Source: Sphyrna mokarran (lineage: Eukaryota). Taken from it: a DNA stretch of 64,000 nucleotides. Position numbers and translations under genes: made by a program. Under the pieces are notes generated by a model. That model was not told the origin of the DNA. It searched no databases and was given only the letters and a program-made list of their open reading frames with translations. The DNA lies in contig JAGIQG010000003.1 in assembly GCA_024679065.1 (NCBI GenBank), forward strand, positions 54,746,001 to 54,810,000, given 5' to 3'. Shown one piece after another: positions 1-64,000 of this stretch. Every line of letters begins with the position of its first letter. The first letter of the stretch is position 1.

Positions 1-234
1 GATTGCTATCTTTATTTTACAAGTTAGGTTGGGTCTGAAATTACTGTTAATTGTCTGGAAGGAATTTCTGGAGATGGAATTTCAAACCTGGATTGGATAT
101 ATTTTTGCAAAGTTCTCTTCTCACTTCCCCTATAACCCAAAAGCCTCCTACTCACTCATTCAACCTCATTCACCCCTAATTGGAAAAACAAACAAGTTTA
201 ATCAAGGCAAAGGTGAAGTCATTAATTTGGAATC

Positions 235-720
235 TTTAAAAAAGGAGTTAATATTTCTAAATGGTGAAGATCCAAATAGACTTGGGGCCCAGGCACAAAG
301 GTCATTAAATTGTTATGAGCAGATACAGAAAATAATCAAACTGGTGAATGATGTGTTGCCCTTTCTACCAAGAGAACTGGAATAAAATGAGTTAAAAGTC
401 ATGGATCAGCCATCTAGTTAGATCACACCTGCAGTATTGAGAGACGGTCTGAGTACCAAACATTAGGAAGGATGTATTGGCTTTCGAAGAAGTATAGCAT
501 AAATTTATTAGAATGATACCTGAGGCTCCAAGAGTTAAAATCTGAGAAGAGATTTTAAAAAAAATCTATGCAATGAAATTTCAAAGATTAAAGGTTGATT
601 TGATTTGAGTTTTTTTTTCAGAAATGAAACAAAATAAAAAACATATTTAGAGAAACTAGTTATAAATTAGAGCCAGATCTTTCAAGTCTGAAATTAGAAA
701 GCATCACAGTGTGTAATTGA
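235..720 (+). mobile_element. Old CR1 LINE fragment
   Basis: Degenerate RT C-terminal sequence (RSHLQY, RKDVLA). Confidence 0.55.
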
Positions 721-837
721 GACAGAGGGGCACTCTCCCATCAGCTGGTGAATTGGCAAAAGCCACATATTTGGCCCACAAATATTAATTACCTCGCAGC
801 ACTTGGCCATTGGCGGGCTTGCGATTAAGGCAACTAA

Positions 838-1741
838 GGGGGCGATTTTACCATTTTGATTCTAAGTGCTGAATCCAGGCACAATTCAGATCTGATTTGT
901 AAACCTGTTCTCCAGCACCCGCATACACACTCAGCCAGAAAAAAAAATTACAAGACTGAATTGCGTTGTGGATGGGGCTTATCGCGCCTGAAACACTGTT
1001 GCTTCAATCGGAGCTTTGAACTGCACAGTGGAAAAGAAATTTGAAAAGCACTCCCCTGTCACATCGCTCCCAGGCCGCAATGGCCCAACAGGCATCGCCC
1101 CATCTCCACAACATAACTGTCCCCCTTATCCACTCACACTCCTACCCAAACCGATCGTGATCCCCCGCCCCACTCCCCTCCCCACCAATCGCCTACAAAG
1201 TGGCAGCGGACCTCCTCTGCCCACGTCCCCCCCTGCTCCTCCCCCACCAGAGATCCATCTGGCTCCCACCCCCCCACCAGAGAATGATCTGACCCTTACC
1301 CTCTACCCCCCCATCCCTCCATCAGAGAACAAACTGCCCCTCCTTCCCCTCTCCCAACCAGAGAATGATATGGCCTCTCTCCTCCCAGCCACCCCCTCCC
1401 TACCATCCCTTCCCTCCCCCCACCACCGATCTGAGTCAGAGAGCTGTTAGAAACATTGGACTTACTTCTTCAGAAGCTGGAGCACCCGAAACAGACTTGC
1501 CGAGCATGTCTGTTTCACACGCCAAATCTGGACGGGCGATGGCAAAGAGGGAAGTGCTGGTAAGATTGGGTGTCCACCTCATTAAGTCAATTTAAATGGT
1601 TTGGATCGTGGCCATTTTCGGGCCTTGGTAAAGTGGGCATCTGTGCACACGTGGGCGCAGATCACGCTAATTGCCTCACACCCTACTTTTATCAAATTTT
1701 TGTGCCTGAACATGGGCACGGCACATTGGTAAAATCAGGCC
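838..1741. mobile_element. Non-autonomous TIR DNA transposon (Harbinger-like MITE)
   Basis: TIRs ggggcGATTTTACCA (839-853) and TGGTAAAATCaggcc (1727-1741), preceded by TAA; C-rich internal tract. Confidence 0.65.
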
Positions 1742-2599
1742 ACAGGAGTGGAAATCACATTCCCCAAGACTGACTGGCCAATCAGAGGTTGGTATCTGCA
1801 GGCAACATTACTCAGGGAAGTGGTGGCAGCCGCGAGCATTGCACTCACCCAGGCCCAGTGAGTGAAGCAAGGATGGGTCAGAAGCAAAGCAATGGATTGG
1901 CTTTCAATACCCACCCCCACACACCCACCCTTGGCTCCTTCTCCTCAACATCATGTCCCTCATCAGGCACTAAATTTCCAGAGAAAGAGTGAATGCCTCA
2001 GAAGCCAGGAATTCCAACAGGGTTTTCTTTTCAAGCTTTCCACGTAGCAATTGTCCCATTCATCACTGATTCAACGCAAACAGTGAAAGTACGAGGGCCT
2101 TAAGTGCATGTCCGTTGAAAGGTGTCAACTGGTGGCGGGCATGAAGGTTGTAATTGAGGCAGAGATGAGAACGTGGTGGGAACCCATCACCCGCCCATCT
2201 TGTTAAATGCACCCCAGTCCCTGCCTCCAATATATTATGGAGGATGGCGCTAAATTCCATCATATGTTTTGATGCAGAGGGTGGAAACAATTTAGAACAT
2301 TGTTCCACAAACAACACTGCTGGCTACATCATTTTTTAATATCTACATAATTTGACCATTGAAGCTTGAAAGATCTTCCCAGATATGAAGTTGATTCATA
2401 CATCGAGTGTAAAAATGAACTACAAGTGTGAGTGTGGATGGTTAGCAGCTATGTCTGTCCTGTGTGAGCATGAGTTCAATCCCCATGCATCTTTACAACA
2501 CAGCCTATTTAGTGTTTAATTCCTTTCACAAGTTACTAGTAAGTAAAATATCTACTTGTGTGGTGAAAAAAAACATATATGTTGAAAACAAGCAAAACT

Positions 2600-3104
2600 G
2601 GGGGAGTTTAGAAGCAGTGAATGCAATTTCAAAATAAGGGGGAAGTTACTTAGTACTAAGATTGAAGAATTTTTTTTACTCAAAGTTGTGAATTTTTGGA
2701 ATTCACTGCCCCAATCATTGAGCATATTTAAAGCAGAGATCGACAAATTTCAGTAATGCAAAGCGATATGCAGGTAGTGTGGGGAAAAGCATTGAAGTGG
2801 ATAAGCCATGATTATCATGAATAAATGAGCAGGCTTGATGGGCTGAATGGCCTACCCTGCTCCTATGTTCCTATGTAAAAACAATTGCGGCTGAAGAAAT
2901 TGGGTAATCTTATACACCAGATCTATTTATATGCCATGATCCATGGTAACTTAAAACTGAGATTGTTATATTGAAGCAAAGATATTAAGGAATATGGGAC
3001 AAGGGTAGCTATGTGGATTTAAGTAACAGATCAGCCTTGATCCTATTGAATGAAAGAACATGCTCAAGAGGCTAAAAGGCCTACTTCTGTTTCTATGTTC
3101 TATG
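2600..3104 (+). mobile_element. Two CR1 3' tail fragments
   Basis: atggcctaccctgctcctatgttcctatg and ggcctacttctgtttctatgttct tails. Confidence 0.7.
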
Positions 3105-4489
3105 CTGTCCATCATCTCTAACACTTAGCTAATCATTACAGGCTGGGTCAATGAAAGTTGGAGCCAGCTACCCTTCCTTTTATAACCAATAGATTTAGGG
3201 GATTGTGCCAAGTCCAGCCTAACCCACCTCCGTTGAGTCCTATTAAAGAAAACAATCTTCAATATGGAACCACAAGCTGCTCTGCAGTATGTGTTTGTGA
3301 CATTGCATTGCTAACTATGAATTTCCATAGGGAATTTGTCAAATCTTTCACCAGAACTTCAGTTAAAATGCTTCTGAGCCTTTCTCACAATTTCCGGAGA
3401 TTACAGTGGACCATTGGGAGGACTTTGTGGAAAAGTTCAACTCCATAAATTTCAATTAATCTTACCTGTCAGCAGTGGCAATTGGCTTTACGTTTAGGTT
3501 TGAAAACAATTTTCAGCAGTCTTTAAAGTTCATTACTTTTTTTAAAATGGCAGATTTCCACTCCACAGTGACTTAACTGTGCTTAAATTGTAAAGAGCAT
3601 GTCTCTCACCTGATCTTCCTGACTCAGGCCAGGCGAAACTCAGACTGCAAAACATGTCCAAAGCTCCAGCAGCTAATTGTAAAGAAGCAGAGCAGAGGAG
3701 GTCAGGACCCCTTTTTTAAGTATGTATTGCCATAAAGCAGGTGAGATTAAAGGTCCTTTTGAAAGAGAGGTGGTAAGTAAATGTGATACAGATGGTCAGA
3801 TATTGACCAGGCTGAAGGGTTCAAATATTGGTGAGGGTGGATCCAAGCATGGGAAGGATGCCTGAGACATCAGTGGAGAGGGTTCAGACATCAAGTGGAT
3901 AATTAGACATTAAAGGGGATGCAGGTGGGAGTGAGAGACTGGATCTGGCGGTGAGGAGCGGGCAAGGGAGGGGTGAGGAATACCGTCAGATGCTAAATTT
4001 GGGGGAAGGGGGATGGAGAGGTGGCGATTGGGTGTCCTGAGCAAAGCTTAGTTTGGGTGTTTAGAGTGCTTTGTTTCTCTTTTAACTCTTTCAGAGTAAC
4101 TATGACTGTAAAATTGGCAGAACTATTGTAAGTTAGAAATTTTAGTTGCTTTATTGGATGGTTCCCAACACAATTGCCTGGAGTAGCTGTCCAGGTGGTA
4201 TAGAGGAATGACAGCAATGAGATCTCAGACTGATGTGACCTCAGTAAGAAGAGAAGAAGGATGTCTGAGCAATTTCAGCTGCACACAGTCTCAAAGTTAA
4301 TGGAATGGATGAATACTTAGGGTTCAGGGTTCAACGCTTATTTGCATGGCATCTTGAGGCACTCAGCTTGCTTCTGTGCTGGACCCTAATACCTGCCAGT
4401 GAGGATCCATTAGCCCCCAAGGCTGACATCAATATCCAGATGACCCTGGCCATTCATAACAAGTAAGAATATTGCCCTCCTGGGAAAAT

Positions 4490-5280
4490 CCTGAGTGTTA
4501 GAGACCCGAAGGAGAAGAAGAACTAGACGGGAGGCCAAAGGTGATTCTGAGGGCATAAGCTGGGACCAGGTCTGTTCTGGCAATGGGAAGGCAGTTGAGC
4601 TATGAGTGAGAAATTGCCAGCGGATAAGGTCTGGGACTAGCTGCTTCCGGGTCCAGAAGGCCAATGAGTCAGGGAAGGTAATGATGTTCCACAACTATGA
4701 CACCATCCTGATTCTCACTCTCTCTCTCTCTCTCTCACTTGCTGTCCCACAGGAATTGGACCAGCATCAGTATGGCCATTCCATTAGTAACTGTGCTGGA
4801 AGATTACAGATTCCAGCAACAATATGCAATGGCACCAAGGGAACACCAGGGTACAGAAGGAGACAAGGGTGCTACAGGACAGGCCATAGGCCACACCAGT
4901 CATGCAGGGCAATGCACATCTGCCCTCTTGGTCAGGCTGCTGGCACAAACCAATGCTGCAAGCATCTCCCGACAGGAGTTGTCATCTTTCTGCAGAGTTT
5001 CCTACCAGTCTGAGGGCATATTGTTGCACATCTCTCCTCATAGCACCCAACATACAGGTGAGGGCTCCCTCCGTGAATCGAGGAGCTGGTTTCCTTGCTG
5101 CCATCCTCCTGATTTGAATGCCAGCAATTGCTCTGGGGCCATTTAAATACAGCGCACCCTTCATTAAAGTAACCCTTGGGGCTGGAAAAATCAGACACTT
5201 TGCACTCCAGCACAGCGTTTTTCATGTGGGGGAGAAATGCTTTTCTAAGTGCTTGAAATTTGTGGTGCAAATCCTGCCAT
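4490..5280 (-). pseudogene. Harbinger/PIF-type Myb/SANT-like gene remnant
   Basis: MAARKPAPRFTEGALTCMLGAMRRDV resembles the R.PRFS...L..L...V..RR start of Myb/SANT-like transposon proteins. An intron-like CT tract lies at 4719-4737. Confidence 0.5.
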
Positions 5281-6289
5281 GGTACGAGTAGGAATCACAC
5301 CTATCTTCGTCCCAAGGAAAGCACCTTTGTCATTTTTTTGGGAAACCTCCACACATAGTCAATGTTAGAATCTAGGAAATTGAATAGCCTATTTGCACAC
5401 AACAAACTCCCACCAAACAGCAGTGTGATAAATCTGCTTTTAACGGTGCAGATTCAGTGAAAAGACTGGGCCAAAAAAACAGGAGAACTCCTCCCCTGGT
5501 TCTTGGAAATAATAAACTAGAAGCTTGTGAAGAGGACTAAAACTGTTAAATATGCACACTGGAAAATCACAATTTTATTCATTTAAAAATGAACAGGTAA
5601 AAGTTTTGAATTGGAAGTTTTTGATGGCGGAATGGTGCACAACACAACATTTGTTCAAACTACACAAGATAAGCACTTAGCTACATAGTAAATTACATTT
5701 GGGATTTGCACACGGACACTGGTACTGCGCTGCAGCAGTAATTAGAACATGCCACAGTAAAGTACAGACATATTGCTTCTTATAGAATTTAAAGCAACAG
5801 TTGCAGAATGTACACTGTAATAGAACTGCACAGGCAAAGAAATTACTTCTATGCTTTTCCCAATATTAAAGAATAATCTCATAACAGCAAACACAATGAA
5901 CTCTGGAATTTTGATTTGTTATTGATGCTAGTTGTTTATCATCTTTCATTTAAGTTTTTTATATTTAAAAGCAATCTTTTACAATCTAAAATTTGTGGGA
6001 CAGTGACATTTTCTTAAAGTTATTTTGATAGACTGCTATTATGTATATGATTCAGAACTACCTCCTCGCATGGCTTAATCTGACTGCTGTCTACTAGGAT
6101 GTTGGCCTTCTGCTGTTTTTCAGATAAATAGGGCAATCCAAGAGGTCATGGAAATCAAATTCAACTTGGTCAATAATGCAAAATGAACTATCACAGACCC
6201 AGCTCCTAATCTTCTGGACGTTTTTCTCCCCAAAAGACAAATGGATGAATGTGAAATGTTCTGCAGACTTGCCATTGTTTATTTTACCT

Positions 6290-6830
6290 GACTGCCAACC
6301 TCCTCAAACTCTCTCCTCAACGTCATTCTAACCTCTGTAAACTTGAGATCATCCAAAACTATGCTGCCTATGTCTTAACTTGCAGTAAGTTTAGTCCTCT
6401 TGTCACCATGTGCTTCCTGACCTAAACTGGCTCTCAGTCAAGCAACATATTAAATTTAAAATTTTCCTTTGTGTTTTCAAATCGCTTCATATCCTTGCCC
6501 CTGCCCATCTCTGTAATCTCCCCTACCTTCACAACTCTGCAATATATCCATGCTCTTCTAATCCTGCTGTCTTTCACACCTCCAGTTGTAATTACTTATC
6601 GAAGTTGACACTGTATTCAGTTACCTGTATCCCAAACTCTGAAATTCATTTTCTTCATCATGCTTTCCTCTTTTAAGACAATCCCTCAATCCGATGTCTT
6701 TGATCAAGTTATTGACCATCTGACTGAATATCTCCTGATGTGTCTAGGTGTTGTATATACTTTTATAATGCTCCCAGGGAGCGCCTTGGGACATTTCAGT
6801 TTATTTAAAATTCTATGGAAATACAAATTG
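6290..6830 (+). mobile_element. L2-type LINE 3' fragment
   Basis: IIQNYAAYVLT and DLNWLSVKQHIKFKI (the LHWLPV..RI.FK motif of L2). Confidence 0.7.
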
Positions 6831-9800
6831 CTGTCTAATATTAAAACCAATATAAAAGAACATTTATTTTTCAACGGTTCTAATGATGATACTTCTATAT
6901 GGGAAAGATTTTTTGACCAAGTTGTGTGGGCAACAATAATTCTGAAAGGAAACTTACCTCAGTGAGGTTCTGATACAATTCACTGATTTAAATATTATGT
7001 GGGCTTCTCTGACCCCTCTCCTGGTGGAATCTTTCAGTCCTGCCAAAAGTGATTTCCTCCTTCGCATCCCCCTCACCCCATCGCCCTCCCAACCCACCCA
7101 TCCAGCGGCGGTTCCTCTGGATGGATGATCTGTGCAAAATGCCTCAGATATTGGAGGGACTGGAAGATCCCACTGATGGCAAAGGGTGGACTTTGCTATG
7201 AGGGGAAGGGGCAGGGGGAAGGATTGGTGACGGTGGTTCCTTGTCATTAAATCTGTTTCAGTCTTTTACAGATATTACAATATGGAGATGTTGCCAGACA
7301 TGCAGAGTGCTTCCAGCATTTTCTGTTTTTATGTTAATGTGTGTGTGGATGCACAGTCAGGCTGCCACAGATTATACAAGCATACATTTTTCAAATTCCT
7401 GGGGTAACAAAAATGAGTGCTATCACACATTGCATCGCAGCACCATTCCTGCTCTAACTTCCTGCTGTTTTGGGAACTGAATCACAACAGCAGACAATAA
7501 TTCTTGTGATACTTTTGTAAAGGTGAAGATGCCAATCTCTGAGAGTTACCCAGAGTTGTTGTACCTACTGTTGATACGTAGCAATTAGTTTTTAATGGTG
7601 ACCATAACCTAACCATCATCAGTCTGAGATAGAAATCTGAAGAGAGATCAAAGTAGCAACACATAGTATATTCAATTTTCAACCTTGGGGAAACTTAACT
7701 TTTCTGAATAAATTAGTTGAGGCAATAACAAGAATAGTATAAATTGTACAAACTGCTGACACTATTGATAGTTCTTGACCAATGTAGGCTGTAGAAAAAA
7801 TGCAAAATTGGGTATTATGAACAAGTGTGAGCTTTATTTGGTATTAAAAAGGGAATATCTTTTAAGGCAATGCCAGTCCCAGTTAGAAATGGGTATGTAA
7901 GAATGACCACTCTTCCTTTGTTCTGGCATAATTAGAAGGAATAATGCCTGCAGTCATGTGTTAAAACATGCTGCCTGTAAATTGCTTTTTATACTTGAGT
8001 TCAAAAATTAAAGTGATTGAATCACTTACTGACTTTGTTCTTAGTCCAGTAAACAACAAGAAAGGCTTTTTAATAGCACCCACATTGTCTTTCATCTCTC
8101 AAACCGACAACAAGTAGTAGGAGTAGTGTTGAGGATGAAGGAGAGTGCCAGTGGCAACTTAATGAAGTTGAGGGGATGAATTGAGGGAGGGGAGTGTGAA
8201 TGAGAGGTGCAGATGAGAAGTGACAATACTAACTGAGAGAATTGTGAAAGCTTTCAGCACAAACTAGGTGGTGGGGGCTTTGGGAGAGAGAGTGCAACAG
8301 TAAGAGAAATGCCATTGTGCCTCCTCTTTCCAAAATGAAAATGGGACAAATATTTCCTCTACTCTTATTCCCTCACCAGTTTCTTAAACAATTCCCCCTC
8401 CCTGCCGAAAACAAACTGCAATCAGCTCCACAAATGGACAGTTTCATTAAGTGTTTTGCTATTTGAAAAACATTTGGAGCATTTTTGTAAATATGATGTC
8501 CTGAATGTGAAATCCTGTTAGTGTTCTGAATGCAATAAGTCATCCAAGCCATTTATCATTTAGAATAAAAGGCAAGCTTACAATAACTCCCTTAGTAATT
8601 CCTTGGATGGGACAGTAGTTAGTCATTTGCCATGTTAATTTCATTCTGCATCAAATCCATTTGTCACAGAAACTTTATTTCAAAAATAACATTCATTAAT
8701 GTAAACAAAGCAGACATAGAGTACATTACAATTGGCAATAGGGCCAATTATGTCATGCACGCAGGAGACTGATCTTGTGCTGCCCTGTTTGTTTGACACC
8801 AGTTTACACTTAGGGTTCCATAACTGTTGTAACGTACATTTACATTAATTAATTTGATGCCAAGCCATAATTTGTTAGATGAATCTAACATCGTTAGCAT
8901 CTACCATTAATTACATTTGCCCTTACATCTTTAATCTGGATGATATTTTATGCAATTGGAAGTGTAAGGTAATTAGATCCCATGGAGGAAAACGGCACAC
9001 TCAGGATCTGAGTGACCAAACAATTGTTGCCAAATTATTTGATGGATTGTGAATAACACAAGGACTGATCATTCCTAGCAAAGTTGTGGGTTCATTTATT
9101 TAGATTAGGCACATGGGAACAGTTATGTATAGGTAGAAAGCTTAAAGATCTCTGCAGCAGAACTGTATGTGGGTGCTTTGCTCAAAAGCAGAAAATGAAA
9201 CTAAGACTAAATTGAATTGAATTTTGCTTCCAGTTATGTCATTCTGCTACATCTTAAAGACATGTTATAACATTCCTCTTTCATTTAAAAGTTACTTTCT
9301 TCTTTCCAAAGAAATATAATGGTAATCATGTTAATGTTTAATGACTATTACATAAATACATAGAACGATTAATTTATGTATTTCTAAGGCTCATTTGTTG
9401 GTACATCAAGATCTTGCAATAACAGTCTGATCTGGAGATTTCTTTAACTGCGGACAATAATTGCTCAGTAGGATTGTCATTCTTGGATGTTTTTCCTAGT
9501 TGCATTTGTGATCTTGATACAATAGATACCTTTGATGCAATTGGACTGTACAGTGGTTTAGGATCTGGAATCAGAAATGGACAAAATTTGTCCTCTGTTA
9601 CATTTCATCACTGCACATTTTTGTATAATGACCTCATAATTCTGAATTCCAAATGACTCCTTGTCATCTCAGCTGATTGCCACGCACCTTTCGTGGAATC
9701 CTGGGTGTGAACGTGTTGTCCTAACTGCAAGCTTGACAACTCTTTACCCTCATTTTCATTGTGCACATTAGTTATCTTCTCTTACAGAATTAAAAGTTGT

Positions 9801-10404
9801 TGTGCAGTTTCTGAGGGTAAAACAAGTATGAGTAGTTAATTTGATATGCATTGATTTGCTAAACAACCCTGTCGGAATTGGAATAATTGCATATAAAGAT
9901 AAAGCTTTCTGGTGTAACAGAACAATGTGTAGATCTTATCTGTTCTGTTTACATTTGAGAATAAGAAATATCATCATGGAAATCATACATTCAATTACAC
10001 CATTAGATCTAGAATAATGAGAAGAGGTAAAGTGATTGATATTTCACTTTTCACATCTCAAATGTTTACCAATAATTGTAGCTTGTTATTCATATCTTAG
10101 TTGCACCAACTAAGCTGAAAATTTGCTAAAACATTCTGAATATTGTAATATTAGGTCATGGACTGAGGAAATAGTAGTTTCTGAGGTTGACCTACTATAT
10201 GAGGTCTGATTGATTCTACATATTTTCAGTACTGTGAGGTCATGGCTGGAGACCTACAATTGCTGCACTTTTTAATCTCTACGATTTAGAATGTCTGTCA
10301 CAGCCAAGAGGATTAATTAAACTTGTACTCAGAACTATGAAACCTGCACATGGAACCCTTGCACTACTGGTGATAATGTTCACACAATGGAGCCTTTGGA
10401 AGGC

Positions 10405-10645
10405 CCCACACCAGACCAGATCAGATAAGGATGGCAGATTTCCTTCCCTAAAGGACATTAGTGAACTAAGTGAGGTTTATAACAATTGTTGATGGTTTTA
10501 AGATCATCATTAAACCTTTAATTCCAATTTTTTATTGAATTCAAATTTTACCATCTGCCATAGTGGTATTCAAACCTAGGCCCCCAGAATATTATCCTGG
10601 GTCTTTGAATTACTAGTTTAGTGACAATATTGCTATGCCACTGCC
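10405..10645 (-). mobile_element. tRNA-derived SINE of a second family (plus-strand copy at about 13490-13780)
   Basis: ggatggcagattttccttccctaaaggacattagtgaac is the reverse of gttcacaaatatccttgagggaaagac near 13655; gttcaaat B-box-like head. Confidence 0.6.
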
Positions 10646-11069
10646 TGGCATAAAACTCAGTAAAGTAAAAATATGCAAATAGGTAACCTCTGGCCAAGAA
10701 CCATACTGCAATGTTCTTAAACAAACCTAAAAAAAACTGTTGTTGGTGCAATGGTGTATTTGGTTCTTGTTCAAAATAATAAAGATCTAAAAATAAAAAT
10801 CAATAAATGTGAAAACCAAAATATTGCAAAGTCTGAAATAAAAACAGAATATAGACAGATGATGCTGGAAAAATTTGGCAGGTCTGGCAGAATCTGTAAA
10901 GAGAGAAACGGAGACAGGCGAAGGTATATTGGAAGTGAGGTTCCAGGAAAATTAACAAAAGAGTTTCTGTCTCTATCCCTGTAATGGCACTTGAGAGTGG
11001 CATTCAGCCCAATGTAGTTGTTCTGGTCAGAAAAGAGAAAAAGAAAAACGAGCTACTTATTTTCATCCC

Positions 11070-11830
11070 ACTTTTCGACACATGTAGGTTACAACACTTT
11101 ATTTGCAAATTCAGGTACCTTTTAAATGAGTTGAGCATTTCAGCCTCAACCTCAGGCAGTGAATTCCAGATGCCCACCACCTTCTGGGTAAAAGACTTTT
11201 CCTCATGTACTCGCTGATCCTACCTACCACCTTAAATCTATGACACTTGAACATTTACTTCTTCCTGTCTACCCTATCTGGCCACTGTACACCAAGACAT
11301 CAAATCATCTACTCAGACTTTCTAAGGAAAACAACCACAGACTATCCAATCTTTCCTTATAGTTACAGTTTTCAAGTCTTGACTACATTTTTGTAAAACT
11401 CCTCTGTACCATCAGAGCAATTTTGTCATTCCTGTAATGTGGAGACTGGAACCATACATAAAATTTCAGTCTAATCAGCATTTTATATAATTCCACCATT
11501 CCATCCCTGCTTTTGCACTTAATACATCATCCAATGTGAAAAAAAACACTCCATATGTTTTCTCTATCACCTTTTCTTGTTACACTAAAGGACCTGTGGA
11601 CATGTCCTCCAAGTTCTCTCACTTCCTCTGTGCCTCTCAGTATCTTCCTGCTTACTGAGTATTTTCCTGTCTTGTTTGCCTTCTTCAAATGCATTACCTT
11701 ACATTTCTCCAGATAGAACTCCATTTTTCCACTTATTCAACCAATTCATTTGATATCATTGTGGAGACCACAGCTATCCTCTTCACTATCAATTACATGG
11801 CTAATTTTTGTATCAGCTGCAAATTTTAAA
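11070..11830 (-). mobile_element. CR1 LINE fragment
   Basis: FAADTK and MEFYLEKCKVMHL motifs, decayed. Confidence 0.8.
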
Positions 11831-12050
11831 ATCATACTTTTAAATCATACTTTCAAGTCAAAGTCTCATTTCCTGAAAATGGCTTCGGTATTGTGATGGC
11901 AGCCCACAATCAATTTGTAACAATTGTCTGGTGTGAATTTGATTTTATCAGTGTCATCTGGGAACCTGTTGCATCTGCAGCTTGTCAGATAACAGGTTGC
12001 ACATATAGAGCAGAAGGTCAGAACGCTAGGTCAAATAAATGAAGTTGCGA

Positions 12051-12370
12051 GGCACGGTGGCTCAGTGGTCAGCACTGCTGCTCCGCTGTGTCAAGCACTG
12101 GATTCAATTCCAACCTCAGGTCACTATCTAAGTGAAGCTTGCATGTTCTCCCAGTGTCTGTGTGGACTTCCTCTGGGTTCTCTGGTTTCCTCCCACAGTC
12201 CAAAGATGTGCAGGTTAGTTGACAGGCCATACTAAATTGTCCCTTAGTTCCAGGGGGATTCGCAGGGTAAATATGTGAGATTATGGGGAGGAGGCCTGGG
12301 TGGGATTATGAGTGCAGGCTCGATGAGCTAAATGTCCTCGTTCTGCACTGAAGGGAATCTGTGAAGATTA
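12051..12370 (+). mobile_element. V-SINE (shark HE1-like)
   Basis: tRNA-like head gcacggtggctcagtggtcagcactgc; V-domain gttctcccagtgtctgtgtgg...ggtttcctcccacagtccaaagatgtgcagg. Confidence 0.85.
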
Positions 12371-14125
12371 AAATGTCTAAGCATAAGGTCCTCTGCAGGA
12401 TGAAACTTGCAATTTTCTTCCAATCTATTACAGACTGTGATAAAGAATAGTGCTAGTTGTGAAGTGGTGACTAGTGCCTTTAGTGATTCAACTCCTCTTG
12501 CACCTTGCATATACACATAAACAATCTCACTATATACGCAGTAGAGGTTGTCAGTTGGCTTGCAGTCTCACCTGCCCTCCATCCCTCATTGGATGATGCT
12601 GTTGGACTCTTAATTGAATCTCTCTCTCTAAAATCACCCAAAAGGGTGTGTTGCTGCGGCAAGTGAGACTGAAACCCAAAATTTGTCCCAACTTCCGAAA
12701 ATTTTCAATGTGCAGCAGATTCAGCATAGAGTTTCAAGTTGATGACCTTTTGGAAATTAATGTCTATGATGGATAATGTAATTTTTAGAAAGTTGGGACA
12801 TAACAGGAGCTATTTTCCCAGCCTGCCTGACACAGGAATTGTAGGAGGCAGTTGATGGACCATGCAAAGGCCCATTGACTTTGAGCAGGATTTTTCAGCT
12901 TTAGAGCAAATATGGCCAGAAAGTCCCAATCCATATATTTTAATGTGCTAGGAGATGGGTTCATGACACAGACTAAAAACTTGTGTACTGTTATGTACTT
13001 GGATACAAAATATTCATTTCTTAAAGGAATGTCGATCTATTCAGATTTCACTGCATATGGTGTTATCAGCCATGGTCAAAATGAATGGCAGAGTACAACC
13101 AAATGGCTTACTCCTATTTCTAGTTTCTATGTTTCTGTATGTCCAGTGAAGTTCACCAATTATAGCATTCTCAGTTTTGCCACTACGTAGGTAATGTCAG
13201 TTAGGCTTCTTTTCATGTGATTGGCATTTAACTTCATTTAAAATTTATGCTGGTTTATTGAACCCAGAAAGCTTAGTTGTGATTATCATTTTGTCATTAT
13301 CTGCAGTAATATGGATTTTATTCCCTCTGATATTTCCTGATATATTTTATATTAGAAAGGTATACAGTCAGTAATTGAAATATTTCAGATATGGCTCTTT
13401 TCTAAGAGTACTGCTTGGGAAAACATTAAAAGACACTATTATGCTAACTCTATAAACTCTATAACTGTAGTTCAGTTTTATAGTATAGTTTTATAGTAAT
13501 CCAGACTCCTGAACTAATAACCAAGTGATCCAAGTTCAAATTCAACCATGGAAACTGGGGAGTCAAATTCAATTAACTACTTAAAACTAGCATAAAATGC
13601 TCCTTTCAACCACATAATCATAAAATAACTGGATGGTTAGCTTAACCCAGCTGGTTCACAAATATCCTTGAGGGAAAGACATATGTCATTTTTACCCATC
13701 TGCTCTACATGTGATTCCTGATCTACACCAACGTGCTTGATGCTAAACTGTGTTCTGAAATGGCAAAGTAAGGCCCTCAGTGATATCAAATACCTGTTAA
13801 CATGCCTAGAATAAAACAGGATGGACCACCCAGCATTGACCGAAGCATCTGACTTTGTAAGATTTACAGTTTTTAGGTATAAAAGCCAGCAAATTTCAAA
13901 AAAAACTCGAAGTCAGAATTTTTAATTTCTAACACTAAAGTCCTCAGCTGGGCTTAACTTACAATAACCTAGTATTTATGAATCAAGTAGAATTTATTGA
14001 TCAAGAATTTACAATGGCGAACAAGAAGCAGGGAAGATAAGAGACATTTCTCATCTCTCAGGATCCCACGTGCTGTCAGTACAGCTGATATCCCTCTCCT
14101 TTGTCTTTGAAGTGATGTTGAATTC

Positions 14126-15290
14126 ATAAAGTCATAGAGGTTTACAACATGGAACCAGACCTTTTGGCCCAACTTGTCCATGCCATCCTTTTTTTAAAAA
14201 CCCTTAAGCTAATCCTAATTGCCTGCATTGGCCTATATCCCTCTATGCCCATCATACCCACGTAACTATCTAAATGCTTTTTAAAAGACAAAGTTTTATG
14301 TGCCTCTACTACTACTTCAGGCATTTTGTTCTAGACACTCACCAGCCTTTGTGTGAAAAAATTACCCCTCTTTGTATCTCTCACTTTCACCTTAAACCTA
14401 TGCCCTCCAGTTTTAGACTCCCCTATCTTTGGGAAAATATATTGACTATCTAGCTGATCCCTCAATATTTTATAGACTTTTATAAGATCACCCCTCAGCC
14501 TCCTACCCTCCAGAGAAAAAAGTCTCAGTCTATCCAGCCTCTCCTTATAACTCAATCCTTCAAGTCCCTAGTAAATCTTTTCTGCACTCTTTTTAGTTTA
14601 ATAATATCCTTTCTGTAATAGGGTGACAAGAATTGCACACAGTATTCCAAGTGTGGCATTACCAATGTCTTGAACTTCAACAAGATGTTCCAACTCCTAT
14701 ATTCAATGTTCTGATCAATTAACCAAGCATGCCGAATGTCTTTTTCACCACTCTGTCCACCTGTGACTCCACTTTCAAGGAGCTATGAACATGTACCCTA
14801 GATCTCTTTGTTCTATAACTCTCCCCAACGTCCTACCATAAGTCCTGCCCTGGTTCAATCTACCAAAATGCATCGCCTCACATTTGTCTAAATTAAACTC
14901 CATCTGCCATTCATCAGTCCACTGGCCCAATTGACAAAGATTCTGTTGTAATTGAAGATAACTTTCTTCACTGTCTACTGTACCACCAATCTTAATGTCA
15001 TCTGCAAACTTACTAATCATGTCTTCTATATTCTCATTGAAATCATTAATATAAATGACAAATAACAATGGATTCAACTCTGATCCCTGAGGTCACAGGC
15101 CTCCAGTTTGAAAAACAACCTTCTACAACCATCCTCTGGTTTCTGTCAAGAAGCCAATTTTGTATCCATTTAGATACCTCACTCCAGATCCCATGAGATT
15201 TAACATTATGCAACAACCTATTATGTGGTACCTTGTCAAAGGCCATGTAGACAACATCAATTGCAATTGCATTGCCCTCATTTACCTTCT
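14126..15290 (-). mobile_element. CR1 LINE ORF2 3' fragment
   Basis: AFDKVPH, KFADDIK, FNLDKCEAMHFG and RLRGDLI motifs; CR1 tail. Confidence 0.95.
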
Positions 15291-15670
15291 GTGTCTAAAA
15301 CTGTGTCTAGAACAGTCATACTTCAAAAGCTATGTATATTGTGCCAACAAAGACATTAATTCACAAAATTTCATCCTCAGTCTTATTAATCAGCACTTCC
15401 TTTTTTGAGATAGTCAATTAGAAGGGTGAATTTAGATCATAAGGTGCAAATCATCTTGTTAACTACACCTTTGCTTTAAGGTTGTGAATGGAAACAGTCT
15501 ATTTCTTACATCCTTGGAAGTTTACATTCCACTATAAACAAATCAAACATTTTGATACGAAATAATCATAAAGCAATTCACATTCTGTTGTCAACATTAA
15601 ATCAATTAAAATCAACAATTGTGGTTGCTTTCTACCATAGTATTAGAAAATAGATGTTTCCCTTCTGGGG

Positions 15671-16649
15671 TGTTGGTGTGCCTTTAGGAGAGTATTTAAA
15701 AATTATATTCTCTGCAGTTGTAAGCAGGTGGTTTCAGTTGTTTTTACATTATGGCACTGGTTGCCTGATAGAAGTCCTTTTATTACTATTAAGTGAAGTT
15801 TGTTTATTTTTACTCTGGGATATTTTATGACCCTACATTGTTAGGAGGACTACTGTTGGGATAGGTCATGTGTTCTGGATAATTTTCTTTTCCTGCCTAG
15901 GGAATTCGAGGTCCATTTTCTGTTGTTGTTGCAGGTTGAGATTTAGTTTTTAAAGGGACATCAAGCTGGAAAGAAGTCTCTCTCTCCCTCTCTCTCACCC
16001 TCCCTGGTTTTGGAAATTCTGCTGGTTAGCTTAAAGCCAGGCTTCTTGCCTTCCTGGAGTACAGACTCTGCTGTTGGTAGCTTGACCAGAGTCTCTCTCC
16101 CTGATGTTCTAGGAAGCTATTGTGACTTTATACTGTTCTGGGTATAGCCAAAGGGCTGCTAGCAGTTTCAATTCTCCAACCAGAGGATTCAATTTCAGTA
16201 TCACGAGATTTGTTGCTGTATTGAACCTGTGAAAAGAGTTATTTATGGGATTGGTTTATATCTCAGATATATTTGTTAAGGGTTATACATTATCATGGTT
16301 GCTTTGTTTTTGTTTGTAATTGATAGAAGTTATTGCTTTTTTTCCATACATGTTAACTATATTCTTAAATAAACTTTTTTTGATAAAAGCTCTCTAGTGG
16401 GTCATTTGAATCATACCTGAAGTGAAACATATCAGCCAGAATTTTACCACCTTACTTGTCCCAGAATCAGGATGGCAAGACTCACAGAACACCATTCTAT
16501 GTTGGCCTCAGGTAGGATTTTACAAGCCTCGGATGGGCGAGGTGGTACAATTCCAGCAATCACGTTCAAGGTGCCAAATTCAAGGTGCAAAACTTACAAT
16601 CCATGTGAGTCCATAAAACACTTTGGAGTTTCTGACCTGAATCATAACA
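15671..16649 (+). mobile_element. Possible solo LTR with an internal insertion (about 16433-16575)
   Basis: TGTT...AACA ends, CT-rich middle and AATAAA near 16368. No TSD found. Confidence 0.4.
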
Positions 16650-18179
16650 CTTGGCACAAATCAATTAAAGCAAAGCATGGTTTGCTTAAACTTAATGAGC
16701 ACGATTTTCTGGAAAAAAAACTAACGTCCGATAGGTGGGAACACAAGAGTTTTCCCACTGTTTTCTGAGTGAGCTTAGTTAAATGAATTTCTGGCATTCT
16801 GTGCAGCACAAAGACCGTCAGATGATTTATGCCAGTGGTGATGGGGATGCTTATTCCCAACTGAGAAGCCAGTATCAGACTGCTGAGGGGGCCAGTATGC
16901 ATGCACTGATCTTGACATGAGCCCCACTGCATCTCACCCATCCCGTCGCTGGTCCTGACACCCTTACCAGATCGCCAGTCCCGACCCACTCACTATCCTG
17001 ACCCACACCATCTGATGGCTGGTCTCCTGTTGGCTGAACCTCGCCTCCAACACCAGTCCAACCAACCAATGCAGAGCTCATCCCCATTCCCTTCCTCCCT
17101 CCTCTTTTCCACAGCTGCTCTGGTCCCACTCCTTCACAGCCTTTGTGTTGCACAGAATGCCAGAAATTAATTGAAGTAAGCTCACTTTAAAAATAGGTGG
17201 GAAAAACTCCTGTTTCTCCACTTTTGGGCACTGAGCATAATTTTCTGAAGAAAAGAACTATTATGTTTAAACAAATCATTCATTGCTTTAACCCGTCACC
17301 CCACACCCTTGGCATTGGTGGGCACTGCCAGTGTGCTAGGGTGCCAGATTGGCACTGCCAGGTTGCCCAAGGCTTATTTCCTGCCATCTGACTTTCCAGG
17401 GGGCCTCATTGGCCTTTAGTCCTACCAGGGATGTCATCATGCTTGTTTTCCGTTGGTGGGAACCATACGTCAAGCCCACTGGTGCAGACTTCCATCGACA
17501 GGGAAGAAATATTAGCAACCCTGTTCGATAGCAGCCCTGGCTTGCTAATTAGATGCAAATCAGTATTTGAATGTTGTATTCAGCCTCATGCTTGGTGTGA
17601 GGCTAAGTATTTAGAAAAAAATGGCCGAGGAACATCACGACTGGCCAAATGCTGTTCACGATTCTTGTTTTGGCCATCTGCTAACATTTCCTGGCCCACT
17701 ATGTACTCAAGCAGCACAGCGGACCACCAAAATCACACCCAATGTGTCATCCTAAGTTTAGACTATTTTAGCATTCCTTCAAACTGATTTAAAACCAAAC
17801 CTAACTGTATTGGGCCCATTAAGACAAGTGCAACTGTTTCAGCTCAAGGAACTTAGTCATAAAACAATATTGTTTCGTCATAAACAATTGCTTTCCTGTT
17901 CCCGAATTAACTTGACTGTTAACTGTCTAATTGAAAAAGTCAAGCTGAGCCATTTAATTTCAACTGTGTTTATAGAATAAAATCCATAGATATCAAAGAT
18001 TCTAAAAATTCATAGAACAAACAAAATTTACGACTAACAAAGGCATACCCTTCCAAGTTGATCCTGCAAATTCCTCCTTGCTACCATCACTTGTGCCACA
18101 ATTGGCCTCAGATAGTCTTGTTCACAGAATCACACTTTTCAGCTGTTGCTTCATCAATGATCTTCATTCATCACAAAGT

Positions 18180-19060
18180 CATCTTTTCCTGACAGGAAAA
18201 GATGGAAGAGAGAATGTCCAGACTGCATGGGGTCTTCAATTATGCAGGTTGCTTTTCCGGGGCAACAGGAAGTATAGACACAGTCAATGGATGGGAGGTT
18301 GGTTTGTTTGATGATTGAGTTACATTCACAACTTTTTGTGTTCCTTGCTGTCTTGGGCACAGCAAGAGCCATATCAAGCTGTGATACAATGAGAAAGAAT
18401 GCTTTCTGTGGTGCATCTATAAAAGTTAGTGAGGGTCGTAACTGACATGTTAAATTTTCTTAGTCTTCTGGGAAATTAGGGGGATTGATGGGCTTTCTTA
18501 GTTATCGTGTCAACCAGGAGAGGCCAGGACAGGTTGTTAGTGATTTGGATACCTGAAACCTTGAAGCTCTCGACCCTTTCTACTTCATCCCCATTGATAT
18601 AGACAGGGGCATGTTTCCTTTATGTTTCCCGAAGTTGATGACAATCTCTTTCATTTTGTTGTCATTGAGGAAGAGATTATTGTTGCCACACCAGTTCAAC
18701 AGTTTCTCTATTTCAATCCTGTACTCTATCTCATCATTGTTTGAGACCTGACCCACTACAATGGTGTCACCAGCAAAATTGAAAATTGAATTGGAAGAGA
18801 ATTGGCCACACAGTCATAGGTGTATAAGCAGTGAAGTAGGAGGCTGAGAACACAGCCTTGTGAGACCCCGGTGTTGAGGATGATCATGGAGGAGGTGTTG
18901 TTGCCGATCCTTACTGATTGTGGCCTGTGAGTTAGAAAGTTCAGGATCCAGTCACAAGAGAGGTGCCAAGGTACAGGCCACAGAATTTGGAGATGCGTTT
19001 CATGGAAATAATAGTGTTGAATGCTGAGCTATAGTCAATAAATAGGAGCCTGACATAGGT
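18180..19060 (-). mobile_element. Rex1/Babar-like LINE fragment
   Basis: [21 protein letters not shown] and LPSIDCVYTSCC motifs; homologous to 44961-46072. Confidence 0.85.
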
Positions 19061-19062
19061 TA

Positions 19063-19870
19063 TGCATAGGCCCACTCTCTCAGCCTGTCCAAATCACTGC
19101 GCCCTACGGAGTCAGTTCACACCTTTACATTTACAAAAGGCTCACAGTGTCGGAGATCAGGCAAATCCAAGTCCCGATAAATGCGAGGTGATGCATTTCG
19201 GGAGAAAGGATGTAGGGGGGAGGTATATGATAAAGGATAGACCTATTAAGAGTATAGAAACACAGAGGGACCTTGGGGTGCAGGTGCACAAGTCACTGAA
19301 GGTGGCAGAGCAAGTGGAGAAGGTTGTGAAGAAAGCATATTGTATGCTAGCCTTTATAGGAAGGGGTATAGAGTACAAGAGCTGGCCTTTAATGTTGCAG
19401 TTGTAGAAAACGTTGGTTAGACCTCATTTGGAATACTGCGTCCAGTTCTGGTCGCCCTACTACCGGAAGGACGTGGAGAGTCTGGAGCGAGTGCAGAGGA
19501 GGTTTACCAGGATGCTGCCTCGTATGGAAGGTCTGAGTTACGAGGAGAGGTTAGGCAAATTGGGACTGTTTTCCTTAGAAAGACGTAGACTTAGAGGAGA
19601 ACTAATAGAGGTGTACAAGATTATGAGGGATATAGATAGAGTAAACAGGGTTAAGCTTTTTCCTAGGATGGACTCGAATAGTACGAGGGGTCATGGACTT
19701 AGGGTGAGGGTGGTAAGGTATAATTTGGATGCTAGAGGGAGTTTTTTCACACAGAGAGTGGTGGGGGTATGGAACGCCAACTAAAGTGGTGGAGGCAGGC
19801 ACTCTGGAGTTATTTAAGAAATACTTAGATGGGCACATGAACAGAATGGGAATGGAGAGGTATAGAAAAC
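19063..19870 (+). mobile_element. Relatively well-preserved CR1 LINE 3' fragment with an inverted 5' segment
   Basis: PDKCEVMHFG, RDLGV, LVRPHLEYCVQFWSP and FFTQRVV with few stops and many retained CpGs. Segment 19063-19165 reads SDLDRLREWA on the minus strand. Confidence 0.9.
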
Positions 19871-20087
19871 TGATTTAAAATAGCAATCATGAGCCTTGGG
19901 AGTCCCTGGGAAGTGTGTAAATAGATGATGATATTGATGTACTTGTTTTTATCCTACAGGTGCTTTGGTCCACCTTTGTTGTCTAACAAGGGGCATACAC
20001 GCAAGGGTCGTAAGAGGTCTTGGATTTTTTTCGAGAGTATCCTAGTGCCTCACGTCGTTAGTGTATGCTTGACCTGGACCATTTGAT

Positions 20088-20400
20088 GGGCAACATGACA
20101 GCTCAGTGACTATCGCTGTGCTGTGCAGATACATGGATTTGTGCCTGTGTCTGTGGGAGTTTGCGCATTCTCCCTGTGCTTGCGTGGGTTTTCTCCGGGA
20201 GCTCCGGTTTCCTCCCACATCCCAAAGATGTGCTCTTAGGCTAATTGGCAAAACAAATTCTCCCTAAATTGTCTCAAATTTGATTTTTAATCCATAGATC
20301 AGTAAACATCGACAGGGATCATGGGTAGAGGTGGGAACATCAGGGTGGCAGTGCGGGCTCGTTGGGCTGAAGGGCCTGTTTCCCGTGCTGTTTTGTTTTT
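20088..20400 (+). mobile_element. V-SINE
   Basis: ggagtttgcgcattctccctgtgcttgcgtgggttttctccgggagctccggtttcctcccac core and a CR1-like tail. Confidence 0.85.
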
Positions 20401-20883
20401 TGTTCTTTGTTGTGAATGTTGCAAATTAAACTGACCTGAACACCTCACCCCTAGACTGAAAAAAGTCCTTTGTACTTTGCTAGCTGTGGAAAGGGAGGTG
20501 ACCTCTGTGTTGTTGAGTGTGCGGCTTGTTTGTAACGTTGAAAATGAATTCTTTGCAACTTGCTGATTGAGGCAGCAAATGTAAGAAGGTTCACAGGACA
20601 AAGAAAGACAAACTTCAAAGCGTGCTTCCCCCTTGTGACTGTCTCTTTCAAGTGAAGTTAAGACTGATGTGGCAGGTAATTTCCTCTTTGAATTGAAACA
20701 GAAGTCGTGCACATGTTGCTAATTCCACACTAAAAAGGCACCGGAAGGGATCGAGACGCATACTCCAGTCACCAGAACCAACCGAGGTGTTGTAGAATTA
20801 CCATTCAGACAACCTTTGTACACGCTAATTCCAGACAGCACTCCGGCACAGCAGCCAATATACCTGGGTTGGAGTCAGGAGGT

Positions 20884-21089
20884 GGAGATGCCAGTGTTGG
20901 ACTGGGGTAAACACAGTAAGAAGTCTCACAATACCAGGTTAAAGTCCAACAAGTTTATTTGATAGTAGACCCATAAGCTTTCAGAACGCTGTTCCTTTGT
21001 CAGGTGAAGTAACAACATTCTGAAAGCTTGTGGGTTTACCATCAAATAAACTTGTTGGACTTTAACCCAGTGTTGTGAGACTTTTTACG
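20884..21089. mobile_element. Penelope-derived foldback element with a degenerate hammerhead motif
   Basis: Inverted arms gtaagaagtctcacaa...aagtccaacaagtttatttg / caaataaacttgttggacttt...gtgagactttttac. Minus strand CAC-CTGACAA-..-GAAA-GC-TT-ATG. A further single arm lies at about 21123-21210. Confidence 0.8.
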
Positions 21090-21299
21090 TGGAGTCGGGA
21101 GGACAGGGCTGTGTTTAAAGAGAGCTGAATGATTCCAAATAAACCTGTTGGGCTTTAACCTGTTGTGAGACTTCTTAGTGTGCCCATTCCAGTCCAAGGG
21201 CGACATCTCATTAAAGAGAGCGCATTCAGACGAAGCAGTCTTAGCCCATGTGTGTACCTGCTTGTAGCACTGCGGGCTGTTTGTTAAGGACTTCTCCCT

Positions 21300-21960
21300 G
21301 CACAGTGTATTGCTGTGCGCCTTGCTCAATGCTACTTCTCCAGTGTGTGTGTGTGTTGACGGGGGCAGCGGGGTGGGGGATGAGGCTTTATTTTAACTCT
21401 TCCCATCCACACGTGATCTGGACTCAGAACCAGAAGCTATTAATACAAAGGGCAGGACAACACAACATTCCGGCGGAGTGTTCAAACACTCAGTTGACTT
21501 GCTTTAGCAGAGGTGTTCATTCCAAACTTTCTGCTGTTGTCTGAGCTGCTGCACGGGGAAGGGGACAGTGCCCGAGAGATGCTGCCACTGAACCAGAGTG
21601 TGAACTGCAGCTCGGAGGCTGCGGCTCGGGGTGTGTGCGGCGAGGAAGGGGTTTTCTACCAGTCGGGCACGGCTGGCCACTTCACCCTCAGCCCCACGGG
21701 CCACTTGGTGACGGCCGTTTGCCTGGGGGTCATCGGCCTCCTGGGCTTCACCAACAATTTCCTGGTGCTGCTCCTCTTCTGCCGGTACCAGGCACTGCGT
21801 TCGCCCGTCAACCTGCTGCTGGCCAACATCTCGCTCAGCGACCTGCTCGTCTGCACCCTGGGCACCCCGTTCAGCTTCGCCGCCAGCACCCAGGGCCACT
21901 GGCTGATCGGGGACTTGGGCTGCGTCTGGTACGGATTCGCCAACGCTTTCTTCGGTGAGA
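21300..21960 (+). promoter_or_regulatory. Putative opsin promoter / CpG-rich first-exon region with an E-box
   Basis: CpG-dense, GC-rich exon 1 in an AT-rich, CpG-poor background. CACGTG at 21410-21415 and TATTAATA near 21439, both upstream of the ATG. Confidence 0.45.
21579..21954 (+). CDS. tmtops: TMT (teleost multiple tissue) opsin, OPN3/TMT family, coding exon 1 (N-terminus to TM3)
   Basis: Translates as MLPLNQSVNC...LSPTGHLVTAVCLGVIGLLGFTNNFLVLLLFCRYQALRSPVNLLLANISLSDLLVCTLGTPFSFAASTQGHWLIGDLGCVWYGFANAFFG, a close match to TMT opsins. First ATG at 21579 (the ORF-track start at 21513 is GTG). Donor G|GTGAGA at 21955, phase 1. Confidence 0.95.
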
Positions 21961-22375
21961 TTGACGGCAATAATCATTCAGCCTTCCCACGTCAGCATAG
22001 TAACTTTCAAAAGCGTGTAGACTAGAAAAGAGGGGAGAGGTGGGCACAGAAATCTTACATCCATCTTTTGCTATTGGAAGTGATAAATATGAAGCCTTAT
22101 TAAATATTAAGGAACAAGCAGTTAATTTGTAAATTTGCAGCTCAAGAGTTTATGAGCGAGAGATTGAACTACAGATGCATCAGGATTGGGGGTGGGGGAG
22201 GGGGGGTTGGAATGGGATTATCTGGATTATTTGTACCAGGAGGCAGTTACATTTTTCAGGATAAGGTCTTCTGATTTGGTCAGTGGTTAGGAATAAGAAG
22301 TGTGGCTTACAATGCGAGTAAGGTAGCTGGATTCTGAGGGCAGGATCCTCAGCCTTTTCAATTGTCACAGTAAAT

Positions 22376-22587
22376 AGTCTCACAACACCAGGTTAAATTC
22401 CAACGGGTTTATCTGGTAGCACCAGCTTTTGGAGTGTCGCTCCTTCTTCAGGAGAGTTTCCACTCACCTGATGATGAAGCAGTGTTCCGAAAACTCGTGC
22501 TACCAGATAAACCTGTTGGACTTGAACCTGGTGCTGTGAGACTACTTACTATGTTCACCCCAATCCAACGCCAGCTACTTCACATCA
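22376..22587. mobile_element. Foldback element with hammerhead motifs on both arms
   Basis: Plus strand CAC-CTGATGA-TGAAGCAGTGTTCC-GAAA-AC-TC-GTG (22465-22499). Minus arm CTGAAGA-AGGAG..CTCC-AAAA. Confidence 0.8.
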
Positions 22588-23142
22588 AGGTTACCATCGA
22601 CTTTTCAATTGTCCAACAGTTTTGAGACTTTTTTTCAGTTTATCTGTTAGTTAATGATGGTATTAGCACAATAGAGAACGATGACCTAAATTCAGGAAAC
22701 CAGGATATGGGGATGGTGGGGATAAAGATGTGAAATGGTAAAGGCAAGAAGTCACTTGTGAGAGTTGTGTATAGGCCCCCTAATAGTAACCACATGGTAG
22801 CATGAGGCAATAATTTAGAAATAATTGGAGCTTCACAGAAAAGCACAGCAGTAATCATGGGAAATTTCAATCTACAATCAGACTGCAAAAGTCAGATAGG
22901 CAAAAGCACCCTAGGTGAAGAGTTCATTGAATAATTTGAGATAATTTCTGAGAACCACCTATTCTGGAGCCAAGCAGGGAGCAGGCTTTACTGGAGCTAG
23001 TATTGTACAACAAGATGGTAGTAATTAATACTCTCAGGGAGTGAACTTACTCCCAGGTAGCAGCAACAATAGTGTGTTGAATTTTGGATTCAGTTTGAGA
23101 GAGAGGAATGGGTTGGAGACTGTGGCTGGAATTCCTCAGCCG

Positions 23143-23256
23143 TTCATGCCCGCTGCCACTGCAAGTGAGAACAGAGAATTTGGTGCTTGGCCAAATCTCT
23201 GTTCACTGCAGTGGGTGGGGAGAATCCTGGCTGCGTGTGAGATTGGAGAATCCTGT
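23143..23256 (+). mobile_element. Short MITE of about 115-135 bp (reverse copy at 59516-59650)
   Basis: ccaaatctctgttcactgc core is shared in reverse with 59516-59650; ggctggaattc...ggagaatcc ends. Confidence 0.7.
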
Positions 23257-23889
23257 TTTTAATTTTAAATGAGGGCAATTATGATGCTGTGAAAGGTGAG
23301 TTGGCTAAAAAGAATTGGCCAATTAGGTTAAAAGTTAGGTCAATAGCAAACATTTGAGGGGATATTTCAGAATGCACAAAATAGATAAATTCCAAGGGAC
23401 AAGAAAAAAATCCAAGGACAAACAATTTTTGGTATCAAACTTAAGGGAAAGGCTTAAACTTGTGCAAAGACGGGTAGAAGATTGGACAAACTATTAGGAA
23501 CAGCAAATGATAAGGAGGGAGAAATTAGAATACGAGAGAAAGTTAGTCAGAAATATAAAACTCAATAAGAGTTTTTATAAATATTTAAAAACAAAAAGAG
23601 TTAATGAAGTGAGCTTTGGTCTCATAGAATGTGAGTCTGAAGAATTGATAATGGAATGGCAGATGAATTGCACTGGCATTTTGCATCAGTCGTACAAGTA
23701 GCATCCCAGAAGCAGCTATAAACCAGGAAATGGGTGGAAAATTACAGTCAGCAAGTGGTAAACTGTTGAATCTGTGGGCTGACAAGTGTCCAAATCCTGA
23801 TGGGTACCAATTTAAGATTTTAAAAATAATCTTTAGTGAGATAGTTGATGTATTTGCTTTTATTTTCCAGAAGTCCCTAGATTCAGGGA

Positions 23890-24033
23890 TGATATGGAGA
23901 TGCCAGCTTTGGACTGGGGTAGGCACAGTAAGAAGTTTCAAAACAACAGGTTAAAATCCAAAGGTTTCTTTGGTAGTCTCACTCACCTCATGGAGGGGCA
24001 GTGCTCCAAAGCTTGTGTGGCCAAATAAACCTG
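23890..24033. mobile_element. Truncated foldback element with a 13-bp TSD
   Basis: CTAGATTCAGGGA at 23877-23889 and 24034-24046 flank the family sequence. Confidence 0.8.
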
Positions 24034-24164
24034 CTAGATTCAGGGAAGGTCAGCAGTAACAAAATGAATGAACCAAGAGCACACATAGAAATAAATAAAT
24101 ACAATCTAACAGCCATTATGGAGACATCGAGGAAGGTGGACATAGATTGAAAGCTGAATGTTGG

Positions 24165-24400
24165 TTTGGGTCACTATCTGTGTGGAGTTGGCACGTTCTC
24201 CCTATGTCTGCATGTGTTTCCTCCAGGTACTCCAGTTTCCTCCCACAGTTCCAAAGGCATGCTGGTTTGGTGTATTGGCCATATTAAATTCTCCCTCAGT
24301 GTAGCCAAACAAGCAATGGAGTTTGATGACTAGAGGATTTTCACAGTAATTTAGCTGCGGTGTTAATGTTTTTATGACTAATAAATTAGCTTTAATTTTT
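24165..24400 (+). mobile_element. V-SINE fragment
   Basis: V-domain core sequence. Confidence 0.75.
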
Positions 24401-25654
24401 AGGTGGCATTAGATTGGAAGATAGCAAATGTAGCTATTATTCAGAAAGGAGGGAGACAGGAAGCAAGAAACTACAGCTCAGCCAGCCTGTGCTATGGACA
24501 TAGAAGAACTGGTGGATGTAAATTTCCAGAAGGCATTTGATAATGTGCCAGATCAAATGATTTGCATAAACCAGAAGTTTGTGGTGTAGCAGTTAATACA
24601 TTGGCATGGATAAAATATTGGCTGATTAACAGAAAACACATAATAGGCATAAATGAGTATTTTTCATGTTGGCAAGATGTAATGAGCAGTGTGACACAGG
24701 GACCTCAACTGTTAACAACTTACATAAATGACTTAGATAAAAGAGTAGAAAGGATGGTTGCCAAATTTGCTTATGACACAAAGCTGGATGGGAAATTAGT
24801 TTGTGAGGGGGACATGAGGGGGCTCCAAAAAGCTGTAGGTAGATTTGATAAATGGCAAAGATGTGGCAAAATGGAATATAATGTGGGGAACTGTGAAACA
24901 ATCATTTTTTTCAGGAAGGAATAAAAAAAGGATATTATCTAAATGGTGAGAGACTTTGGAGCTCCAAGGTGCAAAAATAACCTGTAAGAATGTATGAATA
25001 AAAAAAGGCTATTATGTAATTACAGCAATTAAATAGGAAATCTAATAGAAAACAACCATTTATTGCAAGGAGAAATGAATATGGAAATAGAGTGGTTATG
25101 CTTCAGTTGTATGGGGCATTAGTGAGGCCACTTTTGAGATTTCTTATTTAAGAAAGGATGTAAATTCATTGGGAGTATTCAGAGATTAATACCTGGAATA
25201 GGTAAGTTGTTCCATGAGACATGTTGGACAGCCTAGGCATATATCGACCAGAATTTAGAAGAGTAAGAGGTAACTTTACTGGAGCATATAAGATCCTGAG
25301 GGATCTTTACAAAGTGGATGTGTAGAGGAATGTTTCCTCTTGTGGGAGAATCTAGAGCTAGGGGTGATTCTTGAAAAATAAGGTGTTGTCAATTTAAAAC
25401 GGAGATAAGGGAATTTTTCTCTCTCAGAGGTTTGTAAATCTTTGGAACCTTCCTGAAAAGATGATAGAAGCAGAGTGTCTGAACATTTTTAAAGCAGAGG
25501 TAGGTAGATTGTTGGTGAGAAAGGTGGTGATAGGTAATTGGGGGTAGGTGGATGCAGATTTGGAGTTACACATGACCCTTGTTCATATATTTATACTTTG
25601 GTATGTTCCGATATGCTGGCAATGTCCAAAGACTAGTTGAAGTCGGGGAAGTAC

Positions 25655-25905
25655 TTCGTAGTGCACGTAGTTATTATTGTAATACAAGAAAAGTGGCAGC
25701 TAATTCGTATAGGGCATGTCACATAAATAAGCGAGATTAATGATTGATTCGCAAACCCACTTGTTCTCTTTCAAATATTGCCATGGGATCTTTTTTTAAA
25801 TCCACGTAAGATGTCAGCCGATGTTCCCAACTAACATTTCATCAGAGTCAGCACCTTGGACGGTGCTTTCAGTGCTGTTCTCGAGTGTCACTCCAGATTC
25901 CGTTA
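25655..25905 (-). mobile_element. Deu-domain SINE-like remnant (related copies at about 5380-5520 and 62120-62290)
   Basis: tcaaatattgccatgggatcttt...gagtgtcactccagatt resembles the reverse of the DeuSINE core as I recall it. Confidence 0.55.
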
Positions 25906-26617
25906 TAAAAGTCGTGGAAATGTGGAAATGCGTGCTTGTATTGTCAAAACATAACACAAATGTTTTCAGTGAGATAAATTACGTACAATATAATGCTGAA
26001 ATCCAGGCACAAATCGCTGCATAATTTGGATTTCCTGGAATGAATCCCTATCACACTCCGCTCCAAAGTATTACCAGTCGACCACAAAGAGGATTGAGAA
26101 CTTACTATGTGTGTCATGCGAAAATGAGTTCTCAAATACCCAAAGCTGACTTTATTTTCAACATTTCACAAATTCTCACAATAAACATGGTTGATCATAC
26201 CCTTCGTTAGTAGAACATAATTCTCACTCTGGTGTTCACTTAAATAAATCCAGTGGATGACGCGAAACTGAAATTAAATGTTAGGCGTGGTAAAGGTAAA
26301 TGGAATTCGTTTTTTAAAGGTGCAGATTAAAGTTTTATCGGTGGAAAAGGAGCTTTGGAAACAAGACTCATTCTTTTTTATGTGTTTATCACTTCTGTTA
26401 AATAATAACATTTTCACAGCAGCTGATGAACGTAAAGACTCTGAAGATATTAAAACCTGGAATTCGCAGTCATGACACTATTAGGTCCAATTAAACTGTT
26501 GTGTTCCCCACACTCCAATAGCGAACTCATGTCACAATTTCCTAAGATTTTTTTTTAAATGAAGTAACTACAGTTAGAACTGGGGGCGGCGTGGCTAATG
26601 ACTGACATATCAAGGAT

Positions 26618-26836
26618 TCAGTAAGAATTTAGCAACACCAATTTTTAATCCAACCGATTTATTTGATAGTAAAAATTTCAACACTGTGACTGAGACTGCA
26701 TTTGCCGGAGGAAGACACAGAGTGTTGAAAGCTCGCAATTTTACTATCAAATAAATCGGTTGGATTAAAAATTGGTGTTGCTAAATTCTTACTGAGTTCT
26801 TACCACCCCAATCCAACGCCGGCATCTTTACATCAT
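26618..26836 (+). mobile_element. Foldback element with perfect 57-bp arms, a hammerhead variant and a TSD
   Basis: 26618-26674 is the exact reverse complement of 26739-26795. CATATCAAGGAT occurs at 26606-26617 and 26834-26845. Confidence 0.9.
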
Positions 26837-28014
26837 ATCAAGGATGCCAGAGCTAACACAGAATGGAAGAACAGGTCTGATTTTCCTGTAGTGTGGCATC
26901 TTTTGACCGACTCCATTAGCTCTCAGTGATATGGTGAAGGTGAGAAGACACTTGGCACCTTAATGTCCAATGGAATACCTTTAACCAAAGAGATTAAAGG
27001 ATTAAGAATGAATCAGCGGGAGACTTGACAAGACGAATTAGATACAAAACAGGCGCAGAGAGAAATAGAAACGGGAGATTTCAAAGGAAAGATAAAGAAG
27101 TCAGTTACAAAAAAGTTTTTAAAATCTAAAGTAATTCATAATCTGAAGGAATGAGGGTGCCCATTTGTAATTGTTAATCTTCTAGACAAGATCAGTTTAT
27201 TAATTGACAGTCTTCAACAATTATCTCACCGATAACTACTCAATTGAGCTTTCTGTGGGGATAGTTGATGTGCAAATACAGCAACTGTATACAAATCATT
27301 GCGACATGCTACTTTCCATAAAGTTGAAGCGGATTCTGTGGAGGCCATTGACAGTTCTGCGGGTGAGCTCTGCTTGATGCCGAACAGCAGTTGGAGTCAT
27401 GATTACGAACAGCATGGGTCAGTTCAGTTCAGAGGCTCTTAATTTCTTTCTAGTAAAATCTGGTCAAATTTAACAGAGGAAAGATTAAGAGCAGAGTGCT
27501 CCGATCTGAGGGTGGAGTGGATGGCAATGCCCAGCAACGATATGTCTAATTAGATTGCTGAGCCTATACTGAACCAGTGTATTAGTGTTCAGGGTCCTGT
27601 ATGTATGAGGTTTTCTACTCGAACTGTGTGAGATCCCGCATTCATTTTCAGTTGTACTCCATGCTCGGTGCAAAAGCTCAATAAATATTAATAAAGCCAA
27701 AACACAGCCGGGGAGATCGGAATGTCTGACCACCATAACATATATTTTATTCATTGAGGGTAAGACGGAGAGGAAATGAATCGGATAAATCAGTGAAATG
27801 TCACTCCGGGAGTGCTTACCCAAAGAAACTAGTTCTGGTCATTGGTTTTAACCAGGGCGGAGTTATGATAATTGCGTTTGAACTTTTTCAGCCCGGGGTT
27901 TTCCACGCTAGCGAATCATGTAATGAGTGACTCGCGGATTTCTGTCAAGTCGCATCTTTCGGGAGAAGCTCATGCATCTGCAAGATGACAATTTGTACGA
28001 TAGCTTCAGTGCGA

Positions 28015-28515
28015 CATTGGTGGCACAGTGGTTAGCAGTGCTGCCTCACAGCACCTGGATTCAATTCCAGGCTTCACTAATGGTCTGTGCAGAGTCTGCA
28101 CGTTCTCCTCATGTCTGTGTGGGTTTCTTCCGGGTCCTCAGCTTTCTTTCCACAGTCCAAAGATATTTGATTTATTATTGTCACATGTATTAATATATAG
28201 TGAAAGGTATTGTTTCTTATGAGCTACACAGACAAAACATACCGTTCATAGAGAAGGAAACGAGACAGTGCAGAATGTATTGTTACAGTCATAGCTAGGG
28301 TATAGAGAAAGATCAACTTGGTGACAGGTAAGTCCATTCAAAAGTCTGACAGCAGCAGAGAAGAAACTATTCTTGAGTTGGTTAGGTGAATTGGCCATGC
28401 TAAATTCTCCCTCAGTGGGCCCGAGTAGGCACTGGAATATAGTGACTAGGGATTTTCACAATAACTTCATTGCAGTATTAATGTAAGCCTACTTGTGACA
28501 CTAATAAATCAACTT
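28015..28515 (+). mobile_element. V-SINE split by a Rex1-like LINE tail (about 28166-28380, minus strand)
   Basis: Head and V-domain run to cagtccaaagat and resume at gttaggtgaattggccatgctaaattctccc. The insert matches the 44961 LINE tail. Confidence 0.8.
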
Positions 28516-29120
28516 TAAATTGCAAAGTTTCCACTCATTGCAGATTTGACTCTTGTTCTTTGTCACTCAAATTAGGTTTTTTGGGAACCTGTACAAAATT
28601 CCAACTAATTGTTTGACAGTTCGTAGTGAAATGTCAAAACGTTTTGCTTCAGAATGATTTAAGCAGTATTAACTGTCAAAAGCCAAATACTTCATTTGTT
28701 GATTTGTTCACTATTCAGTGTGAACTTGCTGAAGGTGCTGAACTTGCATTACACTTGGCATCCTTGCTTTGAGTCTGCAGTTGCAGTTGGATGTATCAAG
28801 TGGCACATTTCAGTAAGGGTATCTCTGATGTACTGCCCCTCACTGAGGTTCACCAACTCAACAAAATGTCATCAGTTTTCAATGAAAGTCAGTGAGCACA
28901 TATAGTTGCTATTTTGGAGTCAAAATGGCACTCATAGTGCCACAAAACATGAGTGAAGAAAGCAAAGTATGTGTCGAAAGTTGTGTGAATGACACCTCAT
29001 CCTTGTCAATCGACCTGAGCTCAGGATTTGCAACCTATGGCAGTTACTCAGACAAAAATCTCCTCAATGAGCCTACTTGCGGAGAAAATGCTTTGGGTAC
29101 AATTGATCGCCATGTTTCTG

Positions 29121-29121
<1 letters not shown>

Positions 29122-29155
<34 letters not shown>
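29122..29155 (+). repeat. (TG)17 microsatellite
   Basis: Direct observation. Confidence 0.95.
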
Positions 29156-29156
<1 letters not shown>

Positions 29157-29749
29157 ACCTTGATGCTGGTGCTATTATGATTTTAAAGGAGCTCACTGAG
29201 ACCCCAAGAGCAGAATGCACTTCATTCCTGCTTGCCAGAGAGAATTAGATAGTGTGAACATGAATGAGGTTTGTTGGCTCGTATACACGTCAGAAACATG
29301 CAGGAATTACAGGATGTAATTGACTGCTCACTTCATTTTGTGTACATCAGTTGTCAACTGTGAGGTGAACCACAGCCAAAAGGTTGCTCAGATGCAGAAA
29401 ACCAGTGCAGGTCACTGTCTGATATCCTGGCAGCAGTCATGGCTACTGACATTCATCACTATAAAACTGGGATGTGTGTGATAAATAGTGGTTCAGATGC
29501 TTTTTATTTAGTAGATATATTTTTGATACATGACAGATCGAAGTTCACATTGTGCCTTCGAGTTTAATGTTTGCACGCAAAATGGGAATTTTGATGTTGG
29601 CTTATGGTTTGAGTGATGGGATAGGGCGGCATTCAGCGATGGGGCAGTGTGGGTCTGGGTAAGATGCTGAGTTGGTGTACACTCAATGAATCAAATAGCC
29701 TCCTTCTATGTCTTGATAAATATTTCCCCCCACGCTCTGAGCCAGCTTC

Positions 29750-30034
29750 AAGTGGTTGCCACTGCTGCCTGACAGCACCAGGGACCTGGATTTGATTGCG
29801 GCCTTGGAGTTTGTAAGTTCTCCCTGTGTCCACATGGGTTTTTCCTGGGTGCTCTGGTTTCCTTCCAGAAGTCTAAAAATGTACAGGTTATGTGGATTAC
29901 TCATGCTAAATTGTCCCTTATTGTCCCAAGATGCTAGATTAGGGGAATTAGTGGATTAAATCGTGGGGTTACGGGGACAGGGGCTAGGTAAGATGGTCTA
30001 TCAGAGAATTGGTGCAGACATGATGGACCGAATG
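29750..30034 (+). mobile_element. V-SINE abutting the satellite
   Basis: cagcaccagggacctgg head, V-domain and tail. Confidence 0.8.
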
Positions 30035-30077
30035 CTCAAAGCTTCACACCTCATTTTAAACACTGCTCAAAGAGACC

Positions 30078-31020
30078 ACAGTGTTTAAGATGAGGTGCGC
30101 TCTCTTTGAACAGTGTTTAAGATGAGGTGCGCTCTCTTTGAACAGTGTTTAAGATGAGGTGTTGTGCTTTGAGCATTGTTTAAGATGAGGTGTGGGTCTT
30201 TGAGCAGTGTTTAAGATGAGGTGTGATTTTTGAGCAGTGTTTAAGATGAGGTGCGCTCTCTTTGAACAGTGTTTAAGATGAGGTGTCGTGCTTTGAACAG
30301 TGTTTAAAATGAGTTGTGGTGTTTTGAGCAGTGTTTTAGATGAGGTGTGGTGTTTTGAGCAGTGTTTAAGATGAGGTGAGGGGCTTTGAGCAGTGTTCAA
30401 GAGGAGGTGTGGCCTCTTTGAGCAGTGTTTAAGATGATGTGCAGTGTTTTGAGCAGTGTTCAAGATGGTATTTCATTCTTTGAGCAGTATTCAAGATGAT
30501 GTGTGATGCTTTGAACAGTGTTTAAGATGAGGTGCTGGGCTTTGAACAGCGTTGAAGATGAAGTGTAGTGTTTTGAGCAGTGTTTAAGATGAGGTGTGGT
30601 GCTTTGAGCAGTGTTTAAAATGAGGTGTGGTGTTTTGAGCAGTGTTTTAGTTGAGGTTGGTGCTTTGAGCCTTCTTTAAAATGAGGAGCGATGTTTTGAG
30701 GGGTTTTTGAGATGAGGTCCTGCACTTTCAGCAGTGTTTAAAATGAAGTGTGATGCTTTGAGCAGTGATTAATATGAGGTGTGGTATTTTGAGCAGTGGT
30801 TAAGATGCAGTGAAATATTTTGAACAATGGTTAAGGTGAGATGAGATGCTTTGAACAGTGTTTAAGATGAGATGAGATGCTTTGAACAGTGTTTAAGATG
30901 AGGTGTGATGCTTTGAGCAGTGTTTAAGATGAAGTGCAATGTTCTGAGCAGTGTTTAAGATGAGGTATTTTGCTTTGAGCTGTGTTTTAGATCAGGTGTG
31001 GTGCTTTGAGCAGTGTTTAA
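30078..31020 (+). repeat. 31-bp tandem satellite, about 30 units (consensus TTTGAGCAGTGTTTAAGATGAGGTGTGGTGC)
   Basis: Direct 31-nt periodicity, e.g. 30301 and 30332. An inverted unit lies at about 30035-30072. Confidence 0.95.
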
Positions 31021-32500
31021 AATGGGCTGACAAGTGGCAAGTAATACTCATGTCACACAAAATACCAGGCAATGATCATCACCAATAAGAGATGCTGTAA
31101 TCACCGCCCCTTGACATTTTGGCTGAGTAACAGCAAAATAGACTTTTATTTAAATGGTAAAAAATTGCAGCATGATATTGTGCAGAAGGACCTAGGTATG
31201 CAGGAATTTCAAGGAGTTAGTTTGGGGATGCAGCCGGTAATTATGAAGGCAAATGGAATTTTGTCCTTCATTCCCAGAGGGATGGAGTTTAAAAACAGTG
31301 AGGTTATGTTGTAGATACATAAGGTGCTGGTGAGGCCACACCTGGAGTTCTATGTACAGTTTTGGTCTCCTTACTTGAGAAAGGATATGCTGGTACTGGA
31401 GAGGACACAGAGAAGATTCACTCAGTAGATTTTGGAGTTAGAGAGTTGGCTTATAAGAGAGACTGAGTAGATTGGGGTTAGACTCATTGGAATTCAGAAG
31501 AATGAGAGGAAATCTTATAAACATATAAAATTATGAAGGGAATAGATAAGATAGAAGAGGGAGGTTGTTTCCACTGGTGTGTGAAACTAGAACTAAGGGG
31601 TATAGCGTCAAAATAATGGGAAGCAGATTTAGGACTGAGTTGAAGAGGAACTTCTTCACACAAAGGATTGTGAATCTGTGTAAATCCTTGCCCAGTGAAG
31701 CATTGAGGTTACCTCATTGAATGTTTTTAAGGTAAGAATAGATACCTTATTCTTACCTTAAGGTTTTTGAAGATAAAGGAATTAAAAGTTATGGTGAGCG
31801 GGCAGATAAGTGGAGCTGAGTCCCACTTAGATCAGCCATGATCTTATTGAATGGTGGAGCAGGCTTGAGGACCAGATAACCTACTCCTGCTCCTAGTTCT
31901 TATGTTCTTATATTGACATCCAATGTTGTAACAATCACTGAATCCCCCGCTGTCAACATCCTTTGGGTTACCACTGACCAGAAACTCAAATAGACTCACC
32001 ACGTAAAGATAATGGTTACAAGAGCAGATTAGAAGCTGGAAATACTGTGGGGAGTAACTGACCTCCTGACTCGCCGGAGCCCTTCCATCATCTACAAGGT
32101 ATAGATCAGGAGTGTGGTGGAATAAATGAGCGCAGCTCCAACAACACTCAAGAAGCCTGACACCATCCAGGACAAAGCAGCTCACTTGATTGGCACCATA
32201 TCTGCAAACATTGACATTCAGTAGCAGCAGTGTTTATTATCTTTAAGATACACTGTAGCAGTTCACCAAAGATCCTTAGACAGCATCTACCAATGCAGAA
32301 GGACACAACAGCAGATAAATGAGAACACTACCACTTGCAAGTTCCCCTCCAAGCCACTCACCATCCTGAGTTGGAAATATATCCCCGTTCCTTTGCAATC
32401 ACTAGGTCAAAATCCTAGAATTCCATGGCATTGTGATTCCACCCACTGCACATGGACTGCAGGGGTTCAAGAAGGTAGCTCACCACCACCTTGACAAGAG
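31021..32500 (+). mobile_element. 5'-truncated LINE (CR1/L2 group); its 3' tail continues at 44760-44831
   Basis: RT C-terminal remnant WADKWQVILMSHK, interrupted by a CR1 copy at 31118-31912. Tail ...ctcaccaccacc resumes after the provirus as aaggcaactag...gaataaataataaaa. Confidence 0.75.
31118..31912 (+). mobile_element. CR1 LINE 3' fragment nested in a LINE
   Basis: KANGILSFI, LVRPHLE motifs and a tcttatgttctta tail. Flanked by TTGACAT direct repeats (31111-31117 and 31913-31919). Confidence 0.85.
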
Positions 32501-33299
32501 TGTTGCTGTGCCTGTCGCACAGTTTGTTTTAACCTTTAAACGGTGGACAAAGAATTGTGAATAGACTTTATATTAATGCAACAATATTTATTTACACACA
32601 ATTATTAATCACCCACCCAATCAACAATAAGTTATATAGAATATCAAAGGTCAATTCCAATACTAGATCTTGACTTAACTTTTGCGTGATTGGCCAGTAC
32701 CCTAGCAGATATTGGCCTTTGCCTGTGAGCTGGTCTCTGTAGTTCTCTGTGCAGTCTGGTCCTTTGGTCTAGTCTGGTACTTTGGCTTTGGTCTTCCTTC
32801 CTTTTTGGCCAGGGTGGCTCTCTTTGTGCTAATCATTGCTGGCGGTGATCACCATTGTTGTCATTTGGTCAGGAAGAGAGTGAGAGAGATTCTTGCATTG
32901 AACAGCATCCATTATACCTCGTTGGTTTTCGTGTCCTTTTGACCATTGCCAATCAATCAATCAGGACTCAATCATCCTGATTGATAGAGTCCAATCAGGT
33001 ACTGCCACACTGATCTCAGGATTGTACCCCACAGCCATGCCTATAAGTGCTGGAGACGAATAGGTCACATATCTTCCTTCCAGATAAGGGGTTAAGGTGC
33101 CCCTATGTCAGTTAAACAAGCCAGTTTGACCGGAAAATATTTTTTGCCCTAGAGATTCTGTACATTCCAGCTCTTGCAGCTGTAGCCTGTTTGTCTCTGT
33201 CCAATTTATTTTGAGGCTTCAGTCTATCTGTTTCAGCACTTGTCCAATTATCCCAGCATGTCTTGCAAACCACCATTTTTGGTGACCCATTTGGCCACA
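32501..33299 (-). repeat. 3' LTR of the provirus
   Basis: tgttgctgtgcctgtcgcacag...tttggccaca. Minus-strand AATAAA at 32587-32592. Preceded on the minus strand by purine-rich AGGAGGAAC (33300-33308). Confidence 0.9.
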
Positions 33300-33599
33300 G
33301 TTCCTCCTGAACCCGAAGCATGATGGATTACAGACTCAGGATCAATACCTGTCTGGAATTCCCCAGGCACTCAACAGTCAGGTAAGGCCCAGGCATTGGC
33401 ATGCAAAGTAACAACACATTCCTACAACACATTTACAATTCAGAAGCTACAGACAGCAACATTCTACAGATACAAACAACCGCATATTCTAAAATACCAT
33501 CATTGCAACAAGCCAATTACAAACAAAATGTTCAAAGAAATATTACAATATTCACAAATCCATTTTGATATTAGGATTTCTAATCATCCATCGTGCAAA

Positions 33600-35560
33600 T
33601 AGCAATCCAGCAGGTTTCTTATAAACATTGCTGAACTGAATTAGGGGGGACTGTGATTTGAGGGTGAACCCTATGTCCTGCCTCTGGATGATCCTCTTTT
33701 TCCATCAGCTGAATTGGACTATGAGGATGATTTGATATACCAGGATGAACAAAATTAGTAATACTGCCATGTGTGATATTAAAGAATGAATAGATTTGGA
33801 TGTTTGAACCCCAGTTCCAAAGATCATTCCATTATGAGGTGGCCTTAACGTCTTTAATTTTCCTTTTCACTTTTTGGGTCTGCTTTATTACTTCGGTGAA
33901 GGTTTAGTGAAGGGTTGTAGCCAATTTAATCTGAATCTCCTCCAGTAGGGGTTTTAGGTTTGTGCCATATTTTTCATGGTACTCTTTGGCAGTGGTGTTT
34001 AAATCTACCCTTCCCTTTTGTGAATGTCTATTAGCTGAATGAGACCCACTCTGGCTGGTATGTCTGGTTTGATGCAGAATGTAGTGTTTGTAATGTCACA
34101 CTGTGTCACGAAATACATATTGTTTCAAGGAGGTAATGACAATATTTCCCTGCTCCTTTGTAAGCCATTGAGTTATATCTGTGTCCAGGTAATGAGTTTC
34201 CACTGAGCAATTTAGGCTATGTTTGTTCTGGAGCCACAGATGCTCATTTATGTAAACTGGGTATGGGCATGCAATTATTCATCAGTTTGCTGATATCTGT
34301 CCAGAGTAGTGCCTAAGAGTCTCCCTTCTTTCTCCATTGCGTACAGTAAAGTGCCATCTCATCCTATCCAGATATCCTCATGAGTAGTCCCTATATTTTC
34401 CATTTCAAAGACCCTCAGTCTGACCCGGTCATCAGTGATTATGGAGAGCCATAATATCATTCCCAGGGCTTTCCCTGGAGTCCCTTTGCAGTCGTCATTG
34501 AACCAGACTTTGGTTAACTGTCACATCTGACAGCCAGATAACTTGGGTTGTTTCTTATCCATAAATAAATAGTTCCACCTGTTCATCACTAATCCACGAT
34601 TAGTGACCACTGCTTATCTGCTCTAGGTTTTTTCCTTAGCTGCTCTATCATCCATATGCACTACATAAAGTGTGTTGTCAGTCATCATCCTCCAATTTTT
34701 CCCTAATAATTTGATTGAATGTTTTGGTGTGTTGTTTTAACACAGTGACCATGTAGCTGCCGGCTGCGTTTCCAGTCAATTCACCTTCAGCATCTTCCTG
34801 ATCATTCTCATTAATGTAATTTAGTGTCTGTTTAACCTGTTGGATCCTCAGGATCCTCAGTTTATTGCCCAGGTCGGCTAAATCAAGGGTGTTGATGGTT
34901 GCTACCTCTACCCTGTATGCTGTGGCCATGTTGTTAACTAATACTCCCTCGGATTTTTCCTATCTTTCATCCATTCCTATCTTTCATCCTAGCAGTTTGT
35001 GAATCAGGTGGCGGTATAATCTCTTAAGTTGGGGAGAGCACCATTCTGGCAGTTAGATCCCAGCTATATTCACCACCACAGGTACCAATTCATGGTGGAT
35101 GTTGTCTTATAGGGTTTTCCTTGTGTGCTTTAGTTTAGTGGTCCATGGGTAGCTTCAGGACAAATAGAGTGGGATGGTTTTGGAGTTGGCTTCTGCCTAT
35201 TTCTTATTTCATACAAATCAAAATATTCCTCTATGAGTGTTCCAGGGAACTGCTGCCTGAGCTCTAACCCTTTTTCTGGACTATTAGCCAGACATCCAAT
35301 TGCAAGGCATCCATTATTTGAAAATCTCCACCAATCCCCTGCTATGGTGACACTCAGATCACATTCAGTAGAACTGCCATTTGGTTTTTGTATATCAGCC
35401 GCTGGTTGTTGCACCCAAACATTATATTTTTATCATGATGCACACATAATGCACCATCCTCACATTCCCCCATGTCAGATGGGGCAAACCATAAATAGTT
35501 GGGATACAAAAAGTTCATCTTGTTTGGGCTGCCCTGCACGCTTATCCTGATATAAGTCCG
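33600..35560 (-). pseudogene. env-like fusion glycoprotein remnant
   Basis: HELVPVVVNIAGI*LPEWC near 35100. Fusion-peptide/heptad-like MATAYRVEVATINTLDLADLGNKLRILRIQQVKQTL at 34678-34929. A Cys-containing ectodomain (CDITNTTFCIKP) and WNDLWNWG precede a TM helix ISHMAVLLILFILVYQIILIVQF (~33710-33779) and a basic tail WKKR. Confidence 0.7.
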
Positions 35561-36017
35561 ATCAGGTAGATCCTAAGTTACATCATTTGTCGTTGTCCGT
35601 CGTTGTCCTGAGGAAATCAATGTAATTTTTGCTGTTATCGCATCTAATATTTGATGTATATACATGTATTACTACCCTTGCACCCCCTACCCCGTATTTT
35701 AAAACTATCGACAGTGTCACTTGTGTTTGTTGTTTTTTTCCTCCAATTGTGAATCACTGCCAAGCAAACGTTTGTTCAGACCAATAAATGTACAAGCTGT
35801 AGAGTGGTCGGAAAAGAGCTTATTTAAACTGGCCAACAAAATCAAGGCAGCCTGTTTTGCTTTAGCAGCAGTCACCATTGACCGTTGGGATTCAAATAGC
35901 ATTGGATTTGTTCAGTCATCACCCAAAGAGCTTAGTATCGGTACATCCTATGGGACATGGGTTAGATAAGGTGTCCATTCCATGAGTGTCTTGGGATTCA
36001 AAGGCAGAATTCTATAA

Positions 36018-36105
36018 ATTTAAAATGTAGCACAGTCACCGCAATGATTTTAAAATTTAGCACAGTTGCCTCGATGATTTTAAAATTTAGTATTGTTGCC
36101 TTGAA
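36018..36105 (+). repeat. 30-bp imperfect tandem repeat x3 inside the provirus
   Basis: tttaaaatgtagcacagtcaccgcaatgat / tttaaaatttagcacagttgcctcgatgat / tttaaaatttagtattgttgcc. Confidence 0.85.
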
Positions 36106-36388
36106 GTTCTGTGTTAATTGACGAAAGTTGGCCAAAGATCATGGTGTTGAACTATGTAGATAACCCAGTTAATTGTCTTAGCATTATACAGACGACATGG
36201 GAATGATTTGGTTTCATTTAACTGTGGACGTTTTAATGTCAGTCGGTCACAGTGAACCTGCAGGTTGAGAGATTCTGAGAGGGTGTTTCTGTCAGAGATT
36301 CTTGTATCTTGCATTGGTCTGCATTGTAGGCTGAATTTCATCATTCGGAACATCTTAGATTTTATCATTCAGCACTTTTGTTAACAAA

Positions 36389-38287
36389 TTGCCCGACAGA
36401 ATGTGCTTTGAAGAGTATAGGAGGTGTCGGATTAGAGTTAAGAGAAAAATCAGGAGGGCAAAAAGAGGATACAAGATTGTCTTGGCTGATAAAGCAAAGG
36501 AGAATCCAAAGAGCATCTACAAATACATAAATGCCAAAAGAGTAACTAGGGAGAGATCACGGCCTCTTATGGATCAACAAGATCATCTATGTGCAGATCC
36601 ACAAGAGATTGTTGACATCCTAAATGAATATTTCTCATTGATATTTAGTGTTGAGAAAAGCATGGATATTATGGAACTTGGTGAAGTAAATAAGGATGTC
36701 TTGAGGAGTGTTATAGAGAAGGAGGTGCTGGAAGTCTTAAAGCGCATCAAGGTAGATAAATCTGCAGGACCTGATGAAATGTATCCCAGGACATTGTGAA
36801 AGACTAGGGAGGAAATTGCGGGAGCCCTGGCAGAGATATTTGAATCATTGTTATTCTCAGGTGAGGTGCCTGAAGATTGGAGGGTGGCAAATGTTGTGCC
36901 TTTGTTTAAAAAAGGTTGCAAGGAAAAACCTGGGAACTACAGGCCAGTGAGCCTCAGATCTGTGATGGGTAAATTGTTGGAAGATATTTTGAGAGGCAGG
37001 ATCCACAGCATTTAGAGATGCAAGGACTGATTATGGACAGTCAGCATGGCTTTATGAGTGAAAAATCATGTCTCACAAATTTGATTGAATTTTTTGAAGG
37101 GGTAACTAAAAAGGTAGATGAAAGTAGTGCTGTTGATGTTGTCTACAAGGACTTTAGCGATGCCTTTGACAAGGCACCGTATGGTAGATTGTTGCATAAG
37201 ATTAAATCTCACGGATCCAGGGTGAGGTAGCCAAATGGATACAAAATTGGCTTGACACAGAAGTCAGAAGGTGATTGTAGGAGATCTGTGACCAGTAGTG
37301 TGCCTCAGGGATCAGTGCTGGATCCACTGTTATTTGTCATTTATATTAATAATTTGGATGAGAATACAGGAAGCATGGTTAGTAAGTTTGCAGATGACAC
37401 CAAAATTGAAGGTATAATGGAGAGTGAAGAAGGTTATCTCATATTGCAACAGGATCTCGATCAATTGGGCTAGTGGGCTGATGAATGGTAAACGGTGTCT
37501 AATTTAGATAAATACAAGGTGATGCATTTTGGTGGATCGAACCAGGGCAGGACTTACTCAGTTAATGTTAGGGATTTGGGGAGAGTTATAGAACAAAGAT
37601 CTAGAGATTCAGGTTCATTGCTCCTTGAAATTGGAGTCACAGATGGACAGAATGGTGAAGGTGTTCAGCATGCTTGGTTTCATTGGTCAGAACATCGAAT
37701 ACAGGAGTTGGGACATCTCGCTGAAGTTGTACAAGACATTGATAAGGCCACACTTAGAATACTGTGTCTGGTTCTGGTCACCCTATTATAGAAAGTATGA
37801 TATTAAACTAGAAAGAATGCAGAAGATATTTATTAGGATGCTACCAGACTTGATGGTTTGAATTATAAGAGAGGCTGGACAGACTGGGACTTTTTTCTCT
37901 GGAGTGTAGAAGATTGAGGGGTGATCTTATAGAAGTCTATAAAATAATGATGAACATAGATCAACTAGATAGTCAATATTTTTTTCTCAATTGTAGAGGA
38001 GTCCAGAACTAGAGGGTATAGATTTAAGATAAGAGAGGAGAGATTTTAAAGTCTCCAGAGGGGCAATTATTTCATGGAGAGAGTGGTGAATGTCTGGAAC
38101 AAGCTGCCAAAGCTGGATACAATTTTGTCTTTTAAGAAGCATTTAGACAGTTACATGGGTAATATGGATATAGAGGGATATGTGTCAACTGTGGGCAATT
38201 GGGATTAGCTAGGAGTTGAAAAAAAGTGTGGCATGGACAAGTTGGGCTGAAGGGCCTGTTTCCATGCTGTACTCCTCTATGACTCTA
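36389..38287 (+). mobile_element. CR1 LINE ORF2 3' fragment inside the provirus
   Basis: KSAGPDEMYPR, QHGF, SCLTNLIEFF, DFSDAFDK, VPQGSVL, KFADDTK and LIRPHLEYC motifs; ctctatgactct tail. Confidence 0.95.
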
Positions 38288-38478
38288 ACAGAGACTCTCC
38301 TTTAAATCATTTGTCTCATGGGGCATCATTACATCCTCTCCTGGCTTCTGTCACCTGTGTCTGTTCATTGGACTGCACTGTTGAGTTTGGTTCTGGGTTC
38401 GAGGGTCCTTTCTCCTCATCTCCTATTCTAATCAATCTATGTGTCTGGCCTCTTACCCAGGTGGGGGAATCGGCATCA

Positions 38479-39247
38479 TAAGAATATAAGAACATAAGAA
38501 ATAGGAGCAGGAATAAGCCATCTGGCCCCTCGAGCCTGTTCCGTCATTCAATAAGATGGTGACAGATCTTTTTGTGGACTCAGCTTCACTTACCTGCCCA
38601 TTCACCATAACCCTTAATTCCTTTACTGTTCAAAAATGTATCTACCTTTCCTTAAAAACATTGATTAGATAGCCTCAACTGCTTCACTGGGCAGGAATTC
38701 CACAGATTCACAACCCTTTGTGTGAAAAAGTTCCTCCTCAACTCAGTCTGCTCCCCCTTATTTTGAGGCTAAAAACCCTAGTTTTAGTTTCACCCGCTAG
38801 TGGAAACAACTTCCCTGCTTCTATCTTATCTATTCTCTTCGTAGTCTTATAAGATTGCCCCTCATTCTTCTGAATTTCAATGAGTATAGCCGCAGTCTAC
38901 TCAGTTTGCCCTCTCAACTCTGGAACCAGCCATGTGAATCTCTCTGCACCCCTTCCAGTGCCAGTATATCCTTTCTCAAGTAAGAAGACCAAAACTGCAT
39001 ACAGTACTCCAGCTGTGGCCTCACCAACACCTTATACAGCTCCAACATAATCTCACTGTTTTTAAACTGCATTACTCTAGCAATGAAGGACAAAACTCCA
39101 TTTGTCTTCTTAGTTACCTGCTACACCTGCAAACGAACTCCTTGAGATTCCTGCACAAGGACACCCAGGCAGCTCTGCACAGCAGCATGCTGCAATTTTT
39201 TACCATTTAAATAATAATCCATTTTGCTGTTATTCCTACCAAAATGG
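38479..39247 (-). mobile_element. CR1 LINE 3' fragment inside the provirus
   Basis: taagaacataagaa tail; the reverse strand resembles the 31118-31912 family. Confidence 0.85.
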
Positions 39248-39496
39248 TTGATTTGGTAGGGCTTCTTCAGGTGTACTCATCAAAATATCCCGGTGTTGTT
39301 TAGTCAGGGCCTCATTGTTTGTTCTGAGGCTAGTAAGGCTTATGTTTATGGGGGAATCCATAATGTTGTGAGGGCTGATATCTAGCAAGTCACCCCAATC
39401 CTCTAGTCATGTCCAGGTCGATCAGTACCCCTAGGGACAGTTCAGGTGTGGGGGAAGCTTTTGGCTGTATCGTGATAGAGGTAAGGGTCTGGTTTA

Positions 39497-39830
39497 AACA
39501 AAGAACAATACAGCACAGGAACAGGTCCTTCAGCCCTCCAGGCCTGCACCAATCATGTGTTCCTAACTAAACCATCCGTTTGTATACCTGTTTCCCAGTT
39601 TGTTCATGTAGCTATCTAGATAAGTCATAAATGATCCTAGCATGTCTGCCTCAACCACCTTGCTTGGCAGCGCATTCCAGGCCCCCACCACCCTCTGTGT
39701 AAAATACATCCCCTGCATATCTGTATTGAATCTTGTCCCCCCCCACACCCCCCCGCCGCCGACTTTACCTTGAACTTGTAACCCCTTGTGTTTGCCATTT
39801 CCAATGTGGGAAAAAGCTTCCAACTGAACC
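39497..39830 (-). mobile_element. CR1 LINE 3' end
   Basis: YFTQRVVGAWNALPSKVVEA motif and CR1 tail. Confidence 0.8.
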
Positions 39831-40262
39831 TGAAAGTAGATGAGAAGGTTTTCAGGGGAAATACGTTTCCTGGGTATTGCTTCTTATATGCTATACAGAC
39901 TAATGTACCACTCATAGAGAAGAAAATAAGCAAGTGCAGAAGTGTTATAGTCATAGCTAGGATGTAGAGAAGAATGAACTGAGTAAAGATAAATCCCTTC
40001 AAAAGTCTGACACAGCAGGGAAGCTGTTCTTGGTACATGACCTCAGACTTTGGTATCTTTTCCCAAAAAAAGGTGAAAGAGAGAATGTCCGGGGTGATGG
40101 GGTCTTTAATTATGCTGGCTACTTTGCTGAGGCAGCGGGGAATGTAGATAGTCAATGGATGGGAGACTGGTCTGTGTGATGGATTGGGCTACATTCACGA
40201 TCTTTTTTAGTTCCTCGTGGTCTTGGGTAGAGCAAGAGCCATATCAAGCTGTGACACAACCA
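39830..40262 (-). mobile_element. Rex1/Babar-like LINE 3' end
   Basis: CLSKVASIIKDP motif; same family as 18180-19060 and 44961-46072. Confidence 0.75.
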
Positions 40263-40264
40263 TG

Positions 40265-41800
40265 AAATACACAAGCAACTGTTGCTCGCACCCAGAATGT
40301 CTAATACTCATGAGGCGTAGGTTACTGGGCCTGGTCTACCATGTCGTTCCTGTAACAGTACTGCTGAAAGTGTGTGGAGGGTGGCTGCAACCTCTAAAGC
40401 GTATGGGGACTAGTAAGGCTGGCACTGTGATGAAGACACGCTTTAAATCAGTTACTGCAGCTCTGATCTGTGCAGTCCATTTCCAAGACGAGTTTTTCTT
40501 TAACAATTTAGACAGGGGGCCTGCTTTGGTGGCAAAGCCATCTATATGATTCCGACAGTACCATACTCGCCTTGGGAACGATCGGCAGCACTCATGTCTC
40601 AGGGCAGTGGAAGATGCGCTGTGGAGTCTATCCTTTTCTATTCGATCTCCCTCTTCCCATAGATAATCACTGTACCTAGGTATATGATCTTGAGTTGCAA
40701 AGTTTGGGCCTTTTTTGCTTTGACTTTGCAGCCTAATGAGTGGAGGAGTGTGAGCAATTCCTGTAACAATGTTACATGCTCCTCTCTGGTGTTAGTCTGT
40801 AACAATAAATCATTGACATATTGGACCAAGTGCTTAGGTCAGGAAAACTTTCCTAGTCTTGTAGCTTGTCGTCTATGGAGGATGGATGGGGAATTACGGA
40901 AACTCTATGGTAGGCAAGTCCAAGTGTATTGCTATCCCTGGAAGATGAAGATGAACTTGTACTGGTAGGACCGATTTAAAGGGATGGACCAGAAACCATT
41001 ACTGACATCCAGTCCAGTGAAAAACTTTGCCTGGGCTCCCTGTCTCACCATGGTGACAGGGCTTATAGCACTGTGGCGGCTATGAGTGGGGTAACCTTAT
41101 TTAATTCCTGTTAATCAATCATTAACCTCCATAATCTGCTTTCTTTATAAGCCACACTGGTGCATTGTTTATTGATGCCACTTGTTTCAACATTCCCTGT
41201 TATAACGGACTATCAATTACTTTGGCCACGTCACCCTCTGCCTGTCTGGGGAAACCATATTGTCTCTGAGGTTTCTGACCCTTCAATTAACACCTCCCCA
41301 CGTGCCTGGCCACAAGCATTCTTATGTTGCACAAACACCCCTTTGTCTCTTTGAAGCACCTTCCTAAAGGCTAGGTCGCTGCTAATCATTAAGGGATCAA
41401 GCCAGAATTCCCCTATAGTGTTAACCCTATTAGCATATATCCCGACTGGAATGATTGATGGCACTCTGCTAATCGTAGCCATCTGCCAAATGCATTGATT
41501 AGCTAGATCAAATGAACCATTTATTCATGTATCAGACTCAAGAATGTGTTTAGCATTTGGGGGAAGGTCAACTAACACCACAGGATGGTCATACACCTCG
41601 TTGCCTTGGCAGACCTGTACAGGGGCTGTAATCTGTCCTCCCTGCATGTGTCCTGTGAATCCACTGAATGTGTTTGTACCCGTAGTTGGCCAAAGGATGT
41701 CTGTCTTCAATTTTGATATATACAGGTATTTCAGGAACCTCCAGTATCTCAAAGAAATTCTAGGAGGTGGTCTCTTACCTCACTGTTAACTATGGATCTC
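40265..41800 (-). pseudogene. protease-reverse transcriptase (pol) remnant; RNase H and integrase not found
   Basis: EFL*DTGGS near 41735-41760 and HILESD (protease). FFTGLDVSNGFWSIPL, YTWTCLP*SFRNSP, LVQYVNDLLL (decayed YVDD), KIIYLG, IDGFATKAGPLSKLLKK and LEVAATLHTLSAVLLQERHG..PVTYAS (connection domain). Confidence 0.9.
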
Positions 41801-41899
41801 CCTACACTATCCTGCCTCGTGCTACAGACCCAGGCTGGGGAGGCTGAACATCATCAATATATAATCCCGTAGATGGGGATCATTGAACATAGTGGTGGG

Positions 41900-43640
41900 T
41901 GGGAACTCAAGGTATGCATGGGGTGACCGGGACCTTCTATCAGTGGTGGGCGGTGTTCTCTCTTGTATCTAGAAGCTGGCCTAACTGATGGAGATGGTGG
42001 TCCTGCTTGACTTGGGGACCGTTTATAGGGTGGTGGAGGCTCATACATTCTCGGGAGAAGTGTCCTGGCTGCTACAATTAAATTACAACTCCCTGAGGCT
42101 GCTGCGTAATGTACTTCTGTGGTGTTGGTGTTCCCCTCTACCCTCATTCCTTCATATTGGACTCTGGTCAGTCCTCATCGGAAGAATTCCAGCTTCCCAA
42201 TTTGACCATGATGTTGGGAGTCCCTGAACTTCCTGTTCCCAGACTCAAGCAAACCATCGGAGAACCCAGGCTTCATTATGTGTGGTCTCTGCGGGGTCAA
42301 AATTAATGCAGGCTTTCTTACCTTCCTCTGTGGTGTGTGACATTAATGTCCTAGCCCACTTAGATGAATCAGCCTCACCTAATCTAGCCCAATCTAATTC
42401 CCCATATACTCCCATGAAGTGGATCCATAAATGACCAACAAACACAGTCGGATGTTCTCCTTTCCTCTGTCTACATTTATTTAAGCCACCTCTATTAAAT
42501 CCTAGCCCGGTCAATGTTGCTTCCTTGAGCTCGCTCATGGCTCCTTCCCTGACATTTTAAAGGGTTGGCAGGGCTGTACCGAATTGCTTAAGCATATCAC
42601 TATTAACTTTACTTCTTCCCTTTCATCTAGCCCGTGCATTATCTTTTGCTGCCTAACCTCCTCAAAAAAATGTGTGGGTCAACCGATGGCTCAAAGGCTG
42701 GGATTTTATTTGCAATTTTGGCCAATTGTGCTGCTATAAGTGGGGTCATGTGTGTAAAAGCTGGGCCCTGAGCCACTCCTACCCAATGTTCAGTCATCAC
42801 TGGGTGCATCCATCATTTGTGAGCACAGTGGGTATGTGCCTCGGAAAAGATGGTGGTGGACCCCAATCCTCAATTGGTATAATGTACAGTTTAGCTTTTT
42901 TTTAACTCTCCCAACTTGCATTCTGCATCTCCTCTTCACGTACTGTTCCAAAGGTACACAAAAATCTGTTTTGCACCAATAATGGGGATTCCAGCTATGA
43001 AATTTCTCACTGGCATTTGGAGTGGTCAGTGGTTACCTGCCTCAGTTCTTTACTGGCTTGACGTAGCACTTTTATTGCTGCCTGCAGATCGGTGCACTTA
43101 ACTTCCAATTGTGTTACCAACCACTTGGCTTCACCTTTGGCCAAAATAGCGCATTGGGCATCTTGGTAGGCTGTCTCGTACTAGGTCTGAAAATTGCTCA
43201 GATGTAATAAATTTGCCTGATTTGTTCTTTTTAATTTGTCTACCTCTCTGTCGTTTTTGGCTTTTATTTGTTGTATCCTTTCCTGCTGCTGTTCCGTTAG
43301 TTTCTTAATCTCCTCTTCCTTTTCCTCTTTGAATTTTCTAATCTGTTCCTTCTTCTCCCCCTGCACCTGCTTTAATTCTTCCAATTCCTTACGAACTGTG
43401 TTTAATTCCTTTTCAGTTCCTAACAGCTGTCCTAAGCAATTCACAATGGCAGTCGCTTTCTCACTTTTGACTGCCCGTTTTCCCTAAACTTTCCTCAGAT
43501 TGTCCCAGCGCCACCTCAGTATTGGCACAAAATTCTGCCCATAGGGGCCACCCTTCCTTCTTAATATATTCCCTGATTTTTGTTTCCCTTATAGGACACC
43601 TCTCCCTCTCTGTAATGTTTCCTGCCATTCTATACTCAAT
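41900..43640 (-). pseudogene. gag remnant with N-terminal coiled coil and capsid MHR-like motif
   Basis: ORF 43181-43444 (EKELNTVRKELEELKQVQGEKKEQIRKFKEEKEEEIKKL..., heptad-rich). ORF 42245-42538 has KCRQRKGEHPTVFVGHLW, an MHR-like Q..GE.P..F motif. Pro-rich C-terminus. Many stops and frameshifts. Confidence 0.75.
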
Positions 43641-43995
43641 GACAAAGGATAGGGAGTTGAATGGACTATGGGTACAGCTTTGAGCTATGTTCCAGTCCTA
43701 ATCTCTCTGGATTCTAATGTAAATCTATAGTGTTTACCCTATCCTCTTTGTTAATAACAACTCATGAACAATAAACAATTTCCTGAAAGCAGCAATTTAT
43801 CCAAAAAGGAGTATACACCTGTTGGCTCTGAGTTTTAAATAATCATTTAATACGGACCTTTCACTACCTTTGATTTACTTGAAATCCTGGCTGTCACATT
43901 GGACATTTGATGTCTTAATCTGGGCTCAGGCTAAATCTCCAGGAATATTAGGTTCTGTGGGATTCGATTTCAGAGCAACAAAGTTACTGGTCAAT

Positions 43996-44010
43996 GTCCC
44001 AGAGTCGCCA
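43996..44010 (-). promoter_or_regulatory. Primer-binding site, probably tRNA-Arg(UCU)
   Basis: Minus strand TGGCGACTCTGGGAC lies 4 nt after the 5' LTR end. The first 11 nt are complementary to ...CAGAGUCGCCA, the 3' end I recall for vertebrate tRNA-Arg(UCU). Confidence 0.7.
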
Positions 44011-44014
44011 ATTA

Positions 44015-44759
44015 TGTTGCTGTCCCTGTGGCACAGTCTGTTTTAATCCTTATACGGTAGACAAAGAATTGCGACTAGACCTCGTGTTAATGCAACAATA
44101 CTTACTGACACATGATTAATAATCACCCATCCAATCAACAATAATATTTTTTAGAATATCAAAGTTCAAGTCCAATACTAGATCTTGACTTAACTTTTGC
44201 ATGACTAGCGAGTATCTCGGCAGAAAATGGCCTTTATTTGTATGCTGATCTCTGTAGTCGTTGTGTAGTCTGATCCTTTGATCTGGTTTGATAATCTGGC
44301 TCTGGTCTTCCTTCCTTCTTGAGTGAGGTGGCTCTCCTGTGTTAGTCATTGCTGGTGGTTGTCACCACTGTTGTCATTTGTTGGAGAGGAGGGAGAGAGA
44401 GATTCTTCCATTGAGCAGCTTCCTTTTGGCCATTGCCAATCTATCAATCAGGACTCAATCACCCTGATCGATAGGGTCCAATGGCCATGCCTGTAGGTGC
44501 TGGAGGCACTTGGTCAGATACCTCACTCCCAAATAAGGGGTTAAGGTGGTCCTTCTGTCTGGTAAATAACTCAGTTTGACCAAAAAGTGTTCTTTGTCTC
44601 AGAGATGGTCAATATCCTGTATATTCCAACTCTTGCAGCTGCAGTCTGTTCCTCTCTGACCAATTTCTCTTGAGACTGCAGCCTATCTGTTTCAGCGCTT
44701 CTCCAATTATTCCTCCATTCTTGTGCAAACCACCATGTTAGGTGGCCTGTTTGGCCACA
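44015..44759 (-). repeat. 5' LTR of the provirus
   Basis: Plus strand tgttgctgtccctgtggcacag...tttggccaca is colinear with 32501-33299. Followed on the minus strand by the PBS. Confidence 0.9.
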
Positions 44760-44831
44760 AAGGCAACTAGAGAGGGGCAATGTACACTGACCGGCCAGCG
44801 AAGCCCATGTTCCATGAATAAATAATAAAAA

Positions 44832-44960
44832 AAGATGAGGTGCGGTGCTTTGAGCATTGTTTAAGATGAGTTGTTATGGTTTGAGCAGTGGTTTAAGATG
44901 AGGTGTGATCCTTTGAGTATTGTTTAAAAAAGGTACATTGTGTTAAGCATGTTTAAGATG
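44832..44960 (+). repeat. Continuation of the 31-bp satellite
   Basis: aagatgaggtgcggtgctttgagcattgtttaagatgag... resumes the array in register. Confidence 0.9.
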
Positions 44961-46072
44961 ATTTGATTTATTATTGTCACATGTATTAACATACAGCAAA
45001 AAGTATTGTTTTTTGTACACTATACAGACAAAGCATACCATTCATAGAGAAGGAATCATGAGAGTGCAGAATGTAGTATTATAGTCATAGCTAGGGTTAG
45101 AGAAAGATCAATTTAATGTCAGATAAGTCCATTCAAAAGTCTGACAGAAACAGGGAAGAAGCTGTTCATCAGTTGGTTGTTACATGACCTCAGACTATTT
45201 TATCTTTTTCTGACAGAAGAAGGTGGAAGAGAGAATGTCCGGGCTGCATGAGGTCCTTACTTATGCTGGCTGCTTTGCCAAGGCAGCGGGAAGTGAAGAC
45301 AGACTCAATGGATGGGAGGCTGGTTTGCGTGATGGATTGGGCTACGTTTCTGACTTTTGAGTTCCTTGCAGTCTTGGGCAGATCAGGAGCCATACCGAGC
45401 TGTGCTTTCTATGGTGCATCTTTAAAAGTTGGTGAGAGTCGTTAATGACATACCAAATTTCCTTATCTTCTGAGAAAGTAGAGGTATTGGTGGGCTTTCT
45501 TAGCTATAGTGTCAGCCTGGGGAGACATGGACAGATTATTGGTGATCTGGACACCTAAAAACCTGAAGCTCTTCATCCTTTCTATTTTGTCCCCATTGAT
45601 GTAGACAGGGGCATGTTCTCCTTTATGCTTCCTGAAGTCAATGACGATCTCCTTTTTGCGGACATTGAGGGAGAGATTATTGTCACTACACTAGTTCACC
45701 AGATTCTCTGTCTCTTTCCTGTGCTATATCTCACCATTGTTTGATATCTGACCCACTGTGGTGGTGTCATCAGCAAAATTGAAAATCGAATTGGAGGGGA
45801 ATTTGGCCACATAGTCTTAGGTGTATAAGGAGTAGTAAGGGGCTGAGAACACAGCCTTGTGGGGAACCGGTGTTGAGGATGATCATGGAGGATGTGTTGT
45901 TTCCAATCCTTACTGACTGTGATCTGTGAGTTAGGAAGTTCAGGATCCTATCGCAGAGGGAGGTGCTGAGGCCCAGACCATGGAGTTTGGAGATGAGTTT
46001 CATGGGAATTATGATGTTGAAGGCTGAGCTATAGTCAATAAATAGGACTCTGATTTAGGTGTCCTTGTTATC
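44961..46072 (-). mobile_element. Rex1/Babar-like LINE 3' fragment inserted in the satellite
   Basis: [16 protein letters not shown]..., FADDTTVG and SRCLGKAASISKD motifs; aataaaatcaaat-type tail. Confidence 0.85.
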
Positions 46073-46135
46073 TCAGTATGGTGCTTTAGGCAGTGTTTAA
46101 GATGAGGTTGTGGTGCTTTGAAACAGTGTTTAAAG
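46073..46135 (+). repeat. Final units of the 31-bp satellite
   Basis: ggtgctttaggcagtgtttaagatgaggttgtggtgctttgaaacagtgtttaa follows a LINE insertion. Confidence 0.85.
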
Positions 46136-46901
46136 TAAGTAGCTCTACTGCTTGGAATATGGCATTTGAAATTAAATTCATTGACTTTTGTTACGCTGCA
46201 TGCCTTGGGCCTTTTTTCCTGACATTGATTTCTACAACTATGTCTTCCTACAGTAATCTGGAATATTTCCTGATACCTCAATAATCTCGTCATTTTTCCT
46301 CTTCCACTTCCAATGCATCGTGTGCAGCCTCAGACTACCTTTAATATGTTCTGTGCTTTGTTGTACCATGATTTACACTTCCTGATGTTCAAACTCTCCT
46401 GCAATCCATTCCAGCACCTTTAAGAAATTCAGACTCACCTAATTAGAGCTAACCTGTCACAATCTTTGGTTCTCTGCTGAATGCAGTCACTCAGTAGTTT
46501 GTTTAGTGCTGGACTGCACTTAGCAAACAAGCAAATTGACACTAAGTTCATGTGCTATCTGCTCCAGAAGTAATAAACATTCACGATTTGCACTTCACGA
46601 TCCATTATCAAGGGCAATCAAACTCTTCAAACCCAAGTATGCCTTATTTGAATGGACACATGAGATGAATTTTATTGTCATATTGTAACTTGGCCTTAAA
46701 ACTCGGCAACCCATTCAGAAGTCCGCTGATCTCAACAGGACTGGAAAATCCCAACAGTGTCAATGAAAAAGTCAGTGGAGGCAGTAAACAATTTTGTGAG
46801 AAATCTAAAAACCATCTATATTCAATCCCTGTTTTCCATTTGTATTATTAGTTTCCATTACCATCACTAGCTCATATTGGCATTATTCGTCTAGTATGAC
46901 A

Positions 46902-47158
46902 TCTCACAACACCAGGTTAAAGTCCAACAAGTTTATTTGATGGTAAACCCACAAGCTTTTGGGGTTTGCCCCTTTGTCAGGTAGTGGAGAGTTCTGGTCT
47001 CAAAGAGCCGTTTGACCAGAACTCTCCACTCACCTGATGAAAGGGCAAATCCAGAAAGCTTGTGGGTTTACCATTAAATAAACTTGTTGGACTTTAACCT
47101 GGTGTTGTGAGACTTCTTACTGTGTTTACCCCAGTCCAACGTTGGCATCTACACATCA
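46902..47158 (+). mobile_element. Foldback element with arms of about 100 bp and an intact hammerhead core
   Basis: Arms 46902-46999 and 47014-47112. CAC-CTGATGA-AAGGGCAAATCCA-GAAA-GC-TT-GTG at 47031-47064. Confidence 0.9.
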
Positions 47159-47504
47159 TGATTATTCATTTACCCTGTAGTTCTTTGTTTGACTATTCAT
47201 GGGCGAGAAGAATTAATGAAACAAGAATTTCAGATACGATAAAATGCAAAAAACCAACAACTGCTCACATTAAAAAAATACTTTTATACAGAAGGAGCAT
47301 ATCTAGCATCACACCTGACTTAAAATTCTGCTAATATTCATGAGTCTAGTTGAGATGAATATAAATCATCCTTACCAAGAATTTGTTTTGGTGAGGACAC
47401 TACTGAATTCAGATATGCAAATTCTTATGGAATTCCTTATATAATTTAAATATATCCATATATTTTTCTAAACACTCAGTAAAGTGTTCCATTTTTCCTT
47501 GCAG

Positions 47505-47833
47505 GTACTGTATCATTAATATCTTTGGCTATATTGTCATATGATCGTTATGTTACAATCACTGAAGCGACAGAAGCTGATAGAACGAACTACCGTAAGG
47601 CATTTGCTGGGATTTCATTTTCCTGGATCTACTCATTGATGTGGACATTGCCCCCTCTGTTCGGATGGAGTCACTACGGTCCTGAGGGACCAGGAACAAC
47701 ATGTTCTGTGAACTGGTATGCAAAAGACATCGCCAATGTGTCTTATATTTTGTGTCTCTTCACTTTCTGTCTGGTCATCCCCTTTCTGGTGATAGTCTAC
47801 TGTTATGGAAGAATGCTGCTGACAATAAAGAAG
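47505..47833 (+). CDS. tmtops: TMT opsin coding exon 2 (TM3 to TM5)
   Basis: Acceptor ttttccttgcAG|GT completes the phase-1 Gly. Reads GTVSLISLAILSYDRY...WIYSLMWTLPPLFGWSHYGPEGPGTTCSVNW...CLFTFCLVIPFLVIVYCYGRMLLTIKK. Donor AAG|GTAAGT at 47834, phase 0. Confidence 0.95.
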
Positions 47834-47959
47834 GTAAGTCACACCATACACTCTCCTATCTAGGACTCTTGTTTGCATTACTGTAACAGCACTGAGGAAT
47901 TGCTTAAGGTAGATGGTATGCTCAGTTAGACAATGGATTATAAGAAGGTGCTTAGAGTT

Positions 47960-48270
47960 ATAAAAACCCTACAGTGCAGAAATAGGCCATTTGGCCCATC
48001 ATGTTAACACTGACCACAATCCCACCCAAGCCCTACCCTATATCCATACACATTTACTTGCTAACCTATGCATCTCAGGACACTGAAGGGCATTTTTAGC
48101 TTGGCCAATCAACCTAATCTGCATATCTTTGGACTGTGGGAGGAAACTGGAGCAGCCAGAAGAAACCCACACAGATACAAGAATGTGCAAACTTCACACA
48201 GACGGTGACTCAAGCCAGGAATCAAACCCAGGTCTCTGAAGTTGTGAAGCAGCAGCGCTGACCACTGTTT
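47960..48270 (-). mobile_element. V-SINE
   Basis: atctttggactgtgggaggaaactggagc...aacttcacacagac...accactg (reverse V-SINE). Confidence 0.85.
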
Positions 48271-48344
48271 CAGAGCTCCATTGTTGACAACTATCGAACT
48301 AAACACAAAAAACAAATGTTTACTATTTGGTGTGAATAAAATGT

Positions 48345-48705
48345 AATTATTTACAAAGGAAAAGTTCCACTTGGGCCGAGCAACAGGCAGTGACTCTCCC
48401 TGTTGATAGAATGGTTGAGAACCATAGGATATCAATTGAGGTGATTGACAAAAGAAGCAATGGTGACATGAGGAAAAACCTACTTGCACAGCAAATGATT
48501 AGGATCAGGAAGACACTGCCTGAGAGTGTGGTTGAGGCAGATTGCATTTCAGCTTTCAGAAAAGAATTTGGATAATTATCTGAAGAGAAAAATGATACAT
48601 GGGAAAATGGCGAGGGAATGGAATTAGCTGAGATGCTCTTGCAGAGAACTAGTACAGATACGATTGGGCTGATTGGCCTCCTCCTGTGCTGTAACTGTTC
48701 TATCA
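48345..48705 (+). mobile_element. CR1 3' fragment
   Basis: LPESVVEADCISAFRKE motif and a ggcctcctcctgtgctgtaa tail. Confidence 0.75.
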
Positions 48706-49383
48706 CGTTATAGGCTGGATTTGATGTTGACCCTGTTTGCCACTGTTAAATATCAGGAATGAGCCTGTCCCCACTTTGCTGGCTCTCCCCACTGCCGGTT
48801 AATGGCTATTATGCCATTAATTGGCTTGAATTGGGTTTATTATCTGCATCAGTGGAAGAAGTCCCACATCAGACAGCAGCAGCCAATCAAAATGATAAAA
48901 TTGTGATGGGGCGGAGCCTGATGTCTAATTCTAGGGCTATACAACTAAAACCCCTTCCCACTTCCTGCCAAACCATCCTCTGGGACTATAAATTCCAGCT
49001 CTTTTAATTCTGTCTCTGGAATCTCCAACCATTAAATTACAAAATGGGAGACAATGAGTTGGCAACCCATCTTTCTGAATAGACAGGTGTGAACATATTC
49101 TGATGTAGGTGTGTGATGGCTTAATTTTGACTTTGCATGATCGTGTGAAGAAGCAGACAACAAATAGGTAGCCTGCTTTGTAACAATGAACATTGAGAGA
49201 GATGTAAAACAGGCTGCAACCTTGCTAATGCCCATTTTACACTATTAACTTAAATCAAAATTAGCCCTTATTGTGTGCAACATAATAGGTGAGCAACTTG
49301 AGAATTGGAGTCACCTATAATGATTTGACATTCATTATACCTGGAGGTATTAAAACTCACAGCAAGAAAGCTTCACATTACTT

Positions 49384-49437
49384 GCAAAGAATAACAGTGT
49401 TTCCAGCAAAGAATAACAGTGTTTCCAGCCAAGAATA
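49384..49437 (+). repeat. 22-bp tandem duplication
   Basis: gcaaagaataacagtgtttcca x2 plus a partial third copy. Confidence 0.9.
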
Positions 49438-49999
49438 CATTTCCCCAGGATGAAGTGGTTCACGATCAACTATGGCTGTTAGTACCAGCTGTTTGACTGC
49501 GTAGCAACAGGATCTTGCTCAAAAAGTAAATCATGTTTAAAATGCCATAAGCTGTTTTTATAGTGTGTTGCAAGTTCAAGTAATTTAACAAATGTCTGCG
49601 GTACATGTGGTCTTGCTACTGAAATGAATAAAGTTGCCCTGTAACACAATCAGACCGCACGCTCAGTGCTGTGAACGGAACAGCTTCGTGTTCCATTGCT
49701 GAGCAGTCTCGTTGCAAATGTAACTTTAAAAAACAAACCCAACAATACAGAATATTTTCCTGTTTTATATAAAGATGGCAAACGTGTTTTGAACTGTACT
49801 TGCATGTTTGAAGCCAGTGGGAGGACAGAATTTATTGCTTGGAGCCGACAGTTATATTACATAATCACCTTAAAAGGCTCTGACAGTCAAAGCCAGGAAC
49901 CCATCACCCAGCCCACTGATAAGCAGGAGAGCAGTTAAGCAAACAGCTCCCAGCCTTCTGCTTACTGCTTCTTGGAGCAACTCCTACCAGGAGATCTAC

Positions 50000-50537
50000 T
50001 AATGTGTCCTTTGTTTTGCACTATCCTCACATATTCACAATAGCTCATCTGCAACTACTCTGTGATTCAACATCTAATTTTGCCTCTTTCTGCCACCTTC
50101 CTCTTTGACCTCCAGGAGAGATTTCTGTAGCTATTCAGTTCTGATCAAATGGCCAAAACATTGGCATGTGTTTTTCTGGATGTCACCTGTTAAGAGTTCT
50201 TTTCACTCTGGCAATTTCAAACAGCTCTTTATTTGTCTTATGTTCTGCATGTGCAATTTTTCACTGATGTTTTTCCATCTACATTTCAAAGGTCTCGATT
50301 TCCTTCCATAGCTCCTTATTTATTGTCCACCTTACTGAGGCAGACAGGAAAATGGATAGAATGTCGCATCTTGTGCATTTTTGTTTCCTCATTACAAGTT
50401 TGAATTTTCTTGTGAACACATACTTCATCTTCCTGAAATCACTTCTGGCTATGTCTATGCTTCTTCTGACTTCAGCTTCACATCTGTATCTTTTGTTATC
50501 ATTTGTCCTAAATAGACAAAGTTATCTACTTGTTCAA
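50000..50537 (-). mobile_element. RTE-clade LINE RT C-terminal fragment
   Basis: EQVDNFVYLGQMIT..CEAEVRRSIDIARSDFRKM...WTINKELWKEIETFEM...FGHLIR, typical of RTE ORF2. Confidence 0.75.
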
Positions 50538-50539
50538 GA

Positions 50540-50745
50540 GTGACTTTAAAAAAATCATTTACAGAATAAGGATATTGCTGGCTGGGCCAGCATTAGTTGC
50601 CCTTATCTAGTTGCCCTTCAGAACATGGTGGTGAGCTGACTTTTTGAACAACCGTAGTCCCTGACATATACCCACAGTGCTGTTAGGCAGGGAATCTAAG
50701 ATTCTGACACAGCGACAGTGGAGGAATAGTGATATATTTCCATAT
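50540..50745 (-). mobile_element. LINE 3' tail fragment (same family as 31021-32500)
   Basis: tagttgcccttcagaacatggtggtgagctg is the reverse of the cagctcaccaccacc...gggcaacta tail. Confidence 0.7.
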
Positions 50746-52627
50746 CAGGATAGAATGCTCCCACACTGCAGGTTTCTTGGTGGCATGAAATGCAGTCAAC
50801 GGGAATTCCTTCTGACAGTGAAGGGACCAGAAGATCCTGCTTCTAGAAAATGTCATGCCACCACCCACTGAGAGAAACACTCTATAGGGAGGCCAGAAAA
50901 CACCCCCTCTTTCTTTCACGCATGGGTTTCCAATCTCTGCTCCTGAAGAATTCACCTCAGAATTTTATCCAAAACCATGTTTTCACTTGGAACTAGAAAT
51001 ATTTCAAGTAAGCTGTACTTGTGTTATGCATATTTGGAATAAGCAATAGCTCTAAGTTTAAGTTTAATTTATATTTTGTACTTTACGTTAAGACAAAAGA
51101 ATTTTTCAACCAGGATCCACTGCTGAGATTTCAATCTCTGTTATGTTCCCTTTCTCTGGATTGCCTTGTGCATTTAAGCTTTACCTTCTATGAACACTCT
51201 CAGATACTCAGCCATACCAACAGAATACAACTGCTTCATAGGCCCATGATCAGGAGTCAACAATGTTTGGCTGTCTCCTCTAATCTCCTGACTTCTTGCA
51301 AGCCAACTTTGTCTCGGTTCTGTTTCTCACAACTTTTTCTTTTGAATATGGGGCTTTTTCCTTTGCTCCTCACTTTAACTTAACAGAACAGGGTCTTGTT
51401 CAGATTCCAGCTCTTATTCCTGAACTGAAGTGTCTTTCAGGGCCTCTCTTTTGTGTCCCATCCTTGGTTTGTGGGACCTTCTCCTGTTCAATTGGGAAAT
51501 CTAATTTCTGCATTTCCTGGCAGCTGCTTTCAACTGAACTAAAACTGCTTTCTGTTTCTCCCTGTGCCTGTGGACTTCTTTTGATAAGCAACAGCATGTT
51601 TTTTTTTCTGCTTTTGTGTTTTTTCTAACTTTACTTCAAAAGTTATAAAACCTTATTAAAATACAGGTATAAAACAGATTCACAGTGAAGGCCTCACTTT
51701 AAAGTAAAATCAAAGCTCAGGTTTCCAATGAACACACAAATACAAAATATAAATTAAACTTTAACATAACCACAATGCAAATAACTTACTTGGACTGATC
51801 TCTAGTTACTAACGATATTTGTTCTGTGTACAGACTGAATAATTTTGGTGACTGTACAGCCTCATTATACTCTTTAGTTGAATTATATCTGAATTCCCAT
51901 CTGTCTGATTCTCACTATTTGGTCCCAATATAGATTTTCGATAAATCTGAATGTTTCAGTTTCACCATTGCAAACCAGGCCAAAATATTTAAGTAGAGGT
52001 ACTTGCTGCTTTAATATTTATAGTATGATTTAAATTGTATTTGTGACAGATTGGGTTCATTTTCAAATTCTTCAAATAGTCAGGAATAAAATTAAATCTG
52101 TTATCTTTTGATGTCTCTGGAGGCAACAGTCAAATAAATGAATGGGCCATATTTGTCATGAGTAACAAGCAATACATTATAAGTTGGTTCCATTTAATTA
52201 ACCTAGTTGCCCTTGTTATGAATGAAGGATGTAATGAAAGTTAAAGTAGAATATTGTAAGCATTGAATAATATCATGTCTCATGAATAATATCAATATCA
52301 GCTCTCCAGCCCTTGGAGACAAAAAAAATGAATTACATTTCTGTTTTTTTATTGCCTGGTCTTGTGAAAGTAAAGCAGAAGGGAATGAGATCGACATTTT
52401 CTAATTCACACTTCAAATCACACACACGTAGCTTACAGGAACCTGCTGCATTTTTGAAGTTTAAACCTGGGTTTGGGCTTCAGCAAGGACATTGATCTTC
52501 CTGGGATGTGAAATTTTTAGGTGACCTGGGATGATTCTTTGAAAGGATCTGGGAGTTTTATGGGAAAATTAATATTCGGAGGGTAATAATGGCCATGATG
52601 TTCTGGGCTATCTGTAACGGAACTCTG

Positions 52628-53690
52628 ACAGGGAAATTCTCCCAAAAAAGTTCTAAGTGCTGAACTTGTGTAAATCGCAATTGCTATTTTCAGTGGGAGC
52701 TCATGCTTGAATCTCCCACACACTCAGCAATGCAGAAATCACTATGATGATTATCATTAAAAGCTTGGGGGGTGGCGGGTAAACCCTATTTGCATTGAAA
52801 TTCTGAAACTCTGCACATGCACAGTGGTGCCAAACTGACAGCCTCCCCCTTGCTGGCCAGCTCAATTGCTGCCTCACCCAGGACCATTACAGTGCTGCCC
52901 TTCCAGCATCCCTCCCCTCTCCCCTCACAGCCCCCATGACAATACCTGGGCCAGCCCCACTGTCCAGGAGCACCCTCATCTCCAGCATCCTCTTCCCCCC
53001 TAGCAGTGATGATTCTGTCCTTCCCGACCTCTTCTCCCTCAGTCTCCAGCAGACACCTCACACCATGGGAGGCAGATCCACCCCCCCCCACCCAGTAGAC
53101 ATCCCCCCTCTCCCCCCAACCCCAACAGTCTGCCCGATCGCTAGCCTCCCTCCAGCCTCAACTGGATCTCAGTGCAGTGTGGCAGTGGGACCCTCTACCA
53201 CTGATTGCCCTTAACCTGATGGTAGTGCCTATGTGCCATCTGGGCATGGGCACATTTCCCCTTAGAGATACAGGCTGACACTGTCAGGGTGTCCATGCCC
53301 AGGGGGCCCCACCTTTCTGCTGCCTAATGCCCCCAGGGGGTCCTGATCGCTCTCCCTTCACTCCAGAGTGGTCTCCCGCTAGTTCCCTGAAAGTGGGGAC
53401 CTGCTATAGGCCCCGCTGGAGTGAAATTGTACTGGCAGGGAGGGAGATGCTATCAGGCCTGGAGAATTAAGAACTCCACGGGCCCAATAATGACCTTTAA
53501 ATTACATTAAGATTAAAATCACTTACCTGCTGTTCCCGCTGGTTTCCAGTGTGGGCATGACTGCGTCGGATATCTGTCACTGGAAGATGTGTGCACATTG
53601 GGAATGCATGCGTAAATCCCCTGAATCAGCGCACATGTGATTCTGCCAGCCCAACCTGTCAAAATATTAGTGGGTCAGGATTGGATAACC
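52628..53690. mobile_element. Non-autonomous DNA element (related to about 16715-17520)
   Basis: Starts gggaaattctccc...ctaagtgctgaa, shared with the subterminal sequence of the 838 element; C-rich core. Confidence 0.45.
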
Positions 53691-54189
53691 AGCTGCTGAG
53701 TGTCTGAGATCGCAAGACCTTTCGATCATAGAACTGAGCAGTTTGTGTCCAGCTTAGCTTTTCCCTGTTCACATTGGTAACCCATGGGTTCAGTTATTGA
53801 AACCCAGGCACTGGGGTCAAACTGATTGTGAGAATGTTGGGGTTCTTGACCTCTTTCACAATTCCAGCAGTCTACTGTGTGACTGCCACTGCAAAATACA
53901 TTGCAAGGAACTTCAAAGTTGCCTGAAAGTCTCCAGCATGGAAGGCTCTGATATCATTTTGAAGACGGCTTCAGAAGTAGAGTGGGAAGGGAGAATGAAA
54001 CTGTGTGGAAAAAACCCAGAGGACAGCTGAATGGGCTGGAATTTGTGATCGCATTTCGATCATATCAATTCATTTGCATTTCCTGGCTCTACCTCGCTAA
54101 AATACTCAGTAGGTGTGGTGTGGATCTGTACAGCAGAATCAGAGCTATATTTAAGAGGACAAACAAAGAGAGATTGAGGGAGTTCAGAA

Positions 54190-54360
54190 ATGGATGGTGA
54201 CATTGAGTAAGGGCAGGAACAAGATTCAATTATGCAACATTGGATGCAGTCAAGGGCGGGAAGAATTTAATTCTTTCCAGCAATGGAAGAAATAAAACTG
54301 CCATCTGACCAAGCTAGTATGGTTAGAGATTATCATTAGGAAGTGAATGGCAGGAATGCT
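54190..54360 (+). pseudogene. Second Myb/SANT-like (Harbinger) remnant
   Basis: RAGTRFNYATLDAVKGGKNLILSSNGRNKT...VWLEI, degenerate. Confidence 0.4.
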
Positions 54361-54939
54361 GTAATATTAGCTGTGTCCCCTCTTTCTGGTTATTACCCAC
54401 TGATCTCAGATAGGGAGAGAAGGAATATCAGCTCCTTTATCCTGCTCCAGCTATAACCCTCCCTGCAGTGTGTATTGTGCAGAACACAGCACACTGGCTG
54501 GTGAGAACAGAATGTTGTCTCCTGACCTATCTATGTCAGTAGTTTGTTCAGCAACACCAACTGTGGGCACATGCTGTCATGAATCACTCCTTAATCATTG
54601 GGACTATAATCCAAGTCGGATGGGGATGTCTGTCATCTCCAATGAGTCTGCTCCCAAGAAAGAAAAGATCCGGATGTTGGGTTCCTGCTCCTAATCACAG
54701 CCAAGTGTTCCCTGCTTTGGAGACAGAGGGGAAATCAGCTAGGGTTCCCCGACTTTCTCTCTGCACCTCTCTCAATTCCCCACTCTCACTTTGATATGAA
54801 GGTATGATAATAGTGCTGAGGAAATCTGTTGCAGTTCAGACTGAACTTCTTTTCCTGGTTGTACACCAGCTGCAAATTGATGGGTGAATATCCCTTGCAT
54901 TTTATGGTACCTTCTGGTTGCTGTGGTAATGTTTGAATT

Positions 54940-55092
54940 GTAAGAAGTCTCGCAACACCAGTTAAAGTCCAACAGGTTTATTTGGAATCATAACTTTTTT
55001 GGAGCATTGCTTCTTCATTAGCTTGTGATTCCAAATAAACCTGTTGGACTTTAATCTGATGTTGAGAGATCTCTTACTGTGCTCATTCCAGT
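54940..55092. mobile_element. Foldback element, centrally deleted
   Basis: aaagtccaacaggtttatttggaatca / tgattccaaataaacctgttggacttt arms. Confidence 0.8.
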
Positions 55093-56514
55093 ACAACATG
55101 AATAGTCATGCCTGTGCAATCAGTGGCTTCCTAGATCTATGGGAATACAGTCAAAGAAATGAATCCAACTGTCTGCTCACTGGAACTATTCTTTACTGGG
55201 ACCTGCAATTCAAGTTCCTCCTCATGCTATTTGTCAATCTGAAACTTTCAAAGTTTAAAATAAAGTTGTATCCACGCAAGAACTCTGTTGAATATTTGCC
55301 AGCGGGAACTGAGACACGAGTTTCAACGCGTGAGTTTTTATTCAGCTGGGGCAATGACAAATTTAAATACCCACCTGTCCTGGAGTTTAATCTGGCTTCC
55401 ATTTCATTGGTAATTTTCACAACCCAGGAAACCCATTCTGATTGAGTGAAATATGGAGGCACATTAAAAACAATATAAAAATACTTCATTAATGCTTTCC
55501 AGAACTAATGCTTTCATTCATCCAGTTAGAAAATATCTGTCTTCAACAAAACTTCCATCAGAATCCCAGGCATCTTTGCTAATTTGGAAGTTGCCAAAAT
55601 GAGAGCTTAGTTATAGTACTGAAAAATAAAAATCAGATTTTGCTCCCCACCCATCCCCAACCCAGCCACTCTTCGGATTAAAATTCATTCCTAACTCTGT
55701 GACCAGATACAGGGAGAGTAGAGCTCTGCAAACTTCCTCTCTTCACTGGAGAACTTTGTCCTTTCACTTCCACTTCTGGCAGTCTACCATTCTCTTGCAC
55801 ACGACAGACCCCAGGAAGTGGCAGTAAAAGGGGTGCAAAAAAGAGATCATGTACCAGGATCCAAACTCATCCCCATTGCTATTTGTAGGCAGTAGTCAAC
55901 AAAAGAAGGTGGGGGTGGGAAACACCAGTTAGGTGGTGAATGGGGTGGTAGATGTCAACTCCCTTAATTTCATTCAACATTTATACCATTTTTCCTGGAT
56001 TCATACAGATCTTCCACTAAAATGACAGCAAATGAATAGACATCTTCTGTATAAGTTGACCCTTTAAATTGCCCCCATGCTGTGATTCTATTGTATGATA
56101 GAATCATGCAATTGTCATACTAATACTGACAAATTTAGAAGCAAGACAATCATATCTTAACATGATTGCTTTGAAATGATCAAAGTGTGTTTTACTAAAT
56201 GGTTGGGGCTGCCACAGTGTAAAGAATCGCACGGTTATATCACTGTTGAAGTATTTCATTACTTAATTATGGATAACTACTTTATCAAAATGACTGAAAT
56301 AAATTGAATTTCTTGATTATTTAGTAGATTGTAAGAACATGAGACAAGAAGAGTCAGTTTAGTTAATCAGTATTTAATTTTATACTATGCTAACGATTAT
56401 TCTTCAACTACAACGTGCTCACACTTGGCCTTTCCGTTAATCACCTGAACTGACACATTGACCCAAATTTTCCAGATTCCGGATCATTGGAGATGGGACG
56501 CAAGGTGGGACGTA

Positions 56515-57275
56515 GAAAAGTAGAAACATAGAAGATAGGAGTAGGAGGAGGCCATTCAACCTTTCAAATCTTACTGCCATTCGTCACAATCATGGCTGAT
56601 TGTTTAACTTCTTGATCTAATCCTGCTTCTTCCTTATAACCTTTGATCAATTCACCAAAGTGCTATATCTAACTGGCTCTTGAATACATTCAATGTTTTC
56701 AAATCAACTATTTTGTGGTAATGAATTCCACAGGCTCACCACTCTTTGAGTGAAGGAATGTTTCGTTATTTATGCCCTAAATGGTCTACCCTAAATCCTC
56801 AGAATGTGACGCCTGGTTCTGGACACATCCACTATTGGAAATTTCTTTCCTGCATTTATGCTTTCCAGTCCTGTTAGAATTTTATAAGTCTCTGTGAGAT
56901 CCCCTTCATTTGTCTGAACTCCAGTGAAAACTCCAGCGAAAACAATCCTAACTTAGTCACTCTCTCCTCATACACCAGAATCACCCTGATAAACCTTTGC
57001 TGCACTCCCTCGCGAGCAAGAACATCCTTCCTCAGAAAAGGAGACCAAAACTGCAAACAATATTCTAGGTGTGGCCTCACCAAGGCCCTGTATAATTGCA
57101 ACAACACATCCTTGCTCCTGTACTCAAAACTCTCACAATGAAGCCCAGCATACCATTTGCTTTCTTTACCATCTGTTGCACCTGCCTGCTTACCTTCAGC
57201 GACTGAGAAGGACACGCAGGTCCCGCTGCACACTCCCTCTCCCAATTTATAGCCATTCAGGTAGTAATCTGCCTG
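56515..57275 (-). mobile_element. CR1 LINE 3' fragment
   Basis: LYRALVRPHLEYCLQFWSP motif and agaaacatagaa tail. Confidence 0.9.
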
Positions 57276-59264
57276 AAACACATCCTAATGGGTTTGAGAT
57301 GTGTGTCTAATGTGTATTTCAGATCCTCAGAAGCTCTGATGTACAAATATATGTGAAAATTGCTCAGAAAGTACAAACTTTTCAATGGGCTGATTTCTAC
57401 TGCCTGGGACCCTCTGTGAATGTCCCAAACCTAAGCTCTGGGCATGAATCAGTAGAAATTATCTACATCCTTACTCTGGGAGTGCCACATTGTTTAATAT
57501 CTAGTCTAACTTGAGTGTAACTCAACTGAGTCCAAAATCAAACCCCCCTGCCCCAAATCAATCCTGAGCCAGCCTGACTTGACTATTCTCCTGACCATCC
57601 GAATACTCCCCCAACTACCTAACTATTCCACGACCACCATTCCCACTATACAATTACTACCAACCAGGCCAAACTACCACCTATTCACTTTGATTTGTTC
57701 TCATGACCATTCTACTATCAATCCGACCAGACCCAGCTACTACCGTGACCATCCAACCAGACCAAACTAACCTCCCCCCAAGCCCAACTTTACTACAACT
57801 ACGCCTCATCCACCCAGCTGTCCTCATCCACCTAACCACCAACTCACTCATCCTTTTGCTTAGTCACTTACTGAAAAATGAGGACTGAGAGTTCCTGATC
57901 TGCCAAGGCATGTTTTCCTGAGGCAGAGGTGGCTCACCATTGGCCACCAGCAGGATCTTCCAGTCCCAACAAAGTCAGTGACCATACGTGTTGGGCCAAC
58001 CAGAAGGAGGTTGCCTTCAGTGGGACTGGAACGCCCAAAAAATTCTGCTCAAAGGTTTCTTTAAAGGGGAAGTGTTCCCCCTTCCATTTCTTTTTGCAGC
58101 CAACAGTCTCCCCCAAGAGACTGATACTTTAATGATTCAGCTGGGATCAGAAGGAGCGACTAAAATATTGTGAAAGAGTCAGGTTACGGAACAGGATGGC
58201 ATTAACAAACTCAGCATTGACTCTGAATGGAAGATTTAGGCCATTATTCCAAATTCAATGACATTTTCATCACTGAGAGCAATATCTTTTCCTCCTTGAA
58301 TTAAGATGTCCAAGATCACAATCTAATGTTGTTGCTTTGACCCTGAACTGAATGCCTCCAGAAGCTCTGTAAACCAACAATTAAAATTCTGCAAAATCTC
58401 TTCACAGGACAATCATACTTAATAACAGCATAACCTTAAATGTAGCTTAAGAGTTCTTTTCAAGCTGCACCTGCCGTTAATGAAGCAATCTAGTCGAGGT
58501 GTTACTAGTGATGTCCACTAGAACTCTGCCACAGAATTGGCAAGGGTCCAACAATGGAAATCTGTTGATCTCAGGCAGGAATTTCCGGTCTCACCCAAGA
58601 GAGGCCATAAAATCTGGCCTAATCCCTGTTTGAATCATAGTTGTTGTAAAATGAGAACATTCATTCTCAGAAGAGTAGGTATCAGATAAAACCAATAGTG
58701 TCTATTTGAAACCTACATTTTGTTTCAGGTTAGGTTCATGCTTATTTTTCAAAATTTGTTCTTGGGATGTGAGCAAACCATTACTTAATGCTCATTCCCC
58801 AGAATGATGAAGGCAGTAAAAGTCAACATGTAGCATCGCATTTGAGTCACATAATTTTACCTTAGCATCTATATTTAGCTTGTTCTCTTACCCAGTTAGA
58901 TCTGAGATAGATTTTTGTGTAATCTCAGCAAAGTTTGTCAACGTTGGAGTATAAATCACACTTCAAATTTTGGCACACATTCTCCAAATTCACAATTCTG
59001 TGCCTGTTTTGTATTGGAGAATGCTGAGACTTAAAGGAATCTCCATTCTCTGGGATGACTGGATGTGTCACAACATTTATGCCGTATGTTCCCCCATGAG
59101 CAATTCAATTGAAAAAAATTGAAAGTTCACTTTATATTCACATCAGCTTTAGTACAAGAACCCTTTGTTTTAGTCTTACTTAGATGGCATCAAAACAGCT
59201 CTAAACAATAAAATATAGAGGTTACATGGACCTTTAAAATGTAACTTATAAAATCATAATAAAT

Positions 59265-59475
59265 AGGCAAAATACTGTGGATGGTGCAGATCTGAAAAAA
59301 CAGAAAATGCTAGGAATACAATGCAGCATCTGTGGAGAGAAAAGCAGTTAATGTTATCATTATAACATTATTAATGATCAATATTTATTGTTACAACAGT
59401 CAAAAGTACATTACATAATAGAGATCTCTGTTCATAGTTATGAAGTTAACTTCAGTTCTGGAGAAAGATGCTAAC
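59265..59475 (+). mobile_element. Fragment of another shark Penelope-associated repeat (related pieces at about 7250-7332 and 10830-10910)
   Basis: aaaacagaaaatgct...gcagcatctgtggagagaaaagcagttaatgtt motif is shared among the three sites. Confidence 0.55.
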
Positions 59476-59809
59476 CTTTACAATGGTCTATGCAAAAGTT
59501 TTAGGAATGATTTGAGCCGGCGTTCTCTGACTGTTCCTGATGGTCGGGTTCTCTAGTTCCATAGCAGTGAACAGAGATTTGGCTGAGTGCCAAATTATCC
59601 ATCCTCATTTGCAGTGGCAGTGGGGCATGAATGGCTGGAGAATTCTGGCCACTGTATTTCTAATTTACCAATATGGGTGAACTTTCAATTATAGGGGCTT
59701 AAGAAGTCATTCTTAAGCCTTCTCTGCCATTTAACTTAATCATGGCTACTTCCAGTACTATCCTTATACCACTTGATGTCATTAGATATCCAGAAATATA
59801 TCCACACAA

Positions 59810-60104
59810 GAACCATAGAACTATTGAATCCTTGCAGTGCAGCAAGATGCCTTCTGGCCTATCAAGTCTGCACCATTTCTTCAAAAGAGCATTTCACCAA
59901 GAACATTTTCTCTGCCCAATCCCAGTAATCCCACACATTTACCGTTGCTAATCCACCTAACCTATATATCTTTGGACTATGGGAGGAAATAAAAGCACCT
60001 GGAGGAAACCCACACAAACATGGGGGAATGCACAAACTCCACATCGTCAGTCTCCTGAATCAAACCTGAGTCCCTGGTGCCATAAGATTGCAGTGCCACT
60101 CTGC
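59810..60104 (-). mobile_element. V-SINE
   Basis: tctttggactatgggaggaaat...aaactccac (reverse V-domain). Confidence 0.8.
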
Positions 60105-60420
60105 TTTGAAATGCTGAATGACTGAATGCCAACAGCCCTTTGAGATAAAGAATTCCAAAGATTTTCCATCACTAGCTGAGCTAATTCCTCCTCATCTTTG
60201 TCCTACATGGTCTATCCTTTATTGTGAGACTGTGCACCTTCATTCTTGACTCCTAATCAAAGGAAACACGCATCCAGCATCTACCCTGTTGAATCCTATA
60301 AAAAATATTAAACACTTCAATGAGATCAATTCTGCTAAACTCTGGAAAATATGGGCCCAATCTCCTCAATCTTTCCTCATTGGTCATTTCAGACACCCCA
60401 GGAATCTTTTAGTAAACCTA
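60105..60420 (-). mobile_element. CR1 fragment
   Basis: Degenerate CR1 RT C-terminal sequence. Confidence 0.6.
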
Positions 60421-60846
60421 GACAGAGCCCTGGCTTTGCAGCTCATCTGCCTATTATAGAAATTGCCTGATTTTTTATTTCCATTGCATTCAGTGGTAAC
60501 AGATATCACATGTTTTCCATAACAGATAATCCACCAGTTAAGTTATGTTTCATCCAGGTGACAATCAAAATCTACCCAACTGCTTTTAACGCTTAGCCAT
60601 GACACTTGAATTTAATTTTTAGTCATATATATTTACTCTAAATGTGATTTTATCAAGGGATAGCATTCCTTTTTTCAACAATGTCCTTTAGGAAAATTGA
60701 TTCTTGAAGTAATTTGTTACAAATGTTTTAAAGTTGCTGTAAATCACTCTGGCATATCAATAGAGTACATTTCCATTACAGTAGTACCAGCAACTACTAC
60801 TGAGTATCACTTCAAGATGAAGGGAGGACGGAGCATGAAATAGCAT

Positions 60847-61998
60847 GGACAGGATTCTCTATGGGTTCTGCTTGCTTCGTGTCTTTAAGCTGGGGTTGAC
60901 CAAAGTCTCAGATGCCTAAGTGAAGGTCCTTAAGTGTCCACTTAATGATTTTTCCTGTCCAGCCTCAACTTTTAGGCTAGCAGGCAGCTGTTAGTTCAGT
61001 TGGGAGGTGGTTGGAAGCACATAAGCAAAGATAGTTGGATCTTGGATGGGAAGAGTAGGATATGCCTCCAGTAGAAGTCTCCTTCTGACTGGTGGTGCCT
61101 TCCCCTTAAGGCCAGATCTCCCCTTCCTTTTTCCCATTGAAGACACCAAACATGACCCTTATGACCCCACCACCCCCCAGCCTTCCCTTTCCTCTCTATC
61201 CTGGGGCACCTATCACTGACTTTATTTTCTGGCACCTGGCACTGAGTGTCAAAGCCTCTTCTGGTCTCGCATGTTCTGCCTTTAGAGACTGGAGAGCCTC
61301 TGCCAATCTGTTTCATCCGCAACTCTCCAAAGTGGGACTTCCCCCAAGTGAGGAATGGCTCATACCAATAAATGTTAGTTAGTGTGTAATATGGCACCAG
61401 AGCAACTGGAGCCAAATGTGTTCCCCACCAACTCTTTGGGGGCATAGCCTTACCATAGTGAAATTTCAGATCTTGAAGATGGCCAATTAAGAAGTCTTCT
61501 CCATGTTCATCATCCAAATAAGGATGGCTGATGGGTCCCCAAAGTGAGAGGCATTAAGATGTGGATAAATGGACACTCCGATGGGAGAGGTGTGTGCTAC
61601 TGAAGCATTTAAGGGACAATGAGGACATAGCAAGGCATATGGGAACGGCCTTATTGTCTGGCTCTCATTGGTGAGAAGGAACTTCTCCAGAGGATTGCTT
61701 GTAGTCATACCTGTGCCCTTGATCCCTATGGACTTTAGGATGCATGCCTGGGAGCACCATTTGCCTTGAGTTTTGGACACAGCAGGAAGCCTGTCCACCA
61801 CAGATCTCAGCAGCAACTGCATCTTGCCCTTAAATTAGTCACTCAAGAAGTCCTAAATGTCTTCTTTCCACTGCCAAGCCTTTGCTCCCTGCTGCCAATA
61901 TTTGTCTGAGGTAAGAAGCACAAGGATAGGAGATAACCTGGCACATGATGCTTAGAATCTACTCAAATCTGCCTCCACAGCGACAGAAAATTCTATCC
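60847..61998. mobile_element. TIR-bounded non-autonomous DNA element
   Basis: ggacaggattctct ... agaaaattctatcc imperfect inverted ends. Confidence 0.45.
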
Positions 61999-62589
61999 AT
62001 CACCTGGAATTCAGTTATTCCTAGTAACTGAGATCTGTTAATGTCCCGCAGTACAAATAAAGTAGTTTTAGTAAGGTAGATTAATGAAAAATTCTGTATT
62101 ATAAAACATATTTACATTTTTGTGAGGGATATTAAACCAACTGACCCCTCAGATGGACATAAGTGGTTTCATGAAATAACAAAGAATAGGGGAGGAGTAT
62201 CTTATCATTTATAATATTTATCCCTCAGTTAACACCTCAAAGCAGAATATCTGACAATTTATTTAATTGCTGTTTAAATGAGCTTGCTTTCTCAAATAGG
62301 CATTTTTGTAATACATTTAACGAGGCCATGTTATGGACTTCTTGGAATACAAGCTTTCTGATTAAGGAATTAATGGCTTTTCTAATCAGGGAGCCCTACA
62401 TGTGCGCATAATGTGGAGTATCAGGATTACAACCACTCTGGGTTTATAATCTGTACAAGAAAGTATCTATATAAATGTCACTTATTTTGTAAATAAATCT
62501 AAATTTAGTGAAGAGACACCAGCCTTGGTGGAGTTATTCAATTTTCTACATCAGAGCAGCAACAAATTCTGAAGGATTTTCAAAAATCC

Positions 62590-63165
62590 TTCACAATGCT
62601 TGCCTTTGTTGGTCAGAGTATTGAATACAAAAGTCAGAATGTCATACTGCAGCTTTAGAATACTTTGGTTAGGCTGCATTTAGAATTCTGGTCATCACAT
62701 TACAGGAAGAATGTGGAGGCTTGGGTGGGTACATAAGGGGCTTACCAGCTCAAAGGAGAGGCTGGATAAAATAGAGTTGTTTTCTCTGGAGTAGTGGACT
62801 CTGAGAGGAGAGCCGAAAGAAGTCTATAAAATTATGAAAAACATGGAAAGAGTTGACAGAATCTTTTCCCCAGAGTTGAGATGTTTAATGCTAGGGGGCA
62901 GGTACTTAAGGTGAGAGAGGGAAATGTCAAAGGATTTGTGAGGGGCAAGTTTTTTACACAGAGTGGTATCTGTCTGGAGGGCAGCCAAGGCTAGTGGTGC
63001 ATACGAAAGGAGTGTTTAAGAGGTTTTTAGATAAGCACATGAATATACAAGGAATAGAGAGATATGGGCCAAGGGCAGACAGAAGGGATTAGTTCGATTT
63101 GGTATCATGTTTGGCACAACATTGTAGGCTATAGGGCCTGTTGCTGTGCTGTACCGTTCAATGTT
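62590..63165 (+). mobile_element. CR1 LINE 3' fragment
   Basis: MLAFVGQSIEYKS, LVRLHLE and FFTQ motifs; gggcctgttgctgtgctgt tail. Confidence 0.85.
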
Positions 63166-63514
63166 CAGTGTTCTTTGTACAATTCTTTAGGTATCCTGAG
63201 ATTCAGAATGGTGACATACAAATGAAAGTTTGTCTTTTTTACTTTATTCTGGGAATTGGCATTTCCAGCTGTTGTTTAATCTGGTATTTAATCAAGACCA
63301 GTACACTTGACATTGTTACAGTTCAGTACAGACCACATGGGAAAGCTGGAAGAAAGTGACGAGACGTTTATCAAAGATAAGATTCATTTTACATTAGGTA
63401 ACCTCCTCGTGAAAACAGGAAAGTTGAAAATAAACTGAGTGAAATAAAACTGCTCAGGTGAATCTGTTAATACTATTCAATTTCCTGCTCAGCAAACAAA
63501 TGATTCAGTTATCC

Positions 63515-63900
63515 AGTTTGAAAAAGACTTAATGTTCAGTAAATCAAACCTCAGGGATACCAAGGTGTAATTTTAGTAATATGTAAACTCCTTGATGTTT
63601 CTTTATCCCCAATTACAACAATAGTCATGTTAATTTTAGAGAATAACTGTAAAATCTATTGTTTAGAAAGAGTTGTGAAACAAGAACTGAGAAGGAGGGA
63701 AGAACTCAAGGAAATTACAATTACCAAGGAAGTGTTGCTTACCATATTGTTGGAATGAGGGTTTAATAAGTACCCAGGTCCTAATGGATTTCACCCTAGG
63801 GTCTTAAAAGTAGCGGCTGGTGAGATAATTTATGCATTGGTTTAAATTTTCACTAGATTCAGGAAAGGTTTCATTAGATTGGAAAACAGCTAAAAAGAAC
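63515..63900 (+). mobile_element. CR1 ORF2 fragment
   Basis: KYPGPNGFHPRVLK and SLDWKTA motifs. Confidence 0.7.
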
Positions 63901-63908
63901 TTTCCATA

Positions 63909-64000
63909 CACCTGACAAAGGAACAGTGTTTCTGAAAGCTTATGAGTTTACTATCAAATAAACTTGTTGGACTTTAACCTGGTGTGGTGAGACTTCTTAC
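63909..64000 (+). mobile_element. Foldback-family arm with a degenerate hammerhead, running off the window end
   Basis: CAC-CTGACAA-AGGAACAGTGTTTCT-GAAA-GC-TT-ATG followed by caaataaacttgttggactttaacctgg. Confidence 0.75.

Follow-up and report, generated by a model that had tools for sequence, protein, structure and literature searches.

Decayed pLTR copies with damaged hammerhead motifs in a shark genome, probably derived from a Neptune-type Penelope-like element

Short foldback repeats with hammerhead ribozyme motifs occur repeatedly in a 64-kb stretch of the Sphyrna mokarran genome (hereafter the window). They raise the question of whether such repeats are mobile units of their own or pieces left by another element. 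An earlier note on this DNA had taken them for a non-coding, retrozyme-like family mobilised in trans. Our analysis suggested that the inserts are probably decayed hammerhead-bearing pLTR copies of a Neptune-type Penelope-like element (PLE), built at insertion, in trans, by an autonomous element. The structure described for EN+ PLE insertions consists of an inverted truncated pLTR, a one-sided tail of 30-40 bp and a target-site duplication (TSD) (PMC8557442, PMC3846280).

Arms, loci and target-site duplications

The earlier note had listed at least seven related elements of about 90-260 bp and an arm at 21123, and the repeat was present at all eight named places. In total, 14 related arms were found at eight loci, as six head-to-head pairs and two single arms (Table 1). 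A profile built from 13 arms matched exactly these 14 (E from 3.8e-37 to 1.9e-9; next match at E 0.46). Because the profile was derived from its own arms, this count shows completeness, not independence. The loci are 85-268 bp long and the pairs 144-268 bp. Six of the eight loci have an inverted, 5'-truncated pLTR adjacent in head-to-head orientation, and none has head-to-tail tandem units.

The inner junctions were different in every copy (six pairs, six junctions), and two inner ends lie downstream of the core, so that these arms do not amount to a whole pLTR. The arms of a given element have subfamily letters in common: for e22, e26 and e54 the agreement was 89-92% within the element and 56-82% to others. 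The e20 arms are identical at 72/82 positions and the outer arm parts of e26 at 56/56. As for their surroundings, e20 sits about 0.5 kb upstream of the ATG of a host gene, and e23 lies within a LINE-like copy; the paralog of that copy at 63820-63869 contains the target a single time.

The TSDs of 12-13 bp that had been noticed in two copies were confirmed but are commoner, occurring at 11-13 bp in five of the seven testable loci (e63, cut by the window end, was left out). The two flanks matched at 13/13 positions for e22 and e23, 12/12 for e26 and 12/13 for e20, and each of these four scores was reached by 2-3 of 400 random position pairs. The single arm e21 has an 11/11 match, a score reached by 3/400 random pairs. 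Only a 10/12 candidate was detected at e46, where the best automatic score was reached by 39/400 random pairs, and no significant TSD was found at e54 (150/400).

Table 1. Positions of the inserts, their duplications and hammerhead motifs in the window
Feature	Position	Strand	Remarks
e20 TSD, 13 bp	left 20870..20882, right 21090-21102	+	one transition between copies; 3/400 null pairs
e20 head-to-head pair	20883..21088		tailed arm on - (20883-21007); untailed arm on +, ending at proximal T1
e20L hammerhead motif	20971..21007	-	G8 -> A
e21 single 5'-truncated arm with tail	21126..21210	+	11-bp TSD 21115-21125 / 21211-21221
e22 head-to-head pair	22367..22600		tailed arm on +; TSD 22354-22366 / 22601-22613
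e22L hammerhead motif	22419..22455	-	G12 -> A; UH -> UG
e22R hammerhead motif	22465..22499	+	core boxes intact, one stem II mismatch, helix III AGCU palindrome lost
e23 pair	23890..24033		tailed short arm on -; + arm cut before T1; 13-bp TSD 23877-23889 / 24034-24046
e23R hammerhead motif	23983..24018	+	three core lesions
e26 pair, divergent subfamily	26618..26833		tailed arm on +; 12-bp TSD 26606-26617 / 26834-26845
e26R hammerhead motif	26702..26738	+	different stem I and stem II letters; U4 -> G
e46 longest pair	46893..47160		tailed arm on +; candidate TSD 46882-46893 / 47161-47172 (10/12, not significant)
e46L hammerhead motif	46949..46984	-	G8 and G12 -> A
e46R hammerhead motif (the one quoted in the earlier note)	47028..47067	+	core intact, first stem II pair broken
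e46 one-sided tail between T1 and T2	47122..47160	+	ends at ATG; in frame with PLE ORF start
e54 short pair	54940..55099		untailed arm on -, with damaged core; + arm with partial tail; TSD not significant
e63 single arm with hammerhead motif	63884..64000	+	cut by window end
e63 hammerhead motif	63908-63945	+	G8 -> A

Hammerhead motifs of the family

At the family level, the features of a minimal type I hammerhead of the PLE kind are present as had been claimed: core boxes, stems I and II and a palindromic helix III. A minimal hammerhead is spanned by eight of the 14 arms, and no copy is intact. Covariation of the stems was found across these eight motifs, which represent only about four independent stem types (e54L, with no 5' stem I, was left out, and five arms have no motif). 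In this alignment 90% of the cells were paired, against 26-60% in slid controls, and two-sided change was seen in 5/8 pairs. A minimal-hammerhead descriptor run over the window gave no perfect match; two matches (22468 and 47034) kept the core intact and had a single mismatch in stem II. In 300 block shuffles the mean was 0.023 such motifs, with one in 7/300 and two in none.

Both core boxes are kept in only two of the 14 arms, e22R and e46R, each with a stem II mismatch. The motif quoted in the earlier note, CAC-CUGAUGA...GAAA-GC-UU-GUG, is that of e46R. The mirroring of the motif on the opposite arm held in full for two of six pairs (e22 and e46); in e20, e23, e26 and e54 the motif is partly or wholly missing from one arm. 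The family consensus motif is intact in the loose-end consensus of sequencing runs X2 and X19. Judged from their sequences, the damaged hammerheads in these copies are likely inactive passengers of the pLTR.

Because the mirrored motif is on the opposite strand, each transcript has a single hammerhead, and a dimer in cis is impossible. Whole elements folded as single hairpins (-101 to -180 kcal/mol) with a hammerhead pair probability of about 0. The lone sense arm, folded as a control, also had hammerhead pairs near 0 for two of three motifs, while stem II of e26R reached 0.12-0.14. All that the fold test shows is therefore that the long hairpin dominates. None of the 10 Rfam matches at E up to 5 was a hammerhead family, a result that is not informative for minimal hammerheads; all were miRNA models picked up through the hairpin, with scores far short of the gathering values.

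Like the minimal hammerheads of metazoan PLEs (Cervera and de la Pena 2014, PMC4209133), these motifs have CUGANGA plus an extra base, a stem II of 4-5 bp opening with G-C, GAAA, a palindromic four-base helix III and a short stem I, but unlike them all copies here are damaged. A turtle entry (PMC4209133 Fig. S3) shares the GC insert and is followed downstream by a similar CCAAAUAAA run, and opposite-strand hammerhead pairs 100-700 bp apart are mentioned for Schistosoma. No shark entry turned up in supplement file 2 of that paper; file 1 may hold some.

The one-sided tail and its link to a Penelope-like ORF

A tail is carried by exactly one arm in all six pairs (five reaching an end point T2, one partial) and by both ends in none, and the untailed arm ends at a second point, T1, in five of six. 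T1 and T2 are separated by the tail length of 36-40 nt. In e22 the tail continues into a decayed ORF start for about 14 nt. Four shark-related runs contain the sequence in great abundance (88,966 contigs matched in X1). Loose ends pile up at 47121-47123 in three of the four runs, with unrelated flanks (agreement 0.33-0.35); the T1 loose-end rows listed for three runs were 778+885, 465+449+552 and 598+625+689. T1 is a genome-wide end point. T2 is also sharp: depth in X1 falls from 53,845 to 502 across 22583-22591, similarly in the other three runs, with a loose-end agreement of 0.37-0.54. Depth after T1 relative to before it was about one half in three runs and 1.1 in X19, although depth does not equal copy number.

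Two side observations concern e22. The depth fall at 22587 coincides with private mismatches of this copy. For the e22 stretch there was no 99%-identical contig in X1; such a hole proves nothing, and polymorphism is not claimed.

The window contains no Penelope ORF, as had been stated: tblastn with four PLE ORF proteins gave a best E of 0.48. Pfam models in six frames over 20-34.7 kb (14.7 of 64 kb) detected only 7tm_1. They missed LINE remnants visible in translation, so this insensitive search was replaced by tblastn. A PLE motif regex gave two chance matches.

The link to an autonomous Penelope element was made by proteins. Word-based protein searches with the tail peptide gave no match; in a full HMMER scan a profile of the in-frame tail peptide matched four proteins. 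In P0004 the tail peptide is 18/22 identical to that of e46R and is joined to a segment 87% identical to P0005, a Mustelus asterias ORF. The P0004 segment is 53% identical to P0008, an 881-aa ORF with RVT_1 (E 3.8e-10), DKG, a CX2-5CxxC linker and GIY-YIG/CCHH-type motifs (linker and EN motifs at 743, 781, 795 and 826). In P0006 of Heptranchias perlo, the last six tail residues directly precede an ORF start that corresponds by homology to residue 1 of P0005. Taken alone, a direct match between e22 and P0006 is weak (6/13, E 0.069). A lone Atlas match of P0004 at 0.76 was set aside.

The pLTR thus appears joined to an RT and GIY-YIG ORF by a chain of predicted proteins (P0004, P0005, P0006, P0008), not at one DNA locus. 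No locus with this pLTR plus a whole ORF was obtained, and a locus search with P0005 found none. Exact DNA patterns had no match in viral contigs, metagenome contigs or prokaryote genomes. At only about 54% identity to the shark ORFs, P0008 is a relative, not a proven donor. Its linker and CCHH indicate that the donor was likely a Neptune-type PLE. Neptune is defined by a CX2-5CxxC linker between RT and C-terminal EN and by CCHH in EN (PMC8557442); the linker also occurs in Nematis.

Origin of the inserts

The inserts resemble the Pen2/Pen2a insertions of Adineta vaga (PMC3846280; scheme in PMC8557442) in their head-to-head inverted truncated pLTR, the 30-40 bp tail at one end, the TSD and the frequent 5' truncation. 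Unlike those, the shark halves are only 55-150 bp and have no ORF, and the TSDs are 11-13 bp, versus 8-10 bp in described rotifer cases. The earlier note named inverted-piece insertion as PLE background, but did not take it as the explanation. In PAc, the Poseidon of Anolis carolinensis (Frangieh 2024, PMC11167929), two internal end points also define the tail, at a similar hammerhead distance. PAc cuts and extends both target strands and uses uncleaved RNA; its ORF begins at stem II, and RT starts 111-118 nt inside it. In the shark arms, 120-127 nt separate the first C of the core from T2, a closeness that we counted for dual priming, and the both-strand cutting of PAc fits the TSD-flanked mirror layout. 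In contrast to PAc, the end of the tail appears to be where the ORF starts here, and P0008, the related ORF, has a Neptune-type linker.

We infer that the inserts are best read as short by-products of an autonomous PLE priming from both cut strands at two internal start sites. The arms are pLTR sequence ending at T1 and T2, with T2 at the ORF start codon. From the TSDs and the in vitro behaviour of PAc, a GIY-YIG endonuclease would cut both strands 11-13 nt apart, and each 3' end would prime one cDNA, one at T2 and the other at T1. Both cDNAs would come to an end, by run-off or stalling, no more than about 40 nt from the hammerhead. A transcript start just upstream of the hammerhead is the likely reason, and the short stubs would then be an obligatory by-product of internal initiation. 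The cDNA ends may join through 1-3 nt of microhomology and be filled in, and the copies would decay, largely by transitions at CpG sites as seen in part here. In the five readable pairs, the longer inner end is on the tailed arm in three and on the untailed arm in two (e23 and e54, also the most damaged), as two separate cDNAs would give. This mechanism is drawn from six pairs. More tentatively, and possible rather than probable, the stubs may be obligatory in the PLE cycle: a dimeric enzyme would prime both strands with its protomers at T2 and T1 of the transcript's 5' pLTR, ending by run-off at the transcript start or, in a minority (e21 and e23L), at the ribozyme cut. The 5' end of e21 is within a few bases of the predicted cleavage site.

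The inserts may instead have this PLE origin but another chemistry, in which one cDNA or antisense RNA folded back and self-primed its mirror arm, with the endonuclease resolving the intermediate at T1 and leaving the tail one-sided. Such folding back has been proposed for head-to-head PLE junctions (PMC3846280), the tail has been ascribed to endonuclease resolution (PMC8557442), and the shared subfamily letters, the identical outer arms of e26 and the absence of pairs tailed at both ends would all be explained. We nevertheless consider it unlikely: a tailed cDNA would leave the unique loop on the tailed arm, whereas in e23 and e54 it is on the untailed one; the junctions are offset with short overlaps rather than perfect palindromes; and in PAc the same two sites serve for extension of both target strands. 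Still less probable is that the stubs are remnants of longer inverted pLTR-pLTR-ORF-pLTR insertions that lost the ORF when the two direct pLTRs recombined, like solo LTRs. Collapse of the full layout described in Pen2a_Av (two direct pLTRs and an adjacent inverted one, 31-bp tail, 9-bp TSD; PMC3846280) gives exactly this structure with the TSD kept, but none of the eight loci in the window has an ORF or a remnant of one, the direct repeats would measure no more than about 100-150 bp, and the two inner ends downstream of the core fall short of a whole pLTR.

The earlier note's own model, a non-autonomous retrozyme-like foldback family transcribed, self-cleaving and reinserted as a unit by PLE proteins, seems improbable to us. 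The note's non-coding reading, its link to Penelope-like elements and an origin in trans do appear right. The ORF-less state, the abundance in X1, the intact consensus in X2 and X19 and the existence of PLE-derived non-autonomous elements also suit it. Like non-LTR retrozymes (bioRxiv 10.64898/2026.07.22.740005), which are present in a chondrichthyan, the inserts are non-coding, bear a type I hammerhead and derive from a PLE pLTR. However, by definition retrozymes consist of tandem units in head-to-tail order, every unit with its own hammerhead, and they need two consecutive hammerheads, whereas inverted pairs or single arms are found here. Because the junctions differ in every copy and tandem units are absent, the inserts are neither retrozymes nor MITEs and were likely not copied as a unit; no master foldback unit is seen. 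The single sense hammerhead per transcript, the folding into single hairpins and the lack of any intact motif also speak against this model. A DDE-transposon MITE with an incidental hammerhead resemblance is largely refuted and has almost no probability left. The copies are short and ORF-less with inverted repeats and TSDs, but their ends are unequal with no matching TIRs at both ends, their sizes vary, the TSDs are 11-13 bp, the stems covary and the tail abuts a PLE ORF start.

Our literature searches brought up no paper that deals with mini-foldbacks of shark PLEs; the family may already be listed in Repbase or Dfam, and shark entries may be in retrozyme supplements. For the origin of inverted pLTRs and one-sided tails, self-priming has been proposed (PMC3846280), and the steps are described as 'yet to be validated' (PMC11167929). 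As probable pLTR by-products of an autonomous PLE, the inserts are ordinary debris, a known PLE insertion footprint in miniature, and may record how the element inserts. Copies of 100-270 bp are very abundant, and since their outer ends are fixed while their inner junctions vary, the pairing of ends, the side of the loop and the positions of 5' ends can be counted genome-wide. Such counts tell dual priming, folding back and recombination apart, and can reveal whether the template is ever cut by the ribozyme in vivo. If the stubs are obligatory, the shark copies, in their tens of thousands, would provide an in vivo read-out of dual priming and would hold the first genomic trace of PLE hammerhead cleavage.

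Copies, target sites and host gene

All of the copies named in the earlier note were present in the window. A profile search of the window with its arms, which are truncated copies of the hammerhead-bearing end repeat (pLTR) of Penelope-like elements (PLEs), detected 14 arms at eight loci (e20 to e63, named by kb position) and no further match. Six of the eight loci were head-to-head pairs and two were single arms. Identical aligned columns between left (L) and right (R) arms were 72/82 in e20, 72/89 in e22, 56/56 in e26, 99/114 in e46 and 49/59 in e54. The identical outer arms of e26 indicate a young or homogenised copy. Two copies had been credited with target-site duplications (TSDs), but TSDs proved commoner, with significant duplications of 11-13 bp at five of seven testable loci. 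The e46 candidate (10/12) was below significance and e54 had none. The e23 target was present once in a paralogous copy (weak alignments, E 0.05-0.06, in register), and the element containing both is presumably LINE-like. Like e23, e63 is inserted in a copy of this LINE-like sequence; within the element the two sites are ~45 bases apart.

Part of the sequence around e46 also occurs in a run labelled shark metagenome. A rhodopsin-family receptor gene (7tm_1 domain match), which we take to be 'TMT-opsin-like', lies in the window. Its first intron of 25.5 kb contains e22, e23, e26 and e46, and e54 and e63 lie downstream of exon 2; a motif scan of the window found no later exons. Just upstream of the gene, e20 and e21 are two independent insertions with their own TSDs, separated by 24 bases and 0.4-0.7 kb from the ATG, likely in the promoter or 5' region. 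The window also holds a minisatellite of ~30 copies of a 31-bp unit, and a second, short array lies 14 kb from it. Two LINE-like fragments 27 kb from each other are 80-87% alike, and further LINE pairs in inverted orientation lie at 14-15, 31 and 37-39 kb.

Coordinates of features in the window
Feature	Position	Strand	Basis
Host receptor gene exons	21579-21954; 47505-47833	+	read from splice sites
e20 and e21 insertions	20883-21210
e23; e63	23877-24046; 63853-63900
Paralogous copy of e23 target	63820-63869
e26 hammerhead	26702-26738
Splice-donor-like sites	22462-22470; 47028-47036	-
Minisatellite; second array	30074-31090; 44828-44929
LINE-like fragments	18181-18956; 45202-45955

Hammerhead motif

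The proposed PLE-type minimal hammerhead held at family level, where the window copies match the consensus that Cervera and de la Pena give for metazoan PLEs (available text of PMC4209133). A descriptor scan of the window gave 2 near-complete motifs versus 0.023 expected. Across eight motifs, 90% of stem cells were paired, with two-sided change in 5/8 pairs, versus 26-60% paired in slid controls. Since two arms of the same element do not count as independent, the covariation rests on about four stem types, among which e26 differs in both stems. The sole hammerhead of e26 has its own stems and U4 changed to G, and e26 could belong to a separate subfamily or represent a defective source.

No intact hammerhead was found among the window copies: G8 was lost in e20L, e46L and e63, G12 in e22L and e46L, U4 in e26R, the first stem II pair in e46R and the helix III palindrome in e22R. 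The loose-end consensus of sequencing runs X2 and X19 had a fully paired stem II and an intact core end; since it restores the motif, the hammerhead of the source element was intact. C>T and G>A made up 23 of the 35 kinds of change among those listed in run X1, and 33/45 arm-to-arm substitutions in the window were transitions, a spectrum expected under neutral decay. The mirrored motif sits on the opposite strand. Whole elements were predicted to fold as one long hairpin, a weak test because the hammerhead was poorly folded in the lone-arm control too. On the antisense strand, stem I and the core start match a consensus splice donor, and this site was mutated in all three host-sense left arms spanning it.

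Link to an autonomous PLE

The arms stop at a proximal (T1) or a distal (T2) outer end, and the tail between these points, read in one frame of seven aligned arms, gave a short peptide whose profile had 4 matches in 1.84 billion proteins. One match, P0004, is a PLE ORF segment fused to the tail peptide, and as query it found 4 longer proteins among 22 candidates. The linked ORFs come from Mustelus asterias (P0005) and Heptranchias perlo (P0006). The ORF start in P0006, aligning to P0005 residue 1, is immediately preceded by the last tail residues. P0008, a complete 881-aa ORF with 54% identity to P0005 across 334 residues, has RT, DKG, CX2-5CxxC and GIY-YIG/CCHH-type motifs, and its predicted layout is that of Neptune/Nematis. 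The link from tail to PLE ORF is a chain through predicted proteins. The e22 tail extends ~14 nt into a decayed ORF start (6/13 identical, E 0.069 taken alone). As stated earlier for Penelope ORFs, no remnant of the linked ORFs was found in the window, and no single DNA locus with pLTR and ORF was found among viral contigs, metagenome contigs and prokaryote genomes. The 630-base ENA contig of P0004, joining a segment from the PLE N-terminal region to the pLTR tail, suggests an internally deleted mini-PLE.

Arm ends and proposed insertion mechanism

In the profile, arm 3' ends point outward and stop at T1 or T2, which lie 83-88 and 120-127 nt, respectively, from the first base of the core. The tail was on one arm only in all six pairs, and the opposite arm ended at T1 in five. 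By arithmetic, five mixed pairs of five have a probability of 0.03 if ends are independent at even odds. T1 and T2 were also genome-wide end points in contigs of four runs (88,966, 51,703, 92,947 and 1,576; contigs are not copies). Inner ends varied from pair to pair (profile positions 7/11, 5/2, 40/3, 41/2, 3/2 and 11/35), all within ~40 nt of the hammerhead core. Endonuclease-bearing PLE insertions have the same structure (available text of PMC8557442 and PMC3846280).

According to the available text of PMC11167929, the Anolis carolinensis Poseidon PLE (PAc) cuts and extends both strands in vitro, starting at two internal sites that delimit the tail; it is modelled as a dimer and accepts uncleaved RNA, and its hammerhead depends on the protein but is dispensable for insertion. 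Carried over to the window copies, staggered cuts would create the TSD, one strand would be primed at T2 and the other at T1, both cDNAs would stop close to the hammerhead, probably where the transcript begins, and their ends would be joined by microhomology. Two-base overlaps were found at the e20 and e54 junctions, and because the arms of an element share subfamily letters, both came from one source. The inner ends of e21 and e23L (2/14) lie a few bases from the predicted cleavage site, only a hint of hammerhead cleavage.

The mirror arm could also come from one cDNA folding back, which we consider rather unlikely. Among the five readable pairs (all but e46), the tailed arm had the longer inner end in e20, e22 and e26 but the untailed one had it in e23 and e54, which favours two cDNAs over such snap-back, although these two deciding copies are damaged. 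It is quite improbable that the stubs are longer insertions collapsed by pLTR recombination. The retrozyme-like family of the earlier note was not borne out, as the copies lack the tandem organisation of non-LTR retrozymes (available text of bioRxiv 10.64898/2026.07.22.740005). They also lack the symmetric ends of a MITE.

Our search, which covered the literature rather than repeat databases, found no paper on a shark PLE stub family. In conclusion, the window copies work like a PLE insertion unit and satisfy its tested features.

Follow-up and report, generated by a model that had tools for sequence, protein, structure and literature searches.

What kind of envelope protein did a broken env gene in a shark genome once encode, and what kind of element carried it? 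The gene lies on the minus strand of a 64,000-nt stretch of Sphyrna mokarran DNA (contig JAGIQG010000003.1, positions 54,746,001 to 54,810,000; hereafter the window), where an initial annotation had read it as an env remnant with a paramyxo/pneumovirus F-like layout rather than SU/TM. We found that it is part of a 12.3-kb minus-strand provirus, and we consider it probable that the locus is the broken env of an old, LTR-flanked endogenous retrovirus (ERV) of a shark, with a likely clade Huo polymerase and a likely F-type Env. Within this explanation the provirus layout, its decay, the homology to a shark Env family, the cleavage motif of the relatives and the lack of a CX6CC/ISD are direct observations. 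The parts of the provirus are listed below with the evidence for each.

44015..44759, minus strand: 5' LTR, starting TGT and ending ACA (local alignment with the 3' LTR)
43999..44010, minus strand: PBS-like 12-mer, 4 nt past the 5' LTR
41900..43628, minus strand: gag remnant (translations; heptad score)
41240..41900, minus strand: likely protease and RT N-terminus remnant (assigned from position and translation)
40300..41240, minus strand: reverse transcriptase and start of the tether, broken (Pfam, PDB matches, motifs)
36350..40200, no strand assigned: host LINE/SINE-type repeat block between pol and env, about 3.9 kb (CR1-like ORF pieces, repeat families, depth)
35133..35429, minus strand: piece of the env N-terminal module with a terminal Pro/Thr hinge (43% to P0004 over 35306-35133)
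34990..35132, minus strand: F2-like core strand and helix before the cleavage site (aligned to P0004, P0005 and P0011)
34957..34989, minus strand: 17-nt tandem duplication, 1.9 copies, just upstream of the degenerate cleavage region
34573..34956, minus strand: fusion-peptide-like segment, heptad repeat A and subsequent helices (62% identity to Scyliorhinus torazame protein P0001)
34011..34571, minus strand: beta-rich, Cys-containing middle region in alternating frames (tblastn to P0002, P0003, P0008 and P0010; profile 73 bits)
33793..34005, minus strand: heptad repeat B and Trp-rich membrane-proximal segment (WNDLWNWG at 33831)
33708..33770, minus strand: transmembrane (TM) helix (translation, position)
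32501..33299, minus strand: 3' LTR, starting TGT after a short purine-rich tract and ending ACA

All motifs that had been named for env sit on the minus strand, with VPVVVNIAG at about 35080, NMATAYRVEVATINTLDL beginning at 34935 and the hydrophobic TM run at 33770. The fusion peptide and heptad had been placed about 1.15 kb upstream of the TM helix, and the measured distance is 1165 nt, or about 388 codons; the Cys-containing region and the Trp-rich WNDLWNWG do lie downstream of the fusion peptide as described. Neither CX6CC, the immunosuppressive pattern LQxRxxLD nor R-x-K/R-R occurs in the three minus frames of 33500-36000, which bears out the reported absence of a CX6CC/immunosuppressive motif and of an intact furin site. 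The cleavage motif is degenerate in the window copy, while relatives have R-x-K/R-R at the aligned position. The disruptive tandem duplication noted near this area was confirmed, a 15-mer of its unit being found at 34958 and 34975. The fusion peptide is weakly hydrophobic (KD19 at most 0.43), and helices are predicted across the fusion-peptide and heptad A region in a low-confidence model of a relative. What did not survive was the description of the F2-like segment as short: env homology reaches upstream to at least 35306 in the alignment with P0004, and full-length relatives have about 250 residues ahead of the cleavage site. The module at 35133..35429 is a candidate receptor-binding part, and the middle region may be the equivalent of F domains I/II. 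The stretch 35430-36350 between the repeat block and env holds no recognised product, and a 30-bp unit is repeated 2.8 times at 36019-36101.

The env copy contains 13 stops in 465 aligned codons and alternates between two frames with at least six frame changes, and it is therefore dead: it cannot make an Env protein and has decayed like neutral DNA. Co-option of this copy is ruled out by the same stops and frame changes. Env sites are covered by up to 30-35 differing contigs when the contigs of one DNA run are aligned at 80% likeness, which indicates a putative multi-copy family, the depth itself giving no copy number.

We then turned to the relatives of this gene. Searching 1.84 billion proteins by phmmer with the main env frame returned nine matches, eight of them Env-like; the ninth, the bacterial repeat protein P0009, was dropped as spurious. 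All four Env-like matches with a species name come from sharks (Scyliorhinus, Mustelus, Heterodontus and Pristiophorus), as do all 24 species-named entries among the 26 proteins of a profile search. Full-length P0011 aligned collinearly with the window by tblastn (67+35 bits, E 4e-18; 100 shuffles reached at most 27.7 bits). A profile of 29 natural relatives, built from an alignment that included window rows, produced three collinear matches in the six-frame window, at 138, 73 and 40 bits, ahead of a runner-up at -0.5. The match to the relatives spans the F2-like strand to the TM-proximal region, with an identity of about 28% to P0011 and 62% to the Scyliorhinus fragment. Scans of viral contigs and metagenomes found no relatives, PHROGs gave 0/5 matches, and the main env frame matched none of 1415 candidates in a word-index protein search.

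The relatives preserve what the window copy has lost. In all six chosen relatives, R-x-K/R-R is followed by G/D-I-I/V-x-D, so that a basic cleavage site directly precedes an N-terminal fusion peptide and heptad A, as is typical of F-type proteins; none of the six has a CX6CC or ISD. In the full-length P0011, about 400 residues separate the end of the cleavage site, at 252, from a TM that begins near 656. Several relatives (P0011, P0034, P0036-P0038) are uninterrupted ORFs of 699-722 residues, annotated only as 'uncharacterized' where they come from Mustelus asterias, which suggests a young or conserved subfamily. Natural members of the family include XP_078074422 and XP_067879622. The fusion core is common to the window subfamily and to P0011 and the Mustelus-type proteins, whereas their N-terminal heads have no detectable likeness except for the Pro/Thr hinge. 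The single PDB match of the module at 35133..35429 was a Fab heavy chain (E 0.31), and a nanobody matched an off-frame env stretch at E 1.5 in the PDB sequence search; an Ig-like head had no usable match in ESM Atlas and none in Pfam. We treat the Ig-like nature of the head as a lead.

Because of its anatomy, the ESM Atlas neighbours of a relative and a by-eye motif collinearity with lokiretrovirus Env, we regard it as highly probable that this Env is an F-type (class Ib) fusion protein. Besides the cleavage site and fusion peptide, it has the long beta- and Cys-rich region followed by heptad B and TM that belongs to such proteins. Class Ib fusogens are membrane-fusing trimers in which domains I-III are nested. 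For residues 160-520 of the relative P0005, ESM Atlas returned Baculo_F/Gypsy env clusters at 0.93-0.95 and Fusion_gly at 0.92, with 193-209 of 256 features in common. The top neighbours were baculovirus F and errantivirus Env, with paramyxovirus F0 at rank 10, and 'F-type' therefore fits better than 'paramyxo/pneumovirus'. The F-like layout proposed in the initial annotation is supported by anatomy, relatives and Atlas, its paramyxo/pneumovirus label less well. In an unscored comparison by eye, motifs of the relatives and the window follow the same order as in the published Loki-Xtr Env: NSI past the fusion peptide, G-x-I/V-P past heptad A, LLxIP, an N-x-G strand, the cysteine spacing, and W-x-WG ahead of the TM.

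The checks against Pfam Fusion_gly and by AlphaFold and Foldseek that had been proposed for this locus gave a mixed outcome. The F families PF00523, PF12259 and PF07253 had no match in the six window frames, the nine first matches or ten further relatives. Fold and Atlas comparisons used relatives about 28% identical to the window, and their AlphaFold models were of low confidence (pLDDT 44.9 and 38.2), with TM-scores to F proteins of about 0.1 and weak F-type fold matches. With one model, Foldseek against the PDB placed foamy Env, hMPV F and RSV F at ranks 2-4, 12 and 14 (E 0.18-0.66), behind the unrelated Vps75 at rank 1. The BFVD list was headed by a torovirus spike (E 1.5e-5), with a fish paramyxovirus F0 at rank 8 (E 2.3e-3) and chuvirus-type glycoproteins and WDSV Env at E < 1e-3. 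The second model gave a torovirus spike and feline foamy Env at ranks 4-5, and unrelated proteins were mixed into the top Foldseek rows. VIA-align on both low-confidence models listed generic helical bundles and no F proteins, a result that says nothing about the fold. Env queries against the PDB, by sequence and by profile, found no fusion proteins, only chance matches. A match to gp41, named beforehand as one that would speak against an F protein, appeared only as GP41 at E 0.064 in heptad B of one of the ten further relatives, and this was the best retroviral Pfam match.

The other retroviral envelope classes fit less well. Gamma-type Env is defined by a CX6CC directly after the ISD (PMC3758190), an arrangement found in none of the three window frames and none of the six relatives. 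A beta-type (gp41-like) Env has a short ectodomain with two heptads around one CX4-7C loop, and here we found some 390-400 residues and several cysteines. On the reading of these sequences, an F-type layout rather than a gamma- or beta-type SU-TM is supported, not proven. Alternatively, the Env could be some other long class I envelope, such as an epsilonretrovirus-like one, whose likeness to F comes only from shared helices and a long ectodomain. The missing Pfam F match, the weak fold matches and the third-ranked BFVD match, WDSV Env (E 3.4e-4, prob 0.21), point that way, but the Atlas neighbours are F-type families at 0.92-0.95, the motif order agrees with Loki Env through the beta/Cys region, and the relatives measure about 700 aa against 1159 for WDSV Env. 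We consider this explanation improbable.

The likely F-type Env sits in a recognisable, if damaged, provirus. The LTR pair has 82.7% identity over 729 aligned nt in a local alignment (K2P 0.20). A rate of 2.2e-9 substitutions/site/year turns this into about 46 My, one of 1e-9 into 100 My, and the 2.2e-10 assumed in PMC4422223 into 457 My. Given this spread of 46-457 My, the age of the provirus can therefore be stated only as 'old'. The PBS-like 12-mer is presumably a tRNA-Arg primer site; a literature search for its motif returned unrelated papers only. The gag remnant has an N-terminal coiled coil at 43181-43483, by heptad score, and in translation a zinc-knuckle remnant near 42070 that is split over frames. 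Its Pfam search gave nothing beyond weak coiled-coil-type matches, and the protease and RT N-terminus region had no Pfam match. RNase H and integrase were not found at the locus by Pfam, nor in PDB searches of 35430-36359. The ORF pieces inside the repeat block we take to be of a CR1-like family. A reading as a Mononegavirales EVE was ruled out by the LTR/gag/pol context. Other repeats also occur in the window: a 31-bp satellite of 30.5 copies lies at 30079-31024, with a 3-copy outlier at 44832-44927 just outside the 5' LTR, and long inverted repeats with short spacers, MITE-like and several of them from one dispersed family, lie at 20916-21088, 22366-22553, 26612-26801 and 46893-47121. A 120-aa stop-free frame on the plus strand at 28886-29248, starting MALIVPQN, is possibly a host exon.

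The paired TGT/ACA LTRs, the PBS-like site and the gag-pro-RT-env order support the provirus reading, while the LINE block between pol and env and 5-nt flanks that agree at just 3/5 positions count against it. The locus might then be a chimera, in which an env half and a gag-pol half are two insertions joined at the LINE block, and the class of the polymerase would say nothing about env. Such a chimera could account for the 3.9-kb block, the missing RNase H and integrase, LTRs that are 17% apart and the poorly agreeing flanks. However, the LTRs that flank the two halves belong to one family and have identical termini, the parts are correctly ordered and oriented, and contig depth over env (330-830) is comparable to that over gag-pol (350-1160), against about 1e5 over the repeat block. 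We therefore favour a single provirus and hold two joined insertions to be slightly less probable than another class I envelope.

From its motifs, the polymerase of this provirus likely belongs to the snakehead-retrovirus (SnRV) group (clade Huo, class III). The RT matched Pfam RVT_1 at E 3.1e-16 and RT_RNaseH_2 at E 0.13, and its best PDB matches were to foamy virus Pol (E 6e-17). To our knowledge, the PDB holds no SnRV-like RT to compete with foamy Pol. The motifs LNKVTP, DVSNGFWSIP, QYTW, LP..F.NSP and QYV(N)D fit SnRV and, closely, the elephant-shark CmiERV-I in a comparison by eye, for which the CmiERV-I codons were also read by eye. SnRV uses an Arg tRNA primer. The gag coiled coil and zinc finger, the knuckle being split across frames, are an SnRV-like trait, seen also in SnRV Gag with its coiled coil and one zinc finger (PMC2717909), and the LTR termini agree with the TGT...ACA of class III ERVs (PMC8278194).

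It is very unlikely that the element belongs to the lokiretroviruses, of which it would be the first member from a cartilaginous fish. Lokiretroviruses have a dual RNase H and a CGIN1-related integrase, and at this locus neither RNase H nor integrase was found. The motif order of its Env is like that of Loki-Xtr Env and its coiled-coil ORF recalls the Loki smc gene; however, all 24 Loki RTs examined have PFG and lack a Q before (Y/F)VDD, whereas the window RT lacks the PFG pattern and agrees with SnRV and CmiERV-I, its coiled coil is at the gag N-terminus as in SnRV, and none of the six chondrichthyan genomes in Wang and Han's table is positive (PMC7947760). A foamy-like ERV, from a group with an established F-like Env, is suggested by the foamy Pol matches and the weak foamy Env matches but has an equally slight chance, since foamy ERVs have no Cys-His box in Gag and carry a GGGTG PPT-LTR junction (PMC5210030), and the window has a gag zinc-knuckle remnant, no such junction and QYV(N)D rather than xVYVDD, with relatives of about 700 aa against 981 for feline foamy Env.

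Taking the clade Huo provirus with an F-type Env as the working explanation, the ancestral Env would have been a type I membrane precursor of about 700 residues that trimerised. Furin would have cut it into an N-terminal subunit, comprising the variable head, the Pro/Thr hinge and the F2-like core, and an F1-like subunit with some 400 ectodomain residues. As we saw no separate attachment gene, receptor binding probably fell to the N-terminal head of Env itself. Cleavage would free the N-terminal fusion peptide, and receptor binding would then lead heptad A to extend and the fusion peptide to insert into the target membrane, after which heptad B may fold back to form a six-helix bundle. This scheme is drawn from foamy Env and F biology (PMC11468914).

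Several known systems resemble the shark family in part. Lokiretrovirus Env, which is similar to PF00523 (Wang and Han, PMC7947760), is likewise an ERV env product with an R-x-K-R site, fusion peptide, coiled coil and long ectodomain, alike in motif order by eye. The part ahead of the cleavage site measures about 115 residues in Loki-Xtr Env and roughly 250 in the shark family, whose fusion peptide is shorter and more polar than the longer apolar one of Loki-Xtr Env; in RT, lokiretroviruses form a sister lineage that has different motifs, and they are unreported in cartilaginous fish in the accessible text of that study (PMC7947760). CmiERV-I and SnRV of clade Huo have similar RT and tether motifs, and CmiERV-I a chondrichthyan host (PMC4422223, PMC6001957), but CmiERV-I has a different PBS (PMC4422223) and a gamma-type env, with LQNRMALD (ISD) followed by CX6CC in codons read by eye on CmiERV scaffold 2 (PMC4422223 supplement 1). 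Foamy virus Env is a retroviral Env with a class Ib F core, but its RBD is inserted inside SU and it has two membrane segments, whereas the extra module of the shark family is N-terminal (PMC11468914); the gag and RT of the window are not foamy-type. The top Atlas neighbours, baculovirus F and errantivirus Env (PF12259, PF07253), also have a furin site and then a fusion peptide (PMC13524379), yet they occur in DNA viruses and invertebrate Ty3/gypsy elements, and the window has no match to their Pfam families. Paramyxo- and pneumovirus F0 (PF00523) is similar in F1-like length, order of parts, Atlas score (0.92) and weak Foldseek matches, but has no detectable sequence match, and the shark Env has an extra N-terminal module and sits in a provirus.

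F-like retroviral Env has been published for lokiretroviruses (PMC7947760) and foamy viruses (PMC11468914), and SnRV-like ERVs have been described in chondrichthyans (PMC4422223, PMC6001957). We found no paper that pairs an F-type Env with a clade Huo polymerase in the mostly non-subscription literature, including the accessible text of PMC12440569, PMC13524379, PMC12583693, PMC11521997, PMC11089739, PMC8278194, PMC13709493, PMC9040795, PMC3758190 and PMC5210030. With a gamma-type env in CmiERV-I and an F-like env in the window on a similar RT, similar chondrichthyan polymerases carry two envelope classes. Four scenarios for the origin of retroviral Env remained open after the study of Wang and Han (PMC7947760), and foamy Env was later shown to be F-like (PMC11468914). 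We suggest, very tentatively, that F-type Env may be the ancestral retroviral envelope, that the shark clade Huo family may keep a homologue of Loki Env within canonical Retroviridae, with an exchangeable N-terminal, possibly Ig-like, receptor-binding head, and that sister ERVs such as CmiERV-I may have swapped to a gamma-type Env.

The window locus is a poor, badly decayed representative, and the value of the finding lies in the shark Env family. If our explanation is true, this family would constitute a third retroviral lineage with an F-type Env, widening the set of retroviruses that use such an entry protein. An SnRV-like polymerase with an F-type Env, next to a gamma-type Env in a published shark relative, would amount to an exchange of envelope class inside one retroviral clade, and the 'ancestral F' scenario would become testable by comparing Env with RT trees.
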